Translations under genes and position numbers: made by a program
Source: Pseudomonadota bacterium
GTDB lineage: Bacteria > Myxococcota_A > UBA796 > SXON01
Reading direction: 5' to 3'
Assembly: GCA_039800105.1 (NCBI GenBank)
Contig: JBDLRI010000078.1
Coordinates: 6,469 to 70,468, forward strand
Length of the DNA stretch: 64,000 bases
In this document: positions 1-64,000 of the stretch, piece by piece
How the letters are laid out: every line of letters starts with the position of its first letter
Numbering within the stretch: position 1 is the stretch's first letter
The notes under the pieces: generated by a model
Told to the model about the DNA's origin: nothing
What the model saw: the letters and a program-made list of their open reading frames with translations, nothing else
The model's database searches: none

Positions 1-2
1 AG

Positions 3-191
3 GCCGACGTGCTCAACGCCTACAACCACCTCGTCGGCGACCCGGAATTCCTTGCGAAGGACGTGGCGCGCATGCGGGCGGTGACGGCCGAGGGCCTGCA
101 GACCGTCGTCGCCGCGCAGCTCCGCGCCGACAACCGCGTGGTCGTCCACGTCACCCCGGCCAAGAAGGCCGCGGCGGGAGGTGCCAAGTGA
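3..191 (+). CDS. M16-family peptidase, C-terminal fragment (5' end lies outside the window)
   Basis: Frame is open to the window edge with high GC3. Its TGA (189-191) overlaps the GTG (188) of the next M16 gene, the usual paired-subunit layout. Confidence 0.55.
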   Translation, partial: ADVLNAYNHLVGDPEFLAKDVARMRAVTAEGLQTVVAAQLRADNRVVVHVTPAKKAAAGGAK

Positions 192-1708
192 CGCTCCGTG
201 TCTTCACCGCGCTGGCGCTGCTCGCGCCGTCCCTGGCCCTCGCCGCGCCGAAGAAGGTCCGCGCCCCGGTCGTCCCCGCCGCCCCGGCTGCGCCCGCCGC
301 GCCGGTGACCCCGCCGCCCGATCCGGAGGCCTGGCGCGCGACCCCGCCGGGACCGGGCGCCGCCCGCGCCTGGAGCGCTCCGCGTCCGGAGACCTTCACC
401 CTCTCCAACGGCATCCCCGTCGTGTTCGTCCGCAACGAGGGCCTGCCGCTCGTGGAGGTGCAGCTGCTGCTCGCCGCGGGTCGCGAGAGCAACCCGGCCG
501 GCCGCCCGGGCCTCGCCTCGCTGACGGCCAGCCTGTTGGTGGAGGGCACCACCACCCGCACCGGTGCCGAGATCGCCGCCACGGCCTCGGGCCTCGGCGC
601 CACGCTCTCGAGCGGATCCGGGGAGGAGCTGTCCTGGGTGTCCCTCTCGGCGCTCACGCGCAACCTCGGGCCGAGCCTCGACCTGATGGCGGATTCGGTC
701 CTGAGGCCCCGCTTCGCGAAGGAGGACGTGCAGCGCGTGCGCAAGCAGGTGCTGGCGTCCATCCAGGCGTCCCGCGCGCAGCCGCGCACCGTGGCGCGCC
801 TGACGTTCGCGCGGGAACTGTTCGGCGCGAACCACCCGTACGGTCTTCCGTCGGCGGGCACCACGGAGAGCGTGGGTGGGCTCCTGCCGCGCCACGCCAA
901 GGGTTTCCACCGCGCCTGGTGGCACGCCGGCAACGCGACGTTCGTCGTGGCCGGGAACGTGCCCCGCGACACGCTGCAGTCCGCCCTGGAAGCGCGCTTC
1001 GGCGGCTGGCGGCGTGGGCGCACCGCGCGGCAGGAGGTCGTCGTCCCCGCCGCGCCGACGGGCCCGCGCGTGGTCTTCGTGGAGCAGCCCGGCGCGGTGC
1101 AGTCCGTGCTGCGCATCGGAACGCTCGGTCCTTCCCGGCCCGATCCCGCGTGGATGCCGGCGAACGTGGCGGGCACGCTCGTCGCCGGCATGTTCTCCAG
1201 CCGCGTGAACATGAACCTCCGGGAGGAGCACGGCTGGAGCTACGGCGCCTTCGGCGGCTTCTCCGAGAACCGCGACATCGGCACGTTCGCCGTGGGTGCG
1301 GAGGTGCAGGCGGACCAGACCGCGCCGGCCGTGCGGGAGGTGCTCAAGGAGCTCTCCGCCGCCGCGGGACGCGCCCCCACGCCCGAGGAGCTCGACCGCA
1401 CGCGCGATTACCTGCTCAAGTCGCTGCCCGGGAACTTCGAGACCAACGGCGGCGCCGTCGGAAGCTACCAGGCGATGCCGCAGTTCGGCTTCGGCGCGGA
1501 CGTGTGGGATCGCTACACCGCCGAGACCACCGCGGTCGACGCTGCCGCCGCCCAGGCGGCCGCGGCGCGCTGGTTCGACCCCGCGCGCCTGGTCATCGTG
1601 GTCGTGGGTCCGCGCACCGTCGAGGTCGACGACGGGACGGGCGGCAAGCGCGCGGTGGACGTCATCGGGGAGCTGAAGGCGCTCGGCATGCCCTTCGCCG
1701 AGGGCTGA
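188..1708 (+). CDS. M16-family (pitrilysin/PqqL-like) peptidase subunit, probably the non-catalytic partner
   Basis: 506-aa ORF with signal peptide MTLRVFTALALLAPSLALAAP and M16-like sequence throughout. No HxxEH zinc motif seen by eye. GTGA overlap with the upstream M16 fragment. Confidence 0.7.
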   Translation: MTLRVFTALALLAPSLALAAPKKVRAPVVPAAPAAPAAPVTPPPDPEAWRATPPGPGAARAWSAPRPETFTLSNGIPVVFVRNEGLPLVEVQLLLAAGRESNPAGRPGLASLTASLLVEGTTTRTGAEIAATASGLGATLSSGSGEELSWVSLSALTRNLGPSLDLMADSVLRPRFAKEDVQRVRKQVLASIQASRAQPRTVARLTFARELFGANHPYGLPSAGTTESVGGLLPRHAKGFHRAWWHAGNATFVVAGNVPRDTLQSALEARFGGWRRGRTARQEVVVPAAPTGPRVVFVEQPGAVQSVLRIGTLGPSRPDPAWMPANVAGTLVAGMFSSRVNMNLREEHGWSYGAFGGFSENRDIGTFAVGAEVQADQTAPAVREVLKELSAAAGRAPTPEELDRTRDYLLKSLPGNFETNGGAVGSYQAMPQFGFGADVWDRYTAETTAVDAAAAQAAAARWFDPARLVIVVVGPRTVEVDDGTGGKRAVDVIGELKALGMPFAEG

Positions 1709-1735
1709 GCCGCGCCGTGTCCGCGGGTCCGCCTC

Positions 1736-1775
1736 CTGGGGCGGAGGGGGCCGGCCCCCTCCGCAACGCCTCCCC
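1736..1775 (-). repeat. G/C hairpin repeat, short form, copy A (intergenic)
   Basis: CTGGGGCGGAGGGGGCCGGCCCCCTCCGCAACGCCTCCCC, containing the 24-nt perfect palindrome GCGGAGGGGGCCGGCCCCCTCCGC. Confidence 0.85.
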
Positions 1776-1779
1776 CGAC

Positions 1780-2553
1780 GTGACGATCGTGATCCCTTGC
1801 TCCCGAGGACGCCCCGCGGGGCTCGACGGATGGCGCGGACAGTCCGGCGCGCCGCGGGTGCTGCTGCTGTGCAACGGCGGCTACGACGGGGCGGACGTGG
1901 TCGGACTGTCCGGCGTGGACGTCCGGCGCGTGGCGTGGAAGGGGCACGGCCGGACGCGCCAGGCGGCCTTGGCGGACGTGGCCACGCCGTTCGTCCTCTT
2001 CACCGTGGACGACGCCGTTCCCGTGGGCTGCGACGGGGTCGTGCGCCTGATCGACGCGCTGGAGGCGGGCGGCTGGGATGCCGTCACCGCGCGGCAGGTC
2101 CCGCCCGTGGACGCCGATGCGGTGACCCGCGCGCGGCTGGCGGCGTGGACCCCGGAGGGGGAGGGGCCGGTCGCCACCGACCGCCTCGACCACGTCTGCG
2201 CCCTGCATCGCGTGGAGGTCCTGCGGACGCGTCCGCTGCCGGACGTGCCGATCGCGGAGGACTGGGCCTGGGCGCAGGGCTGGCAGGGGCCGGGGCGCGT
2301 GCGCGCGGGGGACCGGCCGAGACTCGGCTACGCGCCGGCGGCCCGGGTCGTCCACGGGCACGTCCGCACGTTTCGGTCGCTGCTTCGACGCACCGCCGCC
2401 GAGCACGGCGTGCGGGTGGCGTGTGGCGAGTCCCCCGCGGTGCCCGACGTGCGTCGTCTGCTCGCGGCGTTGCCGGGAGTGCTCGGTCCCGACGTGCGCG
2501 GCGCGCTCGGGGAGCTGCTCGGGCAATGGTGGGCGGGGCGGCGCGTGGGTTGA
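1780..2553 (+). CDS. glycosyltransferase family 2-like protein
   Basis: GTG start chosen inside the 181..2553 read-through ORF. N-terminus VTIVIPCSRG and FVLFTVDDAVP (DxD-like) fit a GT-A fold. Start is uncertain; hairpin repeat 1736-1775 lies immediately upstream. Confidence 0.5.
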   Translation: MTIVIPCSRGRPAGLDGWRGQSGAPRVLLLCNGGYDGADVVGLSGVDVRRVAWKGHGRTRQAALADVATPFVLFTVDDAVPVGCDGVVRLIDALEAGGWDAVTARQVPPVDADAVTRARLAAWTPEGEGPVATDRLDHVCALHRVEVLRTRPLPDVPIAEDWAWAQGWQGPGRVRAGDRPRLGYAPAARVVHGHVRTFRSLLRRTAAEHGVRVACGESPAVPDVRRLLAALPGVLGPDVRGALGELLGQWWAGRRVG

Positions 2554-2595
2554 CGGCGCGAGCGGGACTGTGAGAGGCTCGCGCGCGGAGAACCC

Positions 2596-5052
2596 ATGAT
2601 GCGCGCGAACGCCTGCCTGCTGCTCCCTCTCGGTGTCCTCGGACTCGCGCTCTCGACGCCCGCGCGTGCGGCGGAGCCGGCCCTTCCGCCGGACGTGGCG
2701 CGCCTGGCGGCTGCAGAGGCGAAGATCCAGGCCGCGGTCGGTTCCGAGGGCGTCACGCAGGGCGCGTACGTCGATCTCTTCGCCGGGTTCCTCGTGGAGA
2801 CGGCCACGAACATCGCGCGCGAGCAAGGCGTCGCCGAGAAGCTGGCGCTCGACTCCTCCGGCTTCCGGATCATGGCGGAGACCCGGGTCGCGGCGGCGGT
2901 GCGGGACGCGGTGGAGGTCGAGGGGAAGGAGCGCCAGGACGCCCTGTACAAGCTGATGGAGACCATCTCGACGCGCGCGGCGGCGCATGCGCTGCTGGCG
3001 CAGTGGCTCGGCGCGCCGGACCCCGGCACCCTCGCGAAGCGGGCGAAGGAGGCCGCGGACGCCAAGGCGGACGCCGCCTTCGCGGCCGCGCGCAAGGAGG
3101 CGGACGAGGCGCGCGGGGATCGTCCGATGACGGACAAGGAGCGCACCGAGCGCGCCCTCGAGGACGCGCTCCGCGCGGCCGCGCGCGATCCGGAGGTGCG
3201 CGGGGCGCGCGTGCAGGCGCGTTTCCGCAGCCAGGTGATCACCGAGCAGGCCGCCTCTGCGTTCCGGGTTCCCGCGGACGGTGTCGCGCTCGCATACGAC
3301 GAGGGCAACGCCGGGGACGGCAACGGTGTCGTGGACGCGGGGGAATGGGTGGCGTTCACCATTCCGCTGGAGAACGCGACCCGGGAGCCGTGGTTCAGCA
3401 GCTCCGCGTGGGTGCAGTCGGCGAGCCCCTGTGTGTGGACCCCGTCAAGTCAGGAGATCGAGCTTCCGGAGCTGGCCCCCGGCGGCAAGGGCGCCGTGAC
3501 CGTGCGCGCCTTCGTGTCCGAGACCTGCCCCGACCAGTCCCGCGCGCGGTTCACCGTCACCCTCCGCGACACGCATCGCACGCAGGCCGCGCCGGTGGTC
3601 GTGGAGGTCGGGCTGGTCGTGACGAACGTGGGGGCCGCCGCCCTGCGCCGGTACACCATGGACGTCGACGTGCCCGGGTCCAGCCGGCCCGCCAAGGCCG
3701 GGAAGTTCGCGCCGAACACCCGCGCCGAGTTGTCCGCCGGGCTGGAGATCCCCCGCGCGGGCGCGTCGCGCGCCGTGCAGGCGTGGGGCTTCTCGCGTCC
3801 GGCGGAATCGATTGTCGCCGAGCAGTCGTTCGCGATCGGGGAGCCGATGGTGGCGGTCTCGGGCGGCACCCTCAGTGCCTTCGCCCCCTTCGACGATCTC
3901 GACGTGCGCATCGGGTCGCGCGCCGCCTCACCGCTTCCTCCCGGCCGCGGGCCCGGCGACGGCGGGGCGATCGCCCTCGAGACCCGCGTGGAGTACCCCG
4001 CGCCGGAAGGGTCCTGGGCGCCTCCACGCAAGGTGGAGCTTCCCAAGCCGTCTCCGGCGTCGGTCACCGTCGTGCCCGCCCCGAGCGCGGACGAGGTGCT
4101 GGGCCTGGTGAAGAAGTTCGTGTCGGTCGAGGCCCGCGCCACGACGCCGGCCGCGGGTGCGCTGGCGGCGGCGTCGACCGACGCCTACGACGCCGTGCTC
4201 GACGCCGCGGCCTTCCGCATGGCGTGGTGCCGTGCGACCACCCCGCCCGCCAAGGCCGGCGAGCCGGACCCCTGTGACCCCAAGGCGTGCCCCGACCCGA
4301 CGCCGCAGAAGCCCGTCGCACCCGTGCAGGTGCCCGTGCCGGCGTTCGAGGAGCCGGTGGCGTACACCTTCCGTCACTACGCCTGGGCCGAGTTCGACAC
4401 CGGTTCGGCGCGCGCGGAGGTCCCGCCGCCGCCGCGTCCCGTCGCCGCGCCGAAGCCCGAGCCGGCGCCCGCACCCAAGGCCGCCCCGCCGCCCCCGCCG
4501 GCTGCCAAGGCGCGGGAGCCGCGCGCACAAACGCAGCACGCGGTGTCGGTGGGGCTGAACCGCGGGTCCACGGACCTTTCCACGGTGTCCTGGGATGGGA
4601 GCGACTTCCTCGATGTGGCCGGCCGCACGGCCTCGGGCGAGCAGTTGCTCGGGATCGGCTACGCCTTCGGCACGGTCGACCGCATGCGGCTGGGCCTGGC
4701 CACCGGCTCGTACGACGCGCCCGCCCTCGGGGTGCTCACCGTGTCGGGCGGCTACGGACGCGCCCTCTCCTACGCACGCGGCTGGGTCGAATTGGAGCCG
4801 CACGCGGACCTCGGTGTCGCCGTGGTGACGGCAAACGGCGGCGGCGAGACGACGTTGTTCCTGGATGCCGGCGCGGACCTGCGCTGGTACCCCGTGCGAC
4901 CGGTGGGCCTCTACGCCGGCGCCGCGTGGCGGGTCCAGCCGGGCACGTTGTCGGGTCCGGTCGTGACGGGCATGGCCGCGCCCGACAACGTGGGGTCCCT
5001 CCGGAACGCGAGTGGCCTCCGCTTCGACGCGGGCGTGGGCTTCCACTTCTGA
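2596..5052 (+). CDS. secreted 818-aa protein with a C-terminal outer-membrane beta-barrel-like domain
   Basis: GGAGAA RBS and signal peptide MMRANACLLLPLGVLGLALSTPARAAEP. Helical A/K/E-rich N-region, Ig/CARDB-like segment (DGNGVVDAGEWVAFTIPLENA) and Pro-rich linker. The C-terminal ~230 aa have an alternating-hydrophobic pattern and end in GVGFHF (terminal Phe). Confidence 0.6.
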   Translation: MMRANACLLLPLGVLGLALSTPARAAEPALPPDVARLAAAEAKIQAAVGSEGVTQGAYVDLFAGFLVETATNIAREQGVAEKLALDSSGFRIMAETRVAAAVRDAVEVEGKERQDALYKLMETISTRAAAHALLAQWLGAPDPGTLAKRAKEAADAKADAAFAAARKEADEARGDRPMTDKERTERALEDALRAAARDPEVRGARVQARFRSQVITEQAASAFRVPADGVALAYDEGNAGDGNGVVDAGEWVAFTIPLENATREPWFSSSAWVQSASPCVWTPSSQEIELPELAPGGKGAVTVRAFVSETCPDQSRARFTVTLRDTHRTQAAPVVVEVGLVVTNVGAAALRRYTMDVDVPGSSRPAKAGKFAPNTRAELSAGLEIPRAGASRAVQAWGFSRPAESIVAEQSFAIGEPMVAVSGGTLSAFAPFDDLDVRIGSRAASPLPPGRGPGDGGAIALETRVEYPAPEGSWAPPRKVELPKPSPASVTVVPAPSADEVLGLVKKFVSVEARATTPAAGALAAASTDAYDAVLDAAAFRMAWCRATTPPAKAGEPDPCDPKACPDPTPQKPVAPVQVPVPAFEEPVAYTFRHYAWAEFDTGSARAEVPPPPRPVAAPKPEPAPAPKAAPPPPPAAKAREPRAQTQHAVSVGLNRGSTDLSTVSWDGSDFLDVAGRTASGEQLLGIGYAFGTVDRMRLGLATGSYDAPALGVLTVSGGYGRALSYARGWVELEPHADLGVAVVTANGGGETTLFLDAGADLRWYPVRPVGLYAGAAWRVQPGTLSGPVVTGMAAPDNVGSLRNASGLRFDAGVGFHF

Positions 5053-5090
5053 CGCTCGCGGCCCACGCGCGGGCGGGCTACCTCCCGCGC

Positions 5091-7133
5091 ATGGGCGTCG
5101 CGTGGCTCGTCGGGCTGGGGTGGCTTGCGGCGTGCGGCACCCCGTCGCCGTCCGGGCCCCCGGCCCTCGACGCCTACGCGGCGCGCGGGGCGCCCGTGAC
5201 GGCGGCGCGGTGGGAGGGTCCGTGGCGCGTGCAGGTGTTGGCGCGAACCCCCGGGGAGCCCGATGTGCAGGCGTTCGCCGAGGTGCTCGGCGCGCCCGTC
5301 GTGGCGTGGGACGGCGCGCGACTGACCCCGCCGGTGGGCACGGCCGCCCTCGTATGGGTGGCTTCCGAGGCCGACGCGGAGCGGGTTTCCGCGGCTGGCG
5401 TCGCCGCCGGGGGCGGCGAGGGTGTGGCGGTGTTGTCCGCGACGTTCAGGTCTGGGGCGGGGGGCCGCAGCCCCCCGCAACGCCCCCCGCCGGACGCGGA
5501 CGCGAAGCCCGCGCGGGAGGTCTGGGCGGCGCGGCTCGCGTGGGCCGGTCTCGGGGTGGTGGATGCGGGGGCCGAGCTCGGCCTGTGGGCGGATCCGGCG
5601 TGGGCGGATTCGCACCCGGCGCGGGCGGCGCAGGCCGCGGCGTTCGCGGTCGCGTCGCACTACGCGGTGCCCGCGCGACCGGTGCCGGTGGACGACGACG
5701 TTCCGGCGGGCCTCGCGGAGCACCTGGCGGGCGCGGACGCCGAGGATGTGACCTCGGGCGATCCGCGACGCCGGGCGGCAGCTGCCGGCGATGCCGCGTC
5801 CGTGTGGGCCGCGACCGATCCGGATCCCGCGGTGCGCCTTGCGCTCGCGGCATCCGCGCGGGATCCCGCCGTGCGCGCGCGCCTCTCCCGGGACGCCGAC
5901 GCGCTGGTGCGCGCGCGTGCGCTCGACGGGTTGGACGATCCCGCGCTGCTGGCCGAGTCGCTCTCCGACGGCTCCAGCTTCGTGCGCGTCGTGGCCGTGG
6001 CGCGGTTGGCGGAGCTCTCCCGCGCGGGGAGCACCGCGCCGCAGGTGGAGGCCGCCCTCTCCGCGGCCAGCGGCTCCCCCGACGCTTACGTGCGCTGGAA
6101 GGCGGCGTCCGGTCTGCGTGACGTCGCGCGGCTCGCGGCGCTGCTGGCGGGGGATGCGGACGCGGATGTGCGCCGGGAGGCCGCGCGGCGCCTCGGCGTG
6201 CTCGGGGACCCTGCGGGGGCCGCTGCGCTCGTCGCTGCGACGCACGACCGCAACAGCTTCGTCCGCCGATGGGCGGCCGCCGCGCTCGGGCGGGTGCCGA
6301 CCCCCGACGCGGAGGCGGCCCTGCGCCGGGCCGCGGAGGACCCTACGGCGTTGGTGGCGGCCGCGGCCGCAGACGCCCTGCGGGCGCGCGGCGTGCCCAT
6401 GCCCGTGCGTCCGCCGTGGCGGCCGCCCGGCCCGCCCGAGGATGACGCGGCGCTCGATTCGCTGCTGGCCAGCCCGGATGCCACCGCGCGCAAGGACGCC
6501 GCGAAGTTTACGGTCGGTCGCCCGGGCGCGGTGGCGCGACTCGCGGCCCTGCGGTCGGACCCCGACAGCGAGGTGCGCAAGGCGGCGATGGAGGCCCTCG
6601 GGCGCGGGGCGTCGGAGGCGGACCGCCCCGCCCGCCTGGCGGCGTTGCGGCCCGGGCTGGACGATCCGGACGTGGATGTGCGTGTCACGACGCTGTCGTC
6701 CTACGCGGCGCTCGGGCGTGTCCCCGAGGACGCGCGCGCGCGGGTCGTGGCGCTCGCGGGGGATCCCGACACGGAGCTGCGTCTCCGGGCGGTGGAGGCG
6801 CTCGCCGCGGATCCGGACCTGCCGCCCGCCCTGCTTCCCGTGACGGACCCCGACGAGCGCGTACGGGCCGCCATCGTGGGACGCCTCCCCGCGCGCCTCG
6901 ACCCGGCGGAGCCGTGCGTGCTGGTCCGCCGCGCGGCGGGGCGCGGCACGGGAATCCTCGATGCCCCGGGGGACGACCCGCACCGTCGCGCCTGGTCCGC
7001 CGGGCGGCTTCACGACCTCGATCGGCTCGTCCACGCACGGTTCTCCTGGAACCTTCCGGAGGACCTGCCGCCGAGCCACCGCGCGCTGCGCCCGCCGGTC
7101 GTGCGCGCCTTCGGCCACCCCGACGAGGGGTGA
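5091..7133 (+). CDS. HEAT-repeat (PBS-lyase type) lipoprotein
   Basis: ATG 5091 inside ORF 4287..7133; lipobox MGVAWLVGLGWLAAC. Many DPxVR...AL..LGD repeats. Hairpin repeat copy 5452-5488 is read in frame. Confidence 0.65.
   Translation: MGVAWLVGLGWLAACGTPSPSGPPALDAYAARGAPVTAARWEGPWRVQVLARTPGEPDVQAFAEVLGAPVVAWDGARLTPPVGTAALVWVASEADAERVSAAGVAAGGGEGVAVLSATFRSGAGGRSPPQRPPPDADAKPAREVWAARLAWAGLGVVDAGAELGLWADPAWADSHPARAAQAAAFAVASHYAVPARPVPVDDDVPAGLAEHLAGADAEDVTSGDPRRRAAAAGDAASVWAATDPDPAVRLALAASARDPAVRARLSRDADALVRARALDGLDDPALLAESLSDGSSFVRVVAVARLAELSRAGSTAPQVEAALSAASGSPDAYVRWKAASGLRDVARLAALLAGDADADVRREAARRLGVLGDPAGAAALVAATHDRNSFVRRWAAAALGRVPTPDAEAALRRAAEDPTALVAAAAADALRARGVPMPVRPPWRPPGPPEDDAALDSLLASPDATARKDAAKFTVGRPGAVARLAALRSDPDSEVRKAAMEALGRGASEADRPARLAALRPGLDDPDVDVRVTTLSSYAALGRVPEDARARVVALAGDPDTELRLRAVEALAADPDLPPALLPVTDPDERVRAAIVGRLPARLDPAEPCVLVRRAAGRGTGILDAPGDDPHRRAWSAGRLHDLDRLVHARFSWNLPEDLPPSHRALRPPVVRAFGHPDEG
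5452..5488 (-). repeat. G/C hairpin repeat, short form, copy B (inside the HEAT lipoprotein CDS)
   Basis: CTGGGGCGGGGGGCCGCAGCCCCCCGCAACGCCCCCC, read in frame as ...GAGGRSPPQRPP. Confidence 0.85.
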
Positions 7134-7148
7134 GCACCGATCCGGCCC

Positions 7149-7188
7149 GGGGGCGTTGCGGGGGGCGGGCCAAGCCCCCCGCCCCAGG
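7149..7188 (+). repeat. G/C hairpin repeat, short form, copy C (between convergent genes)
   Basis: GGGGGCGTTGCGGGGGGCGGGCCAAGCCCCCCGCCCCAGG. 9-bp stem GCGGGGGGC/GCCCCCCGC. Lies between stops at 7133 (+) and 7197 (-). Confidence 0.85.
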
Positions 7189-7196
7189 AGCGCGCC

Positions 7197-7391
7197 TCAG
7201 AACACCATGTAGATGAACGGCGCCACGTAGTGCATCCCCTGCAGGAACAGGAGCACCCCTCCGAGCAGGACCAGCACCGCCACCAGCGGGAGCATCCACC
7301 ACCGTCCGCCGCGGACGAGCAGCAGCAGCAGCTCCCCGACGGTGCCGAGTCGCATCAGGAAGGCCTCGGTGCGGCCCAGTCCCGCGCTCAT
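7197..7391 (-). CDS. DUF5989-family small membrane protein
   Basis: 64 aa ending ...LLGGVLLFLQGMHYVAPFIYMVF, the family's characteristic APFIY..F end. ATGA overlap with the upstream carbamoyltransferase, its usual neighbour. Confidence 0.75.
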   Translation of the reverse strand: MSAGLGRTEAFLMRLGTVGELLLLLVRGGRWWMLPLVAVLVLLGGVLLFLQGMHYVAPFIYMVF

Positions 7392-9112
7392 CGCGGGCGC
7401 TCCACGCGGAAGCCCTCGATGTGGAGGGCGTCGAGCGCGGAGCGGTGCAGCGCCGCCATGGCATCCACCGGGGTGTCGACCATCGGGTCCCCCTTGAGGT
7501 TGAAGGACGTGTTGAGCAGGACGGGTACGCCGGTGGCGTCGCCGAGGTGACGCAGGATCGTCGCGAAGCGAGGATGTTCTTCGTGGTCGACCACCTGCAC
7601 GCGGGCGGAGCCGTCCACGTGCGTGACGGCAGGGAGGATCGCGCGGGCGTCGGGGCGTACCGTCGCCGTGGCGAGCATGACCCGCGACGGCTGCGCGGCG
7701 GCCGCGGGGATGTCGAACCACGCGTCGGCGTGCTCCGCGAGGACGGCGGGGGCGAACGGCCGGAATGGCTCGCGGTGCTTCACCCGCGCGTTCACCCGCT
7801 CCGCCACGTCGGGTCCCCGGGCATCGGCGAGGATGGAGCGATGCCCGAGCGCGCGCGGTCCCCATTCGCCGCGTCCGTCGAACCAGCCGACCACCCGTCC
7901 CGCGGCCAGGTCCTCCGCGACCCGCGCGAGCGCGTCGTCGCCGAGGTCCTCGACCTTCGCGCCCAGGTCCACGAGCATGTCGTGCACCTCCCCGCGCCCA
8001 TGCGAGCGCCCGAGGTCCACGCGACGCAGGGCCGGTCCCCGCGGGTTGCCGAGCACGGCGTGCCAGGCCCAGAGCGCGGCACCCATCGCGCCCCCCGCGT
8101 CCCCCGCGGCGGGGTGGATCCACAGGTGGGCGTGCGGGCCCTCCCGCGCGAGGCGGGCGTTGGCCACCGCGTTGAGCGCCACGCCGCCGGCGAGGCACAG
8201 CGCCTCGGAGTCGACGCGCGCGCGCGCGTGCCGCGCCAGGCCGAGCAGGGCGTCCTCGAGCACCGCCTGCGTGCTGGCGGCGATGTCCGCGAAGCGCCGA
8301 CCGTCGGGATCGTCGGGATCGAAGGGCGTCCCGGGAACCCTCGGCGCGCCGAGCAGGGCCTCCAGGCGCGGCGTGAAGCTCTCCGTGGGGTGCCAGTGCC
8401 AGCAGAACGCCTCGAGGTCGCAGGTGAAGCCGCCGTCGGGGTCGCGCCGGAGCAGTCGGTCGAGCGCCTCGCGGTGGCGGGGCGTTCCCCAGGCCGCCAT
8501 GCCCATGACCTTGTACTCGCCCTCGTTGACCGCGAAGCCGAGGTAGGCGGTCATCGCGGAGTAGAACAGTCCCAGCGAGTGCGGGAAGCGGATCTCGGCG
8601 AGCGGGGTGAGCGCGGTGCCCTCCCCGCGCCAGAGGGTGGTCGTGGCCACCTCTCCGACGCCGTCCACGGTCAGCACCGCGGCGTGTGCGTGCGGCGAGG
8701 TGTAGAACGCGCTGGCCGCGTGCGAGAGGTGGTGCTCGCAGAACAGGATGCGCTCCGGACGGACGGCGAAGGCCCGTGCCAGCGTGGTGCGCACCCAGAG
8801 CTTGTCACCGAGCCAGGCATGGGCCTGCCGCGGGAAGCTCCGCCAGCTGCGCGGGAACGTCGCGATGGCGTTGTGCAGCACCCGTTCGAAGGTGCGGAGC
8901 GGTTTCTCGTAGAACACGAGGTGGTCGAGGTCGCCCGCCTGGATGCCGGCGCGCCCCATGCACCACGCGGCGGCCCGGAGCGGAAGCGCGGCGTCGTGCT
9001 TGATGCGGGAGAACCGCTCTTCCTGGGCTGCCGCCACGACCTCCCCGTCCCGGAGCAACACCACGGCGGAGTCGTGGTAGAGCGCGGAGACTCCGAGGAT
9101 CCAGGTGGCCAC
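7388..9112 (-). CDS. NodU/CmcH-family carbamoyltransferase
   Basis: 574 aa. N-terminus MATWILGVSALYHDSAVVLLRDGEVVAAAQEERFSRIKHD is the conserved Kae1-like start of this family, and length fits the YrdC-like C-domain architecture. Confidence 0.9.
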   Translation of the reverse strand: MATWILGVSALYHDSAVVLLRDGEVVAAAQEERFSRIKHDAALPLRAAAWCMGRAGIQAGDLDHLVFYEKPLRTFERVLHNAIATFPRSWRSFPRQAHAWLGDKLWVRTTLARAFAVRPERILFCEHHLSHAASAFYTSPHAHAAVLTVDGVGEVATTTLWRGEGTALTPLAEIRFPHSLGLFYSAMTAYLGFAVNEGEYKVMGMAAWGTPRHREALDRLLRRDPDGGFTCDLEAFCWHWHPTESFTPRLEALLGAPRVPGTPFDPDDPDGRRFADIAASTQAVLEDALLGLARHARARVDSEALCLAGGVALNAVANARLAREGPHAHLWIHPAAGDAGGAMGAALWAWHAVLGNPRGPALRRVDLGRSHGRGEVHDMLVDLGAKVEDLGDDALARVAEDLAAGRVVGWFDGRGEWGPRALGHRSILADARGPDVAERVNARVKHREPFRPFAPAVLAEHADAWFDIPAAAAQPSRVMLATATVRPDARAILPAVTHVDGSARVQVVDHEEHPRFATILRHLGDATGVPVLLNTSFNLKGDPMVDTPVDAMAALHRSALDALHIEGFRVERPR

Positions 9113-9119
9113 CGCCGCC

Positions 9120-9869
9120 TCAGCCCTGTGCCCGGGCCGCGATCGCGACCGGGCGTGGGTCGACGGGCGGGGGCTGCCAGCCGCCGCGCTCCACCCGCGC
9201 GAAGGGACGCAACGGCCCCACGCCCGCGACGTAGACGAGGCCGAGCCACAGGTGGGCCATCGCAGCGCCCACGGCGTGGCTGGCGCGCAGCCACCCCTCC
9301 CGCATCCGGTCCAGGCGCACGCGCCGCAGGGCCGCCGTCACGTCCCGCCCGCGCCCGGACTCCCGCGCGCGGGTGAGCTCCGCGCGGCTGTAGGAGACGT
9401 GGAAGTGCTCGTCCTTGAGGATGTCGCGCAGCGCCTCGCGGGTATCGGGATCGGGCAGATCGCGTCGCAGGTACACGTTGAACTGCTCGACGGCGTCGCG
9501 CTCCGCGACGTGGACGAACGCGAGGAACGGAAGCTCCCCCATGCGCTCGAAGAGGGTGCGACCCCCGACCATGCCGTGGTGGTGGACCACGCCGGAGTCG
9601 GTCAGCGCCGCGTCGGCGCGGTCGTCCCGCGCCCCGAGGGCCTCTGCGCGCGCCTGGAACACCGCCGCGTGGCGCCGCTCGTCGAGCGCGTGCAGGAAGT
9701 ACTTGCGACGCAGATCGCGACGGGGCGTGGCCTCGGCGGCGGCCAGCATGTCCAGCGCGCTTGCGCGCTCGGTGTCACGGAAGGAGCGCAGGAATCGCAG
9801 GGGCCAGCCCGGCAGTCGCCAGGCCACCTCTCCGGAGAGGGCGATCCACGCGCGTCGCACGCTTCCCAC
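9120..9869 (-). CDS. ferritin-like (diiron-carboxylate type) protein with a hydrophobic C-terminal segment
   Basis: 249 aa with two ExxH motifs (LDERRHAAVF, KDEHFHVSY) spaced as in four-helix-bundle diiron proteins. Lies 7 nt upstream of the carbamoyltransferase on the same strand. Confidence 0.55.
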   Translation of the reverse strand: MGSVRRAWIALSGEVAWRLPGWPLRFLRSFRDTERASALDMLAAAEATPRRDLRRKYFLHALDERRHAAVFQARAEALGARDDRADAALTDSGVVHHHGMVGGRTLFERMGELPFLAFVHVAERDAVEQFNVYLRRDLPDPDTREALRDILKDEHFHVSYSRAELTRARESGRGRDVTAALRRVRLDRMREGWLRASHAVGAAMAHLWLGLVYVAGVGPLRPFARVERGGWQPPPVDPRPVAIAARAQG

Positions 9870-9918
9870 GCTGACCTCCCGGGGTGCGTTCCCCGTGGCA
9901 GGACATTATCCCGGCTCC

Positions 9919-11136
9919 ATGCCGATGACGCGCCCGGTGGCCCTGCTCCCCTCGCCCCTCCGCCTCCTGTGCCGCGTGGCCATGCTGTTCGCGTGCGTGC
10001 CCGCGGGCCCGGCCCGCGCCGAGAGCTTCGGCGTCCTGGTGCGCTACCACGCCGGGGAGGCGCTGCCGACCACGCCCGTCGAGGTGGTGCTGACCGCGGA
10101 CGGCGGCGCGCCGATCACCCTCACCCTCAAGGACGACGGCGCCCAGCCCGACGTGACCGGCGGGGACGGCATCTCGGCGGCGGCGACCTCGGTCGAGGGA
10201 GCCGTGTTCGCCGTGACGCTGCGGGTCGACGGCAACGAGACGGCGCTCGGCAACGTGTCGTGGGACTCCGTGGGCGCGCGGGATCTCGACATCCGGCGCA
10301 CGGATGCCGGTCCCGTGGCGACGGCGTCCGTGTCGAGCCCGGGCGCGGGACCGGGGGATGCCAAGGGGCCCTCCCCCGGGCCGGCGGGTGCGGCGGGTGC
10401 GGCCTCGGCCGCGGAGGGGGCGCCGGGCGGTGCGCTGCGCGCCGGGGTCGAGGCGACCGCCGGTGGCCTGGCCTCGGCACCCGCGCAGGTGGCGGCGCCG
10501 AAGCGCGACATCGAGCCGCGCCTGGTGTTCGGGATGGCCGGCGGGCTGGTGTTGCTGCTGGTGCTGCTGCGGTTGTGGGTGCGGGGCGGAACCTCGGAGC
10601 CCTCCATGCCCCGCGGGGTGACCCGCGTGGGGCCGCCGGGCCTGTTCGGGCCGGGGACCCCCGCGGTTTCGGGGACGTTCGCCCTGTGGACGGTGGATGC
10701 CGAGCCGCCCGCCCGCGCGGTGGCGGAAGCTGCCCTGATCGCCCGCGTGGCGCGCGATCATCGCGTCTTGCTGGTGGCGCCGGAGGGTCATCCGGCGCCG
10801 GTGGTGGCCGGCGGGCCGGTGCATCGCGCGGCGTCGACGGCGCCGGAAGCCGTCGCGGCGGCCGCGGTCGCGCTCGCCGCCGAGCCGGGACGCCCGCTCG
10901 CGGTGGTGGCGATGGGGCTGGAGCCCACGGCGTGGGCGCCGTTGGAGGATGCCTTGCCTGCCGACCTCGGAGGGATCGGCCTCGTCGAGGCGTCAGCCCT
11001 GCCGCCCGACGGGGACGGCGGCGCGCTGCCCCGCGTGCGCATGGTGCCCGAGGGCGACGGGTGGGGCGTGACCTGCGGCGACGCGCGCGTGCGCGTGCGT
11101 CTCGAGTCGGACGGCCGCGCCGGGGCGCTTGCGTGA
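9919..11136 (+). CDS. hypothetical single-pass membrane protein
   Basis: ATG 9919 inside ORF 9415..11136. Signal-like N-terminus ...MLFACVPAGPARAES and central TM LVFGMAGGLVLLLVLLRLWV. No recognisable domain. Confidence 0.5.
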   Translation: MPMTRPVALLPSPLRLLCRVAMLFACVPAGPARAESFGVLVRYHAGEALPTTPVEVVLTADGGAPITLTLKDDGAQPDVTGGDGISAAATSVEGAVFAVTLRVDGNETALGNVSWDSVGARDLDIRRTDAGPVATASVSSPGAGPGDAKGPSPGPAGAAGAASAAEGAPGGALRAGVEATAGGLASAPAQVAAPKRDIEPRLVFGMAGGLVLLLVLLRLWVRGGTSEPSMPRGVTRVGPPGLFGPGTPAVSGTFALWTVDAEPPARAVAEAALIARVARDHRVLLVAPEGHPAPVVAGGPVHRAASTAPEAVAAAAVALAAEPGRPLAVVAMGLEPTAWAPLEDALPADLGGIGLVEASALPPDGDGGALPRVRMVPEGDGWGVTCGDARVRVRLESDGRAGALA

Positions 11137-11175
11137 CGCGGGCCCATCCGCGGCGATAGCACCGGTTCAGGTCCG

Positions 11176-12798
11176 ATGCTCCTCGCGCTCCTCCCTGCCG
11201 CGCTCGCCCAGGCACCCGGTCCCACCGCGGGCCTGGCGGGCGGCATGCAGATCATGACGGAGACCAACCCTGTGCTGGGGGGAGGGCAGGCGACGGTGCG
11301 CGTGGGGGCCACCGTCGTCTCCGCGTTCGACCTCGAGGCGGAGGTCGGTCGGCTGGAGGGTGCCACCCGTGACCTGGGTTTCGGCTACTGGACGCTGTCG
11401 CCGCGCCTGAACGCCCTCGTGCACCTGACGCCGGATTCGCGCGCGGACCTCTTCTTCACGTTCGGCGGCGGGATGCAGTACGTCGAGGTCCGGCGTCCCA
11501 GCCGCGCGGACCAGCCCGATGACCGCGACCGCGCGCTCTACCGCAACCCGAGCTGGGACTGGGTGGCCGTGGCGGGGCCGGGCCTCACGCTGCACCTGGC
11601 CGGGCCGGTGCACCTGCGGACGGATGTGCGCTGGTACGGAACCTTCGGCGCCGACGCCACCAACGCGCGCCCCGACACCTTCTCCCAGCTGGAATGGACC
11701 GCTGGGCTCGACTTCCGGGCCGAGGCGCCCGCGGATCGCGATCAGGACGGCATTCCCAACCGGGACGACGCCTGCCGCGACGAGCCCGAGGATCGGGACG
11801 GGTTCGAGGATTCCGATGGCTGTCCCGATGGCGACAACGACGGCGACGGCGTCATGGACGGTATCGACCGCTGCCCGGACGACCGCGAGGACCGGGACGG
11901 CTTCCAGGATCGGGACGGCTGCCCCGACCCGGACAACGATCAAGACGGCATCGCGGATGTGCGCGATTCCTGTCCCGAGGACCCGGAGGACCGGGACCGC
12001 TTCCAGGACAAGGACGGCTGTCCCGAGCCGGACAACGACGACGACGGCATCCTCGACGCCCGGGACCGCTGCCCGGGGGAGGCGGAGGACCGGGATGGGT
12101 TCGCGGACCGGGACGGATGCCCGGAGCGGGACAACGACCTCGACGGCTTCGCGGACGGCGTCGACACATGTCCGGACGAGCCGGAGACGGCGAACGGGTT
12201 CCAGGACTCGGACGGCTGCCCCGACGAGGTCCCGCGCGAGGTCAAGCGCTTCACCGGGGTGATCCGCGGCATCACCTTCGAGACGCGCAGCGACACGATC
12301 CGGCCGTCCTCCGAGTTCACCCTCCAGGAGGCCCTGTCGGTGCTCGAGGAGTACCCCGACGTGCGCCTGGAGGTGGAGGGCCACACCGACGACGTGGGCG
12401 ACGACGCCTTCAACCTCGAGCTCTCGGATCGGCGCGCGCATGCGGTGGTGCGCTGGTTCGTGGAGCACGGAGTCGACCCGGTGCGTTTGCAGGCGCGTGG
12501 CTACGGCGAGACCCGCCCCCTCGCGGAGAACGATTCCGATGCCGGGCGGGCCGAGAACCGCCGCGTGGAGTTCCGGTTGCTGCAGGCGGAGCGACCGCCC
12601 GTGGAGCCCGAGTTCCCGACGCCGGAGGAGGTGCGTCCCACGCCGGTGCCCAACGCGCTCGGCATCATCGAGGTGCCGTCCACGCCGATGGACTTCGACG
12701 AGGAGCCGACGCGCTCCCCGGACGTGCCGGGCAAGGACGTCGAGCCGGGCGAGGAGGACGAGGCGCCGCCCCCTCGCCGCCGTCCGAGCTACCCGTAG
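11176..12798 (+). CDS. OmpA-family outer-membrane protein with thrombospondin type-3 repeats
   Basis: About 11 D-x-D-x-DG..D..D.CP calcium-binding repeats (nt ~11740-12235). Then the OmpA-C motif LEVEGHTDDVGDDAFNLELSDRRAHAV...NRRVEFRLL. Confidence 0.9.
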   Translation: MLLALLPAALAQAPGPTAGLAGGMQIMTETNPVLGGGQATVRVGATVVSAFDLEAEVGRLEGATRDLGFGYWTLSPRLNALVHLTPDSRADLFFTFGGGMQYVEVRRPSRADQPDDRDRALYRNPSWDWVAVAGPGLTLHLAGPVHLRTDVRWYGTFGADATNARPDTFSQLEWTAGLDFRAEAPADRDQDGIPNRDDACRDEPEDRDGFEDSDGCPDGDNDGDGVMDGIDRCPDDREDRDGFQDRDGCPDPDNDQDGIADVRDSCPEDPEDRDRFQDKDGCPEPDNDDDGILDARDRCPGEAEDRDGFADRDGCPERDNDLDGFADGVDTCPDEPETANGFQDSDGCPDEVPREVKRFTGVIRGITFETRSDTIRPSSEFTLQEALSVLEEYPDVRLEVEGHTDDVGDDAFNLELSDRRAHAVVRWFVEHGVDPVRLQARGYGETRPLAENDSDAGRAENRRVEFRLLQAERPPVEPEFPTPEEVRPTPVPNALGIIEVPSTPMDFDEEPTRSPDVPGKDVEPGEEDEAPPPRRRPSYP

Positions 12799-12836
12799 GC
12801 CCTGCCACCGAACACGGCCGCGCGCACGACGTCGTG

Positions 12837-12865
12837 TTGACGGGCCTTTCCGGATCGACTACAAC
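12837..12865 (+). promoter_or_regulatory. candidate sigma70-type promoter of the MerR-isc operon
   Basis: TTGACG (12837-12842), 17-nt spacer, TACAAC (12860-12865), 24 nt before ATG 12889. An AT-containing island in an otherwise G/C-rich intergenic region. Confidence 0.35.
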
Positions 12866-12888
12866 CTTCACGTACACGTAAGGGTCGT

Positions 12889-13395
12889 ATGGACGGGCAG
12901 GCACACATGCGGATCGGGGAGCTCTGCGAGCGCTCCGGGCGTACGGCGCGCACGCTGCACTTCTACGAGGAGTTGGGGCTTCTGGCGCCTGCGGCCCGCA
13001 CCCGCGGGGGCTTCCGTCTCTACGACGAGAACGCGCTCGTGCGGATCCACTGGATCGGGCGGCTCCAGGAGCTCGGGTTCTCCCTGCCTGAGATCAAGGG
13101 GTTCCTGGCGAACCTTCACGGTCACCCCAGCGCGCCCGCGATGATGGGGGACCTGCACCGGTTCTACGCCGGAAAGCTTCTCGAGACGCGCGCCCAGGTG
13201 GTGCGGCTGCAGGCGCTGCAGCGCGAGCTGGAGGCGAGCCTGGAGTACCTCGGCGCCTGCCTCGGGTGCGCGCCGGCCACCACGCGTCACGCGTGCCCGT
13301 CCTGCAACGTGCCGGACCACGCGGATCGCGCGATGCCGCCGCTCGTCGCGGCGGTCCACGCCCCTCCCACGGAAGGACACCCATGCCGGTCCTGA
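12889..13395 (+). CDS. MerR-family transcriptional regulator with C-terminal CX2CX8CX2C motif
   Basis: HTH signature [26 protein letters not shown]...FRLYDE, coiled dimerisation helix, then [19 protein letters not shown]. Start could instead be ATG 12907. Its 3' end overlaps iscS by 13 nt. Confidence 0.8.
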
Positions 13396-14609
13396 ACACG
13401 CCGATCTACCTCGACAACCACGCCACCACGCGATGCGACCCGCGCGTCGTGGAGGCGATGATGCCCTACCTCACGGAGGTCTTCGGCAACGCCGGGTCGC
13501 GCAACCACAGCTACGGCTGGGCCGCGCAGGAGGCGGTCGAGCGCGCGCGCGAGGAGGTCGCGGCGCTGCTCGGTGGCCAGGCGAAGGAGGTCGTGTTCAC
13601 CTCGGGCGCCACGGAGAGCGACAACCTCGCAGTGATGGGCGTCGCACGGTTCTACAAGGACAAGGGTCGGCACATCGTCACGGTGCTCACGGAGCACAAG
13701 GCCGTGCTGGACGCCTGCCACGCGCTCGAGTCCGAGGGGTACGAGGTGACCTACCTCCAGCCCGATGCGCAGGGCCTGGTGAGCGCCGCGCAGGTCAAGG
13801 CGGCGCTGCGTCCGGACACCACGCTCGTGTCCGTCATGTGGGCGAACAACGAGATCGGTGTCATCCAGCCGATCGCCGAGATCGGGGCCGCGTGCCGCGA
13901 GGCGGGCGTGGTGTTCCACACCGACGCCGTGCAGGGCCTCGGCAGGCTCCCCTTCGACGTGAAGACCATGAACGTCGACCTGGTCAGCATCTCCGGCCAC
14001 AAGATGTACGGCCCCAAGGGCATCGGGGCGCTGTGGGTGCGCCACGGCCGTCCGCGCATCCGGCTCGAGCCGCTGTTCCACGGCGGCGGCCAGGAGCGCG
14101 GGCTGCGCTCGGGCACGCACGCCGTCCACCAGATCGTGGGGCTCGGCAAGGCCGCGGCGCTCGCCGCGGAGGCCCTCACCAACGGGGAGGCCGAGCGCGT
14201 GCGCGCGCTTCGCGACCGCCTGTGGGACGGCCTGCGCGCGAACATCGACGAGCTGTACCTCAACGGCGCGTGGGAGCAGCGGCTCCCGAACAACCTCAAC
14301 GTCAGCTTCGCGTTCTGCGAGGGCGAGGCGATGATGATGGCGATCAAGGGGCTGGCGGTCAGCTCCGGTTCCGCCTGCACCTCCGCGAGCCTGGAGCCGA
14401 GCTACGTGCTTCGCGCCCTCGGCGTCGAGGCGGAGCTCGCCCACACCTCGATCCGCTTCGGCGTCGGCCGCTTCAACACCGAGGCGGAGATCGACGCGGC
14501 CATCGCGCTCATCACCGAGAAGGTGCGCTGGCTGCGCGAGATGTCGCCGCTCTACGAGCTGGTGAAGGAAGGCGTCGATCTCAAGTCCATCCAGTGGACC
14601 GCGCACTAG
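13383..14609 (+). CDS. iscS: cysteine desulfurase IscS
   Basis: [16 protein letters not shown] start, PLP-lysine motif [10 protein letters not shown], active-site loop [11 protein letters not shown] 13383 lies inside ORF 13266..14609. Confidence 0.92.
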
Positions 14610-14621
14610 GAGACCCGCATC

Positions 14622-15026
14622 ATGGCCTACAGCGACAAGGTCGTCGACCACTACGAGAACCCCCGCAACGTCGGCTCGCTCGACAAGAACGCCGAGGACG
14701 TCGGCACCGCCATGGTGGGCGCGCCCGCCTGCGGCGACGTCATGAAGCTCCAGCTGCGGATCAGCGACGACGGCATCATCGAGGATGCAAAGTTCAAGAC
14801 CTTCGGCTGCGGCTCGGCGATCGCGAGCAGCTCGCTCGTCACCGAGATGGTGAAGGGCCGCACGATCGACGATGCGCTGCAGATCCGCAACAGCGACATC
14901 GCGCAGGAGCTGAACCTCCCGCCGGTGAAGATCCACTGCTCGGTGCTCGCCGAGGACGCCGTGAAGGCGGCCATCGCCGACTACAAGGCCAAGCGCGCCG
15001 CGCGCGCGGCCGGGGCCGCGGAGTAG
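14622..15026 (+). CDS. iscU: Fe-S cluster scaffold IscU
   Basis: MAYSDKVVDHYENPRNVG, GAPACGDVMKL, FKTFGCGSAIASSS, LPPVKIHCSVLAEDA: all three cluster-ligand Cys motifs are present. Confidence 0.95.
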   Translation: MAYSDKVVDHYENPRNVGSLDKNAEDVGTAMVGAPACGDVMKLQLRISDDGIIEDAKFKTFGCGSAIASSSLVTEMVKGRTIDDALQIRNSDIAQELNLPPVKIHCSVLAEDAVKAAIADYKAKRAARAAGAAE

Positions 15027-15028
15027 CC

Positions 15029-15367
15029 ATGGCCATCGAGCTGACCGAGCCCGCCGTCGCGCGCGTGCGGGAGCTGGCGCTGAAGCGTCAGACCCCCGAC
15101 GCGTTCTTCCGCATCGGCATCCGCGGCGGAGGCTGCTCGGGGCTGTCCTACTTCGTCGATTTCACCGAGGCCGCCGACCCGAAGGACAAGGTCTTCGAGT
15201 TCGGCGCCGAGGACGCGCGCGTGCGCGTCGTCATCGACCGCAAGAGCTACCTCTTCCTCAACGGTACGCAGGTGGACTGGAAGAGCGGCCTGATGAAGAC
15301 GGGGTTCGAGTTCTACAACCCGCTGGCCGGAAAGACCTGCAGCTGCGGCGACAGCTTCTCGGTCTGA
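15029..15367 (+). CDS. iscA: A-type Fe-S carrier IscA/HesB
   Basis: 112 aa with GGGCSG and C-terminal CSCGDSF motifs. ATG lies 2 nt after the iscU stop. Confidence 0.9.
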   Translation: MAIELTEPAVARVRELALKRQTPDAFFRIGIRGGGCSGLSYFVDFTEAADPKDKVFEFGAEDARVRVVIDRKSYLFLNGTQVDWKSGLMKTGFEFYNPLAGKTCSCGDSFSV

Positions 15368-15386
15368 CGGCCGCGCGGAGGGACGG

Positions 15387-15941
15387 GTGAGCTGCTGGGC
15401 GTGCCATGAACCCGTCACCGGGCGCGCATGCGTGGGGTGCGGCGCGCTGCAGCCGCCCCCGCCGCACCCCGACCCCTTCGTCGTGTTCGGTCTCGCGCCC
15501 CGCTGGCACCTCGACCTCGCCGACCTGGATGCGCGGTGGAAGGCCCTGGCGCGACAGGTGCATCCCGACCGATTCGCGGGCCGCCCCGCCGCCGAGCGTC
15601 GCCTCGCGCTCGCGTGGACCGCGGCGATGAACGAGGCCCGCCGGCTGCTGCGCGACCCGACCCGTCGCGCGTGGTGGCTCGCCACGGGTGCCCCGGAGGC
15701 CCCGCAGACCGGCGCGCGCGTCGACCCTGCCTTCCTCGCCGAGGTGTTCGCCTGGCGGGAGGCCGACGAGGAGGAGCCCGGCGCCTTCGCCCGCCTGTCC
15801 GCCGCGCGCCGTGCCGCGCTCGAAGCCGAGCTGGACACGGTCTTCACCGCGTGGGAGGAGGGCGACGGCGCGCTCGAGGCGGTTCCCTCGCTGCTCCACC
15901 GTCTTCAGACCCTGAAGGGCCACGCGCCTGGAGTTTCCTGA
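15387..15941 (+). CDS. hscB: J-type co-chaperone HscB with N-terminal tetracysteine extension
   Basis: J-domain with an HPD motif (QVHPDRF) in isc operon context. N-terminus CWACHEPVTGRACVGC is CX2CX8CX2C. Confidence 0.85.
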   Translation: MSCWACHEPVTGRACVGCGALQPPPPHPDPFVVFGLAPRWHLDLADLDARWKALARQVHPDRFAGRPAAERRLALAWTAAMNEARRLLRDPTRRAWWLATGAPEAPQTGARVDPAFLAEVFAWREADEEEPGAFARLSAARRAALEAELDTVFTAWEEGDGALEAVPSLLHRLQTLKGHAPGVS

Positions 15942-15942
15942 C

Positions 15943-17826
15943 ATGGCAGCCAACATCGGCATCGACCTCGGGACCACCCACAGCCTCGTGGCCGTCGTGC
16001 TCGGCGGGAAGGCGCGCTGCCTGCTGGACGAGACCGGCGACGCGCTGCTCCCGTCCGCCGTGCGGGTGGAGGACGACGGCACGCTGGTGGTGGGGCGCGC
16101 CGCGCGGGACGAGGCGGCGGCGCACCCGGGCCGCACCTTCACCAGCACGAAGCGCTTCATGGGCCGCGCGCCCGCGGACTGCCGCGAGGACGCCGCGCGC
16201 CTGCGCGCCACCCTCGACGAGGCCGAGGGCCGCTTCGTGCGGTTCCGCGCGGGGTCGCGCACGATCACGCCGGTGGAGGTCGCGGCGGCGGTGCTCAAGA
16301 CGCTGCGGGCGCGTGCGGTGGAGTGCCTCTTCGGAGAGCCGGGCGGCGCGGTGATCACGGTGCCGGCCTACTTCGACGACGCCCAGCGGCAGGCCACGAA
16401 GGACGCGGCGCGCCTCGCGGGCCTCGAGGTCCTGCGGCTGCTCAACGAGCCGACCGCGGCCGCGGTGGCCTACGGGCTGGACGCGCGCGCAAGCGGCCGC
16501 TTCGCCGTCTACGACCTCGGCGGCGGCACCTTCGACGTGAGCATCCTCGAGCTGGACGACGGCATCTTCCAGGTGCTCGCGACCGCCGGCGACACCCACC
16601 TCGGTGGGGACGACTTCGATCGCCTCGTCGCGGAGCACCTCCGCAGCGCGCTCGGGCTCGGCGACCTCGACGACTCCGCGCATCGGGCGCTCCTGCAGGC
16701 CGCCGAAGCCGCCAAGCGCCGCCTTGGGGAGGCGGACGCGACCGAGGTGGCCTTCGCGGGGCGCAGCTGCACGCTCACGCGGGAGACCTTCGACGCGCTC
16801 GTGGCACCGGTTCTGGCCCGCACCGGCGACGCCGCGCGCCAGGCACTGGGCGATGCCGGCCTGACGGCCGATCAGCTCGACGCCGTGGTGCTCGTCGGCG
16901 GGTCCACCCGCGCCCCCGTGGTGCGCCGCTACGTGGAGGGGCTGTTCGGGCGTGCGCCCCGCTGCGACCTCGACCCGGATCAGGTCGTGGCGCTCGGCGC
17001 GGCCATGCAGGCGGACATGCTCAGCGGTGCGGCCTCCATGGCCGATGACATGCTGCTGCTCGACGTGATCCCGCTGTCGCTGGGGCTGGAGCTCATGGGC
17101 GGCGTGGTGGAGAAGTTCATCCCGCGCTGCTCGACCATTCCCGTCAGCGCGCACCACACCTTCACGACCCACGTGGACGACCAGACCAGCATCGACCTGC
17201 ACGTGGTCCAGGGCGACCGCGAGCTGGCGCGCGACAACCGCTCGCTCGCGCGCTTCCGCCTCGCGGGGCTTCCGCCCCTGCCGGCCGGGGTGCCGCGCGT
17301 GCGCGTGGAGTTCACCGTGGACGCCGACGGGCTGCTCACCGTGTCCGCGCGGGAGGAGTACACCGGCCTCGAGACGCGGGTGGACGTGCGCCCCAGCTAC
17401 GGCCTCTCCGAGGAGGAGATCGAGCGCATGCTCGAGGACAGCATCGACCACGCCGAGGACGATGTCGAGGCGCGCATGGCCATCGAGGCGCGCGTGGAGG
17501 CCGAGGGCATCCTGGCGGCGCTGGACAAGGCGCTGGCCACCGACCGCGCCCTGCTCGAACCCGGCGAGGAGGAACGCGTGGTGCAGGTCGCCGAGGCGCT
17601 CCGCGCCGCGCTTCCGGGCTCCGACCGCGCGCGCGTGCGGGAACTCTCGCAGGAGCTCGACGCCGTGACCGCGCCGTTCGCGCAGCGGCGCATCGAGCGG
17701 GATCTGACCCGCGCCCTGTCCGGCCGCGACGCGCTCGCGGTGGACGCCGAGCTGGCCTCCCGGGCCGCGTCGGCCGGGGGCGTTGCGGGGGGTGGCCAGC
17801 CCCCCGCCCCAGGCGCAGGAGCCTGA
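15943..17826 (+). CDS. hscA: Hsp70-type Fe-S chaperone HscA
   Basis: MAANIGIDLGTTHSLVAV, DLGGGTFDVS, and the Hsp70 ATPase and substrate-binding layout. The last ~17 codons are encoded by hairpin repeat copy 17776-17813. Confidence 0.93.
   Translation: MAANIGIDLGTTHSLVAVVLGGKARCLLDETGDALLPSAVRVEDDGTLVVGRAARDEAAAHPGRTFTSTKRFMGRAPADCREDAARLRATLDEAEGRFVRFRAGSRTITPVEVAAAVLKTLRARAVECLFGEPGGAVITVPAYFDDAQRQATKDAARLAGLEVLRLLNEPTAAAVAYGLDARASGRFAVYDLGGGTFDVSILELDDGIFQVLATAGDTHLGGDDFDRLVAEHLRSALGLGDLDDSAHRALLQAAEAAKRRLGEADATEVAFAGRSCTLTRETFDALVAPVLARTGDAARQALGDAGLTADQLDAVVLVGGSTRAPVVRRYVEGLFGRAPRCDLDPDQVVALGAAMQADMLSGAASMADDMLLLDVIPLSLGLELMGGVVEKFIPRCSTIPVSAHHTFTTHVDDQTSIDLHVVQGDRELARDNRSLARFRLAGLPPLPAGVPRVRVEFTVDADGLLTVSAREEYTGLETRVDVRPSYGLSEEEIERMLEDSIDHAEDDVEARMAIEARVEAEGILAALDKALATDRALLEPGEEERVVQVAEALRAALPGSDRARVRELSQELDAVTAPFAQRRIERDLTRALSGRDALAVDAELASRAASAGGVAGGGQPPAPGAGA
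17776..17813 (+). repeat. G/C hairpin repeat, short form, copy D (inside the hscA 3' end)
   Basis: GGGGGCGTTGCGGGGGGTGGCCAGCCCCCCGCCCCAGG, read as GGVAGGGQPPAPG, 11 nt before the hscA stop. Confidence 0.85.
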
Positions 17827-17828
17827 AC

Positions 17829-18242
17829 ATGGCCGGGCGGAACCCCTACCTGACGGCGCCGGACGCGCCGGTCGCCACGCGGCCCTTCTCCATCGTCGTG
17901 GTCGGCGACGACGGCGAGCTGCGCGTCGACGTCGATCCGTCGACCCTGCCGAACGACGAGCCGGGGCTGCCCGGGAGCGTGCTGTCCATCCTGCTCGCGG
18001 CGGGGCTGGACGTGGAGCACGCCTGCGGCGGCGTGTGCGCCTGCTCGACCTGCCACGTCTACGTCGAGGCCGGCGGCGCGCGCTGCAACGAGGCCAACGA
18101 CGACGAGGCCGACATGCTCGACACGGCCCCGGCCCTTCGCGCCACCTCCCGCCTGGCGTGCCAGTGCGTTCCGGATGGCGGCGCCGACCTGCGCGTGCGC
18201 ATCCCCCGCTGGAACCGCAACGCGGTGCGGGAGCACGGGTAG
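17829..18242 (+). CDS. fdx: ISC-type [2Fe-2S] ferredoxin
   Basis: CGGVCACSTCH...LACQC adrenodoxin-type Cys pattern. Starts 2 nt after the hscA stop. Confidence 0.88.
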   Translation: MAGRNPYLTAPDAPVATRPFSIVVVGDDGELRVDVDPSTLPNDEPGLPGSVLSILLAAGLDVEHACGGVCACSTCHVYVEAGGARCNEANDDEADMLDTAPALRATSRLACQCVPDGGADLRVRIPRWNRNAVREHG

Positions 18243-18271
18243 CGTCTCTCCCTCCGGGCGGTCGGGTCGGA

Positions 18272-19972
18272 CTACCCCGGGCGCCACCAGCGCAGGCGTC
18301 CCCGGCCGCCCTCCGTCCAGCCGCGCAGGGCGCCCTCGACGCAGGTGACGTAGGTGGGCGCGCGCGCGACGTAATGCGTGTCGAGCACCACCTCCGACAC
18401 GCCGAGCCGCGCGAGCGCGGCGGCGATCGTGGCGGGCGTCGCGTCCGGCGCGCGTCCCTGCTCGCATGCCACGAACGCCTGCAAGGCGGGATCGCCCGAC
18501 CACGCGCGCAGCTCCGCGGCCGGGGCGCGTGGATCCAGCAGCGGGCGCAGACCGGCCACCAGGGGGCGGCCGTGGTGGAGCTGGTCCACGAGGTCGCCCC
18601 GGTCGGTGCGCAGGCGGCCGCCGGGCGCGGGGAGGAGCACGAGCGGGCCGGCACGCTCGGCCAGCGCGTCGGCCAGCGGTGTGCGCACGAGCGGGATCGC
18701 CTGCACCGGAAGGCTGGGCGACAGCGCCGCGGCCTCCCCGGCGAGGCCGCCCACCGCCAGCACCGTGAGCACCGTGCGCAGGCGCGCCGGGACCAGGGCG
18801 ACGCAGGCACCGGCCAGAAGCCCGACGCCGCCCCACGCGACGAGCCAGGCGTGGTCGCTCCACCAGCATCGTGCGAGCACGGGCACGCGCAGCAGCAGGC
18901 CCGCCGGTGTGAGGACCGGGCCGGGAAGCACCGCGCCCACCCCCCACGCCGCGCCCACGCCCAGCAGGGAGGCCGGGACCAGGACGGCGCGCGGGGCGTT
19001 CCGGCGGTACGCCAGCGCGAGCGCCGCAGCCGCGAGCAGCCACGCGGTCGGGCGGAGCAGGGACGCCGCCACGACACCCCGCTTCCCCCACAGCTCGTCC
19101 GCGACGAGATCCACGGGGCGCACCGGCGCCATGTCGATGGGGAGCGGCGCGAACGGATCGGCTCCCAGCGCGGGCACGGCCGTGGCGTGGGACACCACCC
19201 AGGCCGCGAGGGGGGCCACGATCGCGGCGAATCCCGCCAGGCCGCTCCACATGGCGCCGGTCTCCCGCGGCGTACGGGGCCGCGCGAGCAGCCAGGGCAG
19301 CGCCACGGCCAGGACGGCGGGCACCGCGAGGTTCGGGTCGGTCCCCGCGGCCAGCCCGCACGTGACCCCGGCGCATGCCGCCCGGATGGGCACCCCGCGT
19401 CCGCCGGCCGGAGCGCATCGCGCCTCCCACGCGAGCCAGGCGGCCGTGATCGCCAGTCCTGCCGCGAGCAGCACGTTCGTGCGTCCCGCGGCGAGGTGGC
19501 GCAGCGTGGGCTCGCCGGCCATCCACGTGGCCGCGGCGACGAGGGCGGCGCGCGTCCGCCCGTGCCAGCGGAGCGCCCACGCGGCGATCGCGGCGCTTCC
19601 AAGCCAGCCGACGAGCACGGACAGCGCCCATTCACCGCGCGCCAGCCCGAGCGCCGCCACGAGCGGGGCGCCCAGCACGGCATCGAGCGGAAGGCCCGCG
19701 TCGACGAGGTGATCGCCGCGCGTCGGGAAGCCGTGGAAGCCGTCGGCGAGCCAGCCCTCGGCACCGCGCGCGTACCAGCCTGCACGCAACGCCAGGCCCA
19801 CGATCGCGTCGGGAAGCCGCCCATCGCCGGGCAGGGCGTCCATCCGCAGGGCACGGGGCGCGCGCAGCAGCACCTGGGCGGGGCCCAAGAGCAGCAGGAG
19901 CGCCACGCCCCCACGGGTCCAGGCGGCCGGCGCAGGGAGGCGTCCGGGCCCTCCGTCGTGTCGCGGGCTCAT
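18272..19972 (-). CDS. polytopic membrane protein with soluble C-terminal domain (possible GT-C-type glycosyltransferase)
   Basis: ATG 19972 (MSPRHDGG...) inside ORF 18272..20656. About 12 hydrophobic segments followed by a ~150-aa soluble tail. ATGA overlap with the upstream cca. Confidence 0.5.
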   Translation of the reverse strand: MSPRHDGGPGRLPAPAAWTRGGVALLLLLGPAQVLLRAPRALRMDALPGDGRLPDAIVGLALRAGWYARGAEGWLADGFHGFPTRGDHLVDAGLPLDAVLGAPLVAALGLARGEWALSVLVGWLGSAAIAAWALRWHGRTRAALVAAATWMAGEPTLRHLAAGRTNVLLAAGLAITAAWLAWEARCAPAGGRGVPIRAACAGVTCGLAAGTDPNLAVPAVLAVALPWLLARPRTPRETGAMWSGLAGFAAIVAPLAAWVVSHATAVPALGADPFAPLPIDMAPVRPVDLVADELWGKRGVVAASLLRPTAWLLAAAALALAYRRNAPRAVLVPASLLGVGAAWGVGAVLPGPVLTPAGLLLRVPVLARCWWSDHAWLVAWGGVGLLAGACVALVPARLRTVLTVLAVGGLAGEAAALSPSLPVQAIPLVRTPLADALAERAGPLVLLPAPGGRLRTDRGDLVDQLHHGRPLVAGLRPLLDPRAPAAELRAWSGDPALQAFVACEQGRAPDATPATIAAALARLGVSEVVLDTHYVARAPTYVTCVEGALRGWTEGGRGRLRWWRPG

Positions 19973-21171
19973 GGTGGGACCGCGGCGCCGTGGGCGGCCG
20001 CGAGGTCGTGAAGGAGCGCGCGCGCCTCGTCCGGCGTGTGGATGCGGCCGTCGAGCTGGGCGTCGCGGACGGCCCGCAGCGCGGCGCCCATCGCCGGGCC
20101 GGGGGCGAACCCCGCGTGGACCGCGTCGGCGCCCGTGGCGAGCGCCGGGAGCGGGCCGTCGTGCACGCCGAGGCCCTCCGCGCGCGGCAAGAGGTCCGGT
20201 CGGTCGGCCAGCACGCAGAGCAGTCGCACGTCGCAGGTGTCGGCCCAGCGGCGCAGTTGCCCGTCCGCCGGCACGTCCGGCACCGGCAGCGCCGCGACGA
20301 GCGCCTGCGCGAGGTCGCGGACCCGCACGCCGGCGACCCGGAAGACCCGCAGGCGGTCGAGGCTGTCCAGCAGGCCGGGGGGCCCGCTCGCCGCGGCAGC
20401 GTAGAGGAGCGCGAGGCGGCGTGCCTCCGGGTCGATGTCCGCTGCCGCCGCGCGCACCAGTGCGGTCGGGCACGGCCGGTCCCAGTCGGGAAGCACCTTC
20501 GCCCACGCGCCGGTGCTGCGCCCGACCTCCCAGCCATGGGGGAGATCCGTGCTTCGCAGCAGGAGCTTCTCCACCTCCCCGCGGATCCGTTCGGCGGGAA
20601 GCTCCCCGAGCGGCATGTCCGCGCACAGCGCGGCGAGCGCGGGATCGACGCGCCACCCGAACCGGCCCGCGAACTGCACCACGCGAAGCGCCCGGAGAGG
20701 ATCCTCGCCGAAGGTGGCGGGGTCCACGGCCCGAAGGACGCCGGCGCGCACGTCCGCCACGCCGCCGAACGGGTCGATCCAGGTGTCCGTGAGAGGGTCC
20801 CAGGCGATGGCGTTCACCGTCAGGTCACGACGACGTGCCGCCTCGGTCTCCCCGAGGTCCGGATCCGGCTCGGCGTGGATGCCCTTGTGGCCGGTGCCGG
20901 CCCGGGAATCGCGTCGTGGGAGGCTCACGTCGACGTCCGCGCCGTCCACGCGGACCTTGAGGACGCCGAAGCTGCGGCCCACCTCGTCGACGCGCCCGAA
21001 GCGCCGCAGGATCGCGCGGAGCGCATCGAGCGCGAGGCCGTGCACTTCCAGGTCCAGGTCCTTGGATGGCAGCCCGATCAGGTGGTCACGTACGCAGCCG
21101 CCCACGAGTCGCGCGCGTCCCCCGGCGTCCCGGACGGCGCGCGCAAGGTCCAGGAGGCGGGGCGACACCAT
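19969..21171 (-). CDS. cca: tRNA nucleotidyltransferase (CCA-adding enzyme / poly(A) polymerase family)
   Basis: RLVGGCVRDHLIGLPSKDLDLEV is the GGxVRD...DxD head-domain signature; 400 aa. Confidence 0.8.
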   Translation of the reverse strand: MVSPRLLDLARAVRDAGGRARLVGGCVRDHLIGLPSKDLDLEVHGLALDALRAILRRFGRVDEVGRSFGVLKVRVDGADVDVSLPRRDSRAGTGHKGIHAEPDPDLGETEAARRRDLTVNAIAWDPLTDTWIDPFGGVADVRAGVLRAVDPATFGEDPLRALRVVQFAGRFGWRVDPALAALCADMPLGELPAERIRGEVEKLLLRSTDLPHGWEVGRSTGAWAKVLPDWDRPCPTALVRAAAADIDPEARRLALLYAAAASGPPGLLDSLDRLRVFRVAGVRVRDLAQALVAALPVPDVPADGQLRRWADTCDVRLLCVLADRPDLLPRAEGLGVHDGPLPALATGADAVHAGFAPGPAMGAALRAVRDAQLDGRIHTPDEARALLHDLAAAHGAAVPP

Positions 21172-21238
21172 CGCGAAGGGCTAACCCGCGCGCCGTGCGT
21201 CCTCGGGGCGCGTCTCCGCGGCCCCGGCGCGACGGACC

Positions 21239-22078
21239 TCAGCCGTGCACGGACACGGTGAGCCCGAGTGCCCGGGCGCGCGCCGCGATGGCCTCGAGCG
21301 TGGCGGCGTCCAGCGGGGCCACGCGCGCGTCCGACGGCCGCCGGGCCACGGTGTAGACCTGCACCTCGGCGATCCGCCCGCCGGCCTCCAGGATCTCCGC
21401 CAGCCGGGACGCCCACGCCGCTTGCTCGTCGGCGTCGGGCCCCGCGCCGGACATCGCGCAGAACATGGTCTGGATCACGATCGGGCGCTCCTGGGCGAGC
21501 TCCCGAAGATTCCGGAGGATTCGTGCGAACGGGAACGTCGTGCCGTCCACGACGCGAAAGTAGGCTTCCGTGCCGGCGTCGAGCTTGCACCAGATGTCGT
21601 CCACGCCCGGCAGCGCCGCGCGCACGCGCGACCGGTGCAGCAGGGTGGCGTTCGTCAGAAGGCGCACCGGCACCGCCAGCCCGTAGCGGTCGCGGAGCGT
21701 GCGGACGGCCGTGACGGCCTCCGGGAACGCGATGGCCGAGGTGGGCTCGCCGTCTCCCGCGAAGGCCAGGTCCGCCACCCGGCGGAATGCGGGCGCCGCG
21801 GTGTCGAACGGCGGGTGGTCCCACAGGGTGCCGTCGGCCACCCACCCGAGCAGCCGCTCCAGCTCCTCGGACAACCGCGCCACGTCGACGGCGGCGGGAC
21901 CGCCCGGCGTGGTCCGGTCGACCTGGCAGTACGGGCAATCGAAGTTGCACACCTTGTCGGCGTTGAGGTTCAGGCCGATCGACAGGCCTCTCGCGCGTCG
22001 GGACACCACCGCGTAGACGTGACGGTTGTCGCCCAGGTCCCGACGGTGGTCGGCGAAGTCGAGGATCCGCGTGGTCAC
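21239..22078 (-). CDS. radical SAM protein (COG0731/TYW1-like small family)
   Basis: GTG 22078 inside ORF 21239..22588. CX3CX2C motif in LNLNADKVCNFDCPYCQV; GDGEPT (SAM-binding GGE-like) follows. Confidence 0.7.
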   Translation of the reverse strand: MTTRILDFADHRRDLGDNRHVYAVVSRRARGLSIGLNLNADKVCNFDCPYCQVDRTTPGGPAAVDVARLSEELERLLGWVADGTLWDHPPFDTAAPAFRRVADLAFAGDGEPTSAIAFPEAVTAVRTLRDRYGLAVPVRLLTNATLLHRSRVRAALPGVDDIWCKLDAGTEAYFRVVDGTTFPFARILRNLRELAQERPIVIQTMFCAMSGAGPDADEQAAWASRLAEILEAGGRIAEVQVYTVARRPSDARVAPLDAATLEAIAARARALGLTVSVHG

Positions 22079-22113
22079 GGCGGGATCGTAGCGCGCCCGG
22101 CCGCCCGTGCCGA

Positions 22114-24168
22114 CTAGGGTCGCGGCAGGTCGCCGAGGACCGCGCGGATGCGCGTGCCGACCGGCGGTGCGAGGCCGATGGCCGTATGACCCCAGGCCAC
22201 GCCCTCCTCCTTGGACCGGTCGCGCACCACGCGCTCGCTCCAGCCTTGCACGAGCTGGTCCCGCGCGGCGATCGACTCCTCGAACAGGACACCGTCGCCG
22301 GAGGGGTCGCAGGTCGGGCACGCCATGCCGTCGTGCTCCGCGATCGCGCCGGTCGTCGCGCGCGTGCCGTGCAACACGAGGAGGTAGTCCAGCTGCGGGG
22401 TCAGCCCGTGCGCGGCGAGTCGCTCCATGACGTTGCCCCCGAGTTCCCGCGCTGCGGCGAGGCCGATTCCGTCGAACAGGCGGTACCGCCACCCGGACCC
22501 GTCGAGCCCGAGCTCCGTGTCGCGGTCGTACCAGCCGTGGCGCGCCTCGCACGGCGTCGTCGCCGGATCGAAGGCGGACGCGCGGCACGTGGTGTGGCCG
22601 TCGTCATCGAGCAGGGTTCCCGGGGTGAACGTGCCGGTCGCGGGCACCCACGCGAGCTTCTGGACCACCCAGGGGCGCCACACGCCCTCGTCGGTATCCA
22701 CGGCGCTCCACGCCAGCGCCTCCTGTCCCCGCGCCGGGATCGGGTGCGCCTCGCGGAAGTCGCCGATGACCTGGAGCTGGCCGAGGTACGCGGTCGTCCA
22801 GACGCCGTCCTCGCCCACGGATCCCCACATGGCGAGGTTGTTCGCGTCGAAGTCGGTCTCCAGCGCCCCCTCGCCCCGGTTGAGCGACTCCAGGTTTCCC
22901 GACGACACCGGCGCGCCGTCCTCGTCCAGCCCGGTGAGGTTCGACAGGTGGATGCGCGACCAGAAGTCCGTCCACACCTCGCCGCGGCGGCGGCACAGGC
23001 CCTGCGCGTACAGCTCCGGCACCATGGCGGCGAACGTGGCGCACTGGGCCGCCATCATGCTCCCCCACGCCATGGGGCCGCGGCCGAAGGCCGTGTTCTC
23101 GGGCGTGCTGGCGATGAGGAGGTTGTTGTAGGGGTGACGCCAGTTCATGTCGATGCCGCGGTGCGGGCCCGACAGCGTCACGTAGGCCCTCACCCGCCCG
23201 TCGACGTGCGGGACGCGGCGCGCGCTCTCGGCCGCGAGCCGCTCGCCCCACTTGGGGCCCCAGTCGTCCCAGGATGCCGTGTCCGCCAGGTACAGGTCCG
23301 CCGCCACCGAGCCCTTGCTCCACGCGATCACGTCGACGCGGGGCGCGCCGGTGAGCTCTCGGATGCGCCCGATGGCGTTGTGGAGGTGCGTGGCCTGTCC
23401 GAAGTTGTCGCCGTGGGAGTTCGAGAAGGTGAGCGCGTAGCTGCACAGCCCCGCCGCCTCGAAGTCCTGCACGAACCCCGTGCGCACCGGCGTCCCCGGG
23501 TAGGTACCCCCGTCGCCGTCGGTGCCGCCGGGGAACAGCCACGCGTTCGCGTCCTGCATGGCGCCGTGCACGAACAGCACCGGCGTGCGCGCGGTGTCAC
23601 AGTCGAGCGCGGCGGAGCGCGGACCGTGGTGCAGCAGCACGAAGCGCGCCTCGGGGCGCGTCGGGCCGACGGCCGGGCAGTCCGGGGCGTCGGTGGAGTC
23701 CACCGTGCCCGCGCAGGTGCTCGCGTAGTGGAGGTTGAAGGCGTCCACGATCTGCTGGTTGAGCGCCCCCATGTAGGTCTGCACGGGGTAGAGCGCGTCC
23801 TGCCAGGTGTCCATCCAGCGTAGGTGGGCGGTGCGGCGGTTGTGCCCCTCGGTGCGGAAGACCTGCAGGCCCTCCAGCAGCTCGATGCGCCCCCACGTGC
23901 CCTGCAGCGTCGGGCCCGGCTCGGTCGCGCCCACGACGCGGTACCCGTCGGTCCAGCCCCCGTCCGGCGCCACGTCGAAGAGGTCCTCGAACTCCCGCGG
24001 CGGGGCCGAGACGTCCGTCGGCGACACGTCCACCGGCCCCGTGTCCACCGTCCCGGTGTCCGTGGAGGTCTCCGTGGCCGTCCCGGTGTCCGCCACCGGC
24101 GGCCGCACGGGCACGGTCGGTCCGCCGCCGCACGCGGCCAGGAATGAGAGGGCGATGGATGCGAGCAC
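22114..24168 (-). CDS. lipoprotein with lipase-like alpha/beta-hydrolase domain
   Basis: Lipobox MLASIALSFLAAC and a T/D-rich linker (ADTGTATETSTDTGTVDTG). VLFVHGAMQDANAW and the nucleophile-elbow-like DVIAWSKGS resemble class-2 lipase/PGAP1-like folds. Confidence 0.55.
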   Translation of the reverse strand: MLASIALSFLAACGGGPTVPVRPPVADTGTATETSTDTGTVDTGPVDVSPTDVSAPPREFEDLFDVAPDGGWTDGYRVVGATEPGPTLQGTWGRIELLEGLQVFRTEGHNRRTAHLRWMDTWQDALYPVQTYMGALNQQIVDAFNLHYASTCAGTVDSTDAPDCPAVGPTRPEARFVLLHHGPRSAALDCDTARTPVLFVHGAMQDANAWLFPGGTDGDGGTYPGTPVRTGFVQDFEAAGLCSYALTFSNSHGDNFGQATHLHNAIGRIRELTGAPRVDVIAWSKGSVAADLYLADTASWDDWGPKWGERLAAESARRVPHVDGRVRAYVTLSGPHRGIDMNWRHPYNNLLIASTPENTAFGRGPMAWGSMMAAQCATFAAMVPELYAQGLCRRRGEVWTDFWSRIHLSNLTGLDEDGAPVSSGNLESLNRGEGALETDFDANNLAMWGSVGEDGVWTTAYLGQLQVIGDFREAHPIPARGQEALAWSAVDTDEGVWRPWVVQKLAWVPATGTFTPGTLLDDDGHTTCRASAFDPATTPCEARHGWYDRDTELGLDGSGWRYRLFDGIGLAAARELGGNVMERLAAHGLTPQLDYLLVLHGTRATTGAIAEHDGMACPTCDPSGDGVLFEESIAARDQLVQGWSERVVRDRSKEEGVAWGHTAIGLAPPVGTRIRAVLGDLPRP

Positions 24169-24210
24169 AGGACCTCCGCTGCCGTCGCAGCGTATCCTGC
24201 GGCTTCTCCG

Positions 24211-24387
24211 TGGGGCGGGGGCTGAGGCCGCCCCCTCGCGGCCGCCGCCGGGCGTCGGCCTCCGGGGGCGGGGTCCGGCGCTCGCCGAGCCTGGCTCGGC
24301 GCCGCCTTCGGCGGACGCGTCCTCCCCACGCGCGCCGCTCGGGGCCCCTTCGGGGCCAACCGCGGCGGCGTGCCCGCAACGCCCCGG
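24211..24387 (-). repeat. G/C hairpin repeat, 177-bp long form, copy E (intergenic)
   Basis: Starts TGGGGCGGGGGCTGAGGCCGCCCCC and ends GTGCCCGCAACGCCCCGG, the same termini as the short form. The core has hairpins GCCGAG-CCTGG-CTCGGC, CCGC-CTTCG-GCGG and GGCCCC-TTCG-GGGGCC. Confidence 0.8.
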
Positions 24388-24391
24388 CCCG

Positions 24392-25204
24392 CTAGGCGTG
24401 CCCGAGCAGCGCCAGCACGATCTCCATCACGATGAGGATCACGACCGCCCACTCGAGCGACAGCGCGCGGCGTCCGTGCCAGAGGTCGGTGATCGTGTCG
24501 AGCGATTCCTCCACCGCCTCGAGCTTGTGGAGGATCGACTGGTGCCGCTCGCGCAGCTCCAGGTTGTCGGCCAGCGCCTCGTGCAGCTCGAAGATGCGCG
24601 GGTCGTTCCACGCCGCCTCGGGGCGGTCCAGCGTGGTGAACCACCGCGCCAGCTCGAGCCGCCGCGCCAGGATGTGCCCGATGCGCATGCTGAGCGCGCG
24701 CGCGCTGCGCGGGAGCGCGCCGGTGCGCTCGAGCTGCCGCGCGAGATCCGCCACCTCGGTGAGCAGGTCCTCCGCCTCCCGGGCGTAGCGGTCCATCGCC
24801 GCGGAGCGCGCGAGCAGGTGGGACACGGCCTCGCGGGTGGTCGGCTCCGCGTCGTGCACCACCACACGGTCCCAGCCCACGCGGGGGCGCATGCCGTTGC
24901 GGGACGGGTCCACGAGCAGGAGCGTGGTCTCGGCCGTGGCGTCCAGGCACGCGCGGCCGGTCGCCCCCTCGATGATCGTGCGCACGTCGGCGTCGAGGCT
25001 GGAGCGGTTCTCGACCACCGCGGCCCCGAAGTCGAAGAACCGGATGCGCACGGCGCCGCCGCGCCACGCGGCCAGCCCCGGGCCGCGGTGCACCCGCACC
25101 CATCCCTCCGGCATCGCCAGGGCGTCGAGGTCGCAGCGGCCATCCACCGCCACGGCGGTCATCGGCAACGAGAGGGACACGCGGACGTCGGGTGCGACGG
25201 TCAT
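24392..25204 (-). CDS. RMD1/DUF155-like protein with C-terminal TM helix (tentative)
   Basis: 270 aa. RIRFFDFGAAVVENRS resembles the DUF155 N-terminal strand motif; long helical region; terminal TM WAVVILIVMEIVLALL. ATGA overlap with the upstream cyclase gene. Confidence 0.5.
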   Translation of the reverse strand: MTVAPDVRVSLSLPMTAVAVDGRCDLDALAMPEGWVRVHRGPGLAAWRGGAVRIRFFDFGAAVVENRSSLDADVRTIIEGATGRACLDATAETTLLLVDPSRNGMRPRVGWDRVVVHDAEPTTREAVSHLLARSAAMDRYAREAEDLLTEVADLARQLERTGALPRSARALSMRIGHILARRLELARWFTTLDRPEAAWNDPRIFELHEALADNLELRERHQSILHKLEAVEESLDTITDLWHGRRALSLEWAVVILIVMEIVLALLGHA

Positions 25205-26985
25205 GCCGTCGGTGTAGACACCCCGTCCGCCTCCGGCCAGCGTACCCGCACGAGCATCGGCGTGCCCTCGACGCCCTTGAGCGCGGCGGGAAAGGGCGCC
25301 CCCACGGTGCCGCCCTGCGCGCGCACGACCTCGGCGAGGTGCGCGTCCACCACGAGCTCCCCGCTGGCGGCGAGTCCCTGCAGGCGCGCCGCGACGTTGA
25401 CGGTCTGCCCGAAGTAGTCCAGGAGCCCGTTCGCGGTGAACGCGTAGCAGGGGCCCTCGTGCACCCCGAGCTTGATGTCGGTCTGGGCGCGCACGGGGTC
25501 ACTGGCGCGGAAGGGCCCGAAGGCGGCGAGCACGTCCAGCGCGGCGGCCGTCGCGTCCACCTCCGAGGGGAAGGCCGCCATCACCGCGTCCCCGATGGTC
25601 TTCACGATGGTGCCGCCGTGGGCGCGCAGGCACGCCTCCACCAGCTCGAAGTGATCCTGGACCAGCTTGATCGCCGCGGCGTCGCCGACGCGGGCGTAGA
25701 GGCGCGTGCTGTCGGCGAGGTCCGAGAACAGCAGGGCCACGCGGCCCACCTTGAGGGTCACGCCGGGCCGCAGCGTTTCCCGGCCGTAGCGGCGCCGGAA
25801 CGCCGCCAGCGTGGAGAGGTCCGCGGCCGTGGCGGCGTCGTCCACCCCGTCGGTCCGCTCGAGCTTGGCGTGGCGCGCCTCGTCCGGGAGGTTGCGCACG
25901 ACCACGCGCCCCCCCGGTGCCACGACCGGTACCGTGCCGTCCGGCCATGGCCAGGCGAGCTCGTCCTGTCCGCCGGGTGCCACGTCCACGTCGGACGAGC
26001 CCTGTCCGCGCAGCGCCACCCGGCAGTGGCCGGGCCGCTCCGGCGCGACGAGCACCGCCACGCCGCCCGCCGGGACGATGGCCTGCGACACGACGTGCGG
26101 GGTGCGCGCCGCGCCCCCGCTGCAGAAGTAGGCACGTTCGAACGCGCGCACCTGTTCGACCGGGTGGAACACCGCCTCCACCGAGCGGTCCATGGCCAGC
26201 TCGAAGTTGACCTCGCAGGCGTGACAACCCCCGGCATCGCCCTCCAGCGCCGAGAGGCTGGGCAGGGTCGTCGTGGCGTTGCGGCAGCTCGGACAGACCA
26301 GCTCCCACGCGAGTTCCAGCAGCCCGGCCTCCGTGGCTGCCAGGCAGGTCTCGAGGGCCGCGCGGCGCGGGAGGCCCAGGTCATCGGCCCACGCGTAGGG
26401 CCGCAGTCGCTGGACGTCGAGGTCGTCCGCCTCCCGGACCCACCGCAGCAGGGCCTCGGCGTGCAGGGCCGCCGGATCCTTGCGGAGGCGCGCGGCGATC
26501 GGTGCCAGGCGCGCCTCGTCCACCGACGTGCGCGGCGGGGTCCACCCGTCCGCGAGGCGGCGCAGGGTATCCGCGAGCAGCGCCGCGATCTCCGCGGCGC
26601 TCGTGCGCACCGCGTCCGCGAGCGCCTCCGTCGCGGGCGTCAGCCCGATGTCGACGGTGACCCGGACGCCTCCCGTCTCCGGCGCGAGGTCCACGCGGCA
26701 CTGCAGCAGGCGGAACGGGCCGTTGTGAAAGACCCGCGTCACCTGCGACCAGTGGGGCGCCACGAACTCGAAGGGCTGCTCGTCGTAGGTGACGTCCATC
26801 CCCGCGAGGCGCGTCGCGGCCCGCATCCGCGACACGCCCGCCTCCTGGGGCGTGAGCGCGATGGGCGAGAGGCCCGCGGCGCGGTTGAGCGCGTTCGCGT
26901 CCGAGACGATGGCCCAGGCGGTGTCGAGGTCCGTCGGGAGCAGGGCGACGGCGCGTTCGTGGATCTGCGGCATGGACCACACCAT
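25201..26985 (-). CDS. class III adenylate/guanylate cyclase with N-terminal sensor-like region and zinc ribbon
   Basis: C-terminal VALLFSDLADSTRLY...GTIVKTIGDAVMAAF...GQTVNVAARL motifs. Central CPSC-x18-CHAC. N-terminal ~200 aa are SRPBCC/DUF5939-like (tentative). Confidence 0.85.
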   Translation of the reverse strand: MVWSMPQIHERAVALLPTDLDTAWAIVSDANALNRAAGLSPIALTPQEAGVSRMRAATRLAGMDVTYDEQPFEFVAPHWSQVTRVFHNGPFRLLQCRVDLAPETGGVRVTVDIGLTPATEALADAVRTSAAEIAALLADTLRRLADGWTPPRTSVDEARLAPIAARLRKDPAALHAEALLRWVREADDLDVQRLRPYAWADDLGLPRRAALETCLAATEAGLLELAWELVCPSCRNATTTLPSLSALEGDAGGCHACEVNFELAMDRSVEAVFHPVEQVRAFERAYFCSGGAARTPHVVSQAIVPAGGVAVLVAPERPGHCRVALRGQGSSDVDVAPGGQDELAWPWPDGTVPVVAPGGRVVVRNLPDEARHAKLERTDGVDDAATAADLSTLAAFRRRYGRETLRPGVTLKVGRVALLFSDLADSTRLYARVGDAAAIKLVQDHFELVEACLRAHGGTIVKTIGDAVMAAFPSEVDATAAALDVLAAFGPFRASDPVRAQTDIKLGVHEGPCYAFTANGLLDYFGQTVNVAARLQGLAASGELVVDAHLAEVVRAQGGTVGAPFPAALKGVEGTPMLVRVRWPEADGVSTPTA

Positions 26986-27035
26986 ACCCCGCGGGCACCG
27001 ACGTGCGACGGGCCGTCATGCTACGATGCGGGGGC

Positions 27036-28487
27036 ATGGGCATCACCCTCCTCAACCCGCCGGAGAAGCGGCGCGTGTGGGCCGGCATCGCCGAGAGCAT
27101 GAGCTACGGGGTGTACTGCTTCCCCCCCCTCGGGCTCATGTACCTCCAGGCCAGCCTGGAGCGACGCACGTCCCATCGTGCGGAGATCTACGACGCCGTC
27201 GTCGACGACCTCGATCACCCCGACTTCGAGGCCGGCCTCGCGCGCTACGACCTCGACGTGGTGGGAATCAGCGCCTACACGCACTCGCTGCCGGACGTGC
27301 AGCTCTCCATCGACGCCGTTCGGCGCCGCAACCCCCGCGCGCACATCGTGCTCGGCGGGCCACACCCCATCATGTTCCCCGAGTACGCCATCGGCCTGCG
27401 CGGGGTCGACAGCATCTGCACCGGCGACGGCGACGAGGTGATCCTCGACCTCGTGGACGCCCTCGACCGGGGACGCAGCCTCGAGGGCGTGGGCGGCCTC
27501 TGGTTCAAGGACCGCGACGGCACCGTGGTACGGAACGCCCCCCGCACCGAGTCGCGCAGTCTATCCGGCCAGGTGTGGCCCGACCGGAGCCGTACCCGCT
27601 ACCGCGACTACTGGGTGCCGGGCGCCAAGCAGCCGCTCGTGACGACGGCCATCACCTCCAAGGGCTGCCCGCACTCCTGCCCGTTCTGCTTCACCTACAA
27701 GAAGCAGTACCGCGTGCGCGACGTGGACGACATCCTCGACGAGATGGAGCACTGCGTCGGGCTCGGCATCACCGAGGTCTTCTTCGTCGACGACCTGTTC
27801 ACGCCGAACTCGCAGTGGGCCATGAAGTTCTGCGACGGCATCGAGCGTCGCGGGCTGAAGTTCCAGTGGGGCTACAAGACTACCATCGCGGGGACCACGC
27901 GCGAGCAGATCCGGCGCTGCCGCGAGGCCGGTTGCACGAAGATGCATTTCGGGGTCGAGAGCATGCACAACGACGGCCTCGAGGTGCACGACAAGCACTG
28001 CGACACCGACGACTGCCACCGCGTGTTCCGCTGGTGCCGCGAGGAGGGCGTCCGAAGCGTCGCGTACATCATGATCGGCGGGCCGCACGAACGTACGCGC
28101 CAGGACGTCGAGGCGAACCTCGGGGAGATGCTCAAGCTCGACGCGGACTACGCCGCCTTCGCCATCTACACCCCGTACCCGGGCACGGAGTCCTTCGAGC
28201 GCGGGGCCCAACTGGGGCTGTACCCGGCGGATTGCTGGGACCGGCTCATGAAGGACCCGCTCTGCGGCGCCAAGGTGCCGGTGTGCTGGGAGGAGCACCT
28301 GCGCCGGGACGAGCTGCTCGAGCTCCTCAAGCTTTGCCACCGTCGCTTCTACTTCCGGCCGCGCTTCGTCGCGCGGCAGCTCCGGCACGTCGCCAGTCCG
28401 CAGGAGCTGCGGCGCCTCGTGGACGGCGCGCTGAGCCTCGTCAAGCTCGAGCTGACGCCCAGCACGAGCGCAGACGCGCCGGTCTGA
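27036..28487 (+). CDS. B12-binding-domain radical SAM protein (class B)
   Basis: N-terminal Rossmann-like B12 domain (DVVGISAYTHS...IVLGGPHP) and CX3CX2C in TSKGCPHSCPFCF. ATG 27036 preferred over GTG 27003. Confidence 0.8.
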   Translation: MGITLLNPPEKRRVWAGIAESMSYGVYCFPPLGLMYLQASLERRTSHRAEIYDAVVDDLDHPDFEAGLARYDLDVVGISAYTHSLPDVQLSIDAVRRRNPRAHIVLGGPHPIMFPEYAIGLRGVDSICTGDGDEVILDLVDALDRGRSLEGVGGLWFKDRDGTVVRNAPRTESRSLSGQVWPDRSRTRYRDYWVPGAKQPLVTTAITSKGCPHSCPFCFTYKKQYRVRDVDDILDEMEHCVGLGITEVFFVDDLFTPNSQWAMKFCDGIERRGLKFQWGYKTTIAGTTREQIRRCREAGCTKMHFGVESMHNDGLEVHDKHCDTDDCHRVFRWCREEGVRSVAYIMIGGPHERTRQDVEANLGEMLKLDADYAAFAIYTPYPGTESFERGAQLGLYPADCWDRLMKDPLCGAKVPVCWEEHLRRDELLELLKLCHRRFYFRPRFVARQLRHVASPQELRRLVDGALSLVKLELTPSTSADAPV

Positions 28488-28488
28488 C

Positions 28489-29577
28489 GTGCGGCGGGCC
28501 GCCGCGCTGGCCGGGGGACTCGCGATCGCGCTGGCACTCATGGAGGGGGCGGCGCGGTGGGCCGGCCCACCTCCGGGGCCCGCAGCCGTGCCGCTGCTCC
28601 GGGGAGGTCTGACCGCGCCCGGGGAGCACCGCCTCCGCACGTCGGAGTTCGACGTCACCGTCCACGTGAACGCCGACGGCTTCGTGGACCGTGACTGGCA
28701 CGGGACGTCCGCATCCGACGTCGCCGGACCGCGCCGGGTCATGCTCATCGGCGACTCCTTCGTACAGGCCGCCCAGGTCCCGCTCGAAGCCGGGTGGGGG
28801 CGGCGCCTCGAGCAGGCCGCGGGAGACGCGGGGGGAGCCGCCGTGGAGGTGCGCTCGCTGGGGGTGCCCGGCGCCGGCACGGCCACCGCGCTGGAGCTGC
28901 TGTCCCGCTACGGTCCCGCGTACCGCCCCGACGTGGTCCTGCTGGCGTTTCTCGTCGCCAACGACGTGCTCAACAACCACCCGCTGCTGGAGGAGAAGGA
29001 CGACAAGCCCTTCTACACGCTGCAGGCGGGGCGGCTCGTGCGCACCGACGCGCTCACCCGCGCGAGCGTCCTGCCTCGATGGCTCGCACGCAGCGCCGCC
29101 GCCACGTGGGGATGGCGTGCCTGGAACGCGCGTCGCAGGGTCGCCGCGAAGGTGGCCCATGGCCGCGGGATGCCCATCGATCTGCGGGTGCATGACCCGG
29201 CGTCCAGCCCCGTGTGGGAGGAAGCGTGGGCGGTGTCCGAGGCGCTGGTGGCCGCGATGTCCGGGCGTGCCCGGGCGATGGGGGCACGGTTCGGTGTCCT
29301 CCTCGTGCCCGATGGTCCGATGTCGAATGACCGCGACCGTGACCGTGCCACGGCACGATGGCCCGCGGCGGCGGGATGGGACTTCGGCGCGGCCCAGCGT
29401 CGCGCGCAGGCGATGGCGGGACGACACGCGCCGACCTGCGACCTCCTGCCGGCGCTGCACGGTTCGCCCGAGAGCTACTTCGCGCTGGACGGCCACTGGA
29501 CCACGGAGGGCCACGCGCGCGCGGCGCGGGCCACCGCCGCGTGCCTGGCGGCGTGGCAGCGTGAACGGCCCGACTAG
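28489..29577 (+). CDS. SGNH/GDSL-type hydrolase or acyltransferase (AlgX/AlgJ-like)
   Basis: GTG start 1 nt after the rSAM stop. Block I VMLIGDSFV and a late DGHWT (DxxH-type) block; N-terminal TM/signal. Its TAG stop lies inside the left inverted repeat of the 29574-29775 element. Confidence 0.6.
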   Translation: MRRAAALAGGLAIALALMEGAARWAGPPPGPAAVPLLRGGLTAPGEHRLRTSEFDVTVHVNADGFVDRDWHGTSASDVAGPRRVMLIGDSFVQAAQVPLEAGWGRRLEQAAGDAGGAAVEVRSLGVPGAGTATALELLSRYGPAYRPDVVLLAFLVANDVLNNHPLLEEKDDKPFYTLQAGRLVRTDALTRASVLPRWLARSAAATWGWRAWNARRRVAAKVAHGRGMPIDLRVHDPASSPVWEEAWAVSEALVAAMSGRARAMGARFGVLLVPDGPMSNDRDRDRATARWPAAAGWDFGAAQRRAQAMAGRHAPTCDLLPALHGSPESYFALDGHWTTEGHARAARATAACLAAWQRERPD

Positions 29578-29775
29578 CAGGCTGCTGAAAAACCATCACC
29601 GGCTGCGGCGGCGCCCCGCGCTACTGCGTCCGACGTGCTCGCCTGCGACTCGCTCGACCTGGCTTCGGCCATGCCTTCGCTCGTCTCGGCTCCGCGCGCC
29701 GCCCTCGTGACGCGCCGGGCTTGCCTCGCTCGGCGCTGGCAGGGAGGGCCAGGGCCTTTTTCAGCAGCCTGCTAG
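29574..29775. mobile_element. MITE-like element with perfect 19-bp terminal inverted repeats and TA flanks
   Basis: CTAGCAGGCTGCTGAAAAA (29574-29592) is the exact reverse complement of TTTTTCAGCAGCCTGCTAG (29757-29775). The 164-bp G/C-rich core has no credible ORF. Sits between two convergent genes. Confidence 0.5.
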
Positions 29776-29945
29776 GCGGCGTCGCGGGCGGGGGTGCGCT
29801 TCGGGCCGGTCCGCGCCTGGGACGCCCAGTCCTGGATGAGGGTGGAGGTCGCCAGCGCGGCGAGCTCCGGATCGCCATGGACGGCGAGCATGCGCGCGTA
29901 GATGGCGTGGACAACGTCTCCGACCTGCAGCGTTCGACGGGTCAT
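29772..29945 (-). CDS. hypothetical small protein (57 aa)
   Basis: Strong RBS GGAGGAG 7 nt upstream of ATG 29945 and good GC3. Its stop TAG lies inside the right inverted repeat. The longer track ORF (to 30134) lacks an RBS. Confidence 0.45.
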   Translation of the reverse strand: MTRRTLQVGDVVHAIYARMLAVHGDPELAALATSTLIQDWASQARTGPKRTPARDAA

Positions 29946-30046
29946 CGAGGGCTCCTCCGGCGGGCGTGTGCCTGCCTTCTTCATCATGGACACCGTTCGC
30001 ACCGGCCGCTGTAAGGCTTCGTCACCGACGGTCGGGGCGGGTCCCG

Positions 30047-30697
30047 TCACGCCGCGAGGAGGCGGCCCCGCGCGGCCGCGACGACCAGGAGGTCCACCCG
30101 TGCGGCCCCGGCCTGCAGGAGCACCGAGGCGCACCCGTCCGCCGTGGTGCCCGTGGTGAGCACGTCATCCACGAGCAGCACCCGGCCCGAGGGTGCGGCC
30201 CGCGTCCGCCAGCGTGTCGTGGGGTCGTCGGCCCGTTCGCGGCGGGTCCGTCCCGCCTGTGCGCGCAAGCCCACGCGCCGAAGGGCGTCGACCCGCGGTG
30301 CACCGATCGTGGCGGCCGTCGCGTGCGCGAGGATCGCGGGCAGGGAGGCGCCGCGTGCCCAGGTGCGAAGCGGGTGCGACGGGACCGGGACCACCGCGTC
30401 GTACAGCCCCGCCAGCGGTGCTGCGGCGCGGGCCAGTCGCTCGGCGAGCATGTGGCCGGTGGCCTCGTCGCGTCCGTACTTTGCGGTGCGGACCAGCTGT
30501 CCGGGCAGGCCTGCGTAGTCCCCGAGGGTCCACGCGCCGCCGCAGCACGCGGGTGCCTGTGGAAGCCGTTCCAGTCGCGACGGGAGCTGAGCGTCGCACG
30601 CCTCGCACACGCGCGCGTCCGGTGCGGTCGGGGTTTCGTCCACCGCGTCGCAGGCCACGCAGCGGGTCGCGTCGAGGGCGGCCAGCCAGGAGAGCAT
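30047..30697 (-). CDS. comF: ComF-family phosphoribosyltransferase-fold protein
   Basis: N-terminal Cys pairs (CVAC...CEAC) and PRPP-binding loop VLLVDDVLTTGTT. ATG 30697 inside ORF 30047..31594. Confidence 0.75.
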   Translation of the reverse strand: MLSWLAALDATRCVACDAVDETPTAPDARVCEACDAQLPSRLERLPQAPACCGGAWTLGDYAGLPGQLVRTAKYGRDEATGHMLAERLARAAAPLAGLYDAVVPVPSHPLRTWARGASLPAILAHATAATIGAPRVDALRRVGLRAQAGRTRRERADDPTTRWRTRAAPSGRVLLVDDVLTTGTTADGCASVLLQAGAARVDLLVVAAARGRLLAA

Positions 30698-30726
30698 GCG
30701 GGAGCCTAGGCACGCGCCCGCGCGCG

Positions 30727-31554
30727 TCAACCCGTGCCGGCCACCGGGCGCGGACGCGCGGGCGGCCGCCGCAGCACGGACGGCCTGCGTACGGGGACCG
30801 CGATCCTCGCGTCGTCGCGGTCGGGATGGATCGGGGCATCCAACTGCACGTCCTGGACCATGACCGTGCGTACGAGGCGCAGCGTCCCGTCGTCCAGGCG
30901 GACGACGCGTTGACGGGTGCTCTCGACCTGGAGGCGCCCGCCGCGTGGCGGGGCCGCCCACCAGGGCAGCGTGGCACCGTCGGCACGCGCGCCGCACACC
31001 ATGCTGCCCGAGGGGCCTCGCGCGCGCACGCGCACCACGTCCACCGTGCGGGAATCCCAAGTCACCCGTGCGCCGCCGTCCGGGACGCGCACCGCACGGC
31101 TGATCGCGGGCACGGGGCCCAGACGGATCGCCCCGGTCTCCACGGCGCTGTCCCCCGCGTCGCCCTTCCGCACCAGATCCGCGACGGCCCAGGCCGGGTC
31201 CCGCAGCGTGCCGTGCGCGGACCACCCGTCGCCGGACGACACCCAGGTCGCCGTCAGCGCGCCTGTACTCGCCACGGAGGTCCACCGTCCGTGGCGGCGT
31301 TGGCGCGCCCCGGGCGTCGTGTCGGGTGCCGCGTCGGGTGCTGCGATGCAGTTGTCCGCCGGCAGGGGGTCGTGCGCCGCGAGGTCCTCGACCGTCCGGA
31401 GCGTGCGCAGGGAGGCGCGCCACGTGGCGCGTGCCCCGTTCACGCCGGGCATGACCTCCACGTCCAGCACCTCGGAAAGTCCGGCGTGGCGCGTCGTTCC
31501 GGACGCCGGTCCGGCGGGGACGCACGCCAGCAGGGCGAAGACGAGGAGGAGCAC
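30727..31554 (-). CDS. hypothetical lipoprotein
   Basis: GTG 31554 preceded by AGGAGG at 6-nt spacing; lipobox VLLLVFALLAC. The longer track ORF would run through the tRNA gene. Confidence 0.55.
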   Translation of the reverse strand: MLLLVFALLACVPAGPASGTTRHAGLSEVLDVEVMPGVNGARATWRASLRTLRTVEDLAAHDPLPADNCIAAPDAAPDTTPGARQRRHGRWTSVASTGALTATWVSSGDGWSAHGTLRDPAWAVADLVRKGDAGDSAVETGAIRLGPVPAISRAVRVPDGGARVTWDSRTVDVVRVRARGPSGSMVCGARADGATLPWWAAPPRGGRLQVESTRQRVVRLDDGTLRLVRTVMVQDVQLDAPIHPDRDDARIAVPVRRPSVLRRPPARPRPVAGTG

Positions 31555-31668
31555 GCACGACCTCCTGCATCCATCGTGCCCGGCCTTGACGCATCCGTCC
31601 AGCAAATCCGCCCGCCGGCCGGATTTCGGTTGCCTCGTCGCGGGGTACTTGTTACCCGGGCTGCGCTT

Positions 31669-31743
31669 GCGGGAATAGCTCAGCGGTAGAGCACAACCTT
31701 GCCAAGGTTGGGGTCGCGGGTTCAAATCCCGTTTCCCGCTCCA
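31669..31743 (+). tRNA. tRNA-Gly (anticodon GCC), CCA encoded
   Basis: GCGGGAA acceptor pairs with TTCCCGC. D-arm GCTC/GAGC; anticodon stem CAACC/GGTTG with loop TTGCCAA; T-arm GCGGG-TTCAAAT-CCCGT; U73 discriminator; CCA. Confidence 0.92.
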
Positions 31744-31744
31744 C

Positions 31745-31776
31745 CTTCGCGCCCTTCGGGGCGCGAAGTCGTTTTT
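31745..31776 (+). terminator. intrinsic terminator after tRNA-Gly
   Basis: 10-bp stem CTTCGCGCCC/GGGCGCGAAG closing a TTCG tetraloop, followed by TCGTTTTT. The only stem-plus-T-tract terminator I found in the window. Confidence 0.8.
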
Positions 31777-31813
31777 GGGATACGGGCGTCGCGTGGGACG
31801 GTGGTCGTACGCC

Positions 31814-32878
31814 ATGGGTCGCCTGTTCGGGGACGACCTCGCGGTGCGCGTCCGCGACGGCCGTGCCGACCCACGGCGCGCCCTTCTCCACGCGCAGGCC
31901 CACGTGCGGCGCGCGGGAGCGTGGGCCATCGGGATGCGGGGCGACCCGACCGCGCTGTCGGCGCTGTCTGACGCCCTCTCGCGCGAATGGACCGGCAACG
32001 GCACGCTCGCGCTTGCGGTCGCGGCGACCCGGTGCGGCGCCGATGCGGGGCCGCTGCGGGCGATGCTGCGCGCGCGCGAGGCCTGGCGCGTTCCCACGCC
32101 GGATGGATGGCGCATGCCGCACGCCGTGGTGCCACTGGACCTCGTCGACCGCTTTGACGCCGCGGTGGCGACGGATCTCGGCGCCCCGGGGGGCGGAGGT
32201 TCGCGTGCGGAGGTCCTGGCGCGGGCGGCACGCGGCATGCCCGGGGACCGGGACGGCCTGGTGGCCATGGCGCGCGGCGGTGCCCGGCGGGAGGGCCACC
32301 TGGGCCTGCAGGCGCTCGGGATCCACGGCGATCCACGCAGCGTCGCGGAGCTCCGGACGGCCCTCGAGGCACTCGACGTCGATCCGGGGCGCGGCTTCGC
32401 GTGGCGCCGCCTCGCGGCCGCGGGACTCGGTCGGATCGGCGATGCGCGTGCACTCCCGTGGTTGCTCGACGCCCTGCAGGCCGAGCGTCGTGATCACGAG
32501 GGCCGTCCGGGCGCCGGGCTCGGGATCCAGGCGCCCGTGCGCGCGGAGATGCTGCTCGCGATCGGGGAATTGGGAGATGTCCGGGCCGTGCCCGCGCTCC
32601 TCGGCGCGCTCGGCGACGCGACGGGTTCGGCGACGGGGGGGCTCTACCTTCCCGCGTGTGCCGGCCTTCGTGCCCTCGGCCCCGCCATCCTGCCCGCGTT
32701 GCGCGCGACGATCGACGACCCGGCCGCGCCACCCCTGCGGGCCGGGCACGCCGTCGGTCTGCTGCACGTCCTGGGTGTCGACATCGGTGCGTGGTCCACG
32801 GATCCGCGCGGGTCCGTGCGTCTCACGGTGGAGGTGGCGCGTACCCCGGACGAGGGCGGGCCATGGGCGGCGACATGA
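31814..32878 (+). CDS. HEAT-repeat protein
   Basis: ATG 31814; the TTG at 31775 lies inside the terminator T-tract. Repeats of type GDPRSV..L..AL, GDARALPWLLDAL and GDVRAVPALLGAL. Confidence 0.6.
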   Translation: MGRLFGDDLAVRVRDGRADPRRALLHAQAHVRRAGAWAIGMRGDPTALSALSDALSREWTGNGTLALAVAATRCGADAGPLRAMLRAREAWRVPTPDGWRMPHAVVPLDLVDRFDAAVATDLGAPGGGGSRAEVLARAARGMPGDRDGLVAMARGGARREGHLGLQALGIHGDPRSVAELRTALEALDVDPGRGFAWRRLAAAGLGRIGDARALPWLLDALQAERRDHEGRPGAGLGIQAPVRAEMLLAIGELGDVRAVPALLGALGDATGSATGGLYLPACAGLRALGPAILPALRATIDDPAAPPLRAGHAVGLLHVLGVDIGAWSTDPRGSVRLTVEVARTPDEGGPWAAT

Positions 32879-33297
32879 CCCGGGAATCCGATGTGGTCGC
32901 TCCCGACGATCCCGATCTGGCGGCGGGACTCGACGCCTGGGCCGATGGACGCTGGTTCGCGGCCCATGAGCACTTCGAGGTGCGGTGGCGGCGCACGCCG
33001 CACGGGCCGGATCGACACGCGCTGCAGGCGCTCGTGCAGTGCGCCGTGGCGCTCGAGCACGCGCGACGGGGGCATCCGCGCGCGGCGCTCGGCCAGTGGA
33101 CCAAGGCACTCGGCCACCTGTCGCGGGTTCCGGACCGTGCGTCGTGGGCCGGGCTGGACCTCGTGGCGCTCGAGCGGGACCTTGCCGCGTTCTGGGCGGG
33201 GGTGGATCTCGAGGGCGCGGTGCGGTCGCACGAAGCGGGGGTGCCGTGGAGATTGCCGGACGCGCCGGTGCCGCCTCGTCCCCGTGGATCGCGGTGA
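32875..33297 (+). CDS. DUF309-domain protein
   Basis: ATGA overlap with the HEAT gene stop. GRWFAAHEHFEVRW...LQALVQCAVALEHARRGHPRAA matches the DUF309 helix-pair motif. Alternative start ATG 32863. Confidence 0.65.
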   Translation: MTRESDVVAPDDPDLAAGLDAWADGRWFAAHEHFEVRWRRTPHGPDRHALQALVQCAVALEHARRGHPRAALGQWTKALGHLSRVPDRASWAGLDLVALERDLAAFWAGVDLEGAVRSHEAGVPWRLPDAPVPPRPRGSR

Positions 33298-33314
33298 CGC
33301 TCCGGGAACGGAGG

Positions 33315-34652
33315 TCATCCGCGTCGTTTGCGGCCCCCGACCCACACCTCCCGGACGAGCGCCGGGCCGCCCGCGAACACGATCGCCGGGAGCACCGCCG
33401 CATCCGCGAGGGACGGGTGCGTCAGGTCGAGGGCGATGAGGTCCGCGAGCTGCCCGGGGGCGAGGGTGCCGGCCTCCAGACCGAGCTGCTCGGCGCCGAT
33501 CCGGGTGCCCATGGCGATCAGGCGCGCCGCGAGGCCGTCGGGCTCGGGTGCGTGCCGCAGCACGTTGCGGCGGCCTGCCTGGGCCCGCGCGTGCCATTCC
33601 AGCGCGCGAAGCTCCGCGAACGGGTCGATGAGCGCGTGGCTGTCGCTGCCGATGGAGACGCGGGGCGGGCCGGACGCGGGGTCGCAATCCAGCGATTGCA
33701 GGGGCAGGAACCCGTCGCCGAGGTCCAGCTCGGTGCTCGGGCAGGCGCACACGCCCGCGCCGCTGCGCCGCAGGCGGGAGATCTCGTCCGCGTCGGGATG
33801 GGTGAGGTGCACGGCCGTGAAGCTCGGGTCCAGCAGACCTGCGTCGTCGAACACCTGCAGGGGTCGCCGGCCGTACTCCGCGAGACAGGCCGCGATCTCG
33901 CCCGGCTGCTCGTCCACGTGGGCGTGCACCGGTCCCTCGATGCCGGCGCGGGCGAAGGTCTCCAGCCACGCCTTCGGGACGGCACGGACGCTGTGCGGCG
34001 CGAGACCCGCGCGGATGCCGCGCGCGCGCAGGCGGGCGAGGGCCGCGAGCACCTCGTCCGGGTCCCGGTCGAGGAAGCGTCGCTGCAACGGGTTCTCGGC
34101 GACGCCGAAACCTGCGCGGGCGTACGCCACGCGCAGGAGCACGATGCGGATTCCGACGCGCTCGGCGGCGGCGTTCACCCGCAGCGCCAGTTCGTCGGGA
34201 TCGGCGTAGCGCGTGCCGTCGGGGGCATGATGGAGGTAGTGGAACTCGCCGACGCTCGTGTACCCGGCGGCCAGCATTTCGGAGAACGCCCGCGCGCTCG
34301 CGGCCTCCAGCGCGTCGGGATCCAGCGCGTTCGCCAGCGCGTACATGTGCGTACGCCAGGTCCAGAAGTCGTCGGTGTCCTCGCTGGCGTGCTGGACGTG
34401 GCCGCGCAGTCCGCGCTGGAAGGCGTGGCTGTGGGCGTTGACGAACCCGGGCAGCAGGGCGCGCCCGTGGAGCCGCTCGAGGGGCGCCCCGGTACGCGCG
34501 GCCTCGGCGCGCGCGACGTCGAAGGGAACCACCGCGGCGATGCGCGTGCCCTCGAGGCCGACCGCGCGATCCGCGACGAGGTGCTGGCCGTCGAACACCG
34601 AGTCCGGAAGCAGCCAGCGGGAGGCGGACGCCGCGGGGCTCGGGGATTGCAC
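33315..34652 (-). CDS. amidohydrolase-superfamily deiminase, formimidoylglutamate deiminase (HutF)-like
   Basis: LLPGFVNAHSHAFQRGLRG metal-binding HxH motif and 445-aa length fit HutF/guanine-deaminase-type enzymes. No other hut genes nearby. Confidence 0.6.
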   Translation of the reverse strand: MQSPSPAASASRWLLPDSVFDGQHLVADRAVGLEGTRIAAVVPFDVARAEAARTGAPLERLHGRALLPGFVNAHSHAFQRGLRGHVQHASEDTDDFWTWRTHMYALANALDPDALEAASARAFSEMLAAGYTSVGEFHYLHHAPDGTRYADPDELALRVNAAAERVGIRIVLLRVAYARAGFGVAENPLQRRFLDRDPDEVLAALARLRARGIRAGLAPHSVRAVPKAWLETFARAGIEGPVHAHVDEQPGEIAACLAEYGRRPLQVFDDAGLLDPSFTAVHLTHPDADEISRLRRSGAGVCACPSTELDLGDGFLPLQSLDCDPASGPPRVSIGSDSHALIDPFAELRALEWHARAQAGRRNVLRHAPEPDGLAARLIAMGTRIGAEQLGLEAGTLAPGQLADLIALDLTHPSLADAAVLPAIVFAGGPALVREVWVGGRKRRG

Positions 34653-34654
34653 GC

Positions 34655-35620
34655 TCAGAGTGCCTTCAGCAGCGCCTCGCGCACCGACGCCACGGTCGCG
34701 GTGCCGCCCATGTCCACCGTGTGCAGGCCCCCGGTGAGGCAGGTTTCGACGGCGCGACGGATACGCGCACCCGCGTCGGCGTTTCCGAGGTGCGACGCGA
34801 GCTGCCCTGCCAGGAGGACGAAGGGGTACGGGTTCGCCGCGCCTTCGGCGTCGCGCCCGCAGCCGTACGCGGTCTCGAACAGCGTCACGTCCGGGCCGAG
34901 GCTCGTGCCGATCGCCACGGTGGGGCCGCCCGCCATGCCGGCGGCACAGTCGCTGACGATGTCACCGAAGAGGTTGCCGCACACCAGGACGTCGAAGTCG
35001 CGCGGGCGACGGACGAACTTCATGCACAGCGCGTCGACGATCACGTCGTCGTGGCGGATCTCGGGGTGCTTCGCCGCCACCTCGCGCCCCACCGAGAGGA
35101 ACAGCCCATCCGCCTTCTTCATGATGTTGGCCTTGTGGACCGTCGTGACGCGACCGCGCCCGTGGGCCTTGGCGTAGGCGAACGCGAAGTTCGTGATGCG
35201 CTCGCAGGCGGCGCGCGTCGTGACCTTGACGCTCTCGAACACGCCGGCGGTGCTCTGGTGCTCGAAGCCGCTGTAGATGTCCTCGGACGCCTCGCGGATG
35301 ATGACGACGTCGGTCTCCGGCGCGCGGGCCGGAAGCCCCGGGACGTGCTTCACGTGGCGGACGATCGTGTGGACACCCAGCTCCTTGCGGAGCTGCAGGC
35401 TCGGCGGCAGCTTCCCGACGCGCACGGGGGCCGCGAGGGCGCCCTTGAGCGCCACGCCTGTCCGACGGACGGAGGCCGCGGCACCCGACACGTCGAGGTC
35501 GGTGCACGGCTGGACGTCCCACTGGACCTGCACGCCGGCGTGGGCCAGCACCTCGCGGGCGATCTCCGCGAGCGCGGGGCCCGCGCCGCTGCCGGGGATG
35601 AGCGTGACTTCGTGCGACAT
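34655..35620 (-). CDS. isocitrate/isopropylmalate dehydrogenase-family protein, NAD-IDH (IDH3)-like subunit
   Basis: VHKANIMKKADGLF and NLFGDIVSD motifs; 321 aa. Lies 9 nt downstream of a second family member. Confidence 0.75.
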   Translation of the reverse strand: MSHEVTLIPGSGAGPALAEIAREVLAHAGVQVQWDVQPCTDLDVSGAAASVRRTGVALKGALAAPVRVGKLPPSLQLRKELGVHTIVRHVKHVPGLPARAPETDVVIIREASEDIYSGFEHQSTAGVFESVKVTTRAACERITNFAFAYAKAHGRGRVTTVHKANIMKKADGLFLSVGREVAAKHPEIRHDDVIVDALCMKFVRRPRDFDVLVCGNLFGDIVSDCAAGMAGGPTVAIGTSLGPDVTLFETAYGCGRDAEGAANPYPFVLLAGQLASHLGNADAGARIRRAVETCLTGGLHTVDMGGTATVASVREALLKAL

Positions 35621-35629
35621 CGGGCGCTC

Positions 35630-36628
<999 letters not shown>

Positions 36629-36763
36629 GAAGCCTCCAGCGCGGCATCTATCGCACGCCCTGCACGCGCGCGACCCGTCGCCCGGGGCGCGTTTGACACG
36701 GCGTGACCCCCGCGTGCGGCGGCCGCGCGCTACATGTCGGCCGCTGCGTGCAGGAGTCGTTCC

Positions 36764-37666
36764 ATGCAGATGATCGAGGTCGAGGGCCTGACGAAGCGCT
36801 ACGGTGCGCTCGCGGCCATCACGAACGTTGGTTTTTCGGTCGCGGCCGGCGAGGTGGTGGGCTTCCTGGGGCCCAACGGCGCGGGCAAGAGCACGACGAT
36901 GCGCATCATCAGCGGCGCGCTCGGCGCCAGCGCGGGAAGCGCGCGCGTCGGAGGTCACGACGTGGCGGAGAATCCGCGCAAGGTCCAGCGGATCCTCGGC
37001 TATGCACCGGAGGTCCCGCCGGTGTACGGCACCATGACCGTCACCGATTTCGTGCGCTTCGCCGCCACGATCAAGGACGTCGACGATCCCGTGGCGGCCG
37101 CGTCCCGCGCCATCTCCCGGGTGGGGCTGGAGGGGGTGGCCCATCGCCTGGTGGACAACCTCTCCAAGGGCTACCGGCAGCGGGTCGGACTCGCGCAGGC
37201 GCTCGTGCACGACCCGAAGGTGCTCGTGCTGGACGAGCCGACCTCGGGCCTCGATCCCGCGCAGCGCGTGGAGATCCGGAACCTCATCGCGGAGCTGGCC
37301 GCGGGAGACCGGACGGTCATCCTCAGCACGCACGTGCTCGCCGAGATCGAGGCCATCTGCGCGCGGGTGGTGATCATCAACCGTGGCCGGATCGTGGCGC
37401 AGGACGACCTCTCGCGCCTGGGGAACCCGGGCCGGGTCGTGCGGCTCGAGTTGGCGCGCCGTGGCGACGCGGCGCTGGCCGCGCTGCGCGCCGTGCCCGG
37501 CGTCGTCTCCGTCGAGGAGGAGGGGGAGCGCTACGTCGTGCGCGGGGCCCGCGATCTGCGCGAGGACCTGGTCGCCGCCGCCGCGCCGTTCGGCCTGCTC
37601 GAGCTCAACGGGCGCGAGCGCCTCGAGGACATCTACCTGCAACTCACCGCCGGGAGTGCCGCATGA
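36764..37666 (+). CDS. ABC transporter ATP-binding protein (ABC-2/GldA-like)
   Basis: Walker A GPNGAGKST, signature LSKGYRQR, Walker B VLVLDEPTSGLD. AGGAG RBS before ATG 36764. Confidence 0.9.
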   Translation: MQMIEVEGLTKRYGALAAITNVGFSVAAGEVVGFLGPNGAGKSTTMRIISGALGASAGSARVGGHDVAENPRKVQRILGYAPEVPPVYGTMTVTDFVRFAATIKDVDDPVAAASRAISRVGLEGVAHRLVDNLSKGYRQRVGLAQALVHDPKVLVLDEPTSGLDPAQRVEIRNLIAELAAGDRTVILSTHVLAEIEAICARVVIINRGRIVAQDDLSRLGNPGRVVRLELARRGDAALAALRAVPGVVSVEEEGERYVVRGARDLREDLVAAAAPFGLLELNGRERLEDIYLQLTAGSAA

Positions 37667-38433
37667 ACGCCGTGCTCGCCATCGCGCGCCGGGAGACCGC
37701 CGCGTACTTCTCCACGCCGATCGGCTGGATCTGCCTGTGCGCGTTCGCCACGCTCACCGGCTTCTTCTTCTTCGTGATGCTGATGATGTACAGCGACTAC
37801 GCCGCCCAGGCGATGATGAGCCCGGGCCAGGCCGACCAGCTCAACGTCGATGACCTCATCGTCAGCCCCCTGTTCGACAACATGGCGGTCATCGCGCTGC
37901 TCATGTCGCCGGCGCTGACCATGCGCCTGTTCGCGGAGGACCGGAAGACCCGGGCGATGGATCTGCTGCTCACCTCTCCGGTGACGTCGTTCCAGGTGGT
38001 GATGGGCAAGTTCCTGGGCGCCATGGGTTTTGCCGGGGTGCTCGTCGCCAGCACGCTCCACTTCCCGGCGATCCTGGCCTGGCTCGGGGAGCCGGACCGC
38101 GGGATCCTCGTCGCGAACTACGTTTCCTTCCTGCTGCTGCTGGGCGCGTTCTTCGCGGTGGGCCTGCTGGCCAGCGCGCTCACCGAGAACCAGCTCGTGG
38201 CGCTCGTCGTGGCGTTCGGAGTCAACCTGCTGCTGTGGGTGCTGGGCTGGAGCGTCAGTAGCAGCGACGCGGGGCTTCTGAAGACGGTCGTCGAATCCCT
38301 CTCGATGGTCACGCACGCGCAGCGCCTCGGCAAGGGCCTCGTGCACGTGCAGGACGTCGTCTACTTCCTCTCCTTCATCGGCTTCTGCCTGTTCGCGACG
38401 ACGCAGCGGGTCGAGGCCCTCCGGTGGCGGTGA
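37663..38433 (+). CDS. ABC-2 type permease (GldF-like)
   Basis: ATGA overlap with the ATPase gene. MNAVLAIARRETAAYFSTPIGW start and six hydrophobic segments. Confidence 0.8.
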   Translation: MNAVLAIARRETAAYFSTPIGWICLCAFATLTGFFFFVMLMMYSDYAAQAMMSPGQADQLNVDDLIVSPLFDNMAVIALLMSPALTMRLFAEDRKTRAMDLLLTSPVTSFQVVMGKFLGAMGFAGVLVASTLHFPAILAWLGEPDRGILVANYVSFLLLLGAFFAVGLLASALTENQLVALVVAFGVNLLLWVLGWSVSSSDAGLLKTVVESLSMVTHAQRLGKGLVHVQDVVYFLSFIGFCLFATTQRVEALRWR

Positions 38434-38435
38434 GC

Positions 38436-40133
38436 ATGCGCGCGTATTCCTGGATCTCCGGTCTTTTCGGCCTTCTGCTGCTCGTGGTGTACGGCCTCGC
38501 GGCCTGGGCGCTCGGTGGCGACGCGTCGCTCGGGACCGCCGGCAGCGACGCGGGGGACGTGGCCATCGGCATGCCCGCGTGGGCGCACGGCGTGGGCGCC
38601 GCGGGCGCGGTCGGGGTGGGGATCTTCCTCGCCACGGGGTGGCGTCACCTGCGCGCGGCCACCGACGACCTGGGTGCGACGAAGACCACCACCGCCCTGT
38701 TCGCGGTGGTGCTCGCGCTGTCGGTCGCGGTGGTCCTCAACGTCATGGGCCAGCGCTGGGACGAACGCTGGGACCTCACCTCCACGCACCGCTACACGCT
38801 CTCCCCGCAGAGCGTGGAGATCGCGCGCAAGCTCGACCGGCAGGTGGAGATCATCGCCTTCTTCACCGCCGGCTCGCCCGAGGAGACGAACTTCCGCGAC
38901 CTCCTGGACAACTACACGCGCGAGACGACGCTCCTGAAGGTGGAGTTCCACGATCCGTACAGCGATCCGCTGCTGGCGGAGCAGTTCAAGCTCACCAGCA
39001 CGGCGGGGACGGTGATCCTCAAGGCCGGCGACCGTGAGCAGCGCCTGGAGTACACCTTCGACGAGGAAGCCGTCACCAACGCGCTCGTGAAGGCCACCTC
39101 GGACGCGCAGCACGTGCTGTGCGCCGTCGAGGGCCACGGCGAGCGCGCCGCGCGGGACGACCAGTCGCCCACGGGCCTCGGCGTGGCGGTCACCAAGCTC
39201 GAGGGGCAGAACTACACGGTGAAGACGATCTCGCTGACCACGGCGCCCCCGGCGCCCTCGGAGTGCGCGGTCGTGCTGGTGGCGGCCCCGGAGGGCGAGC
39301 TGCTCGCGCCGGAGCGTGATCGCCTGGCTGCCTACGTCGCGGCGGGCGGCAAGCTGGTGGTGCTGGTCGAGCCGCTGGTCACCCCGGAGTTCGCCGCGGA
39401 CCTGTCCCGCTACGGCGTGAAGGTGGGCGCGGACGTCGTGGTGGAGGCGGACCCCAACCGGCAGGTCGCCGGCGGGGACCCCACGTTCGTGCTCCTGACC
39501 GAGGACAGCTGGGACATCCACCCGATCACGCAGTCGATGAAGAGCGGCGTCATCTTCCGCACGGCGCGCAGCGTCGGCAAGGCCGAGGACGCGGCGTGGC
39601 GCACGGTGCAGGTCCTTGCGCACGCCAGCGAGTCGAGCTGGGCCGAGACGTCCGTGACCGACGGGCGGGTCGTGGCCAACCCCGACGAGGGCGTGGACGT
39701 GATCGGAAAGGTGCCGTTGGCCATCGCGGTCGAGGTGACCGATCCCGCGCAGCTCCGCACCACCTCTGCGCCGATGGAGCTCGCCTCGGCCGCGGGGGCG
39801 GGTCCTGCGGTCGAGCTCGCCGCGTCCGCGACCCGGGATCCGGTATCGCTGCCGGTCGCCCCGGGCGGCAAGGTGGTCGTCATCGGGGACGCGGACTTCG
39901 CCAGCAACCAGATGGTCCTCGCCGGCGTGAACCAGGACCTGCTCCTCAACAGCGTGGCCTGGATGGTCGGCGAGGGCGAGCAGATCGGCATCCGCGCGAA
40001 CGAGGCCGGCAAGGGGAAGCTCACGCTGGACCTGGTGTCGCTGTTCCTCGCCGGGGTGGTGGCGCTCGTGGCGGTGCCCGGGCTCACCATCGCCGGAGCC
40101 ATCGGCACGTGGCTGGTGCGTCGGAAGCTCTGA
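38436..40133 (+). CDS. GldG-family ABC-transporter accessory protein
   Basis: N- and C-terminal TM anchors. YTLSPQSVEIARKLDRQVEIIAFF... and VVVIGDADFASNQ motifs typical of GldG / 'ABC-type uncharacterized transport system'. Confidence 0.75.
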   Translation: MRAYSWISGLFGLLLLVVYGLAAWALGGDASLGTAGSDAGDVAIGMPAWAHGVGAAGAVGVGIFLATGWRHLRAATDDLGATKTTTALFAVVLALSVAVVLNVMGQRWDERWDLTSTHRYTLSPQSVEIARKLDRQVEIIAFFTAGSPEETNFRDLLDNYTRETTLLKVEFHDPYSDPLLAEQFKLTSTAGTVILKAGDREQRLEYTFDEEAVTNALVKATSDAQHVLCAVEGHGERAARDDQSPTGLGVAVTKLEGQNYTVKTISLTTAPPAPSECAVVLVAAPEGELLAPERDRLAAYVAAGGKLVVLVEPLVTPEFAADLSRYGVKVGADVVVEADPNRQVAGGDPTFVLLTEDSWDIHPITQSMKSGVIFRTARSVGKAEDAAWRTVQVLAHASESSWAETSVTDGRVVANPDEGVDVIGKVPLAIAVEVTDPAQLRTTSAPMELASAAGAGPAVELAASATRDPVSLPVAPGGKVVVIGDADFASNQMVLAGVNQDLLLNSVAWMVGEGEQIGIRANEAGKGKLTLDLVSLFLAGVVALVAVPGLTIAGAIGTWLVRRKL

Positions 40134-40150
40134 TGCGGTAGCGTGCCGGC

Positions 40151-40630
40151 ATGGACATCTACGAGACCGCCGTCGCCGTCGAGCTGGAATGCGCCGCCCT
40201 CTACGAGGTGTTCGGGCGGCGTTTCTCCCACGATCCCGAACTGGTCTACTTCTGGCGCCTCTACGCCGAGGCCGAGCGGTACCACGGGGCCACGCTGCGC
40301 CTGCACCGCGCGGCCTTCGTGCCGGAGCTCGACACGTCCGCGCTCCCGGCGGGACACGACGACCTGCGCGCGCTGCTCGCGGAGGTCCGCGGTCTGCGGG
40401 AGCGGTGGGAGCGCACGGCGCCCTCGCTCGGGGAGGCGCTCGATGCCGCGCAGCGCATCGAGGAGACGACGGCCGAGGTGCATGGCCGCACACAGTTCTT
40501 CCGTGGGCTCCCCGGCTACGAGGACGTCCTCGAGAAGATGGTGGAGGAGGACCGCGCGCACCGCGAGGTCCTGGCGGCCGCGCACGCGCGCTTCCTGCGT
40601 ACGGACTCGTCGGCGTCGCGATCGGTCTGA
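40151..40630 (+). CDS. ferritin/rubrerythrin-like four-helix protein (tentative)
   Basis: 159 aa, helical. AVELECAALYE and YAEAERYH (ExxH), with EETTAEVH in the second half. Good GC3. Confidence 0.45.
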   Translation: MDIYETAVAVELECAALYEVFGRRFSHDPELVYFWRLYAEAERYHGATLRLHRAAFVPELDTSALPAGHDDLRALLAEVRGLRERWERTAPSLGEALDAAQRIEETTAEVHGRTQFFRGLPGYEDVLEKMVEEDRAHREVLAAAHARFLRTDSSASRSV

Positions 40631-40690
40631 TCGTACCGGCGACGCGCGGGCGTCCGCCTGCTACAATCCGGGCCGCTTCACGAGGTCGAC

Positions 40691-42961
40691 ATGCACGTGG
40701 TCCAACTCCTCACCCTGCTGCTCGGGTGCAGCAACGACGTCGCCGGCAAGCCGGACGGTCCCACCTTCGAGCAGGACACGGGCACGGCGCCGGTCGACAG
40801 CGGCCCCGTCGTGGACGACACCTGCGACACGCCGCCGTCCGGCGGCACCACGTCGCGCGACACGAACTGCATGTACGCGCCCTCGGCGGGCGGCGCCTTC
40901 TCGCCGCGCGTGGAATGGTCCATGGCGCACGCCGTGGTGGACCCCGCCACCGGCGCGGCCATCCCGGCCTACGACTTCTCCTACGCGCCGGAGATGACCG
41001 GTGTCTTCCAGGCACCCGCGGTCGGTCAGGCGACGGATGACAACGGAAACGGCCAGATCACGTCCGGCGACATCCCGGACATCGCCGTGCTGATGGGCGT
41101 GGAGCCGGAGACCGAGATCGCCGACGTGCTCGGGGTCACCGAGGCCCGGACGTGGTCCGTGCTGCGGCTGCTCTCGGGAGACGGCCGAAAGGTCCACGCG
41201 TCGATCGACTGGCTCCCGTGGGCGGACGACGTGGTGGCGCCGTTCCTCTACGCCGGCGTGGCCATGGCGGACGTGGACGCCGACGGCCGCATGGAGATCG
41301 CGACCCTGGTCACCCGCTTCTCCGACGGCACGTGCTCCCCCGGCCTGTACGAGGTCGCCTGGAACGGGGACGTGACGCTCGAGAGCGTCGGGGACACCGC
41401 CGTGTGGTGCCAGCAGGGCACGGGATGGGACGGCTACCGCGGCGCCCACGCGCCCGCGCTCGCCGATCTCGACGGGGACGGCGTGGTCGAGGTCATCTTC
41501 GGGCGCCAGGTCTTCGAGGCGGACACGCTCGCGCTCGCCTGGGCCGGCACGGCGGGCCGCGGCAACTACAACACGCTGGAGCACGGGTCGTCCGGCTACT
41601 GGAACTCGGGCTACCACTCCTTCGCCTACGACATGGACGGGGACGGCGTGGACATGGAGGTCGTCGCCGGCCGTACCGTGTACCGCAACGACGGCACCGT
41701 CTACTGCGAGCTCGGCCGCAACGGATCGGGGGGCTGGGTCGCCGCCGAGGACGGCTACGCCGCGGTCGCCGACTTCGCGCGGTTCTCCGGAGACATGCTC
41801 GGAGAGCCGGAGATCGTCATCACCGGGAACCAGTACGTGAGCGTCTACCGCGGGAAGCCGGACGCGAACGGGCGGTGCGCGGAGTTCGGGCGGGTGGCCA
41901 ACAACCCCTACGCCACCTCGCTCGGCAACCAGCTTCCGGACCACCCCAACTGCAACACCTCGCGCAAGGCCTTCGGTGGCCAGCCGACCATCGCCGACTT
42001 CAGCGGCGACGGCACGCGGGACGTCGCGGTGTCCGGCGCGTGCTGGTACACGGTGTTCGACGTCACGGCGAGCGGTCTGACGCCGTACGCGATCGCGCCG
42101 ACGCGCGACTGGTCGAGCGCGTCGACGGGCTCGACCGTGTTCGACTTCAACGGGGACGGTGTGAACGAGATCGTCTACGCGGACGAGGAAGCGCTTCGCG
42201 TGTGGCAGATCGACACCACGGCCGGCCTGGACCCCTGGGAGCGTCTCCAGGCGGTGCTCACCGACACCAACCACGGCTCGTGGACGATCCACGAGTACCC
42301 GCTGGTGGCGGACCTCGACGGGGACGGCAAGGCGGAGATCCTCGTGGCGAACGCGCCGCGTTGGGACGCCACCACGTCCAGCGTGTACACGGAGTACGGG
42401 CTGTACGCGCTCGGCGCCGCCGATGACGATTGGGTCAGCGCGCGCCAGGCCTGGAACCAGCACGCCTACTACGTGACCAACGTCGAGGACGACGGCACCG
42501 TCGGCTACGGGCTTCCGAACTACGCGCCGTTCTCGACCTCGAACCTGAACTCGTTCCGGCTCCAGGCCCCCGGTGCCTACGGCTCCAAGGTGGCACCGGA
42601 CCTGGTGGCGACGGCCGAGACCTGCCGGGCCGACTGCGACTCGCCGCTGCAGGTGTGGGTGAGCGTGGCGAACCAGGGTGCCTACGTGACGGCGGGCTCC
42701 GGGACGAAGGTGAGCCTCTACGGCGAGCAGGGCAACACCCGGACGCTGATCGGCAGCCAGGACCTCCCGCGCGACGCCACCCCCGGGGACATCCTTCCGG
42801 CCCTGGTGTTCGAGGTGACCGACCCCGCGCGCTTCGACCGCCTCGTCGCGGTGGTGGACGACCCCGCCGCCGGCAGCGGCAGCGACGCCTGGGGCAGCGC
42901 CAAGGAGTGCGACGAGGGCAACAACGAGGTCGTCGTCAGCCTCTCCACCGACTGTCCGTAG
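40691..42961 (+). CDS. FG-GAP/VCBS-repeat lipoprotein with C-terminal CARDB-like domain (paralog 1)
   Basis: GAGG RBS and lipobox LLTLLLGCS. Repeats ADVDADGRMEIA, ADLDGDGVVEVIFG, YDMDGDGVDMEVV, ADFSGDGTRDV, FDFNGDGVNEIVY, ADLDGDGKAEILV. WNQHAYYVTNV motif; ends KECDEGNNEVVVSLSTDCP. Confidence 0.85.
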   Translation: MHVVQLLTLLLGCSNDVAGKPDGPTFEQDTGTAPVDSGPVVDDTCDTPPSGGTTSRDTNCMYAPSAGGAFSPRVEWSMAHAVVDPATGAAIPAYDFSYAPEMTGVFQAPAVGQATDDNGNGQITSGDIPDIAVLMGVEPETEIADVLGVTEARTWSVLRLLSGDGRKVHASIDWLPWADDVVAPFLYAGVAMADVDADGRMEIATLVTRFSDGTCSPGLYEVAWNGDVTLESVGDTAVWCQQGTGWDGYRGAHAPALADLDGDGVVEVIFGRQVFEADTLALAWAGTAGRGNYNTLEHGSSGYWNSGYHSFAYDMDGDGVDMEVVAGRTVYRNDGTVYCELGRNGSGGWVAAEDGYAAVADFARFSGDMLGEPEIVITGNQYVSVYRGKPDANGRCAEFGRVANNPYATSLGNQLPDHPNCNTSRKAFGGQPTIADFSGDGTRDVAVSGACWYTVFDVTASGLTPYAIAPTRDWSSASTGSTVFDFNGDGVNEIVYADEEALRVWQIDTTAGLDPWERLQAVLTDTNHGSWTIHEYPLVADLDGDGKAEILVANAPRWDATTSSVYTEYGLYALGAADDDWVSARQAWNQHAYYVTNVEDDGTVGYGLPNYAPFSTSNLNSFRLQAPGAYGSKVAPDLVATAETCRADCDSPLQVWVSVANQGAYVTAGSGTKVSLYGEQGNTRTLIGSQDLPRDATPGDILPALVFEVTDPARFDRLVAVVDDPAAGSGSDAWGSAKECDEGNNEVVVSLSTDCP

Positions 42962-42970
42962 CGGGGCGCG

Positions 42971-43016
42971 TGGGGCGGGGGGCTACCCACCCCCCTCGCG
43001 GCCGCCGCCGGGCGTC
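42971..43016 (-). repeat. G/C hairpin repeat, truncated copy I (5' module only)
   Basis: TGGGGCGGGGGGCTACCCACCCCCCTCGCGGCCGCCGCCGGGCGTC matches the first 46 nt of copy E apart from the loop. Confidence 0.75.
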
Positions 43017-43064
43017 ACCTTGACGAGCACGCGCCCGGTGTCCACGTTCCCGTCGGAGGCGAAC

Positions 43065-43505
43065 GTGTCCGACACCCACCACTACCTCTGCCCCGCGTGC
43101 GGCCAGTGGAACCGCGTGCCCGCGGCGCGGGCCGGGGAGGGGCCGCAGTGCGGCAGATGCCGTGCGTCCCTGCCGTCGGACACCGCGCCCGTGGAGCTGG
43201 ATGCGGCGCGCTTCGAGGCCGTGACGGCGCGCGCCCCGGTGCCGGTGCTGGTGGACCTTTGGGCGCCCTGGTGCGGGCCCTGCCGCGCGATGGCGCCGGT
43301 GCTGGCCGAGCTGGCGCGGCGTCGCCGTGGCGAGGTGCTGGTGACGAAGCTCAACACCGACGAACACGGGCACGTGGCCCAACGCCTGCAGGTGCAGGGC
43401 ATCCCCACGCTGCTGCTCTACCGCGGCGGGGCGCTCGTCCAGCGGGCCACCGGCGCCATGCCGCTGGCGCAGCTGGAACAGTGGCTCGCGGCGTCGGGCG
43501 TGTAG
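43065..43505 (+). CDS. trxC: thioredoxin 2 (zinc-finger thioredoxin)
   Basis: GTG 43065 with GGAGG at 5-nt spacing. N-terminal CPAC...CGRC zinc finger and active site WAPWCGPC. The TTG 43020 of the track ORF is less likely. Confidence 0.85.
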   Translation: MSDTHHYLCPACGQWNRVPAARAGEGPQCGRCRASLPSDTAPVELDAARFEAVTARAPVPVLVDLWAPWCGPCRAMAPVLAELARRRRGEVLVTKLNTDEHGHVAQRLQVQGIPTLLLYRGGALVQRATGAMPLAQLEQWLAASGV

Positions 43506-43535
43506 TCCGGACGGTGCGTGCGCGCCCGGGAGTCC

Positions 43536-44801
43536 TCAGCGACGCCTCGGGCCCTTTCCGGATGGCCGTGCGGAGGCGGTGCCTGCCCGTGTCCCCGGTC
43601 GCTTCGCCGTGGCCCCGCCCGCCGTCCCGCGCCCGGCCGAGGGCTCCGCTCCCACGCGCCCCCCGCCGCCGGCCACGGCCTTCGGCTCCACGTCCTCCGG
43701 GTAGATCTCCGCGACGCGGTTGCGGAAGCTCGCGAAGGTGCCGTCGAGGATGCTCTGGCGCATCTCTCCCATGAACCGCGCGAAGAAGGCGATGTTGTGG
43801 ATCGTGGAGAGCGTGGCGCCGAGTACCTCCCCGACCTTGAACAGGTGGTGGAGGTAGGCCCGCGAGAAGTTCGAGCAGGTGTAGCAGCGGCAGCTGGTGT
43901 CGACCGCGTACATGTCCTTGCGGTAGCGGCTGTCGGTCACCCGCATGCGCCCGACGCTCGTGTAGAGCGTGCCGCTGCGGGCGTGCCGCGTGGCGATCAC
44001 GCAGTCGAACATGTCCACGCCGCGCGCCACGCCCTCCACGAGATCGAGCGGGCGGCCGACCCCCATCAGGTAGCGCGCGTGGCTGCGGCTCATGTGGGGC
44101 GTGGTCATGTCCAGCACGTCACACATGACGCGGTGGCCCTCCCCGACGGACAGCCCGCCGATGGCGTAGCCGTCGAAGCCGATCTCCTGGATCTCCTCGG
44201 CGGAGCGCTTGCGCAGGTCGGCCCAGAAGCCGCCCTGAACGATGCCGAAGAGCGCCTGGTCCTCCCGGGTGTGGGCGGCCTTGCTGCGCCGCTCCCACCG
44301 CGTCGTTCGCGCCACGCTGCGCTCGGCGTAGGCGCGGTCCGCGCCGAACGGCAGGCACTCGTCGAACACCATGGCGATGTCGGCGCCGAGGTCCTGCTGG
44401 ATCTGCATGGAGCGCTCGGCGGTGAGGAAGGTGCCCTGCCCGTCCACCTCGTAGGTGAAGCGGACGCCCTCCTCGCTCACCTCCTTCTTGTCGAGCGAGA
44501 AGACCTGGAAGCCGCCGGAGTCCGTGAGGATCGGCAGCTCCGTGTGCATGAAGCGGTGCAGGCCGCCGGCCTTCTTCACCACGTCCTCCCCCGGGCGCTG
44601 GGAGAGGTGGTAGGTGTTCGCCAGGATCACCTGCGCGCCGGTCGCCGGCAGCATGTCGGGCGGCACCGTGCGGATGGCCGCCTGCGTGCCGACGGGCATG
44701 AACACGGGGGTTCGGATCGTCGCGCGGCGCAGCGTGAGCGTCCCGGCGCGCGCGCCGCACGGATCCTCCGCCAGCAGCTGGAACGGTGCGGGGCAGGTCA
44801 T
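43536..44801 (-). CDS. tgt: queuine tRNA-ribosyltransferase with Gly/Arg-rich C-terminal tail
   Basis: TPVFMPVGTQA, ILANTYHL, LTDSGGFQV, GIVQGG, YAIGGLSVGE and zinc motif CRCYTC...H. ATG 44801 inside ORF 43536..47474. Confidence 0.92.
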   Translation of the reverse strand: MTCPAPFQLLAEDPCGARAGTLTLRRATIRTPVFMPVGTQAAIRTVPPDMLPATGAQVILANTYHLSQRPGEDVVKKAGGLHRFMHTELPILTDSGGFQVFSLDKKEVSEEGVRFTYEVDGQGTFLTAERSMQIQQDLGADIAMVFDECLPFGADRAYAERSVARTTRWERRSKAAHTREDQALFGIVQGGFWADLRKRSAEEIQEIGFDGYAIGGLSVGEGHRVMCDVLDMTTPHMSRSHARYLMGVGRPLDLVEGVARGVDMFDCVIATRHARSGTLYTSVGRMRVTDSRYRKDMYAVDTSCRCYTCSNFSRAYLHHLFKVGEVLGATLSTIHNIAFFARFMGEMRQSILDGTFASFRNRVAEIYPEDVEPKAVAGGGGRVGAEPSAGRGTAGGATAKRPGTRAGTASARPSGKGPRRR

Positions 44802-44867
44802 GCGCTCTCCTCGCGCGGGACCTATCGCGCCGGGACCGTCATCGTCGCGGGTCTTCGGCGCACGTGC

Positions 44868-44960
44868 GGGGGGCGTTGCGGGCACGGCGCCGCGGTTGGC
44901 CCCGCCCGGAGGCCGACGCCCGGCGGCGGCCGCGAGGGGGGCGGCCGGCCCCCCGCCCCA
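44868..44960 (+). repeat. G/C hairpin repeat, 93-bp intermediate form, copy F
   Basis: Reverse complement of copy E with an ~84-bp internal deletion. Both flanks are near-identical (GGGGCGTTGCGGGCACG.CGCCGCGGTTGGCCCCG ... CCCGGAGGCCGACGCCCGGCGGCGGCCGCGAGGGGG). Confidence 0.8.
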
Positions 44961-45004
44961 AGGGCAACGGGGCGTCCAAGGAGCGTCAAGTTGCGCCCCT
45001 CGCG

Positions 45005-45034
45005 TTGCGCGACGCGGGCCCGCCGGTCTATGCT
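45005..45034 (+). promoter_or_regulatory. candidate sigma70-type promoter of the pseudokinase-PP2C gene
   Basis: TTGCGC (45005-45010), 18-nt spacer, TATGCT (45029-45034), 44 nt upstream of ATG 45078. Confidence 0.3.
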
Positions 45035-45077
45035 TTGGCGGTTCACCCACCTCCGTCCGGACGAGGACTCCCCACGC

Positions 45078-46601
45078 ATGGCCAGCGGCTCCCGTCGCCC
45101 GCCCAGCTTTCCGCCGGGTTCGAACCTCTCCGACTACTACCGGGTCGAGGGCCTGTGGCGTCTCGCCGAAGGGCGGATGTTCTACCTGGTCAACGACGGG
45201 CGTCCGGACCGTGAGCGCCGTCGTTGCTGGGAGTGCGGGGACGAGGAGAACGCACTGTCCGCCGCGACGTGCAGGACCTGCCGCGCCGCGCTGGAGACCC
45301 GCCGGTTCCTCGTGTCGACGCGCTGGGACAAGCCGGGGTTCGACCCGTACATGGCCTTCTTCAACAAGCAGGTCACGCACCCGGCGCTCGTCACGCCCTG
45401 CGACGTGTTCCCCTGGCCCGACGAGAACCCCGTCCAGCTCTGCTCCGTGGTGCCCTACAACGGTGAGCACCTCCTCCTCGACGAGGCGGCGCCGTTCCCC
45501 GTCGCGCGCCTCGTGGACTTCGCGCAGCGCGCGGTCGGCCTCCTGGCACTTCTGTCGCACCAGGGCGTGCGGCTGAACTGGCTGCACCGGTCGAACTTCC
45601 TCGTGCGGCCGGAGGGTGACTTCGTCCTCTTCGACCCGGACGTGGCCGAGGTGCAGGAGGGGCCGCTCGGCCCGCGCGACACCGCCGACGCCATCCGCCA
45701 GCTGGGCGAGCTGCTTCGGCGCTACACCCCGGTGGAGGCCACGGGGTGGCAGGACTTCTTCGCCGAGGTGGCCGAGGGCATGTTCGAGACGCCGCTCGAG
45801 CTGGGCCGCGCCCTGCAGATCGAGGCGCAGCGCCAGACGGGGCGGGATGCGCCGTCGACCCTGCACGCGGGCATGACCGACGTCGGGCTGCACCGCATGC
45901 TCAACGAGGACAACTGGGGCTGGGCCCGACTCGCCGATGGCATTGACCTGTTCGTGGTCGCCGACGGGATGGGCGGGCACGACTGCGGAGAGGTGGCGAG
46001 CATGCTCGCCGTGCAGACCCTGATCGCGAGCGCGCGCGCGCGCCTCAAGGGCGCCCGCCCCGACGTGGACGGGCTGGAGACCCTCTTCAACGACGCCTGC
46101 CAGGAGGCGAACAACACCATCAAGTCCAACGCGGAGCAGCGTGGCAACGACATGGGCACGACCCTCGTGGCCTGCATGCTCGTGGACGGGCGCGTAGCGC
46201 TGTGCGCGAACGTCGGCGACTCGCGCGGCTACCTGGTGCGCGACGGCACCCTGCACCAGGTCACCAAGGACCATTCGCTCGTGGCGCGCATGGTCGAGCA
46301 GAACCGCATCACCGCGGAGGAGGCGCGGCATCACCCGCACTCCAACATCCTGCTGCGCACGGTGGGGACGGAGCGCAACGTCGACATCGACATCTTCCGC
46401 GTGGACCTCGAGCCGGGAGACCGCATCCTGCTCTGCTCGGACGGGCTGTGGGGCGAGGTCGAGGACCCCGACATGGAGGAGATCCTCCGTTCCCACGAGG
46501 ACGGACGCGTCGCCGCGCGGGAACTGGTCCACGCCGCGCACATGGGTGGCGCCAAGGACAACGTGACGGTGATCCTGGCGCGGGTGCCGCCCGTCGCGTG
46601 A
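45078..46601 (+). CDS. PP2C-family Ser/Thr phosphatase fused to an N-terminal degenerate kinase-like domain with a zinc ribbon
   Basis: C-terminal half has VVADGMGGHDCGEVAS, GTTLV, NVGDSRGY, LLCSDGLW, GGAKDNVTVIL. N-terminal half has WLHRSNFLVRPEGDFVLFDPDVA (HRD/DFG-like but degenerate) and CWEC-x11-CRTC. Confidence 0.8.
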   Translation: MASGSRRPPSFPPGSNLSDYYRVEGLWRLAEGRMFYLVNDGRPDRERRRCWECGDEENALSAATCRTCRAALETRRFLVSTRWDKPGFDPYMAFFNKQVTHPALVTPCDVFPWPDENPVQLCSVVPYNGEHLLLDEAAPFPVARLVDFAQRAVGLLALLSHQGVRLNWLHRSNFLVRPEGDFVLFDPDVAEVQEGPLGPRDTADAIRQLGELLRRYTPVEATGWQDFFAEVAEGMFETPLELGRALQIEAQRQTGRDAPSTLHAGMTDVGLHRMLNEDNWGWARLADGIDLFVVADGMGGHDCGEVASMLAVQTLIASARARLKGARPDVDGLETLFNDACQEANNTIKSNAEQRGNDMGTTLVACMLVDGRVALCANVGDSRGYLVRDGTLHQVTKDHSLVARMVEQNRITAEEARHHPHSNILLRTVGTERNVDIDIFRVDLEPGDRILLCSDGLWGEVEDPDMEEILRSHEDGRVAARELVHAAHMGGAKDNVTVILARVPPVA

Positions 46602-46617
46602 CGCGCGCGGCAGCCTG

Positions 46618-48114
46618 CTAGAACGCCTCGCCCACGCCCGCCACAAGGCCCCAGGTGCCACGGTCGGGTCCGTCGAGCACCCACCCGGCATCGAGACGGG
46701 TCGTGGCGGCCTCCATGCCGGGGACGTACACGCGCAGCCCCGCCCCGGCGGTGGCGTGCCAGCCGTCGGACACCCGCCCGACGTCCTGGAACAGCGCGAT
46801 GCCGAGCGGACCGGCGAGCGGTCGTCGCAGCTCTGCCTGGGCGACGAGGACGTGCCGGTCGCGCCAGCGGCCCGCTGGCTGTCCGCGGAGCACCGAGGCG
46901 CCCCCGAGCGCGGGCCATCGCCACCACGGGCTCGTGTCGAGCAGCACCGCGTCGCCGGCGGCCCGGAACGCGACGGTCGTGGCCCCCGCCCGGAGGCGCA
47001 CGCGCGCGTCCGCACCCGCGCGGGCGTGCGGGAGGTCGCCGAGGGCCGCCTCGCCGTGGAGGCGCACCTGCCAGGGTCCCCGGCGCATCGCGTGGCCGCC
47101 GCGCGCGCCGTCGGCGCCCAGCACGACGGCGCCGCCCGGCCCCAGCGCCCGGACCCAGTCCTCCCCGTCGACACGCTCGGTGCGTGCGTCGACGCCCAGC
47201 TCGAGCGCCACGGGCACGGTGCCGGGGCGCACCCACGGAACCCCCCACGCCGCCATCCGGAGCGCCTCCAGCGGGCGACGGACCGGCACGTCCGTGCGCC
47301 AGTCGTCGAGCACGGTGCGCGTGACCAGCACGCTCCCTCCCGCGACCCGTCCCGCGAGGCTGGACGCGAGCGTGCCGCCGCCGCGCGTGTCGGCGCCGAC
47401 CTGCGAATCCCAGGTCCATGCCCGGCCCGCCGCGTCCGGGTCCACCCACCGTACGGTGGCCGCGATGCCGGCACCCGGCGCGCCGCCGAGACCGACCGCG
47501 AGCTGGCGGGTCCCCGGGTTGTCCGGCAGACGCTTGCGGGTCGCGAGCATCGCGCGACCCATGCCGTCCAGATCGGGGCGCGGTTCGCCCGTGGGCGTGC
47601 GCAGGAGCGCCGGATCGGCGCCCGCGGCCACCCGGCGCGCGCGGGCCGGACCGTCGTCGAGGCCCTCGAGGATCCCCGTCACCGCGGCGGGATCGCCCCC
47701 GAACCCCGCGGGGAGCAGGAGCGCCAGCTCGGCCTCCGCCAGCCGGCACGCCACGGAGTCGGGCGGGCACGAATCGAGCGCGCGGAACAGCGCGCCCTGG
47801 TGACGCAGCGGCGAGAGGTTCGTCCCCAGGACCATCGCGCGCAGGCGGGCGCGGGCCTCCAGCGCCGCGAGCGCGTCGCGGGGGTCCCCGCCGGCGCGTG
47901 CGGTCGCGGCGTCGCGCCACGCGTCGGCGAAGCGCTGGCGCGCCGTGCGGCGATCGCCGGCCCACCAGGCCTCGTCCCCGGCGTCGAGCCCCGCGGCGAT
48001 CTCCGTGGCGTCGGACGCGGGAGGGGCGTCGGCGGCCCGGACGGGTTCCACGTGGAACACCGCGCACCCCGCCAGCACGCACACCTGGAACGGACGGAGG
48101 GCTCCGTCAGGCAA
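46618..48114 (-). CDS. Omp85/surface-antigen-type outer-membrane beta-barrel protein
   Basis: C-terminal LGGASVLRGQPAGRW...GIALFQDVGRV...GAGLRVY...RLDAGW...GVGEAF (terminal Phe). Start uncertain; it overlaps the rocD stop by 8 nt. Confidence 0.55.
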   Translation of the reverse strand: MPDGALRPFQVCVLAGCAVFHVEPVRAADAPPASDATEIAAGLDAGDEAWWAGDRRTARQRFADAWRDAATARAGGDPRDALAALEARARLRAMVLGTNLSPLRHQGALFRALDSCPPDSVACRLAEAELALLLPAGFGGDPAAVTGILEGLDDGPARARRVAAGADPALLRTPTGEPRPDLDGMGRAMLATRKRLPDNPGTRQLAVGLGGAPGAGIAATVRWVDPDAAGRAWTWDSQVGADTRGGGTLASSLAGRVAGGSVLVTRTVLDDWRTDVPVRRPLEALRMAAWGVPWVRPGTVPVALELGVDARTERVDGEDWVRALGPGGAVVLGADGARGGHAMRRGPWQVRLHGEAALGDLPHARAGADARVRLRAGATTVAFRAAGDAVLLDTSPWWRWPALGGASVLRGQPAGRWRDRHVLVAQAELRRPLAGPLGIALFQDVGRVSDGWHATAGAGLRVYVPGMEAATTRLDAGWVLDGPDRGTWGLVAGVGEAF

Positions 48115-49291
48115 GGACGCGCTCCAGGCGCTCGACCGCCCAGGCCAGCTCTTCCTCGGTGATGACGAGGGGCGGTGCGAGGCGGATCACGTGGGTGTGG
48201 GTGTCCTTGCACAGCACTCCCAGCTCCGCGAGGCGCTCGCAGTACGGCCGTGCGGGTCCGGCGTCGGCGTGCAGCTCGATGCCGACGAGCAGTCCGCGGC
48301 CGCGCACCTCGCGGACGCGCGGCGTGCGGAGGCCGTCCAGCGCCTGCCGCAGCCACGTGCCCCGGGCCTCGGCGCGCGCAGCCAGCTCCTCGTCGACCAG
48401 CACGTCGAGGGCTGCGTGCCCCACGGCGGCGGCGAGCGGGTTGCCGCCGAAGGTGGAGCCGTGGCTTCCGGGCGTGAACACGTCCATGACCGCGTCGTCG
48501 GCGCAGAAGGCGCTCACGGGGATGACGCCGCCCCCGAGCGCCTTCCCGATGGTGATGCCGTCGGGCCGGATGTCCTCGTGCTCGAAGCACCACGTGCGAC
48601 CGGTCCGGCCGAGGCCCGTCTGGATCTCGTCGAGCACCATCAGCACGCCGGCGCGGTCACACGCGGCCCGCACCGCCCGCAGGTAGCCCGGCGGCGGCAC
48701 GAGGATGCCCGCCTCGCCCTGGATCGGTTCGAGGAACACCCCGGCGGTGTTCGGGCCGATCGCGGCCTCGAGCGCTGCGGCGTCCCCGTAGGGCACGACG
48801 ACGAAGCCCGGTGTGAACGGGCCGAAGCCGTCCCGGTACTCCGGCTCGGTCGAGAAGCTCACGAGCGTGGTCGTACGGCCGTGGAAGTTGCCGGCCGCCA
48901 CGAGGATCTCCGCGCGTCCCTCCGGGATTCCCCGCATGCGGTAGCCCCACCGCCGCACGGCCTTGATCGCCGTCTCGCAGGCCTCCGCGCCCGTGTTCAT
49001 CGGCAGCGCGCGCGCGAAGCCGGACACCTCGGACAGCCGCGCCAGGAAGGGGCCGAGCTGGTCGTTGTGGAAGGCCCGTGACGTGAGCGTCACGCGCTCC
49101 ATCTGGGCCCGCGCGGCCGCGAGGATGCGTGGATGGCGGTGGCCGTGGTTGAGCGCCGAGTAGCTCGACAGGAGGTCGAGATGGCGACGGCCGGACGCGT
49201 CGTGCACCCAGCACCCCTCGGCGTGGGTGATCTCGAGGGGGAGTGGGTGGTAGTTGTGGGCGCCGTGGCGCTCCGAGAGCAGGATGGACAT
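48107..49291 (-). CDS. rocD: ornithine--oxo-acid aminotransferase
   Basis: HGAHNYHPLPLEI, SSYSALNHGHRHP, class-III aminotransferase layout, LDEIQTGLGRTG. Confidence 0.85.
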   Translation of the reverse strand: MSILLSERHGAHNYHPLPLEITHAEGCWVHDASGRRHLDLLSSYSALNHGHRHPRILAAARAQMERVTLTSRAFHNDQLGPFLARLSEVSGFARALPMNTGAEACETAIKAVRRWGYRMRGIPEGRAEILVAAGNFHGRTTTLVSFSTEPEYRDGFGPFTPGFVVVPYGDAAALEAAIGPNTAGVFLEPIQGEAGILVPPPGYLRAVRAACDRAGVLMVLDEIQTGLGRTGRTWCFEHEDIRPDGITIGKALGGGVIPVSAFCADDAVMDVFTPGSHGSTFGGNPLAAAVGHAALDVLVDEELAARAEARGTWLRQALDGLRTPRVREVRGRGLLVGIELHADAGPARPYCERLAELGVLCKDTHTHVIRLAPPLVITEEELAWAVERLERVLA

Positions 49292-49340
49292 GCGATGTCC
49301 TAACCGGCGGAAAAGCAGTCCACACCGGAGTGCTGGGCGG

Positions 49341-50576
49341 CTACGCGGCGGGGGCGCCCTCCGGCGGGGTGAAGGCGCGGACCGTGGCGTCGTAGAGATC
49401 GATGACGCGCCGGACGTACTGCCGCTTCTCGTAGTAGCTTCCGGGGTAGAAGCTGCGCTTGAAGCTGTGGATGACGATGTCGCGCAGCTCGCGCGGCGTC
49501 ACCCCGCACTCCCGCACCGCGAGCGCCAGTTCGTCGGTCATGGTCGTGTGGGAGACGAGGCGGTTGTCCGTGCACAGCGACACGCTCAGGCGGTTGTCGA
49601 GCATGGCGCGGACGGTGTGCCGGGACGGGTGGGCGATGCTCGGGTTGGTCTGCAGGTTGGAGGTCAGGCAGACCTCCAGCGTCACGCGTCGGTCCGCGAT
49701 GTACTCCGCCATGCGGGTCACGTAGCGTTGCGGGTCCTTCACGCGGGGGTCGGTCACGCGCTGCGCGTCGAAGAGCAGGTAGCCGTGCCCGATGCGGTCG
49801 GCGTGCAGCTCCGTGATCGCCTGGAAGATGCTCTCGGCGCCGTAGGCCTCTCCGGCGTGGACGGTCTTGTGCAGGAAGTTCGCGTGGGCGAAGGCGTAGG
49901 CCTCGCGGTGGTCGTCCGCGGGGTAGCCGTCCTCCTGGCCGGCCAGGTCGAAGCCCACGACGGGGATCCCGGCCTCGTCGCGCGCCCACACCGCCTCCCG
50001 GGCGAGCTCCAGGCTCGCGAGTCCGTAGACCTTCTTGCGGGGAGCGGACGGCAACGCCCGCAGGAGCTGGCCGTAGTAGGTGCTGAACTGCTCCGTGAAC
50101 ATGCGCAGGGCGCACACGATGATGCCGTAGCGGAAGGGCAGCGCCACGCCCGCGGGCGTGAGGTTCATCTCCCGGGCGGCCCGTGCGAGGCCGGCATCGA
50201 CCGCCGCGAGGACCTCGCGCGTGGAGAGGCGCTCGTGCTGGTGGAGCTGCGGCGCGAAGCGCACCTCCACGTAGCGCACCCCCTCGTTCCAGTTGTCCCA
50301 GGCGAACTCGTAGGCCACGCGCTCGAGCGCCTCCGCGTCCTGCATCACCGCGCACGTCCAGGCAAACCCGGCGAGGTACTCCCCGAGGTTGGCGTAGGCC
50401 GGCTTGAACACCAGCTCCCGCATTCCGTCGACGGTGCCCGACGGCAGGGCCACCCCGCGGGCGTGGGCCAGCTCGACGAGCGTCTCCAGGCGCAGGGAGC
50501 CGTCCAGGTGGACGTGGAGGTCGGCCTTCGGGAGGGCCCGGAGAAACGCGGGCGTCAGCAAAGGTGGGGTCGCCAT
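49341..50576 (-). CDS. add: adenosine/adenine deaminase-family protein
   Basis: LPKADLHVHLDGSLR metal motif, GHGY, SLCTDNRLVS. ATG 50576 inside ORF 49341..50729. Longer than classical Add. Confidence 0.75.
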   Translation of the reverse strand: MATPPLLTPAFLRALPKADLHVHLDGSLRLETLVELAHARGVALPSGTVDGMRELVFKPAYANLGEYLAGFAWTCAVMQDAEALERVAYEFAWDNWNEGVRYVEVRFAPQLHQHERLSTREVLAAVDAGLARAAREMNLTPAGVALPFRYGIIVCALRMFTEQFSTYYGQLLRALPSAPRKKVYGLASLELAREAVWARDEAGIPVVGFDLAGQEDGYPADDHREAYAFAHANFLHKTVHAGEAYGAESIFQAITELHADRIGHGYLLFDAQRVTDPRVKDPQRYVTRMAEYIADRRVTLEVCLTSNLQTNPSIAHPSRHTVRAMLDNRLSVSLCTDNRLVSHTTMTDELALAVRECGVTPRELRDIVIHSFKRSFYPGSYYEKRQYVRRVIDLYDATVRAFTPPEGAPAA

Positions 50577-50652
50577 GCCGCGACGTATCGTGGGGCCTTG
50601 ATCGCTGCGAGCGTCCCCGCTATACGCGCGGCCGGAGTTCCGAGAGTCCCCC

Positions 50653-51042
50653 ATGATGCAGCTGCCCGTGGACATGCGCGACGCCTTGGTCGAACAGCTG
50701 GACGAGTACCTCGACGCCCAGCCGAGCACCCCCGACCCCGAGGCGGTCGCCAGCTACATCGTGGAGCTGGTCGGCAGCATCGCCGAGGAGCTGAAGATCG
50801 ACGACGCCGACGAGATCATCCTCAAGCTGGAGTCCTCCGGCGAGCTGGAGGCCGGTCTGGCCGAGGTGCTCGAGGAAGAGTTCGAGAGCAACGGCGAGTT
50901 CGAGTTCACGGGGGAGGAGGTGGTGTCCCTCCTCGAGAAGCTCTGTGACGTCGAATGGTCCTCGGAGGATGACGAGGATCTCGACGAGGACGACGATTCC
51001 GGTTTCTTCGACGACCTCGCCGCCGAAGAGGACGACGACTGA
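50653..51042 (+). CDS. hypothetical highly acidic protein (129 aa)
   Basis: Strong GC3 bias in this frame and about 40% D/E. C-terminus DEDDDSGFFDDLAAEEDDD. The antisense ORF 50620..51063 is rejected. Confidence 0.6.
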   Translation: MMQLPVDMRDALVEQLDEYLDAQPSTPDPEAVASYIVELVGSIAEELKIDDADEIILKLESSGELEAGLAEVLEEEFESNGEFEFTGEEVVSLLEKLCDVEWSSEDDEDLDEDDDSGFFDDLAAEEDDD

Positions 51043-51088
51043 GACGCCGGCCCGCGTCGGCACGCGGGGTGGGCGAACGCGCCAAATC

Positions 51089-52810
51089 GTGCGACGATCG
51101 CAGGCGGTGACCCGAACGACCCTCCTGATCCTCGTCGCGCTGGTGTTGCTGCAGGCCCCGTGGCTCTCGCGCCCGCCGCACTACGACGAGGCGAACTTTC
51201 TCGCCCTCGCGCAGGGTGCGGTCGTCGATCCGTGGCGACCCCACGACGTGCGCATCAACTGGCAGGGAACGGAGCAGCGCGCCTTCGAGGTGCTGTCCAA
51301 CCCTCCCGGAATCGCCTGGTGGCTGGCGCCGGTGGTCGATCTGCACGTGGCCGTGCAGCGCATCTGGATGTTGCCCTGGCTGGGGCTGGCGCTGTGGGGC
51401 ATGCAGCGGCTCTCGCTGCGCTTCACCGGGGACGGCGAACGAGGTGCGCTCCTGCTGCTCACCTCCCCCGTGGTGTTCCTCGCCACTCCGGCGCTGCTGC
51501 CGGACGCGCCGCTGCTGGCGCTGTCCGTGGCCGGCCTGGCGGGGTTCGTGCACGCGGTCGACCGGGAGCGCCCCACGTCCGGGTGGGCGCTGCTGCTCGG
51601 CCTCGCCGCGCTGTTCCGCTACAGCGCGATCCCGCTCCTGGGGTTGCCGGCGCTCTACGCCATGCGTCGCGGGCGCTCGCCGCTCCTCGCGCTGCCGGGG
51701 ATGGTGCCGATCGTGGCGCTGGCACTGCACGACCTCCACGCCTACGGTGCGGTGCACCTCGTGGAGATGGGGCGTTTCCAGACCGTGTCCAACGGACTGG
51801 CCGACCTTGGACACAAGGCGGTCGCGGCGGTGTGCTTCGTCGGGGGCGTGGCGTGCCTGCCGTGGTTTCGGTGGAGGCCGGGCACCGTGGTCGGCGCGGT
51901 CGCAGGTGCGCTCGCGGCATCGCCGTGGGGGCTCGTGGCCGGGTTGTTCGGCGCGGCGGGCGGGGCGATCCTGGCGGCGGGGTGGCAGGCCGAGGGGGTG
52001 CTGGACGGAAACCTGCGCGATCAGCGCTTCCTGCGCGCATGGTGGGTCGGTGGGCTGATCTTCCTGCTCACGCTGCGCTTCACCGCGGCGCGCTACTGGC
52101 TGCCCTTCCTGCCGGCGCTGGTGCTGTGCCTCCCGACACAGCGCTGGACGCGGCGGCTGCTCGCGGCGCAGCTCGCGCTGGGCGTGCTCCTGGCCGCGGA
52201 TGACGACCGCAGCGCGCGGGCGCAGGAGCAGCTCGCGACGCAGGTCGCGCGGCTGGGCAGCGGACTGTTCACCGGTCACTGGGGGTGGCAGTGGCAGATG
52301 GAGGCGCGCGGGTGGCGGGCTGCCGACGAGGGAAGCCGTCCCGACCCCCGCAGCCTCGTCGCCATTCCGCGGGAGGCGTGGCCGCAGCCGCTCCAGGCGC
52401 CGTGCGACCGCGTGCGCTGGGAGGGTGCCGCGCATCCTCCCCTTCCCTGGCTGCCGCGCGGCTACACGCGCGCAGGGCAGGCCAGCCTGCACGCCAACTG
52501 GATCGCGGCCGAGGTCCCGGGGGACCCGCCGATGCGTACGGTCATCCCCTGGACCTTCGCGCAGGACCCCTACGAGCGTGTCCGCGTCTGCCAGGCCTGC
52601 GGGGACAGCTGCGACCCGGAGGTGGCACCGGCCGCTGCCGCACCGGCGCGGATGCCCGCGACCCCTCCGGTCGAGGCATCCGCCCGGCCGGCGGGACCGT
52701 CCGGGAACCGTCCGGGTCCATCGGTCCGGGGCGCCGGCGCAGCGCGGACACCCTCGCGTCCGAACGCCCCCCGGCCGCCGTCCCGTCTTACGTCGCCCCG
52801 CACGCCGTAG
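51089..52810 (+). CDS. GT-C-fold (ArnT/PMT-like) membrane glycosyltransferase candidate
   Basis: Multi-TM N-terminal region with PPHYDEANF (DE-type first-loop motif) and a soluble C-terminal part. Start is GTG 51089 or GTG 51107. Confidence 0.5.
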   Translation: MRRSQAVTRTTLLILVALVLLQAPWLSRPPHYDEANFLALAQGAVVDPWRPHDVRINWQGTEQRAFEVLSNPPGIAWWLAPVVDLHVAVQRIWMLPWLGLALWGMQRLSLRFTGDGERGALLLLTSPVVFLATPALLPDAPLLALSVAGLAGFVHAVDRERPTSGWALLLGLAALFRYSAIPLLGLPALYAMRRGRSPLLALPGMVPIVALALHDLHAYGAVHLVEMGRFQTVSNGLADLGHKAVAAVCFVGGVACLPWFRWRPGTVVGAVAGALAASPWGLVAGLFGAAGGAILAAGWQAEGVLDGNLRDQRFLRAWWVGGLIFLLTLRFTAARYWLPFLPALVLCLPTQRWTRRLLAAQLALGVLLAADDDRSARAQEQLATQVARLGSGLFTGHWGWQWQMEARGWRAADEGSRPDPRSLVAIPREAWPQPLQAPCDRVRWEGAAHPPLPWLPRGYTRAGQASLHANWIAAEVPGDPPMRTVIPWTFAQDPYERVRVCQACGDSCDPEVAPAAAAPARMPATPPVEASARPAGPSGNRPGPSVRGAGAARTPSRPNAPRPPSRLTSPRTP

Positions 52811-52834
52811 CGGGGGCGCGGAGGGCCCTGCGCG

Positions 52835-54589
52835 TCAGCGGCGGGTGCCACGCGCGCGGACGCGGGCCATCTGTGCGTAGGTGCCCACGTGCGGGATGCG
52901 GGAGTCCATGGCGCGGGCCGCGTCGAGATCCTCGCACGCGCCGTGCCAGTCCTTCAGGTAGAACCGCGCCAGGCCGCGGCGGCACAACGCGAGCGCGTGG
53001 TCGGGGTGTTCCCGGAACGGGTCGGCCACCAGCGCGGAGTCGTAGGCGACGACGGCGGCGCCGTAGTCCTTCTGCGCGAAATAGGCCTCGGCGCGCACCA
53101 TGCGCGGCCCCGCCGCGAACGGGGCGAGGGCCTCGGCGGCGGCCGCGTCGCGGAGCGCGGACGTGCTGTCGGCAAGCTCCACGTGGACCCGTGCGCGGGC
53201 CAGGAGCGCCTCGAGGTGGGACGGGCACAGCGCGAGGACCGCGCTCCACCCCGCGAGCGCCCCGGGCAGATCGGCGACCTCCGTGCGGCGCAGGGCTTCC
53301 GCGAGGGCGGCGCGCACGTCGGGATGGTCCTCGGGCAGGACGGCGGCGGGCGGTCGCGGGTCGGTGGACTCCTCCCGAAACTCCGCGACCACGGGGGCCG
53401 CCGGGGGTTCCGGCGCGACGGGGCGGGCGACCGAGGGCGTCGCGTCCTCGTCGCTTTCCAGCTCGACATCGTCGCGGATCACGGTGGGGACATCGTCGTA
53501 GAGGCCGTCCGCCTCCGGAGGCGGCTGCAGGCCCGCGACCCGGATGGCGGTGATGACGCGGGCGAAGGCATCCCCGTCGGGTGCGGCCTCCGGAGGCTCC
53601 GGCAGGGTGAACTCCGGCACCACCGCGCGCGGCGTGGCGACGGGGTCCTCGTCGACCGGCTCGGCGCCCTCGCCGGAGATCGGGAGCGAGTCCCACCGGT
53701 AGCCGGTGACGAAGCCCGCGCCGCGCCGTACGGCCTGCACCGGCTGCGCGACCGTGGGGAAGCGGATTTCAGGGACCTGGCCGCGCAACTCCGCGGGCTC
53801 CTCGGCGCTGGACCGCCCGTCGCCGCCGAGGACGTAGTCCGCGTCGGTCCATGCGGGTCGCGGGGGCGGGAGGGCAACCTCCGTGACCAGGACGGGCGTT
53901 GCGGGCACGTCGCCGCGGTGGGCCCCGTCAGGGGCCTCGCGCGGTGCGCGTGGGGAGGACGTGTCCGCCGGAGGCGGCGCCGCGCCGGGCTCGGCGAGCG
54001 CCGGTGGCGGGGGCGTTGCGGGGGCGGCCTGAGCCCCCGCCCCAGGAGGCGGAGCGGCCCAGGCGGGATGCGGCTCCTCCGGTGTCGGTTCCGCAGGAAC
54101 CTCGTGAGGCACGGCATCATCGGGGAGCGCGACGAGCTCCAGCACCCGGTCGCGCGGGAGACCCATGCCGAGCAGGCGGACCGCGAGGGCCGCGCGTACG
54201 AGCGGCTCGGAGAAGGTGTCGTCCGGGGGGGCGTCGTCGCGACGCGCGGGGCCGGGCGTGAACGCCGCCCGGGCTTCCTGTTCGAGCGCCGCGATGCGCG
54301 TGCGCACGGCACGGGCGCGGGCCGCCTCCGCGAGGGCCTGGGGCGAGAAACGCGGCACCGCGTCCTCGGACGCCGACGATTCCGGCGCACGCCCGTCCGC
54401 CACGTCCTGCAGGCGTCGGATGCGAACCAGCACGGGGGTAGCGGGCCGGCCGGGCCGCGCCGCGGCCGCGAGGCGCCGGGCGCGCAGGGGCGGGAGGTTC
54501 GAGGCGGCGACCTCCAGCAGCGCGCCGCGCGCGTCCTCGACGGTGGCCAGCAGGCGCCGTGCGGCCTCCAGCGCGCGGGTGTCCGCCAC
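52835..54589 (-). CDS. Pro-rich protein with C-terminal TPR-like domain
   Basis: GTG 54589 with AAGGAG 9 nt upstream. Long P/A/E-rich middle; the C-terminal ~170 aa are TPR-like (AYFAQKDYGAAVVAYDSAL...). Hairpin repeat 54009-54046 is read in frame. Confidence 0.6.
   Translation of the reverse strand: MADTRALEAARRLLATVEDARGALLEVAASNLPPLRARRLAAAARPGRPATPVLVRIRRLQDVADGRAPESSASEDAVPRFSPQALAEAARARAVRTRIAALEQEARAAFTPGPARRDDAPPDDTFSEPLVRAALAVRLLGMGLPRDRVLELVALPDDAVPHEVPAEPTPEEPHPAWAAPPPGAGAQAAPATPPPPALAEPGAAPPPADTSSPRAPREAPDGAHRGDVPATPVLVTEVALPPPRPAWTDADYVLGGDGRSSAEEPAELRGQVPEIRFPTVAQPVQAVRRGAGFVTGYRWDSLPISGEGAEPVDEDPVATPRAVVPEFTLPEPPEAAPDGDAFARVITAIRVAGLQPPPEADGLYDDVPTVIRDDVELESDEDATPSVARPVAPEPPAAPVVAEFREESTDPRPPAAVLPEDHPDVRAALAEALRRTEVADLPGALAGWSAVLALCPSHLEALLARARVHVELADSTSALRDAAAAEALAPFAAGPRMVRAEAYFAQKDYGAAVVAYDSALVADPFREHPDHALALCRRGLARFYLKDWHGACEDLDAARAMDSRIPHVGTYAQMARVRARGTRR
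54009..54046 (+). repeat. G/C hairpin repeat, short form, copy G (inside the TPR-protein CDS, antisense orientation)
   Basis: GGGGGCGTTGCGGGGGCGGCCTGAGCCCCCGCCCCAGG, read on the minus strand as PGAGAQAAPATPP. Confidence 0.85.
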
Positions 54590-54595
54590 GGGCGG

Positions 54596-55126
54596 CTACT
54601 CCTTGTTGCCGAGCCGCAGGTCCGCCATCTGCTGGCTCAGGCCCGTGAGGCTCGACACCAGCTCGTTCTTCAGCACGCGCAGCCGCGAGACGTTCTCCTC
54701 CATCGTGCGCACGCGGGCGCCGAGGTCGGCGTTCTCCTTGCGGAGGCTGTCGGCCTCCGAGTCGAGGTTGGCGAGCGTGCGCCGCAGGTCCTCCACCTCG
54801 GTCGTCAGCGTGCGCACCTCGCGCTCGCGCGTGCCCACGACCTCGCGCAGGCCTCGCCGCTCCTCGAGCAGGCCGGTGTGGGCGGTGCCGGCCGCCTCCG
54901 CGCGTCCACGCAGCTCGGCCAGCTCCTTCCCGAGCGCGGCGACCTCCGCCGCCATGCTCTCCTGCACGGCGCGGGAGCGGGCGATCTCGAGCTCGGTGCT
55001 CACCACCTGGCGCGTGGTGGCCTCCGTGACGCGCATGACGTCCATCAGCTCCTGGATGCGCTGCTCGAGGATGTCCGCCAGCTCCGCGGAGAGGGCCTCG
55101 AGGCGGTCGGCGGACGGGTCGGACAT
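54596..55126 (-). CDS. coiled-coil protein (176 aa)
   Basis: ATG 55126 with a CAGGAG RBS. Heptad-rich sequence (ELADILEQRIQELMDV...LRKENADLGARVRTMEENVSRLRVLKNEL). 6 nt upstream of the TPR gene. Confidence 0.65.
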   Translation of the reverse strand: MSDPSADRLEALSAELADILEQRIQELMDVMRVTEATTRQVVSTELEIARSRAVQESMAAEVAALGKELAELRGRAEAAGTAHTGLLEERRGLREVVGTREREVRTLTTEVEDLRRTLANLDSEADSLRKENADLGARVRTMEENVSRLRVLKNELVSSLTGLSQQMADLRLGNKE

Positions 55127-55200
55127 GCGCAACTCCTGGCGGGCGGAGGTTATCCGCCGTGGGCACGGCGAGCCAATGCGGGCCGGCGTGGGAGCGTCCC

Positions 55201-55644
55201 GTGGAACGACCTCGCCTCCTGCTGCTGGAGCCGGATCTGGCGGTGCGGCTCGCGTTGCTGCCGCACCTGCACGCGCATTGGCGCGTGGACACCCCGGAAA
55301 CGGCCAGGGACGCGATGCGTCACCTGCGCGCGCATCCGCCGGTCCTCGCGGCGGTCGGCGTCTGCGGTCGACTGGACGGGCTTCGCCGCGGGGCGGGCAT
55401 GAACGCGCCGCGGGAGGCCGTCACGCTGGCCGTCCAGCTGCGGACGGACCTGCGTCCCGTCGAGGCGGTGGTGCTCTACGGGCACGCGCCGGGGGCACGC
55501 GCGCCCGACTGGCCCGCAGGGGTGGCGCCACCGGAGGCGTGGGTGCCCGACGGCCGGGATCCCGAGGTGCTGCACGCCGCGCTCCTGCGCGTGGCGACGG
55601 TCCTGCGTCGGAAAGGCACACGTCCGGGCGGGGGCGCGGTATGA
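55201..55644 (+). CDS. degenerate receiver-like (pseudo-receiver) protein, tentative
   Basis: GTG 55201 with GGGAG at 6-nt spacing (alternative GTG 55159). RLLLLEPDLAVR...TPETARDAMRHL follows a REC beta1-alpha1 pattern but lacks the acidic pocket and phospho-Asp. ATGA overlap with the next gene. Confidence 0.4.
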   Translation: MERPRLLLLEPDLAVRLALLPHLHAHWRVDTPETARDAMRHLRAHPPVLAAVGVCGRLDGLRRGAGMNAPREAVTLAVQLRTDLRPVEAVVLYGHAPGARAPDWPAGVAPPEAWVPDGRDPEVLHAALLRVATVLRRKGTRPGGGAV

Positions 55645-57788
55645 TGGGGGTGATGTGGACCCTCCTCCTTCTCGCGTGCAGCGACTACAACATCCAGAAC
55701 CGCCCTCCCGGAAAGGTCACCGAGGAGACGGACACGGGCTTCACCGTCGACACGGACGTGACCGAGGAGACCCAGGTGTGCCGCAACACCTGGACCACCA
55801 TGGCGGATGGCGTGTCCACGGACGAGGGCTGCACCCGCGAGCCGGTCGACGTGCCGCTCAGCACGCGCTTCGTCTGGGACAAGCCGTCGTGGGGGCAGTA
55901 CCCCGAGTACGGCCAGGCGCTCGTCACCCCGGTGGTCGGTCGCCTGGTGGATGAGAACGGCAACGGCACCACGGCCGATGATCCGGTCTACATCGCCGTC
56001 GTGACCGATGACGGCGTGCTGGACCGCCGGGACACGCACGGCGTCGTGCGCATGGTGCGCGGTACCGACGGGAACGAGTACCAACGGCCGGCGATCTACC
56101 GCATCGACACGCCGACCCAGCAGGTCTACCCCTACCGCTACTCCGGTCTCGCCCTCGGCGATGTCGACGGGAACGGCATTCCCGACATCGTCGGCATCGC
56201 GGAGGTGTTGGAGAACACCGGGACCGACACGGCCGGCGGCACCGACACGACCACGGACACGGGCACCGACACCGGCACCGACAGCGGTCCTCCGGACATT
56301 CCCGTGCGTCCGACGGGCATGTACGGGCGCGGCGGGTCGGGCGGCGGTTCCGGCGGAGGCTCCGGCGGGGGCACCGGCGGGGGCGATGCTCCGCCTCCGC
56401 CGTGTCGCGTCGTGGCGTGGACCAGCGAGGGAGAGCTGCTGTGGGTGGCGAACGACGCACCGCGCACCTGCGCGGGGGATGTCCCCGCGCTCGCCGATCT
56501 CGAGAGTGACGGCACCGTGGAGGTGATCGTCGGCGCGACGATCGTGGAGGGCGCCACGGGCGCCGTGCGCATCGTCGGCACGGCCGGCCAGGGGCGACAC
56601 CAGGCCTTCACCCAGATCGGCGCCATCAGCGTCCCCGCGGATCTCGAGGGCGACGGATTCATGGAGATCGTCACCGGCAACACCATCTACGAGCACAACG
56701 GTGTGGTGCGCTGCCAGACCGGCACGGACGACGGGTTCCCTGCCGTGGCTGACCTCGACGGGGACGGCACGGGGGACGTCGTGGCGGTCGGAAACGGCCA
56801 GATGCGCCTCTTCAAGCACGACTGCGCGCCGCTCGCCTCCTGGCCGCTCGGCGCTCCGGAGGCCGTGCAGAACGGCGGTCCTCCCACCGTCGCGGACTTC
56901 GACGGGGACGGCACGCCCGAGATCGGGGCGGCGTCGGCCACGATCTATGCCGTATTCGAGGTGGACGGGAGGATGCTCTGGTCCAACGACATCGTCGACG
57001 CCATCAGCTTCACCGCGGGTTCGTCGGTGTTCGACTTCGACGGCGACGGTCGCGCGGAGGTGGTCTACGCCGACGAGACGAGCCTGTGCATCTGGGACGG
57101 GGCGGACGGGCACGTCCGGTTGCAGGACCCCTACCATGCGTCGCGCACCCTGCACGAATACCCGGTGGTGGCCGACGTCGACGATGACGGGGAAGCCGAG
57201 CTGATCGTGCCCAATGGCGGCAACCACTACGGCGATCCGCGGCAGGGGCTCTACGTCCTGGAGAGCGCCACCACCCCGTGGCCGGCCGCGCGACCGGTGT
57301 GGAACCAGCATGCCTACAACATCGTCAACGTGAATGACGACCTCAGCATCCCGTCCCATCCACTCCCGAACTGGCCGAGCCACAACAGCTTCCGCTCCGC
57401 GGACATGATCCCGGTCTCGGCCGGCCGTTTCCCGGATGCCGTGGCGATCGTGGCGGTGTGCACCGAGGGCTGCGCCGAGTACGGGCAGATCGTGGTGGGC
57501 GTGAAGATCGCCAACGGAGGGACGTCGGACGTGCCCGCGGGTCTGAACGTGGCGTTCTACCTGGGGGACGAGGCGCTCGGGATCCCCCCGGTGCTCCACG
57601 AGCTGCGCACCCTTCCGAACGCCATCGCGCCGCGCGAGGCGAGCGACGTGATGGAGTTCACCGTCGACGCCATCGACGCCCTGCAGGGCATGCGCGTCGT
57701 GGTGGACGACGACGGGACCGGCGTGGGGGCGCTGTACGAGTGCCACGAGGAGAACAACCCGGCGTCCGTGTTCGGTCAGTGCCCCTGA
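55641..57788 (+). CDS. FG-GAP/VCBS-repeat lipoprotein with C-terminal CARDB-like domain (paralog 2)
   Basis: Lipobox WTLLLLACS. Repeats GDVDGNGIPDIV, ADLESDGTVEVIVG, ADLEGDGFMEIV, ADLDGDGTGDVV, ADFDGDGTPEI, FDFDGDGRAEVVY, ADVDDDGEAELIV. WNQHAYNIVNV motif; ends YECHEENNPASVFGQCP. Confidence 0.85.
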   Translation: MMGVMWTLLLLACSDYNIQNRPPGKVTEETDTGFTVDTDVTEETQVCRNTWTTMADGVSTDEGCTREPVDVPLSTRFVWDKPSWGQYPEYGQALVTPVVGRLVDENGNGTTADDPVYIAVVTDDGVLDRRDTHGVVRMVRGTDGNEYQRPAIYRIDTPTQQVYPYRYSGLALGDVDGNGIPDIVGIAEVLENTGTDTAGGTDTTTDTGTDTGTDSGPPDIPVRPTGMYGRGGSGGGSGGGSGGGTGGGDAPPPPCRVVAWTSEGELLWVANDAPRTCAGDVPALADLESDGTVEVIVGATIVEGATGAVRIVGTAGQGRHQAFTQIGAISVPADLEGDGFMEIVTGNTIYEHNGVVRCQTGTDDGFPAVADLDGDGTGDVVAVGNGQMRLFKHDCAPLASWPLGAPEAVQNGGPPTVADFDGDGTPEIGAASATIYAVFEVDGRMLWSNDIVDAISFTAGSSVFDFDGDGRAEVVYADETSLCIWDGADGHVRLQDPYHASRTLHEYPVVADVDDDGEAELIVPNGGNHYGDPRQGLYVLESATTPWPAARPVWNQHAYNIVNVNDDLSIPSHPLPNWPSHNSFRSADMIPVSAGRFPDAVAIVAVCTEGCAEYGQIVVGVKIANGGTSDVPAGLNVAFYLGDEALGIPPVLHELRTLPNAIAPREASDVMEFTVDAIDALQGMRVVVDDDGTGVGALYECHEENNPASVFGQCP

Positions 57789-57799
57789 GCACGACCGGC

Positions 57800-58399
57800 G
57801 TGCGGCGTCTCCTCCCGCTCGCGCTCCTGCTTTGCGCGATGCCCGCGCGGGCCGAGCCGACCGAGACGGACCGCCCGTACGCGGGCCACGGCGCCCTGAC
57901 CCTCGGCGCCGAGACGCTGACGCTGAACGGTCGACGGATCGTGGACGCGCGCGGCGGCGTGCTGGTGGATCGCCTGCTCGGACCCCCGGTGTCGCGGGCG
58001 GACGTCCTTTGCGCGGCGGACGAGGGTGCCGACGGCCTGGGGCAACTCCGCTGCTGGAACGCGCGGCGGGAACCCGTCACGCTCGCCGTGGGCGGTCGAC
58101 CCAGCCGCCTCGCGCTCGGAGGCACGCACCTGGCGTGGGTGGCCTCGCCGGGCGGCATTCCGCAGGTGTTCGTCGCGCCGCTGGACGGACACGCGGCCCC
58201 GCGGAGCCTCACGAACGTCGCGGTCGTGGCCGCGCGGGGGGAGGCGTTGCGGAGGGGGGCCGGCCCCCCTCCGTCCCCGACCCCCGGGAAGCCACCCCCG
58301 GGGTTCGTCCCGCCCCCGCTGCGCCAGTCACTGCGTTTTGACGGGGACATGCTGCGGTGGGAGGCCCAGGACGGCCACCACGAGGCGCGCTGGCGATGA
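57800..58399 (+). CDS. hypothetical secreted protein
   Basis: GTG 57800 (or 57779); signal peptide VRRLLPLALLLCAMPARAEP. Hairpin repeat 58236-58279 is read in frame. ATGA overlap with the M23 gene. Confidence 0.5.
   Translation: MRRLLPLALLLCAMPARAEPTETDRPYAGHGALTLGAETLTLNGRRIVDARGGVLVDRLLGPPVSRADVLCAADEGADGLGQLRCWNARREPVTLAVGGRPSRLALGGTHLAWVASPGGIPQVFVAPLDGHAAPRSLTNVAVVAARGEALRRGAGPPPSPTPGKPPPGFVPPPLRQSLRFDGDMLRWEAQDGHHEARWR
58236..58279 (+). repeat. G/C hairpin repeat, short form, copy H (inside the CDS at 57800-58399)
   Basis: GGGGGAGGCGTTGCGGAGGGGGGCCGGCCCCCCTCCGTCCCCG, nearly identical to the reverse complement of copy A; read as RGEALRRGAGPPPSP. Confidence 0.85.
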
Positions 58400-59667
58400 A
58401 TCGGGCCTCCATGGTCGTCGCGGGGCTGGTGCTCGTCGTCGTGAGGCCGGCGCGCGCGGTGGACTACCGGTTTCCGGCTGCGGACGAGCACTACGGGGCG
58501 TTCTACCCCACCGCCTACATGGACGAGGGCGGTCACGACTGGGCCTGCGGCGACCTGTACTACAGCGGCCACACGGGCAGCGACTTCGGTGCCGGATCGT
58601 GGGCCGGCATGGACGCGGGACGCAACGTCGTGGCGGCCGCGGAGGGCGTGGTGGTCGCCACCAACGACGGTGAATGGGACCGCTGCGAGACCGCCGATTG
58701 CGGCGAGGCGAACTACGTCATCCTCGAGCACGCCGACGGGCGGCGCACCTTGTACTGGCACCTGCGGCAGTGGTCCGTCGCAGTCAGCCCGGGCCAGGCG
58801 GTGACGTGCGGCCAGCACCTCGGCCAGATGGGATCCTCCGGGATGAGCTTCGGTCCCCACCTCCACTTCGGGGTGCGTGAAGCGGGCGGCGGGAACGGCG
58901 ATCCGTTCGACGGGCCCTGCAGTGCCCCGCCGTCGTACTGGATCGCGCAGGGCGACCATGGGGGGCTTCCCGGCAACACCTGCCCCAACGCGGGCACCTG
59001 CGCCCAGGTCGCGACGCTGTCCTGCGGCCAGACGATCACCGCGGCGAACGACGCGGCCGGCTCGACGGCCACGCACGGCATCTATGGCTGCGGCCCGTCG
59101 GCCTCGAGCGGTCCCGAGATCGCCTACGCGTTCTCGACCCCCGTCGGGGAGTCGGTGACGCTGGGCCTGACGGGCGTGGGCGCCGACCTCGACATGTTCC
59201 TGCTCGCCAGCGCGGCCTGCGACGGCAGCGGCGCCGTCACGTGCTCCACCAATCCCGACGCATCCGAGGAGTGGATCACCTTCGACGCGGCGCCGGGCGC
59301 CACCTACACCGTCGTGGTCGACGGATGGAGCGGTGCCGTCAGTGGCTTCAACCTGACCGCGGTGTGCACCGGGGGACCGGCACCCGAGGACACGACGGGG
59401 TCGCCGTCGTCGGACACCGCGGGTACGGCACCGGAGAACGCCGTCATCGACGGGTACGACGAACCGGCCGACCTCCACGAATGGACGCGGGGCGACGCGG
59501 AGGTGTCCTGTGGGTGCGCGCACGGCCGCGACGGGACGGACGGCCCCGGTGCGCTCCTCCGCCTGTGCGGATTCACGGGAGCCGTCGTGCTCCTGCGACG
59601 TCGCACGGCGTCGAACGGGGCCTCGGGTCGGGCGCGTCGGCACGCCGGCGCGGTGGACGCCGGTTAG
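58396..59667 (+). CDS. M23-family metallopeptidase with PPC-like domain and MYXO-CTERM-like sorting tail
   Basis: HxxxD (YSGHTGSDF) and HxH (GPHLHFG) motifs. Pre-peptidase-C-like Cys-containing domain. Tail CGCAHGRDGTDGPGALLRLCGFTGAVVLLRRR is Cys motif + hydrophobic stretch + Arg cluster. Confidence 0.75.
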   Translation: MNRASMVVAGLVLVVVRPARAVDYRFPAADEHYGAFYPTAYMDEGGHDWACGDLYYSGHTGSDFGAGSWAGMDAGRNVVAAAEGVVVATNDGEWDRCETADCGEANYVILEHADGRRTLYWHLRQWSVAVSPGQAVTCGQHLGQMGSSGMSFGPHLHFGVREAGGGNGDPFDGPCSAPPSYWIAQGDHGGLPGNTCPNAGTCAQVATLSCGQTITAANDAAGSTATHGIYGCGPSASSGPEIAYAFSTPVGESVTLGLTGVGADLDMFLLASAACDGSGAVTCSTNPDASEEWITFDAAPGATYTVVVDGWSGAVSGFNLTAVCTGGPAPEDTTGSPSSDTAGTAPENAVIDGYDEPADLHEWTRGDAEVSCGCAHGRDGTDGPGALLRLCGFTGAVVLLRRRTASNGASGRARRHAGAVDAG

Positions 59668-59676
59668 CACCCCCGG

Positions 59677-61263
59677 GTGAGCGACGACCGCACGATCGAC
59701 CCGGACCTGTTGCGCCGCGCGTGGGCGCCCCTCACCCTGCGGGTGGCCTGGGAGCTGGTGCGTGCGGGCGTCAGGGTCCGTCCATCCACGCTGCGCGTCG
59801 TGCGGACGCATGCGTGCTGGCGCATGGCGGGCGCCCGGGACGTCGCCGAGGTGGAGGCGCGTGCCGCGCGTGCCGTCGAGGAGTACCTCGCGCGCGCCGA
59901 TGGACGATGGGCGGTGCTCGAGGACGACGGCGACCTGGCCGTCCCGCTTCCCCGGGCCTGGCGCGGCGAGATCATGGAGGACGCCGCCCCGGAGCACGAG
60001 CTGGTCTTCCAGCTCTACTACGCCGATGGCTTGCCGCTGCAGGAGATCGAGTCGCGCGCCCGGGTGGACATCATCGAGCTTCGCAGCGCCCGTGAGGCCC
60101 TGCGTGCCCTCATGCGCCACATCCTGCAGGAGCACGGCATGGAGGCCGGCGCCTGGGAACCCGTCCGCATCGACAAGATCCTGACTCGCCTGGCGAACGT
60201 GGCCGACGAGCCCTGCCCCGCGCCCGCGTCGCTCATGACCGGCCCGGGGCGGACCCACGCCGAGGGCTGTCCGCGTTGCGCGCGCGCCCTGCGCCTCTTC
60301 CGCGAGGGTGTGCTGGCGCCGCAGGATCTGGAGCCGCCGGCCGACACGGCCCTCGTCCCGGCCGACACCGTGGAGCTGGTGTCCATCCAGGTGCACCCGC
60401 ACGGACGGGACCACACGCGCAAGCTCGCGCAGATCCTCGGTGGGGGCGCGCGCGTGAGCGCCGCGAACGATGAGATCGTCGTTCACGCCCCGGAATGCCC
60501 CCACCTCCAGGCCCTCCTGGACGATGCGGCCCGTCATGGCGCCCCGCTCGCCAGCCACGTGCGCGTCCATCGCGCGCGGGTGCCCGGTGCGTGGGGGCGC
60601 GCGGCACCGATCGGGCCCGGGCTCGCCGAGCTGCGCGCCGCGACCTCGCGCCTGGCGTGGGGGGAGACCCGTGGCGTGGAGACGCTGCCGCCGCCCCTTC
60701 CGGCACTGCCCTCGGCCGCGCGATGGTGGTTCATCGCTGCCGTGCTGGGCGTGGTGTCGGCCGTGAGCGTCGCCGCGGTGGTGCTGTCGCCCGGACCCGA
60801 GGGCGACGTGCCGCTGGAGACCGAGGGGCTGGCGCACGGCGTCCGCTTCGATACCGACGACCTCGCCAGCGTGTGGGTGATCGCGGCCGAGCCCACCGGC
60901 ATCCGCGTGGCGTTCGCGGGGCCCTCGGTGACCGACAAGGTCGAGCTTGCCGACGGTCATGGACGCTACGTGCTGCCGGGACGGCCCGAGGCGTGGGTGG
61001 TGGTCGCGGCGCCGGGCGATCTCCCGGACCTCGAGGCGACCGTCCGCGCCGGGGACCGCAGCGAGAGCGTGCGTGCGCTCGCGCGCCGCCTGCGCCGCGC
61101 CTGGCCGCAGGCGACGGTGCGCATCGCGACCCCGGAGGACGCGCCCGGGACCCCGGAGGACGCGCCGGTGGGTGCTGCGGCGCCGGCGGAGGGCGTGGCG
61201 GAACCCACGACGCCTGCAACGCCGCCCGCGGCGCCGGCCGAGGTTCCGGGGGTGGCGCCGTAG
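59677..61263 (+). CDS. membrane protein combining a sigma70 region-4-like HTH, zf-HC2 anti-sigma motif, TM helix and extracytoplasmic domain
   Basis: ELVFQLYYADGLPLQEIESRARVDIIELRSAREALRALMRHIL (nt ~59989-60126). HAEGCPRC is Hx3Cx2C (nt 60256-60279). TM WWFIAAVLGVVSAVSVAAVVL. No clear sigma region 2. Confidence 0.6.
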   Translation: MSDDRTIDPDLLRRAWAPLTLRVAWELVRAGVRVRPSTLRVVRTHACWRMAGARDVAEVEARAARAVEEYLARADGRWAVLEDDGDLAVPLPRAWRGEIMEDAAPEHELVFQLYYADGLPLQEIESRARVDIIELRSAREALRALMRHILQEHGMEAGAWEPVRIDKILTRLANVADEPCPAPASLMTGPGRTHAEGCPRCARALRLFREGVLAPQDLEPPADTALVPADTVELVSIQVHPHGRDHTRKLAQILGGGARVSAANDEIVVHAPECPHLQALLDDAARHGAPLASHVRVHRARVPGAWGRAAPIGPGLAELRAATSRLAWGETRGVETLPPPLPALPSAARWWFIAAVLGVVSAVSVAAVVLSPGPEGDVPLETEGLAHGVRFDTDDLASVWVIAAEPTGIRVAFAGPSVTDKVELADGHGRYVLPGRPEAWVVVAAPGDLPDLEATVRAGDRSESVRALARRLRRAWPQATVRIATPEDAPGTPEDAPVGAAAPAEGVAEPTTPATPPAAPAEVPGVAP

Positions 61264-61287
61264 CCGCGCGCGGCCTCGGCCCGAGGG

Positions 61288-61308
61288 GGGGCACGCGCCA
61301 CGTGCCCC
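61288..61308 (+). terminator. GC hairpin downstream of the 59677-61263 gene (possible terminator, no T-tract)
   Basis: GGGGCACG-CGCCA-CGTGCCCC, an 8-bp perfect stem 25 nt after the stop codon. Confidence 0.25.
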
Positions 61309-61355
61309 GTCCGACCCCTGCGCGATAGGCTGTGGGGCCAACCCGGAGACCCCGC

Positions 61356-62552
61356 ATGTACGCCGATCTGAAGGCCCGTCTGGACCACGAGTTCGAGGCC
61401 ATGCGCGCCGCCGGCACGTTCAAGCGCGAGCGGGTCATCGTCAGCCCGCAGGACGCCCGGATCCGCGTGGCGTCGGGCGCCTCCGTGCTCAACTTCTGCG
61501 CCAACAACTACCTGGGACTGGCGGACCATCCCGCGTTGCTGGACGCCGCGCGGGCGGCGCTGGACACCCACGGCTTCGGCATGGCGTCGGTGCGCTTCAT
61601 CTGCGGCACCCAGGACCTGCACAAGGAGCTCGAGGCCGCGATCGCCGCCTTCGTCGGCCAGGAGGACGCGATCCTCTACAGCTCCTGCTTCGACGCGAAC
61701 GGCGGCCTGTTCGAGACGCTGCTGCAGGAGCCGGACGCCATCGTGAGCGACGCGCTCAACCACGCGAGCATCATCGACGGGATCCGCCTGAGCAAGGCGC
61801 AGCGCTACCGCTACGCCCACCTTGACCTGGATGACCTCCGCGTCCAGCTCGCGGCCGCCCGCACGGCGGGCGCCCGCACCATCCTCGTCGTGACCGACGG
61901 GGTGTTCAGCATGGACGGTGACATCGCCCCGCTCGACGCGATCTGCGACATCGCGGAGTCCTTCGGCGCGCTCGTCATGGTCGACGAGAGCCACGCGACG
62001 GGCTTTGTGGGGCGCACGGGCCGCGGCAGCGTGGAGCACTGCGGGGTGATGGACCGCGTGCACGTCGTCACGGGCACCTTCGGGAAGGCCCTGGGCGGTG
62101 CGTCCGGCGGATTCACCGCCGCGCGGCGGGAGATCGTGGAGCTGCTCCGTCAGCGGAGCCGGCCCTACCTCTTCAGCAACACCCTCGCGCCGGCCGTCGC
62201 GGCCGCGAGCCTCGCGGCCCTGCGGATGCTCGGGGCCAGCACGGAGCGGCGGGATCGGCTCGAGGCCAACACCGCGCGCTTCCGCGCCGCGATGACCGCG
62301 GCAGGCTTCGACATCCGGCCCGGCATCCACCCCATCGTGCCGGTCATGCTCGGGGACGCCAAGCTCGCCGCCGACATGGCGGAGGCCCTCCTGGCACGCG
62401 GCATCTACGTCGTGGGGTTCAGCTACCCCGTCGTTCCGAAGGGCCAGGCCCGGATCCGCGTGCAGCTGAGCGCCGCCCACACCCACGAACAGGTCGACGA
62501 GGCCGTGGCGGCGTTCACCGAGGTGGGCCGGTCGCTCGGCGTCATCCGGTAG
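61356..62552 (+). CDS. kbl: glycine C-acetyltransferase (2-amino-3-ketobutyrate CoA ligase)
   Basis: [53 protein letters not shown] (PLP Lys). ATG 61356 preferred over GTG 61332. Confidence 0.88.
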
Positions 62553-63552
62553 CGGACGGTCCGGCGTCGGGAGCCGTCGGCTCCGCCGGGGCCTCCTCCA
62601 CGAGGCGCGCCACGCGCGGCATCACGAGCCCGCCGAGCACCACGCCGAACCACAGGGTCGCCACGCGCACGAGCAGGGCCGCGGCGACGGCCACGCCCTC
62701 CGGCACCCCCGCGAGCTGCACCGCGCCGCCCGCGAGCGCGCCGTCCGCCATCCCCAGGCCGCCGGGCATCGCGCCGCCCGCCACCGTCGCGAAGGCGTAG
62801 AGGAACGTGGAGAGCTCCAGCGACACGGCGGCATCGAAGCCCCGGAACACGAGCCAATAGCCGACGCACTCCGCCCACCATGCCACCGCGCTCACGGCCA
62901 GGGTGAGCAGCAGGGGGCCGGGAGCGAGGCAGACCCGCATCGACGCCAGCATCTCCGCCACGCGGGGCGCGATCCGTCCCACCCACGGGATCCGCGCGAG
63001 CACGGCGACGGCGCCGCGTGACAGCCCGTCGTGCGCCAACACCGCGAGGCCGACCGCCACGAGGGCGATGGGACCCCACACGTACACCGCCCGATCGCCG
63101 GCGTACCGACCGACCGACACCGCGGCGAGCGCGAGCACGGCAATGCCGTCGGTGAGCCGCTCCGCGACGAGGACCGGCACGGTCCGTGTCAGCGGCGCGC
63201 CCGTGCGCGCGCGCACCAGCCACGGCTTGAGCACCTCCGCGGCCTTGCCGGGCGACAGGACCATGGCCAGCCCCGCGACGAAGATCACCAGGTTGTCGCG
63301 GGCGGGAAGCACGACGCCCACCCGCCGCAGCAGGTAGTCCCACTTCCAGAACCGTGCGCCGTAGTTGACGAGCGTGAGCAGGAGCACCGGAACGTACAAC
63401 GGCCAGGCGAACCCCACGAGGGCCGTGCCCACCTCGCGGAAGCCGGCGAGGACCGTGCCGCCGACGTAGAGCAGGGACGCCGCGGCGATTCCCCAGCCGA
63501 CCCAACCGCGAAAGCGGCGCACCAACTCGGACGGGGGCGTCGGCGTGCTCAT
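62542..63552 (-). CDS. LPG-synthase-TM/UPF0104 flippase-like membrane protein
   Basis: ATG 63552 ([10 protein letters not shown]...). About 8 TM segments with [12 protein letters not shown] and [11 protein letters not shown] motifs typical of this family. Its 3' end overlaps kbl by 11 nt (convergent). Confidence 0.6.
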
Positions 63553-63593
63553 TTGAACGCCGGACGATAACCGACGCCACACGAGGACGCCCC

Positions 63594-64000
63594 GTGCAGC
63601 GATTCCGTATCACCGACCGCATCCGCGGATCCGTCGAGGTCGAAGCCGCCAACTGGATGTCCGCCCTGGGCGAGGGGCTCGCGCGACTCGGAATCGACCC
63701 GCAGTTGGATCGCATCTCGGCCGAGGCGCTTCCGAGTGGGCAGATGTTCGTCCGCGACGTTCGCACCGGCGCGGCGTATGCCGTGCTCCCGTTGGAGACG
63801 GTCGGCGACCACACCGAGGAGGTGGACCTCTCCGAGGAGATCGTCGTCGCCGACGTGGCGCCCGCGAGCGCCGTCGACGAGGCCGAGGAGATCCGGCACG
63901 CGCCCACCCGCGAGCACGCCCTGTACCAGGCCCTCGACGCGGCGCGCGCGCTCGTCCCCTGCGAGGGGGGCTCCATCCTGCTGGTGCAGCCCGACGGGAC
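63594..64000 (+). CDS. hypothetical protein, probable start of a GAF domain (3' end outside the window)
   Basis: Not in the ORF track because it has no stop in the window. GTG 63594 with GAGGA at 6-nt spacing and strong GC3. ...LYQALDAARALVPCEGGSILLVQPDG resembles the first GAF strand. Confidence 0.45.
   Translation, partial: MQRFRITDRIRGSVEVEAANWMSALGEGLARLGIDPQLDRISAEALPSGQMFVRDVRTGAAYAVLPLETVGDHTEEVDLSEEIVVADVAPASAVDEAEEIRHAPTREHALYQALDAARALVPCEGGSILLVQPDG

Follow-up and report, generated by a model that had tools for sequence, protein, structure and literature searches.

The six short hairpins scattered over the 64,000-nt stretch of DNA analysed here (the window) probably belong to a REP-type repeat, a mobile tagged hairpin that has spread by insertion through an uncultured clade of high-G+C, Myxococcota-like bacteria. 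Intragenic, 3'-end-adjacent and tagged REPs are already documented, and the element extends a familiar bacterial repeat type. The family itself is apparently undescribed: an Rfam search, at gathering thresholds and at E<=1, matches no family, the sequence is not found in the searchable literature, as the initial annotation had supposed in calling it unnamed, and the REP surveys consulted, PMC3733652 among them, make no mention of Myxococcota.

All six copies lie where the initial annotation had placed them (Table 1), and the single sequence that it ascribed to them is evident in alignment as invariant GGCGTTGCGG and CCG.CCC blocks with variable loops. The pattern GGCGTTGCGGRGGN{3,22}CCYCCGYCCC matches exactly these six sites in the window, and none in 100 dinucleotide-preserving shuffles. 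Under a covariance model derived from 81 copies the six lie at 33.5-51.4 bits; the runner-up in the window, at 16.7 bits, is merely the opposite strand of a true copy, so that the window holds exactly six copies of a discrete family. The consensus of about 40 nt reads GGGG-GGCGTT-GCGGRGGG..loop..CCCYCCGC-CCC-ARGA, with a core of 26-36 nt, or 34-43 nt including 4-nt flanks. The unpaired motif, a GCGTT tag in the 5' arm, is invariant and the model-based search returns no variant of it, although this invariance is partly imposed by the search pattern. Discrete, non-random and with the genomic behaviour published for REPs (PMC3733652), the family bears out the suggestion of a dispersed hairpin repeat of REP/MITE-like nature.

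Table 1. Copies of the hairpin element in the window, with their gene context and covariance model score
Copy	Position	Strand	Initially annotated position	Context and form	Score (bits)
1	1730..1778	-	1736-1775(-)	Intergenic; A-variant GGAGGCGTTGCGGAGGGGG...CCCCCTCCGCCCCAGGAG; 28 nt past the TGA of an M16 peptidase gene (188-1708,+), ~80 nt upstream of the next predicted gene (1858-2553,+)	47.1
2	5446..5492	-	5452-5488(-)	Within a HEAT-repeat lipoprotein CDS (5091-7133,+)	51.4
3	7144..7193	+	7149-7188(+)	Between convergent genes; 15 nt past the HEAT gene TGA (end 7133,+), 8 nt short of the stop codon of a DUF5989 gene (7197-7391,-)	50.7
4	17771..17818	+	17776-17813(+)	3' tail of hscA (15943-17826,+) in the isc operon; ends ~10 nt ahead of the hscA TGA; fdx starts at 17829	49.5
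5	54004..54051	+	54009-54046(+)	Within a predicted gene for a 584-aa protein (52835-54589,-), antisense to the gene	49.6
6	58235..58285	+	58236-58279(+)	Most divergent A-variant, GGAGGCGTTGCGGAGGGGGG...CCCCCCTCCGTCCCCGAC, with a G:T wobble; between a stop at 57788 and an M23 peptidase gene (start 58357 or 58411)	33.5

The evidence for the stem is covariation rather than energy, since shuffled G/C-only sequence folds nearly as stably (z -0.02 to -2.9) as the hairpins, whose predicted energies are -25 to -40 kcal/mol. The linked G>A and C>T change claimed for the copies at 1736 and 58236 is real (GCGGAGGGGG...CCCCCTCCGC) and recurs in related contigs; across the 81 copies this pair is G:C in 77, A:U in three, G:U in one and unpaired in none. 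Over the stem of 8-10 bp, 93% of cells are paired, compared with 54-68% in controls with a slid partner, and double changes are seen at four stem pairs. The stem opens with a G-C and then a C-G pair, and the loop spans 3-9 nt. Stem length is compensated in one orthologous pair: relative to copy 3, both arms are shorter in its counterpart at the related locus L089 (12072-12119), where GCGGGGGGC/GCCCCCCGC is replaced by GCGGGGCC/GGCCCCGC. The linked changes of the A-variant subfamily (GGAGGCGTT plus the A:T pair) occur at unrelated sites, namely copies 1 and 6 and the loci L073, L089 and L090.

The element is not peculiar to its source genome and is common, near-unchanged, to many metagenome-assembled genomes (MAGs). 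At least 15 of these, mostly Myxococcota-like and ranging from 57 to 78% G+C, carry several copies each; one has at least 32 copies on 27 different contigs among the matches listed, and one relative has four in 16.5 kb. Three other relatives (L092, L094, L095) have none in 22 kb each. In L089, the orthologue of copy 1 is identical (6640-6688) within flanks that are 97% identical, and that of copy 2 lies at 10368-10414. In the mRNA of the M16 peptidase gene upstream of it, copy 1 is present as the reverse complement. The flavour of the 3' tail is specific to the assembly, with AAGA in 25 of 32 CAYWGD copies and AGGA in the lineage of the window. The core stays constant at orthologous sites with diverged flanks (L016/L085, and L063/L066 at 70-77% nucleotide identity), a constancy across genomes that is partly ascertainment because the collection was scanned with a strict pattern; a model-based search of the same loci added just four more divergent copies.

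Placement relative to genes is far from even. Of 88 copies assigned a gene context, 63 fall between genes (38 at convergent, 21 at codirectional and 4 at divergent junctions), and about 20% of copies are intragenic; contexts outside the window come from our own codon-bias gene caller, which agrees with public calls where these are present. A copy occupies 38 of 91 convergent junctions (42%), 21 of 319 codirectional and 4 of 92 divergent ones (p~1e-19). The distance to the stop codon is 5-30 nt, with a tail-side median of about 14 nt, and in codirectional contexts 17 copies are antisense versus 4 sense (p=0.007). Within the window, some 6 of about 55 gene ends carry a copy. Canonical hairpin-plus-T-run terminators number 0 in window positions 1-20000, against 2.6 expected, and the U-tract of an intrinsic terminator is missing at the window copies, none of which has a T-run after the hairpin on either strand. 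One copy in a MAG of 57% G+C (L081) is followed by TTTTTT.

Three to four of the six copies in the window sit within ORFs and are translated; the coding status of copy 6, possibly located in a weak 206-aa ORF (57779-58399,+) that matches no Pfam family and has no gene call on record, is uncertain. Protein alignments confirm insertion for five copies: those in the HEAT lipoprotein and the hscA tail, and three in a PUFA synthase. Copy 2 encodes the in-frame peptide SGAGGRSPPQRPPP, with GC3 of 0.87-0.97 on either side, and is contained in the public gene call P0121 (HEAT lipoprotein, 680 aa); in alignment A5 the segment is present in P0121 and the 79%-identical P0122, and is a gap in 10 more distant homologues. 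The same HEAT gene has taken up independent insertions at different sites in the window/P0122 and in P0128. Copy 4 adds GGVAGGGQPPAP to HscA, whose homologues end near ...LGLK and lack the segment. The Pfa3-like PUFA synthase carries three insertions in one ORF, two unique to one MAG and one common to 79%-identical relatives. In-frame insertion into conserved genes, with orthologues that lack it, is seen in HEAT, hscA, PUFA synthase and P0128. Copy 5 encodes PPGAGAQAAPATPPPP in a Pro/Ala-rich stretch (GC3 0.70-0.97 on either side) of a protein whose TPR domain is C-terminal, and the peptide recurs in the public protein P0140, a strain variant at 99% identity whose gene call has the same start; no homologue covers the N-terminal part around it, so insertion is not demonstrable by alignment there. 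Coding copies come in both orientations and different frames and encode unrelated peptides (GGVAGG, GGALRG, LGAGG), and in 77 of 93 copies none of the six frames contains a stop.

Insertion sites are partly shared and partly different among relatives. The hscA-fdx junction holds a copy in the window and none in the 80%-identical L090, which retains the window's GGAG-N-TGA-ATG arrangement despite having no copy, and the iscA-hscB junction holds one in L090 and none in the window. No target-site duplication appears at any of 196 offset combinations (k=3-6, 93 copies). A Y1_Tnp query (PF01797), validated against Pfam (E=1.4e-18), finds no homologue in 735 kb around copies, and the element lies beside 0 of 80 metagenomic Y1_Tnp genes; both are weak tests, made on loci rather than whole genomes. 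No IS-like gene was noticed beside any copy, the transposase search being one for Y1/IS200-type proteins only. Where genes are flanked by inverted pairs (L042, L060, L038), the ORFs between the two copies are unrelated, and among ~95 copies there is one head-to-head pair (L007 574-617/680-725), nearly all being singletons.

Together, these observations suggest how a REP-type hairpin would spread and persist. The unit is an imperfect palindrome of ~36-45 nt, almost pure G/C, with the asymmetric, unpaired GCGTT tag in its 5' arm, a short CCC-A-R-GA tail and a free loop on a stem of 8-10 bp. Its insertion would act on the hairpin in single-stranded DNA, by way of an enzyme that recognises the tag and leaves no target-site duplication, be it RAYT-like, of the HUH/Y1 kind, or of some unknown type. 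Copies would persist where they are harmless: a few nucleotides past stop codons, above all between convergent genes, and also in frame within flexible protein linkers and tails, where they are presumably tolerated because almost no frame on either strand has a stop and all encode a peptide rich in Gly, Ala, Pro and Arg. Once transcribed at gene ends, the hairpin may act as a 3'-end RNA structure, which would block exonucleases or aid termination in the manner of a U-tract-less terminator, in a genome where canonical terminators are very scarce.

Could the hairpin instead be a possession of the host? As a cis element it would be a sequence-specific hairpin and the binding site of a conserved host protein such as a termination or 3'-processing factor, a topoisomerase or a nucleoid protein between convergent genes, and it would be inherited vertically under purifying selection. 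The near-identity of the core across assemblies of 57-78% G+C, the invariant unpaired tag, the retention of the element at orthologous sites while the surrounding intergenic DNA is rearranged, the 42% of sampled convergent junctions that carry it and the lack of canonical terminators in the region (window 1-20000) all argue for such a role; judged from sequence, constancy of the core over 20 G+C points and diverged flanks fits a host function under selection no less well, and perhaps better, than it fits a purely selfish element. Copies also occur in coding sequences, however, in both orientations and several frames and three of them in one gene, and a terminator or boundary site there would be harmful. 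Close relatives also differ in which junctions are filled, related genomes have 0 copies in 22 kb, just ~6 of ~55 gene ends in the window carry a copy, and the linked changes of subfamilies point to copying from variant masters. We regard a host-selected cis element as unlikely, and it can coexist with secondary co-option of a mobile one. Slightly more doubtful still is that the element is no ordinary RAYT-driven REP but a very old, vertically persistent hairpin with a dedicated, as yet unknown protein, be it a host factor for 3' ends or convergent junctions or a new mobilising enzyme. This would explain a tag and stem near-unchanged over 57-78% G+C and between flanks at ~70% identity and, if true, fits the repeated use of the element as a ready-made Gly/Ala/Pro linker.

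A conventional MITE, derived by deletion from a DDE insertion sequence and moved in trans via terminal inverted repeats, is a much poorer candidate and seems very improbable. Short, palindromic, dispersed and sometimes intragenic repeats do feature in the review of MITEs (PMC10969869), but at ~40 nt the element is far shorter than typical MITEs, is a tightly folded hairpin, its loop 3-9 nt long, rather than a pair of terminal repeats around a core, shows no target-site duplication at any offset (k=3-6, 93 copies) and has no IS-like gene noticed by its copies in a search confined to Y1/IS200-type proteins. Least credible of all is a protein motif or compositional by-product, whereby Gly/Ala/Pro linkers or chance palindromes of G-runs and C-runs would arise in a 74% G+C genome. 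Shuffled G/C sequence does fold nearly as well, and several copies lie in Pro/Ala-rich protein segments. The six pattern matches against none in 100 shuffles, the 17-bit gap in covariance model scores and the unrelated peptides, read in both orientations and different frames, effectively refute this reading; the identity is moreover at the nucleotide level, with no synonymous variation, and the majority of copies are intergenic.

The mobile, REP-type hairpin favoured here adds such a family to a phylum with none found described, in abundant freshwater and uncultured lineages, and comes with a clean consensus and a working covariance model. It marks gene 3' ends and convergent junctions, which makes it an aid to annotation. 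In high-G+C MAGs it extends or interrupts ORFs as well, and since public calls for HscA, the HEAT lipoprotein and PUFA synthase already include it, annotators and builders of protein families should treat it as inserted DNA. The element further offers a means of asking whether transcript ends in high-G+C bacteria are set by hairpins that lack a U-tract.

Among known systems, REPIN-RAYT resembles the element in its asymmetric hairpin, potentially recognisable as single-stranded DNA, in the lack of a target-site duplication and in long persistence at orthologous sites together with lineage-specific gains. It differs in being built of REP doublets, which are rare in the element, and in being moved by a RAYT, a single-copy Y1 HUH transposase, none of which was found here in weak tests on loci only. 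REPIN populations are usually described as far less uniform between genomes than the core of the element. CGTC-type REPs, to our knowledge, likewise have no known transposase; a tag unlike GTAG and CGTC and the lack of a known transposase make the element a tractable case for the spread of RAYT-less tagged hairpins. Terminator-like repeats, such as the pneumococcal SPRITE, and the U-tract-less terminators of high-G+C genomes also place a stable hairpin directly after stop codons, but the element has no T-run on either strand and lies inside an operon (hscA-fdx) and long ORFs as well, which argues against an efficient unconditional terminator.

The Rickettsia RPE are likewise palindromes in frame in unrelated protein genes, translated and apparently tolerated in surface or linker regions (PMC10969869, PMC3733652), and RPE-4 and RPE-6 are CGTC-type REPs (PMC3733652). 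Classic RPE-1 is ~100-150 bp long in an A+T-rich genome, whereas the element is ~40 nt, G/C-only and about four fifths extragenic at gene 3' ends. Membership of an RPE family by sequence homology is rejected on its length, G/C-only composition, Myxococcota-like hosts and lack of an Rfam match; the resemblance is functional only. The element fits REPs in the general sense, a short imperfect palindrome in many dispersed copies, extragenic near gene 3' ends, and published families show the same convergent or unidirectional bias, position <20 bp from 3' ends and intragenic copies (PMC3733652; likewise PMC1525189). Its GCGTT tag is not the GTAG, CGTC, TGTC or CCTC of the tagged superfamilies, and its hosts, uncultured Myxococcota-like MAGs, belong to a group that the survey leaves unmentioned. 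CGTC REPs have a stem of 8-9 bp, a loop of 4-5 nt and first two pairs that are almost always A-T, in contrast to its all-G/C stem and 3-9 nt loop, and they and many GTAG families are mostly dimers, head-to-head in the CGTC case, while it occurs almost entirely as singletons. Stem length is similar, and so are the tails, CCA in CGTC REPs (PMC3733652) and CCC-A here. GTAG/CGTC REPs, including those of E. coli and Pseudomonas, are also G+C-rich palindromes of 20-40 nt with an unpaired tag and a short unpaired tail, dispersed in many copies of which a minority lie in ORFs and are translated, and some of their families, like the element, are common to several species (PMC3733652).

The short G/C-only hairpin repeats of the window are a real and discrete family with exactly six members there, as a pattern search against shuffled sequence and a gap in covariance scores both indicate. 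The initial annotation had placed copies of one common sequence at six sites, four on the forward strand and two as the reverse complement, and all six hold it: the copies align with the blocks GGCGTTGCGG and CCG.CCC invariant and a variable loop between them. The pattern GGCGTTGCGGRGGN{3,22}CCYCCGYCCC matches the window, whose G+C content is 74%, at exactly these six sites, and has no match in 100 dinucleotide-preserving shuffles of it. Under a covariance model trained on 81 copies, the six reach 33.5-51.4 bits and no other position exceeds 16.7 bits, the top non-copy scores being merely the opposite strands of true copies. The paired substitution reported for the copies at 1736 and 58236, GCGGAGGGGG...CCCCCTCCGC in place of the G and C of the other copies, is confirmed, and the initial annotation holds up in both its observation and its interpretation; these two copies also have a second linked change in common in the 5' flank, GGAGGCGTT in place of GGGGGCGTT. 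The consensus reads (G)GGG-GGCGTT-GCGG(R)GGG(G)-loop of 3-9 nt-CCC(Y)CCGC-CCC-A(R)GA, with an unpaired GCGTT tag on the 5' arm and an ARGA tail on the 3' side. Flanks past GGGG upstream and ARGA downstream carry no information, so the unit is about 40 nt long.

Repeat copies and neighbouring features in the window and in contig loci of other genomes (L-handles)
Feature	Location	Strand	Context	Remarks
Copy 1	window, from 1736	-	intergenic	A-variant
Copy 2	window, from 5452	-	HEAT-repeat lipoprotein CDS, 5091-7133	GC3 high on both sides; within public call P0121 (680 aa)
Copy 3	window, from 7149	+		
Copy 4	window, from 17776	+	final residues of HscA, …ASAGGVAGGGQPPAPGAGA-stop	homologues end near …LGLK
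Copy 5	window, from 54009	+	Pro/Ala-rich part of 584-aa TPR protein	coding statistics
Copy 6	window, from 58236	+	may lie inside a weak ORF	A-variant
Conserved stretch at copy 1	window 1690-1835; L089 6600-6745		intergenic	97% identical, vs ~79% for proteins
isc operon	window 13383-18242	+	iscS, iscU, iscA, hscB, hscA, fdx	complete Fe-S cluster operon
tRNA gene	window 31669-31740	+		71.9 bits; only Rfam gathering-threshold match in the window
Head-to-head pair	L007 574-617 and 680-725	- and +	~60 nt apart	only REPIN-like pair seen; small hairpin in spacer
Long hairpin	L011 ~3930-3990; L062 ~5675-5730		beside orthologous copies, two MAGs	ccgcccgtttgggccg...cggcccaaacgggtgggg, then tcaaggagcc
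Heptamer array	L037 ~7715-7770		directly abuts tag side of a copy	ctgcctc/cctgcct, at least 5 tandem repeats
G/C palindrome	L093 10668-10693 (MAG JAUXQH01)		immediately upstream of HEAT-gene copy	perfect, CCCGGGGGGCCGGCCCCCCGGG; translated GSRGAGPPG

Is the hairpin maintained as a structure? Predicted stabilities lie between -25 and -40 kcal/mol, and G/C shuffles of the copies fold almost as well (z -0.02 to -2.9), so energy proves nothing for G/C-only sequence and was rejected as structural evidence. Covariation, unlike energy, supports the predicted stem. Across 81 distinct copies, 93% of stem pair cells hold standard pairs, compared with 54-68% in controls that displace the 3' partner by 1-3 columns, and at four stem positions both partners have changed. 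In the R/Y pair, which is never unpaired, 77 of these copies have G:C, three A:U and one G:U; the G-run and C-run lengths vary in step (5/5, 6/6, 7/7), and in one orthologous pair the stem is shortened on both arms together. The outer GGG/CCC helix and the GCGTT bulge lie beyond this test because they never vary in the copies compared, an invariance imposed in part by the search pattern.

The family extends well past the window. A strict-pattern scan of one genome per GTDB species matched at least 87 stretches, and among the matches listed the carriers are nearly all MAGs labelled Myxococcota, Polyangiaceae, Deltaproteobacteria, Pseudomonadota or proteobacterium. At least 15 assemblies hold two or more copies, over a G+C range of 57-78%. 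Tail flavour differs per assembly among the matches listed: AAGA in 25 of the 32 copies of the MAG CAYWGD01, AGGA in the window lineage and CAAA in a Polyangiaceae MAG of 57% G+C; the A-variant appears, among the same matches, only in the window lineage and JBEIVK. The window itself comes from a MAG: its HscA is identical (100%) to a MAG protein at NCBI, encoded on a 78-kb contig and labelled Pseudomonadota bacterium. The nearest named relatives of the window HscA belong to Myxococcota MAGs (70-74% identity), and window 13033-19620 matches a JGI contig at 99.8% identity. CAYWGD01 (with contigs among loci L001-L087) is labelled [quoted passage not shown], a label that is probably wrong given its ~74% G+C and its KS-DH-AGPAT PUFA synthase of myxobacterial type, whose closest homologues are Myxococcota MAG proteins. 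Several further carriers have no label beyond Pseudomonadota, Alphaproteobacteria or, for a 1.7-kb contig, "Aeromicrobium sp." Single matches in Paracoccus, Nocardia, Azospirillum, one Betaproteobacteria MAG and one Dehalococcoidia MAG have poor or no covariance scores and were set aside as chance look-alikes, and a viral origin was discarded with just one match in 2.9 million viral contigs. The family had been described as unnamed, and it stays so: it has no Rfam match at gathering thresholds in the window or at E<=1 in four loci, Rfam 15 holds no model of it, and no literature description was found by exact sequence or under myxobacterial REP, MITE or palindromic repeats.

Copies are strongly biased in their placement relative to genes. 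A codon-bias scorer trained on long ORFs supplied the gene calls for the window and 80 high-G+C loci, and these calls agree with Pfam matches and, wherever these exist, with public gene calls. Of 88 copies, 38 lie between convergent genes, 21 between codirectional and four between divergent genes; 18 are inside predicted CDS (14 internal, three in the last 60 nt, one near the 5' end), and seven fall at locus edges or partly overlap a gene call. The element occupies 38 of 91 convergent junctions in these loci, as against 21 of 319 codirectional and 4 of 92 divergent ones (chi-square 87, p ~1e-19). The median distance to a stop codon is ~14 nt on the tail side (56 genes) and ~26 nt on the tag side (36 genes). 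At codirectional junctions the copy is closer to the upstream stop than to the downstream start, and 17 of 21 copies are antisense to the upstream gene (p = 0.007). This stop proximity and antisense bias make the usual transcript stop-N(5-20)-UCUU-GGGGCGGGGGG-loop-CCCCCCGC-AACGCC-CCC. In the window copies the hairpin is followed by a T-run on neither strand. Consensus scans of window 1-20000 found no canonical hairpin-plus-T-run terminator, against 2.6 expected from shuffles, and no sigma-70-like promoter, which is consistent with non-canonical transcription signals in the window lineage. TAG stops are modestly enriched beside copies (49/92, against 195/527 for all predicted genes of the same loci), which may reflect the codon usage of one MAG; a SECIS-like or stop-codon-linked function was dropped despite this enrichment, being without reading-frame logic. 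The conserved long hairpin beside orthologous copies in two MAGs drew only two weak, chance-level mir-8515 matches in Rfam at E<=1 (L062 5677-5728, 30 bits against a gathering threshold of 100), and may be a further structured element or else belong to an unannotated RNA as its terminator.

Judged from sequence comparison, the copies inside genes are real and would be translated. The core is open in all six frames in 77 of 93 copies and in five frames in the other 16. The peptide of copy 2, SGAGGRSPPQRPPP(DADAK), is an insertion between two conserved blocks in an alignment with 11 homologues; it is common to P0121 and the 79%-identical public protein P0122, and missing from ten more distant homologues. 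The relative contig L090 (80% identical) has no copy at the hscA end, and the GGAG…TGA-ATG junction with fdx is kept with and without the copy, so copy 4 was inserted in frame without disturbing the operon junction. For copy 5, a public strain variant (99% identical) is called from the same start and includes the same peptide; homologues match only the C-terminal TPR part of this protein, so that the coding case for the copy's own region is one of coding statistics alone. Elsewhere, a single Pfa3-like PUFA-synthase ORF (locus L079) contains three copies in its linkers, two sense and one antisense; in an alignment with 12 homologues, two of the insertions are found only in that MAG and the third also in two 79%-identical relatives and no other homologue. 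A HEAT homologue from another MAG (P0128, locus L093) has a copy gained independently elsewhere in the gene, translated GGALRGDAPPQED, and the palindrome immediately upstream of it suggests that this element is not the only G/C hairpin to have inserted in these genomes. Depending on frame and strand, the peptide reads GGVAGG, GGALRG, LGAGG…PRNAPP or …PATPP, which places the conservation at the DNA level.

Orthologous sites point to both gain and persistence. In L089, a syntenic contig of a relative with ~79% protein identity, copies 1, 2 and 3 are kept, with site and orientation unchanged. At copy 1 the stretch conserved between the two contigs runs ~60 nt past the repeat toward the next gene and exceeds neighbouring coding conservation. 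Within the isc operon, which in matching contigs has a MerR-type regulator ahead of it, the hscA-fdx junction is filled and iscA-hscB empty in the window, and L090 has the reverse. Three relatives further removed, L092, L094 and L095, share the HEAT gene and have no copies in 22 kb each. The element is kept at one orthologous site where the intergenic surroundings are rearranged (L016/L085) and at another where the coding flanks are only 70-77% identical (L063/L066), and subfamilies marked by linked diagnostic changes turn up at sites unrelated to one another. Target-site duplications were sought at every offset and none was detectable; defining exact insertion boundaries from filled and empty sites was abandoned, the flanks being too diverged at 80% protein identity. 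Together, the shared and differing sites, the copy-free relatives, the subfamilies and the lack of target duplication indicate replicative spread without target duplication followed by long retention.

The element is probably a REP-type mobile family: a discrete tagged hairpin under structural constraint in its stem, which strongly prefers gene 3' ends and convergent junctions, is biased in orientation, has been gained in particular lineages and has copies that are coding and in frame. In TnpA-REP structure work, GTAG is reportedly the recognition and cleavage determinant for RAYTs (REP-associated Y1 transposases); by analogy, the asymmetric tag and tail would play this part for an enzyme that works on the single strand once it has folded. 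That this mobiliser is RAYT-like is judged less likely than not. RAYTs are single-copy genes, which makes the search for Y1_Tnp in 735 kb around copies a weak test; it found none, with a synthetic Y1 consensus as query (which matches Pfam Y1_Tnp at E=1.4e-18). The element is beside none of 80 metagenomic Y1 loci, a count uninformative on host genomes. Inverted copy pairs ~0.7-0.9 kb apart (L042, L060, L038) were rejected as RAYT cassettes, the ORFs within being unrelated or unconvincing. At gene ends the transcribed hairpin may also protect or define 3' ends, a role given somewhat less than an even chance.

Could the element instead be a protein-binding or terminator site selected by the host? 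The core is unusually constant across genomes, as such a site would be, but copies inside coding sequences, site polymorphism and subfamily structure all speak against this alternative. The two readings would be compatible if a mobile element had been co-opted.

The REP-type reading gains from comparison with families already described. REPs are palindromes of 20-40 bp whose tag, GTAG or CGTC, is unpaired and whose tail is often CCA; they lie mostly between convergent or unidirectional ORFs less than 20 bp from 3' ends, and include translated intragenic copies in several species, among them Rickettsia RPE-4 and RPE-6, as well as CGTC families without a known transposase (Di Nocera et al., PMC3733652). 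The preference for convergent junctions has also been noted elsewhere (PMC1525189), and in-frame RPE insertion has been reviewed (PMC10969869). Neither the first of these surveys nor a 2025 REP survey mentions Myxococcota. The surprise is moderate, since the element behaves as REP biology predicts; less ordinary are a core near-invariant across very different base compositions, the frequency of translated copies and a mobilising enzyme without a known candidate. Point by point its behaviour is that of the surveyed REPs, with the same succession of tag, 8-10 bp stem, loop and CCC-A tail. However, its tag is GCGTT rather than the GTAG or CGTC of the two superfamilies, its stem opens with G-C/C-G instead of the two A-T pairs of the superfamily definition, and its copies are singletons in place of head-to-head dimers. 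It is best filed as a new GCGTT-tagged, all-G/C singleton REP family of uncultured Myxococcota-like bacteria.

Follow-up and report, generated by a model that had tools for sequence, protein, structure and literature searches.

The closest described systems are the REPs and the Rickettsia palindromic elements (RPEs). REP super-families are 20–40 bp imperfect palindromes, present in tens to thousands of copies and characterized by GTAG or CGTC tags (Di Nocera et al. 2013; PMC3733652). The CGTC REPs possess an unpaired 3′ tail (consensus: CCA), and the REPtron, a RAYT (Y1 transposase) gene flanked by REPs, is associated with the GTAG class only (PMC3733652). Some REPs are intragenic; this subset, lying inside ORFs, encodes 7–30 residues in several frames, as in the approximately 70 Opitutus terrae ORFs of Additional file 3 (PMC3733652). 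The RPEs (Ogata et al. 2000, as reviewed in PMC10969869) are palindromic selfish repeats found in frame in many unrelated genes, and MITEs such as ERIC, BOX, Correia, and Nezha also fuse, on occasion, in frame with genes (PMC10969869).

The window analyzed here, 64,000 nt of a Myxococcota MAG (3.6 Mb, 73% GC), contains three sequences, copies B, G, and H, which a first-pass annotation made from the sequence had taken for copies of one repeat tolerated in frame inside genes, in different frames and orientations. A search with the Hsp70 gene yielded distant proteins only (at most 55% identity), with Vulgatibacter and “Myxococcales bacterium” as the best, and thereby places the organism no more finely than the phylum. 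The three sequences are indeed copies of one repeat: each possesses a 10/10 match to the head GGCGTTGCGG, with a G/C hairpin and then a C-rich tail (CCCCAGG) on its 3′ side. We consider it probable (roughly 0.85) that all three represent a REP-like miniature palindromic element, which occupies some 500 places in the genome and has in part survived in coding sequence. The phenomenon itself is already known from the Rickettsia RPEs and from the intragenic REPs of Opitutus and other bacteria; the novelty lies in the lineage and in the different head motif.

Genome-wide there are 688 occurrences of the head, against approximately 116 expected from composition. Since it is mirror-symmetric, the reversed pattern is not a valid control in a genome pattern search. 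Filtering for the head plus a G-rich hairpin gives approximately 517 copies of what we call the type-1 repeat, an element of ~40–45 nt consisting of a 12-bp G:C hairpin with a conserved 5-nt bulge (GTTGC) inside the stem and a CCCCAGG end. Among these 517 copies the distance from the head to the end of the hairpin is 23–43 nt, the stems measure 7–12 bp, and the loops are mostly 2–7 nt. RNA folding places the conserved motif, G-CGTT-GC, in a bulge between the pairing G and C runs, and the only A/T bases of the 10-nt head are those of its GTT. In the tail, CCCC is able to pair with the 5′ G-run, and “CCA” is found only within CCCA. A longer form of the element (111–177 nt) also exists, and its alignment reveals that the short form corresponds to its two ends. 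The folds of the copies are no stabler than same-composition shuffles (z −0.5 to −1.1), a comparison that is uninformative here since shuffled G/C runs fold about equally well. No Rfam family was found for the repeat, either at the gathering threshold in the entire window or at an E-value threshold in the region 53850–54100. Intrinsic (Rho-independent) terminators consist of a G/C hairpin followed by a U-run; this identity is ruled out, the hairpin being followed by CCCCAGG(A) with no T-run.

Like the REPs (PMC3733652), the element is a short G/C-rich hairpin (~30–45 nt) that has a short C-rich tail and, at one end, a conserved unpaired motif; its hundreds of copies lie mostly just 3′ of convergent or unidirectional genes, and some are inside ORFs. 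The extragenic copies are found between convergent (70), unidirectional (105), and divergent (33) genes, a median of 17–19 nt past the upstream gene, and most copies lie 10–30 nt 3′ of stop codons. Palindrome size, copy number, and downstream placement are those of a REP; the GTAG/CGTC tag is absent, and no RAYT association was found. The motif CGTT(GC) is one base off CGTC but is located in the bulge of an extended stem, while the REP tags are terminal; the stems are near-pure G:C runs, and the copies are single, unlike the head-to-head dimers which predominate in PMC3733652. The uncultured Myxococcota host lies outside the coverage of that survey, and the fraction of copies inside genes, at least 18%, seems high. 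As for the CGTC REPs, no dedicated transposase is evident: PF01797 (Y1_Tnp/RAYT) has no match in the element’s own genome (a MAG 89% complete), and the Y1_Tnp genes of three related repeat-bearing genomes (G013, G017, and G009) are free of the repeat for 1.5 kb in both directions.

The resemblance to the RPEs (PMC10969869) resides in a palindromic selfish repeat inserted in frame in many unrelated genes, the ORF staying open, in a manner compatible with the fold and retained across species. RPE-1-type elements are, by contrast, ~100–150 bp, AT-rich, and translated in one frame as a conserved peptide of ~30–50 aa in hosts with reduced intracellular genomes; ours is ~40 nt, G/C-only, read in five to six frames, and resident in a free-living high-GC bacterium, with no resemblance to the RPEs in composition. 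With the in-frame MITEs (PMC10969869) it shares small, non-autonomous size and a longer form having the same ends, but no IS-type terminal inverted repeats were identified for the repeat, the junctions of B and H show no target-site duplication, and a parent IS, looked for as Y1_Tnp, was likewise not identified.

Copy B (5452–5490, minus strand; head 5475–5484, minus strand; hairpin arms GCGGGGGGC/GCCCCCCGC) lies within a plus-strand gene (5091–7133) for a HEAT-repeat lipoprotein of 680 aa with the lipobox LAAC, recognized from codon-position GC, log-odds calls, and Pfam HEAT_2 (2e-24). The host gene reads it antisense as GAGGRSPPQRPP, in the peptide context SGAGGRSPPQRPPP; its RNA fold (−29.7 kcal/mol) has 12 bp of stem and a bulge of 5 nt, GCAAC. 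The site is empty in 10/10 orthologues from relative genomes and in 12/13 database orthologues, the 12 distant proteins displaying a clean gap of 19–21 residues where the lipoprotein has the repeat-derived insertion (approximately residues 121–139). P0031 (79% identical) carries the copy with a single change, in the loop. The insert (57–63 nt) is longer than the core element, and its boundaries are accordingly not exact. In the AlphaFold2 model (mean pLDDT 85.6) pLDDT falls below 50 internally at residues 121–139 only. A copy of this family is also present in the HEAT orthologue of another genus (loci L007 and L008), at a different site; it reads GGALRGDAPPQEDP, from GGGGCGTTGCGGGGCGACGCCCCGCCCCA, and represents an independent insertion.

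Copy H (58236–58279, plus strand; head 58243–58252, plus strand) possesses an A-variant stem (GGAGGGGGGCC/GGCCCCCCTCC; fold −36.1 kcal/mol) and is read in sense as RGEALRRGAGPPP, in the context ARGEALRRGAGPPPSP. Its host gene (57779–58399, plus strand; codon-position GC, log-odds calls, and orthologues) encodes a secreted beta-rich protein of 206 aa and sits upstream of an M23 peptidase gene. The site is empty in 11/11 orthologues from relative genomes and in 15/18 database orthologues, carriers being found only at 75% identity or above. The 15 empty orthologues (at most 70% identity; the repeat-free same-genus genome G001 among them) have a gap of 14–16 residues opposite the insertion (approximately residues 147–162), and the tail C-terminal to the copy (GFVPPPLRQSLRFDGD.LRW) is kept in all orthologues. 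The copy is present in P0007 and P0009 (75–88% identity), and P0008 has a partly deleted remnant. These comparisons employed codon alignments, the same-genus gene being, at only 47% protein identity, too far for a MAFFT DNA alignment. In the AlphaFold2 model the insertion is part of a connector of lower confidence, for which a short helix is predicted.

Copy G (54005–54046, plus strand; head 54012–54021, plus strand) is read antisense as PGAGAQAAPATPP, in the context PPGAGAQAAPATPPPP, by a minus-strand gene (52835–54589; codon-position GC and log-odds calls). In the product (584 aa) the N-terminal region is conserved, the linker that follows is disordered and Pro-rich, and the C-terminal domain is TPR-like, with Pfam TPR matches that are weak and sub-threshold. 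Adjoining the copy within the same ORF is a type-2, or long-form, repeat of 111 nt (53894–54004, plus strand), which shares the head and is in frame with the host as PPALAEPGAAPPPADTSSPRAPREAPDGAHRGDVPATP; it has approximately 29 genomic copies (82–92% identity) and can be aligned to the long form at 24211–24387. Copy G and the type-2 repeat together amount to ~153 nt (51 codons) of repeat-derived DNA at this site, which corrects the first-pass annotation. No empty site is demonstrable for copy G, the linker being unalignable in distant orthologues. Orthologue P0005 (73–78% identical) can, however, be aligned over the full length of the host. Counted at codon positions 1, 2, and 3, the substitutions number 19/15/75 (N-terminal region), 30/26/35 (linker), and 38/35/135 (C-terminal region). 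This alignment and the third-position bias show that the N-terminal region flanking the copy is coding and that the host is one gene. Copy G is located in a disordered linker that evolves almost neutrally.

In a genome of 73% GC spurious ORFs must be considered, the repeats then lying between two genes or upstream of a true start. The window holds 180 overlapping ORFs of at least 150 aa, the frame plot is locally disturbed at 54040–54130, and copies B, G, and H each fail a strict in-frame test (same-frame coding signal of at least 15 bits over 150 nt in both flanks, no stop), although for local technical reasons: the left flank of B is weak, the type-2 repeat adjoins G, and the host gene ends 120 nt from H. 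The three were decided by orthologues instead, and these span both sides of every copy within one ORF. No in-frame stop is present, the substitutions are third-position-biased both upstream and downstream of G, and in B and H the copy comes after the lipoprotein signal and the signal peptide, respectively. An intergenic position is thus contradicted by the orthologue alignments and the substitution bias, and we regard it as very improbable. The host ORFs remain open across the copies in three combinations of orientation and frame (anti/0, anti/1, and same/2), with the peptides that had been annotated; linker or loop placement is borne out by the low-confidence loop of B, the lower-confidence connector of H, and the near-neutral linker of G. 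Neither outcome named in the annotation as counting against it, intergenic positions or an identical peptide in repeat-free orthologues, was observed.

The phenomenon extends throughout the genome. Within crude gene calls there are 288 of the 517 copies, 175 of these at least 90 nt from both gene ends; the home-made caller over-calls (93% coding), and only the count from the strict test is conservative, namely at least 93/517 copies (18%) in frame inside genes with all six frames represented. Frame usage among the 93 is 28/22/19/16/7/1 (chi-square p = 6e-6), the Cys-containing frame (GRCGG) being used just once, and the 1 mod 3 class of head-to-tail lengths shows a three-fold depletion within genes (p = 7e-6). 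This skew and this depletion reveal selection at the level of peptide and length. Fifty-nine copies are codirectional but in a different phase, a class in which frameshifted hosts would be expected. Three further hosts, chosen at random, are ComEC (metallo-beta-lactamase, MBL, domain), a GT1 glycosyltransferase, and a peptidase C11; in their orthologues the same loop is empty or holds unrelated inserts, which gives empty sites in 5/5 testable genes (with B and H).

The peptides are of low complexity and random G/C-rich DNA folds about as well, features also to be expected of convergent coding sequence built from Gly/Pro/Ala codons in a GC-rich genome. Such convergence has a negligible probability in our estimation, being contradicted by DNA-level identity across frames: the exact 10-nt head including GTT, the hairpin, and the tail are common to three copies in three frames, the same DNA gives rise to six different peptide motifs genome-wide, and the orthologues possess empty sites. 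Orthologues without the repeat are also without the peptide. The annotation had further attributed survival in genes to the absence of stops. In 82% of copies none of the six frames contains a stop, but this is already true of 46% of random 46-mers from the same genome; freedom from stops helps but is nothing special at such a GC content, and it explains survival only in part.

The history of a REP-like element may be surmised as follows. Most copies would have come to lie downstream of stop codons, like classical REPs, and a large minority would have landed within coding sequence. There, a copy would survive where the added length preserved the reading frame, where the frame used contained no stop (as is usual for G/C-only sequence), and where the resulting 13–20-residue peptide, rich in Gly, Pro, Ala, and Arg, fell in a surface loop or disordered linker. 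The three insertions probably occurred in an ancestor shared with the closest sampled relatives (75–88% protein identity) and would have been passed on by descent, apart from a single partial in-frame deletion of H.

The origin by insertion proposed in the first-pass annotation is upheld by the empty sites; mere tolerance is not, the copies being more conserved than their hosts. In a sister-species locus (L037) copy G is identical at 37/37 nt while the linker around it is ~36% diverged; the chance of this under linker divergence is ~5e-8, and the best 42-nt window elsewhere in the host gene is at most 40/42 identical. Copy H is identical to that of P0009 at 43/45 nt against 75% gene-wide (p = 3e-4), the differences being restricted to the loop and 3′ tail. 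Because intragenic copies are better conserved than their surroundings, constraint or homogenization acting on DNA or RNA is suggested.

The first of these, compatible with an insertion origin, would have the copies kept by selection on the nucleic acid in a dual-use capacity: within the gene, the hairpin and its conserved bulge would bind a protein, make transcription or translation pause, or affect RNA processing or stability. Besides G and H, it accords with the single loop change of B and with intergenic copy C, which in the sister species retains its hairpin with a different but compensated stem. On the other side, just three or four orthologous pairs underlie the conservation, P0008 lost most of copy H and kept the gene, the type-2 repeat beside G has decayed in L037, the proteins that contain copies are unrelated and the positions follow no logic, and the folds are no stabler than shuffles. 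We consider such selection possible but unlikely, and its specific form, a G:C hairpin with fixed GTTGC bulge held by purifying selection across species while the linker drifts, doubtful. Were it true, structural or regulatory sites inside genes, for protein binding or pausing, would form a layer across the genome and would also encode loop peptides.

Homogenization would instead leave the copies neutral passengers without function, corrected by gene conversion among hundreds of copies or by their own hairpin arms. Hundreds of near-identical donors exist, stems and head are at consensus while loops drift (B and H), and the stem variant of copy C differs in the sister species as if replaced; yet in copy G neither the stem-length variant nor the 7-nt loop differs between the two species, a match that conversion from random donors would not preserve. 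This too strikes us as rather improbable. The unexpectedly strong conservation is, nonetheless, a lead towards a function or a homogenizing mechanism.

For the REP-like element as a whole, a free-living, very high-GC member of the Myxococcota is added to the few cases of a selfish palindromic repeat in many proteins, with a clean before-and-after series of empty, occupied, and partly deleted sites. That a repeat provides a route to protein sequence, as the annotation proposed, is supported, although the idea is as old as the Rickettsia RPEs and intragenic REPs. Here one DNA repeat is a source of loop sequence in at least 93 proteins, including ComEC, a glycosyltransferase, and proteases, and its intragenic copies constitute natural “insertion-tolerance maps” of the host folds. 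The recurrent motifs GGALRGG-PPPQ, GAEGDTPSATPPP, and WGGGGSPLRNASP should accordingly be annotated as repeat-derived and not as domains. The repeat-derived peptides are presumably produced, and the junction-spanning peptides predicted from copies and hosts include LSATFRSGAGGR and VAARGEALR.

Copies B (5452-5490, minus strand; ...GGGGGGCGTTGCGGGGGGCTGCGGCCCCCCGCCCCAGAC), G (54005-54046, plus strand; GGGGGCGTTGCGGGGGCGGCCTGAGCCCCCGCCCCAGGAG) and H (58236-58279, plus strand; GGGGGAGGCGTTGCGGAGGGGGGCCGGCCCCCCTCCGTCCCCG) of the type-1 hairpin repeat all carry the exact head GGCGTTGCGG, followed by a hairpin of a G-run and a C-run and then by a C-rich tail. The window, with a G+C content of 73-77%, belongs to contig C78 of a 3.6-Mb MAG (160 contigs, 89% complete), and Myxococcota are the source of the best matches for its Hsp70 and HEAT proteins. 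Across the genome there are 688 occurrences of the head, where about 116 are expected; 517 copies remain once the G-rich hairpin is also demanded. RNA folding of the element gives a 12-bp G:C stem broken by a 5-nt bulge, the GTTGC/GCAAC motif. Shuffles with the same composition fold almost as well, and the folding energy is therefore evidence for nothing. In their 5′ part, all type-1 copies (e.g., 58236-58258) have perfect mirror symmetry, reading GGAGGCG-TT-GCGGAGG or GGGGGCG-TT-GCGGGGG, and co-varying A/G variants preserve it; because of this symmetry, a reversed-pattern control matched as frequently as the pattern itself. The G-variant also matches the quadruplex motif G3N1G3-N6-G3N1G3.

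Since the window is GC-rich and contains 180 overlapping ORFs of at least 150 aa, open frames alone prove nothing, and three independent lines were used to decide whether the copies lie inside genes. Codon-position GC and a codon log-odds model, trained on 647 long ORFs with high GC3 (150-nt windows; in-frame mean +35 bits, wrong-frame 95th percentile +7), place the host genes at 5091-7133 (plus strand; B, a HEAT-repeat lipoprotein of 680 aa), 52835-54589 (minus strand; G, a TPR-like protein of 584 aa), and 57779-58399 (plus strand; H, a secreted protein of 206 aa), with the reading frame unbroken across B and H. For the lipoprotein (Pfam HEAT_2, 2e-24; lipobox LAAC), 10 related-genome and 13 protein-database orthologues align over the entire length; for the secreted protein the numbers are 11 and 18, respectively, and the alignment includes the C-terminal block GFVPPPLRQSLRFDGD.LRW...WR, which is located after the repeat. 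Distant orthologues of the TPR protein share only the C-terminal ~190 residues, the long N-terminal regions being unalignable; P0005, from a JGI metagenome (73-78% identical), can be aligned across all 584 residues. From its gene (locus L037, the sister species), the window gene differs at 19/15/75 first, second and third codon positions over the N-terminal 166 codons and at 38/35/135 over the C-terminal part, from which it follows that purifying selection on the protein acts on both flanks of G in one and the same frame; the linker that bears the repeat is nearly neutral at 30/26/35. An intergenic location, with separate genes on each side, is excluded by the gene calls, the two-sided orthologue alignments, and the substitution pattern around G, and the observation in the first-pass annotation that the three copies stand in frame inside genes is confirmed.

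That annotation had further proposed that a DNA repeat is here turned into protein sequence. At H, the sequence LTNVA(V/I)V(A/T)ARGEALRRGAGPPP... is common to the window protein and the orthologues P0007 (88%) and P0009 (75-78%), while a clean gap of 14-16 codons is found in P0010 (64-70%), in 14 further database orthologues, and in 11 of 11 related-genome orthologues, among them that of the same-genus G001. P0008 (78-81%) retains only VVAARKAAGLP, with the DNA remnant CGCAAGGCGGCGGGGCTCCCG; alignment of its gene (L119) to 58236-58279 reveals that copy H has been partly deleted in frame in this one lineage, an intragenic copy having decayed without loss of the gene. At B, GAGGR(S/R)PPQRPPPD... 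is present in the window protein and P0031 (79%), and all 10 genomic plus 12 database orthologues display a gap of 19-21 residues. Repeat-free orthologues with an identical peptide, which would have refuted this reading, were not found for B and H, the peptide being absent from them; both are lineage-specific insertions, inherited afterwards and once partly deleted. No empty site could be demonstrated for G, where the sister species bears an identical copy at the matching place. Taken with the in-frame copies inside genes, the empty sites support the proposed interpretation. Orthologues of the HEAT gene from another genus (L007 of G020 and L008 of G017) carry a same-family copy that was inserted independently elsewhere in the gene, is read as GGALRGDAPPQEDP and is embedded in larger lineage-specific inserts.

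The inserts appear to occupy loops or linkers, as had been anticipated. In the AlphaFold2 model of the B host (14 aligned sequences; mean pLDDT 85.6), residues 121-139 are the sole internal segment with pLDDT <50 and are exactly the 19 inserted residues, flanked by a β-strand/short helix and by helix 141-151. G falls in a Pro-rich linker of the TPR protein. The model of the H host (mean pLDDT 78) predicts a short helix (147-158) for the insert, which opens a lower-confidence connector (block means 77 to 58) between the β-sheet body and the C-terminal hairpin.

Genome-wide, 288 copies lie inside crude gene calls, which over-call (93% of the genome coding), and 175 of these are at least 90 nt from either gene end. 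Under a strict test, which demands at least 15 bits from each 150-nt flank in one shared strand and phase and no intervening stop, 93 of the 517 copies (18%) qualify as in-frame within coding sequence. All six frames are used, each with a recurrent peptide: anti/1 (28 copies; GAEGDTPSATPPP), same/0 (22; GGGVAEGGGPPSAP), anti/2 (19; WGGGGSPLRNASP), same/2 (16; GGALRGG.PPPQ), anti/0 (7; GRGDIPPQRPP), and same/1 (1; GGRCGG). Usage is uneven (chi-square p = 6e-6), and the near-absence of the Cys-containing frame fits a filter on the peptide. Twenty of the 93 host genes were drawn at random and eight submitted to Pfam; domains were found in four, with the copy inside the domain envelope in three, namely ComEC (Lactamase_B 492-702; copy 592-606), a GT1 glycosyltransferase (Glycos_transf_1 175-303; copy 254-268), and a C11 peptidase (Peptidase_C11 50-310; copy 168-182). 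At the loop that holds the copy, related-genome orthologues of these three are gapped or carry an unrelated insert.

The suggestion that the G/C-only repeat lacks stops in every frame stands in part: 82% of copies are free of stops in all six frames, but the effect is modest, the value for random 46-mers from the same genome being 46% (mean closed frames per sequence, 0.19 versus 0.70). The same is true of the expected multiple-of-three lengths. Head-to-tail lengths of 1 mod 3 account for 23% of extragenic versus 8% of within-gene copies (p = 7e-6), with 2 mod 3 enriched; exact insert length is measurable only against empty sites, and the two so measured, B and H, are multiples of three by construction.

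Copy G is adjoined by a type-2/long-form repeat of 111 nt (53894-54004, plus strand), which also starts with GGCGTTGCGG; translation of the TPR gene passes in frame through about 153 nt (51 codons) of repeat DNA formed by the two together. The 111-nt repeat, of which the genome contains about 29 copies (82-92% identity), corresponds to the long form at 24211-24387, with a further window site listed from 44872, and is in frame in 2 of 25 scorable copies by the flank test. The sister species has the short copy G intact beside a decayed 111-nt part.

Conservation of the intragenic copies goes beyond what the word "tolerated" would imply. G is identical between the species at 37 of 37 nt, against ~36% divergence in the surrounding linker, and no other 42-nt window of the TPR gene exceeds 40/42 identity. 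H retains 43 of 45 nt versus 75% gene-wide, the changes being confined to loop and tail, and B has a single change, in the loop; binomial estimates are 5e-8 for G, 3e-4 for H, and 9e-7 for B and G together. The cause is either selection on the hairpin, at the DNA or RNA level, or homogenisation among copies; both readings would account for the conservation at the three loci, which is the one lead that could raise the interest of this repeat family.

Intragenic repetitive extragenic palindromes (REPs) are known from several species, including about 70 ORFs, in several frames, for Opitutus terrae (Di Nocera et al. 2013; PMC3733652), and CGTC-tagged REPs occur without a dedicated transposase (PMC3733652). 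The classic case of an in-frame repeat is that of the Rickettsia palindromic elements (RPEs; PMC10969869). The present family does not carry the REP tag, having CGTT in the bulge rather than a terminal GTAG or CGTC, and differs from the RPEs in both size and composition; despite these differences, it is the same kind of element and the same phenomenon. Our literature search found no paper connecting REPs with Myxococcota. The extragenic copies are REP-like, lying a median of 17-19 nt past the upstream gene and mostly between convergent or unidirectional genes. No Y1/RAYT transposase was found in the MAG (89% complete), nor any repeat flanking the Y1/RAYT genes of related repeat-bearing genomes. 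Intergenic copy C (7134-7196; L122:5065-5122) persists in the sister species, where its stem differs but is compensated (GCGGGGCC...GGCCCCGC, versus GCGGGGGGC...GCCCCCCGC in the window), and copy A (1742-1770) is absent there (L122:464-505 versus 1709-1857), which indicates that turnover is ongoing. Exact head-plus-stem matches number 243 in the source genome, 224 in G013 (another genus, g9), 13-47 in three congeners of G013, and 0 in G001, the only same-genus genome; this patchy distribution, with G023 also compared, suggests recent expansion, loss or transfer.

A further type-1 copy (17779-17806) is contained in the final 16 codons of an Hsp70-family gene at 15943-17826 (Pfam HSP70, 5.8e-171), supplying its C-terminal tail, with the stop afterwards. 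The AGGAG of the repeat tail closely precedes the ATG (17829) of the following gene. Across the genome, many extragenic copies have the ending ...CCCCAGGA(N)nTCA, the tail abutting the stop codon of an opposite-strand gene, and others the ending ...CCCCATG, so that the tail may provide a Shine-Dalgarno-like AGGAG or start-codon context for neighbouring genes.

Follow-up and report, generated by a model that had tools for sequence, protein, structure and literature searches.

The window, the 64,000-nt stretch of DNA that we analysed, is part of a 3.6-Mb Myxococcota MAG (73% GC, 160 contigs, 88.7% complete). It carries an isc operon in the order regulator, iscS, iscU, iscA, hscB, hscA, fdx. This order was derived from a rough codon-usage gene call, and the Pfam labels of an orthologous contig agree with it. 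The features considered in this study are the following:

15943 to 17826, forward strand: hscA, encoding the Fe-S assembly chaperone HscA of 627 amino acids (open reading frame and translation; match to TIGR01991).
17728 to 17775, forward strand: lineage-typical C-terminal extension of HscA, residues 596-611 (DALAVDAELASRAASA; tails of 120 homologues, alignment to 1U00, helix in the AlphaFold model).
17776 to 17813, forward strand: inserted copy of a hairpin repeat, 38 nt (sequence, family copies, flank conservation, fold).
17814 to 17826, forward strand: putative ancestral end of hscA, comprising the last base of codon 624 followed by GCA GGA GCC TGA (alignment to repeat-free relatives).
17829 to 18242, forward strand: fdx, encoding an ISC-type 2Fe-2S ferredoxin of 137 amino acids (TIGR02007; conserved N-terminus).

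HscA matches TIGR01991 over residues 5-595 with 770 bits (curated cutoff 708.6), and this score above the cutoff, together with isc neighbours that include hscB and fdx, defines the gene as hscA. The match of the ferredoxin to TIGR02007 falls below the curated cutoff of that model (E = 1.6e-23). Its start was set by the conserved N-terminus M.G(K/R)NPY; in the relatives, conserved N-terminal coding sequence likewise follows the hscA stop. The TGA of hscA occupies positions 17824-17826 and fdx starts 2 nt further on, at position 17829. With iscS, iscU, iscA, hscB, and fdx all present around hscA, the isc operon is intact and, as the original prediction had it, unbroken by the repeat.

The repeat copy in hscA reads GGGGG CGTT GCGGGGGG TGGCCAG CCCCCCGC CCC AGG. 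It is thus composed of five G, a CGTT tag, a perfect 8-bp G:C stem (GCGGGGGG/CCCCCCGC) enclosing the 7-nt loop TGGCCAG, and a CCCAGG tail. The copy begins exactly at codon 612, encodes the peptide GGVAGGGQPPAPG (residues 612-624), and is followed by GCA GGA GCC TGA. A hairpin copy within the last 51 nt of hscA had been predicted, and both its coordinates and the encoded HscA tail, which reads ...AGGVAGGGQPPAPGAGA up to the stop codon, proved to be correct. The copy agrees with the consensus of a large repeat family (see below) over tag, stem, and tail. The same tail was found in four further proteins from other contigs and other sources, so that an assembly artefact is an unlikely origin.

The 13-mer GGGGCGTTGCGGG occurs seven times in the window, compared to 0.85 expected occurrences, and 350 times in the whole assembly. 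In the genome-wide search, a copy had to combine an anchor (at most one mismatch) with a subsequent stem of 6 bp or more (at most one stem mismatch). This yielded about 627 anchor-plus-hairpin copies, approximately one per 5.7 kb, with a length of 35-42 nt and stems of 6-13 bp. According to the flank profiles, the conserved unit consists of about two to five G, CGTT, a GC-stem, a loop, a stem-GC, and CCCAGG(A). The tag is CGTT in 568 of the 627 copies and CGTC in 15, while GTAG is found at neither end of the stem (consensus GGGGG-CGTT-GC...). The family comprises 151 distinct stem arms, and a complementary base lies opposite 713 of 802 non-G stem positions, a figure that is inflated by the one-mismatch limit of the search. 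The complementarity across so many different arms indicates that the hairpin is a property of the family. Moreover, 549 of the 627 copies are free of stop codons in all six frames. The region from 15000 to 19000 gave no Rfam match at E values up to 1. A Y1/RAYT transposase (PF01797) was not found in this 88.7% complete genome, and the same profile was positive in six control genomes. Among relatives, the repeat family is patchy. The exact 14-mer GGGGCGTTGCGGGG occurs 316 times in this genome, once in the sole other genome of the genus, 43-403 times in each of the five genomes that represent a second genus of this family, and 80 times in one genome from a different family. A control with the reversed pattern was void because GGGGCGTTGCGGGG is mirror-symmetric.

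We subsequently related the copies to gene ends. The gene models stem from a home-made codon-usage caller (3072 calls, 94% coverage), which is somewhat generous, and all counts of copies relative to genes rest on these calls. A total of 165 of the 627 copies begin 0-20 nt past the stop codon of a called gene, 120 of them in antisense to that gene. A second peak is formed by 29 copies that begin 40-60 nt ahead of a stop, and the hscA copy is one of these. The family therefore shows both features of REPs in the broad sense, which are short palindromes in high copy number and located downstream of coding sequences. About 35% of the copies lie inside ORFs, as judged from the rough gene calls: approximately 165 are ORF-internal and flanked on either side by sequence that codes in one frame, and 66 are contained entirely in the final 60 nt (or less) of an ORF. 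A local six-frame check was passed by 57 of these 66. Many of the repeat-derived protein ends read ...GGVAGG.PPAP followed by the stop, in the same frame as in hscA. Overall, the family is commonly read in five of six frames. The frame containing cysteine (GRCGG) is used only eight times, compared to 70 and 74 uses of the other two frames of the same strand, which fits a filter acting on the encoded peptide. Lengths divisible by three dominate both among the internal (58%) and the intergenic copies (53%), and do not by themselves fix the inserted unit. The view that a repeat in the coding end of a conserved gene is unusual does not hold: about 57 genes of this genome end in the repeat, approximately 165 copies are ORF-internal, and published accounts already describe REPs and RPEs within genes as well as at COOH-termini (PMC3733652, PMC10969869).

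How much of the HscA tail is derived from the repeat depends on where the protein ends in orthologues. The NCBIfam models for HscA stop matching at residue 595-596, and the alignment to the solved substrate-binding domain of E. coli HscA (1U00) ends at ...ALSGR, 4 residues short of the chain end. Both place about 31 residues of the window protein beyond the E. coli-type end. Past this end, orthologues from the Myxococcota carry a conserved motif, RDA..VG..LG[ML][KR], followed by 0 to approximately 30 variable residues. The counterpart of this motif in the window is RDALAVDAELASR, after which 20 residues follow. Residues 596-611 thereby represent a degraded VG..LG[ML]K motif plus the start of an old variable tail. 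In the sister clade and the outgroups, 2-11 residues come after LG[ML][KRQN] (EKS, DKPLAEAGGEA, ERAAPAGEA, DRETASAATEA, TPPTEA, and ES); one repeat-free tail, for example, reads LGLKDKPLAEAGGEA up to the stop. The HscA of the window is thus indeed longer than its orthologues, with 20 compared to 2-11 residues past the LG[ML]K-equivalent position, as had been proposed. But the repeat accounts for fewer of these residues than the 20 or so that were originally attributed to it. Subtracting the 13 repeat codons leaves 7 residues, well within the range of 2-11, and we conclude that only the 13 residues of GGVAGGGQPPAPG are repeat-derived. The AASA ahead of this peptide and the AGA behind it together have the length of the older variable tail. 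Some other HscA tails from the Myxococcota are also P/A-rich (L018, L030), and the long HscA tails seen in genus g2 reflect an overlap with fdx.

The stop codon and the junction to fdx were compared with those of relatives that lack the repeat, whose hscA genes end with GGAGGCCTGAGATG. The repeat-free loci L032 and L033 end ...GGAGGCC TGA G ATGGCGGG, the window ends ...GGAGCC TGA AC ATGGCCGG, and L031, a sister lineage that carries the repeat, ends ...GGAGCC TGA CC ATGGCGGG. The last codon GCC, the TGA, the GGAG of the fdx Shine-Dalgarno sequence, and the 7 nt that separate it from the ATG are common to the window and the repeat-free relatives. In the window, this Shine-Dalgarno sequence (AGGAG, 17817-17821) is overlapped by the end of hscA. 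Across 30 orthologous loci, the hscA stop is always located between an 11-nt overlap with fdx and a 2-nt spacer ahead of its start. The shared GCC/TGA/Shine-Dalgarno context and this tight junction show that the stop context is ancestral and that the frame was kept, with the insertion ending 10 nt upstream of the old stop. The spacer between TGA and the ATG of fdx is 2 nt in the window and 1 nt in the sister clade. Given this 1-nt shift, the comparison of sequences speaks for conservation of the type of junction, not for base-for-base identity of the stop. We also considered the AGGA(G) at the end of the repeat as a donor of Shine-Dalgarno sequences and rejected this idea, with a credible start following 46 copies compared to 65 on the control side, and with the Shine-Dalgarno sequence of fdx being ancestral. 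As read from the sequence, the other two frames past the insertion contain no nearby stop, and a frame-shifting insertion would therefore extend HscA into fdx.

These data also bear on the idea that the repeat rewrote the 3' end of hscA and leads into the present TGA. In such a scenario, the repeat would have landed past or across an older stop, or would have shifted the frame, and the last 20 or so residues as well as the TGA would be new. The 165 of 627 copies that begin 0-20 nt after a stop are in line with this scenario, as a nearby stop could later vanish. So are the decay of the LG[ML]K motif to LASR in the lineage of the window and the 1-nt difference from the sister clade in the distance between the TGA and the fdx ATG. 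But relatives offer no intergenic landing space between hscA and fdx, the GCC codon, the TGA, the Shine-Dalgarno GGAG, and its 7-nt spacing are all shared with repeat-free relatives, and the tail minus 13 codons matches the sister clade in length. We therefore consider a rewritten end improbable, although it is the most plausible of the alternatives, and favour an insertion in frame upstream of a stop that was already there.

Next, we determined the distribution of the insertion. The homologue set consisted of the best 120 proteins of a search in 5.8 billion proteins, with 59-80% identity to the HscA of the window. The sequence GGVAGG..PPAP is absent from all 120 of these nearest homologues, and it is present in all five members of the 90% cluster of the window protein. 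At the DNA level, the window is the only one among 30 orthologous loci whose tail contains a strong hairpin of at least 7 bp with the sequence of the repeat; the other 29, including L032 and L033, lack a comparable stem. The expectation that relatives lack the repeat was thus borne out for both the 120 homologues and the 29 related loci. A maximum-likelihood tree of the HscA protein core, calculated without the tails, pairs P0001 with P0124 (support 100/100) and places this pair as sister to the repeat-free P0009, P0002, P0003, and P0004 (100/99 for the grouping of six), with P0005 and P0008 as outgroups. P0008 matches the HscA of the genome from the same genus. This placement indicates that the repeat is derived on the branch leading to the lineage of the window. 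Based on the sequences compared, the insertion is derived and confined to the species cluster of the window and one sister lineage with 89% nucleotide identity.

This sister lineage is represented by L031, a contig of GCA_013565555.1, which encodes P0124. Over hscA, L031 and the window share 88.9% identity and differ by 143 synonymous and 38 non-synonymous codon changes. The copy is retained at the identical site in L031, where its stems are unchanged and its loop differs by a single synonymous substitution; the insertion is therefore older than the split of the two. This degree of conservation is not exceptional, since 12% of all 38-nt segments of hscA show at most one difference, and nothing indicates selection for or against the hairpin. 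A second copy is located directly after fdx in L031, in reverse orientation, and the corresponding site of the window is empty. Hence, copies have been gained or lost since the split. The synteny block shared with L031 spans 7.4 kb and synteny with the L034 contig is restricted to the part from position 11133 of the window onward, so that the comparison covers the hscA copy and the site after fdx. For the hscA copy, we infer the empty site and the exact boundaries of the insertion from repeat-free orthologues that are, at the nearest, 75-80% identical and whose tails do not align base by base. A unit of 38 nt leaves 1 nt unexplained in the in-frame gain of 39 nt.

To judge the consequences for the protein, we used an AlphaFold2 model of HscA built with 50 homologues (mean pLDDT 83). 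The last helix of the lid spans residues 562-592, followed by a short helix at 597-611 with a pLDDT of about 78-80 for this block. Residues 614-627 have pLDDT values below 50 and form a coil devoid of secondary structure. The segment encoded by the repeat is thus predicted to be a disordered extension outside of the fold, and the insert is probably tolerated and neutral for HscA.

As RNA, the hscA copy alone folds at -24.9 kcal/mol. Neither the element nor its context folds better than dinucleotide shuffles (z -0.04 to -0.95), a test that is powerless in a sequence of only G and C. For this reason, the complementarity of the stems across the copies is the better evidence for a hairpin. We also considered a terminator or attenuator between hscA and fdx and rejected it: the hairpin is followed by CCCAGGCGCAGGAG and not by the T-run of an intrinsic terminator, and the region 17400-18500 contains no terminator-like site.

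The hairpin could nevertheless have been recruited to tune the ratio of hscA to fdx, either through protection of the upstream message or through a dependence of fdx translation on ribosomes that complete hscA and melt the stem 6 nt upstream of the fdx Shine-Dalgarno sequence. Its stability and position, with the element ending 3 nt and the paired stem 6 nt before this Shine-Dalgarno sequence, would suit such a role. A lineage with 89% nucleotide identity has retained the stems without change, and REPs are known to influence mRNA stability (PMC3733652). But this conservation lies within the normal range of hscA, and the 101-nt context is indistinguishable from its shuffles (z = -0.04). In addition, the T-run of a terminator is lacking, the repeat occurs at hundreds of unrelated sites, and gene starts show no enrichment downstream of its AGGA end (46 compared to 65 in the control). 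Either route of recruitment therefore appears quite unlikely. The same low likelihood applies to the broader proposal that the pile-up within 20 nt of stops reflects insertion or retention directed to 3' ends, with dozens of copies read as tails and the hscA-fdx hairpin acting as a coupling device.

Finally, G/A/P-rich tails are common in genomes of 73% GC and the tails of L018 and L030 are P/A-rich, but an ordinary ancestral coding sequence that merely resembles the repeat, or an assembly chimera at the repeat, is highly improbable in view of the match to the family consensus across tag, stem, and tail, the lack of this tail in all other homologues searched, and the same junction in independent contigs, other sources, and a second lineage.

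The explanation that we regard as very likely is the insertion of a REP-like, CGTT-tagged hairpin repeat into the variable tail of HscA, in frame and with the ancestral stop kept. A G/C-rich repeat, present in about 600 copies that are usually free of stop codons, would have entered a short, variable, and unstructured tail on the branch leading to the species of the window and its sister lineage. The inserted unit would comprise 38-39 nt, corresponding to 13 codons, and end 10 nt before the ancestral stop. With the frame kept, translation would proceed through GGVAGGGQPPAPG into the old last codons (..GA) and the old TGA, and the ribosome-binding site of fdx would be unchanged. Since there is no intergenic space between hscA and fdx, a repeat that accumulates at 3' ends has to be an in-frame coding insert to persist at this site; those insertions that shift the frame would extend HscA into fdx and would have been lost. 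Since then, the copy would have persisted as a lengthening of a disordered tail that is tolerated and probably neutral. The locus thus provides a clean and datable case of a short hairpin repeat absorbed by a conserved housekeeping gene apparently without harm, and one data point for the persistence of REP-like elements in operons that lack intergenic space. With regard to annotation, the G/A/P-rich C-terminal tails of this lineage often stem from the repeat and are not to be mistaken for functional motifs.

Among the systems described so far, the family most closely resembles the short tagged REPs, which are mostly located downstream of ORFs, with some of them overlapping gene ends or embedded completely in ORFs that encode known proteins (Di Nocera et al. 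2013; PMC3733652). Like the GTAG- and CGTC-tagged REPs of that study, it is a stem-loop of about 40 bp in high copy number, with a 4-nt tag on one side of the stem and a location mostly 3' of coding regions, and some of its copies overlap or lie within ORFs and are translated. CGTC-tagged REPs have no dedicated transposase (PMC3733652); in the present genome, a search for transposases of the Y1 type gave no match. In contrast to both types, the tag is CGTT (568 of 627 copies), with CGTC in only 15 and GTAG in none, so that the family misses the definition of CGTC REPs by one base. Unlike the GTAG-tagged REP/REPtron system, no cognate RAYT (PF01797) was found in the 88.7% complete genome. The translated fraction, about one third according to the rough gene calls, far exceeds what is usual for REPs, and the host belongs to an uncultured lineage of Myxococcota, which PMC3733652 does not mention.

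A second parallel are the Rickettsia palindromic elements (RPEs), which insert in frame into many unrelated genes and are translated as additional peptide segments that the protein fold accommodates (Ogata et al. 2000, as summarised in PMC10969869). The hscA copy likewise is a palindromic insert in frame, with orthologues that lack it and with HscA intact above the cutoff of its family model. RPEs are about 100-150 bp long and encode a conserved peptide in one frame, whereas the element described here measures 35-42 bp, uses five of the six frames, and is found mostly at the 3' ends of genes and not in the gene body. Like REP/BIME elements of the E. coli type, the copy forms a stable hairpin in the transcript of an operon, at the border of two cistrons, and by analogy it could affect upstream mRNA stability or downstream translation. 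Unlike those elements, the hairpin in hscA belongs to the reading frame itself, where each ribosome that translates the gene unwinds it, and no RAYT was found. The insertion into hscA is therefore a further case of a documented REP/RPE-type event, which is frequent in this genome and opens no new question.

At the HscA C-terminus, the clade-wide motif VG..LG[ML]K has decayed to VDAELASR (residues 602-607, window 17746-17763). This decay is limited to the repeat-bearing lineage, that is, the species cluster of the window and the sister lineage represented by L031 (a contig of GCA_013565555.1), and the constraint on the tail may have been relaxed on the same branch as the repeat insertion. HscA tails in genus g2 extend ~22-34 residues past LGL, and their final four codons overlap the start of fdx. 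In these loci (L016, L018-L021), fdx (MRGRNPYL) starts 11 nt within hscA in the +1 frame.

L031 carries an additional, reverse-oriented repeat copy between the fdx stop codon and the convergent gene (L031:5308-5356). The counterpart in the window (18243-18271) is an empty site lacking the copy. The two sequences differ in length by ~36 nt at this site, the L031 copy itself comprising 34 nt. Overall, the L031 contig has a nucleotide identity of about 88-89% to the window.

Exact repeat 14-mers are patchily spread among the relatives' genomes (G001-G040): 316 were counted in the window's own genome (G000) versus 1 in the sole other genome of the genus, 43-403 in genomes of genus g9, and 80 in one genome of another family. 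This patchiness suggests independent expansions or transfer. The anchor GGGGCGTTGCGGGG, present in all copies (window 17777-17790 in hscA), is mirror-symmetric, reading identically backwards without complementing. The reversed-pattern control of the anchor search is therefore void.

A sub-family with A in the stem (GGAGGCGTTGCGGAGGGGG...CCCCCTCCGC) accounts for ~173 of the 627 copies genome-wide, and its 3' arm varies in step. Throughout G000, 165 of the 627 copies start no more than 20 nt past a stop codon, 120 of them antisense to the gene whose stop they follow. At the AGGA end of the repeat, the TGA of a convergent gene is often only a few nucleotides away (...CCCCAGGA..TCA). Examples from the window are:

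1736-1775: A-in-stem copy
58236-58279: A-in-stem copy
5452-5488: copy from the gene-end census
7149-7188: copy from the gene-end census

Translated copies in G000 avoid the Cys/Arg frame GRCGG, which was used 8 times, compared to 70 and 74 uses of the two remaining frames on that strand. Among the opposite-strand frames, ..PPQRPP is likewise rarer inside genes (15 versus 73 and 59).

Genes in the window contain other repeats as well:

11732-12226: Asp/Gly-rich tandem repeats (DNDGDG...), four to five units of 99 nt (33 aa) each
41464-42502 and 56495-57350: two paralogous genes with multiple DxDGDG (FG-GAP/VCBS-like) repeats

The DxDGDG repeats of the two paralogous genes have 60-77% nucleotide identity in common. 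The tandem repeats are located within an OmpA-family gene (11176-12798) and, judged by the appearance of their sequence, would be thrombospondin-type-3-like calcium-binding repeats.
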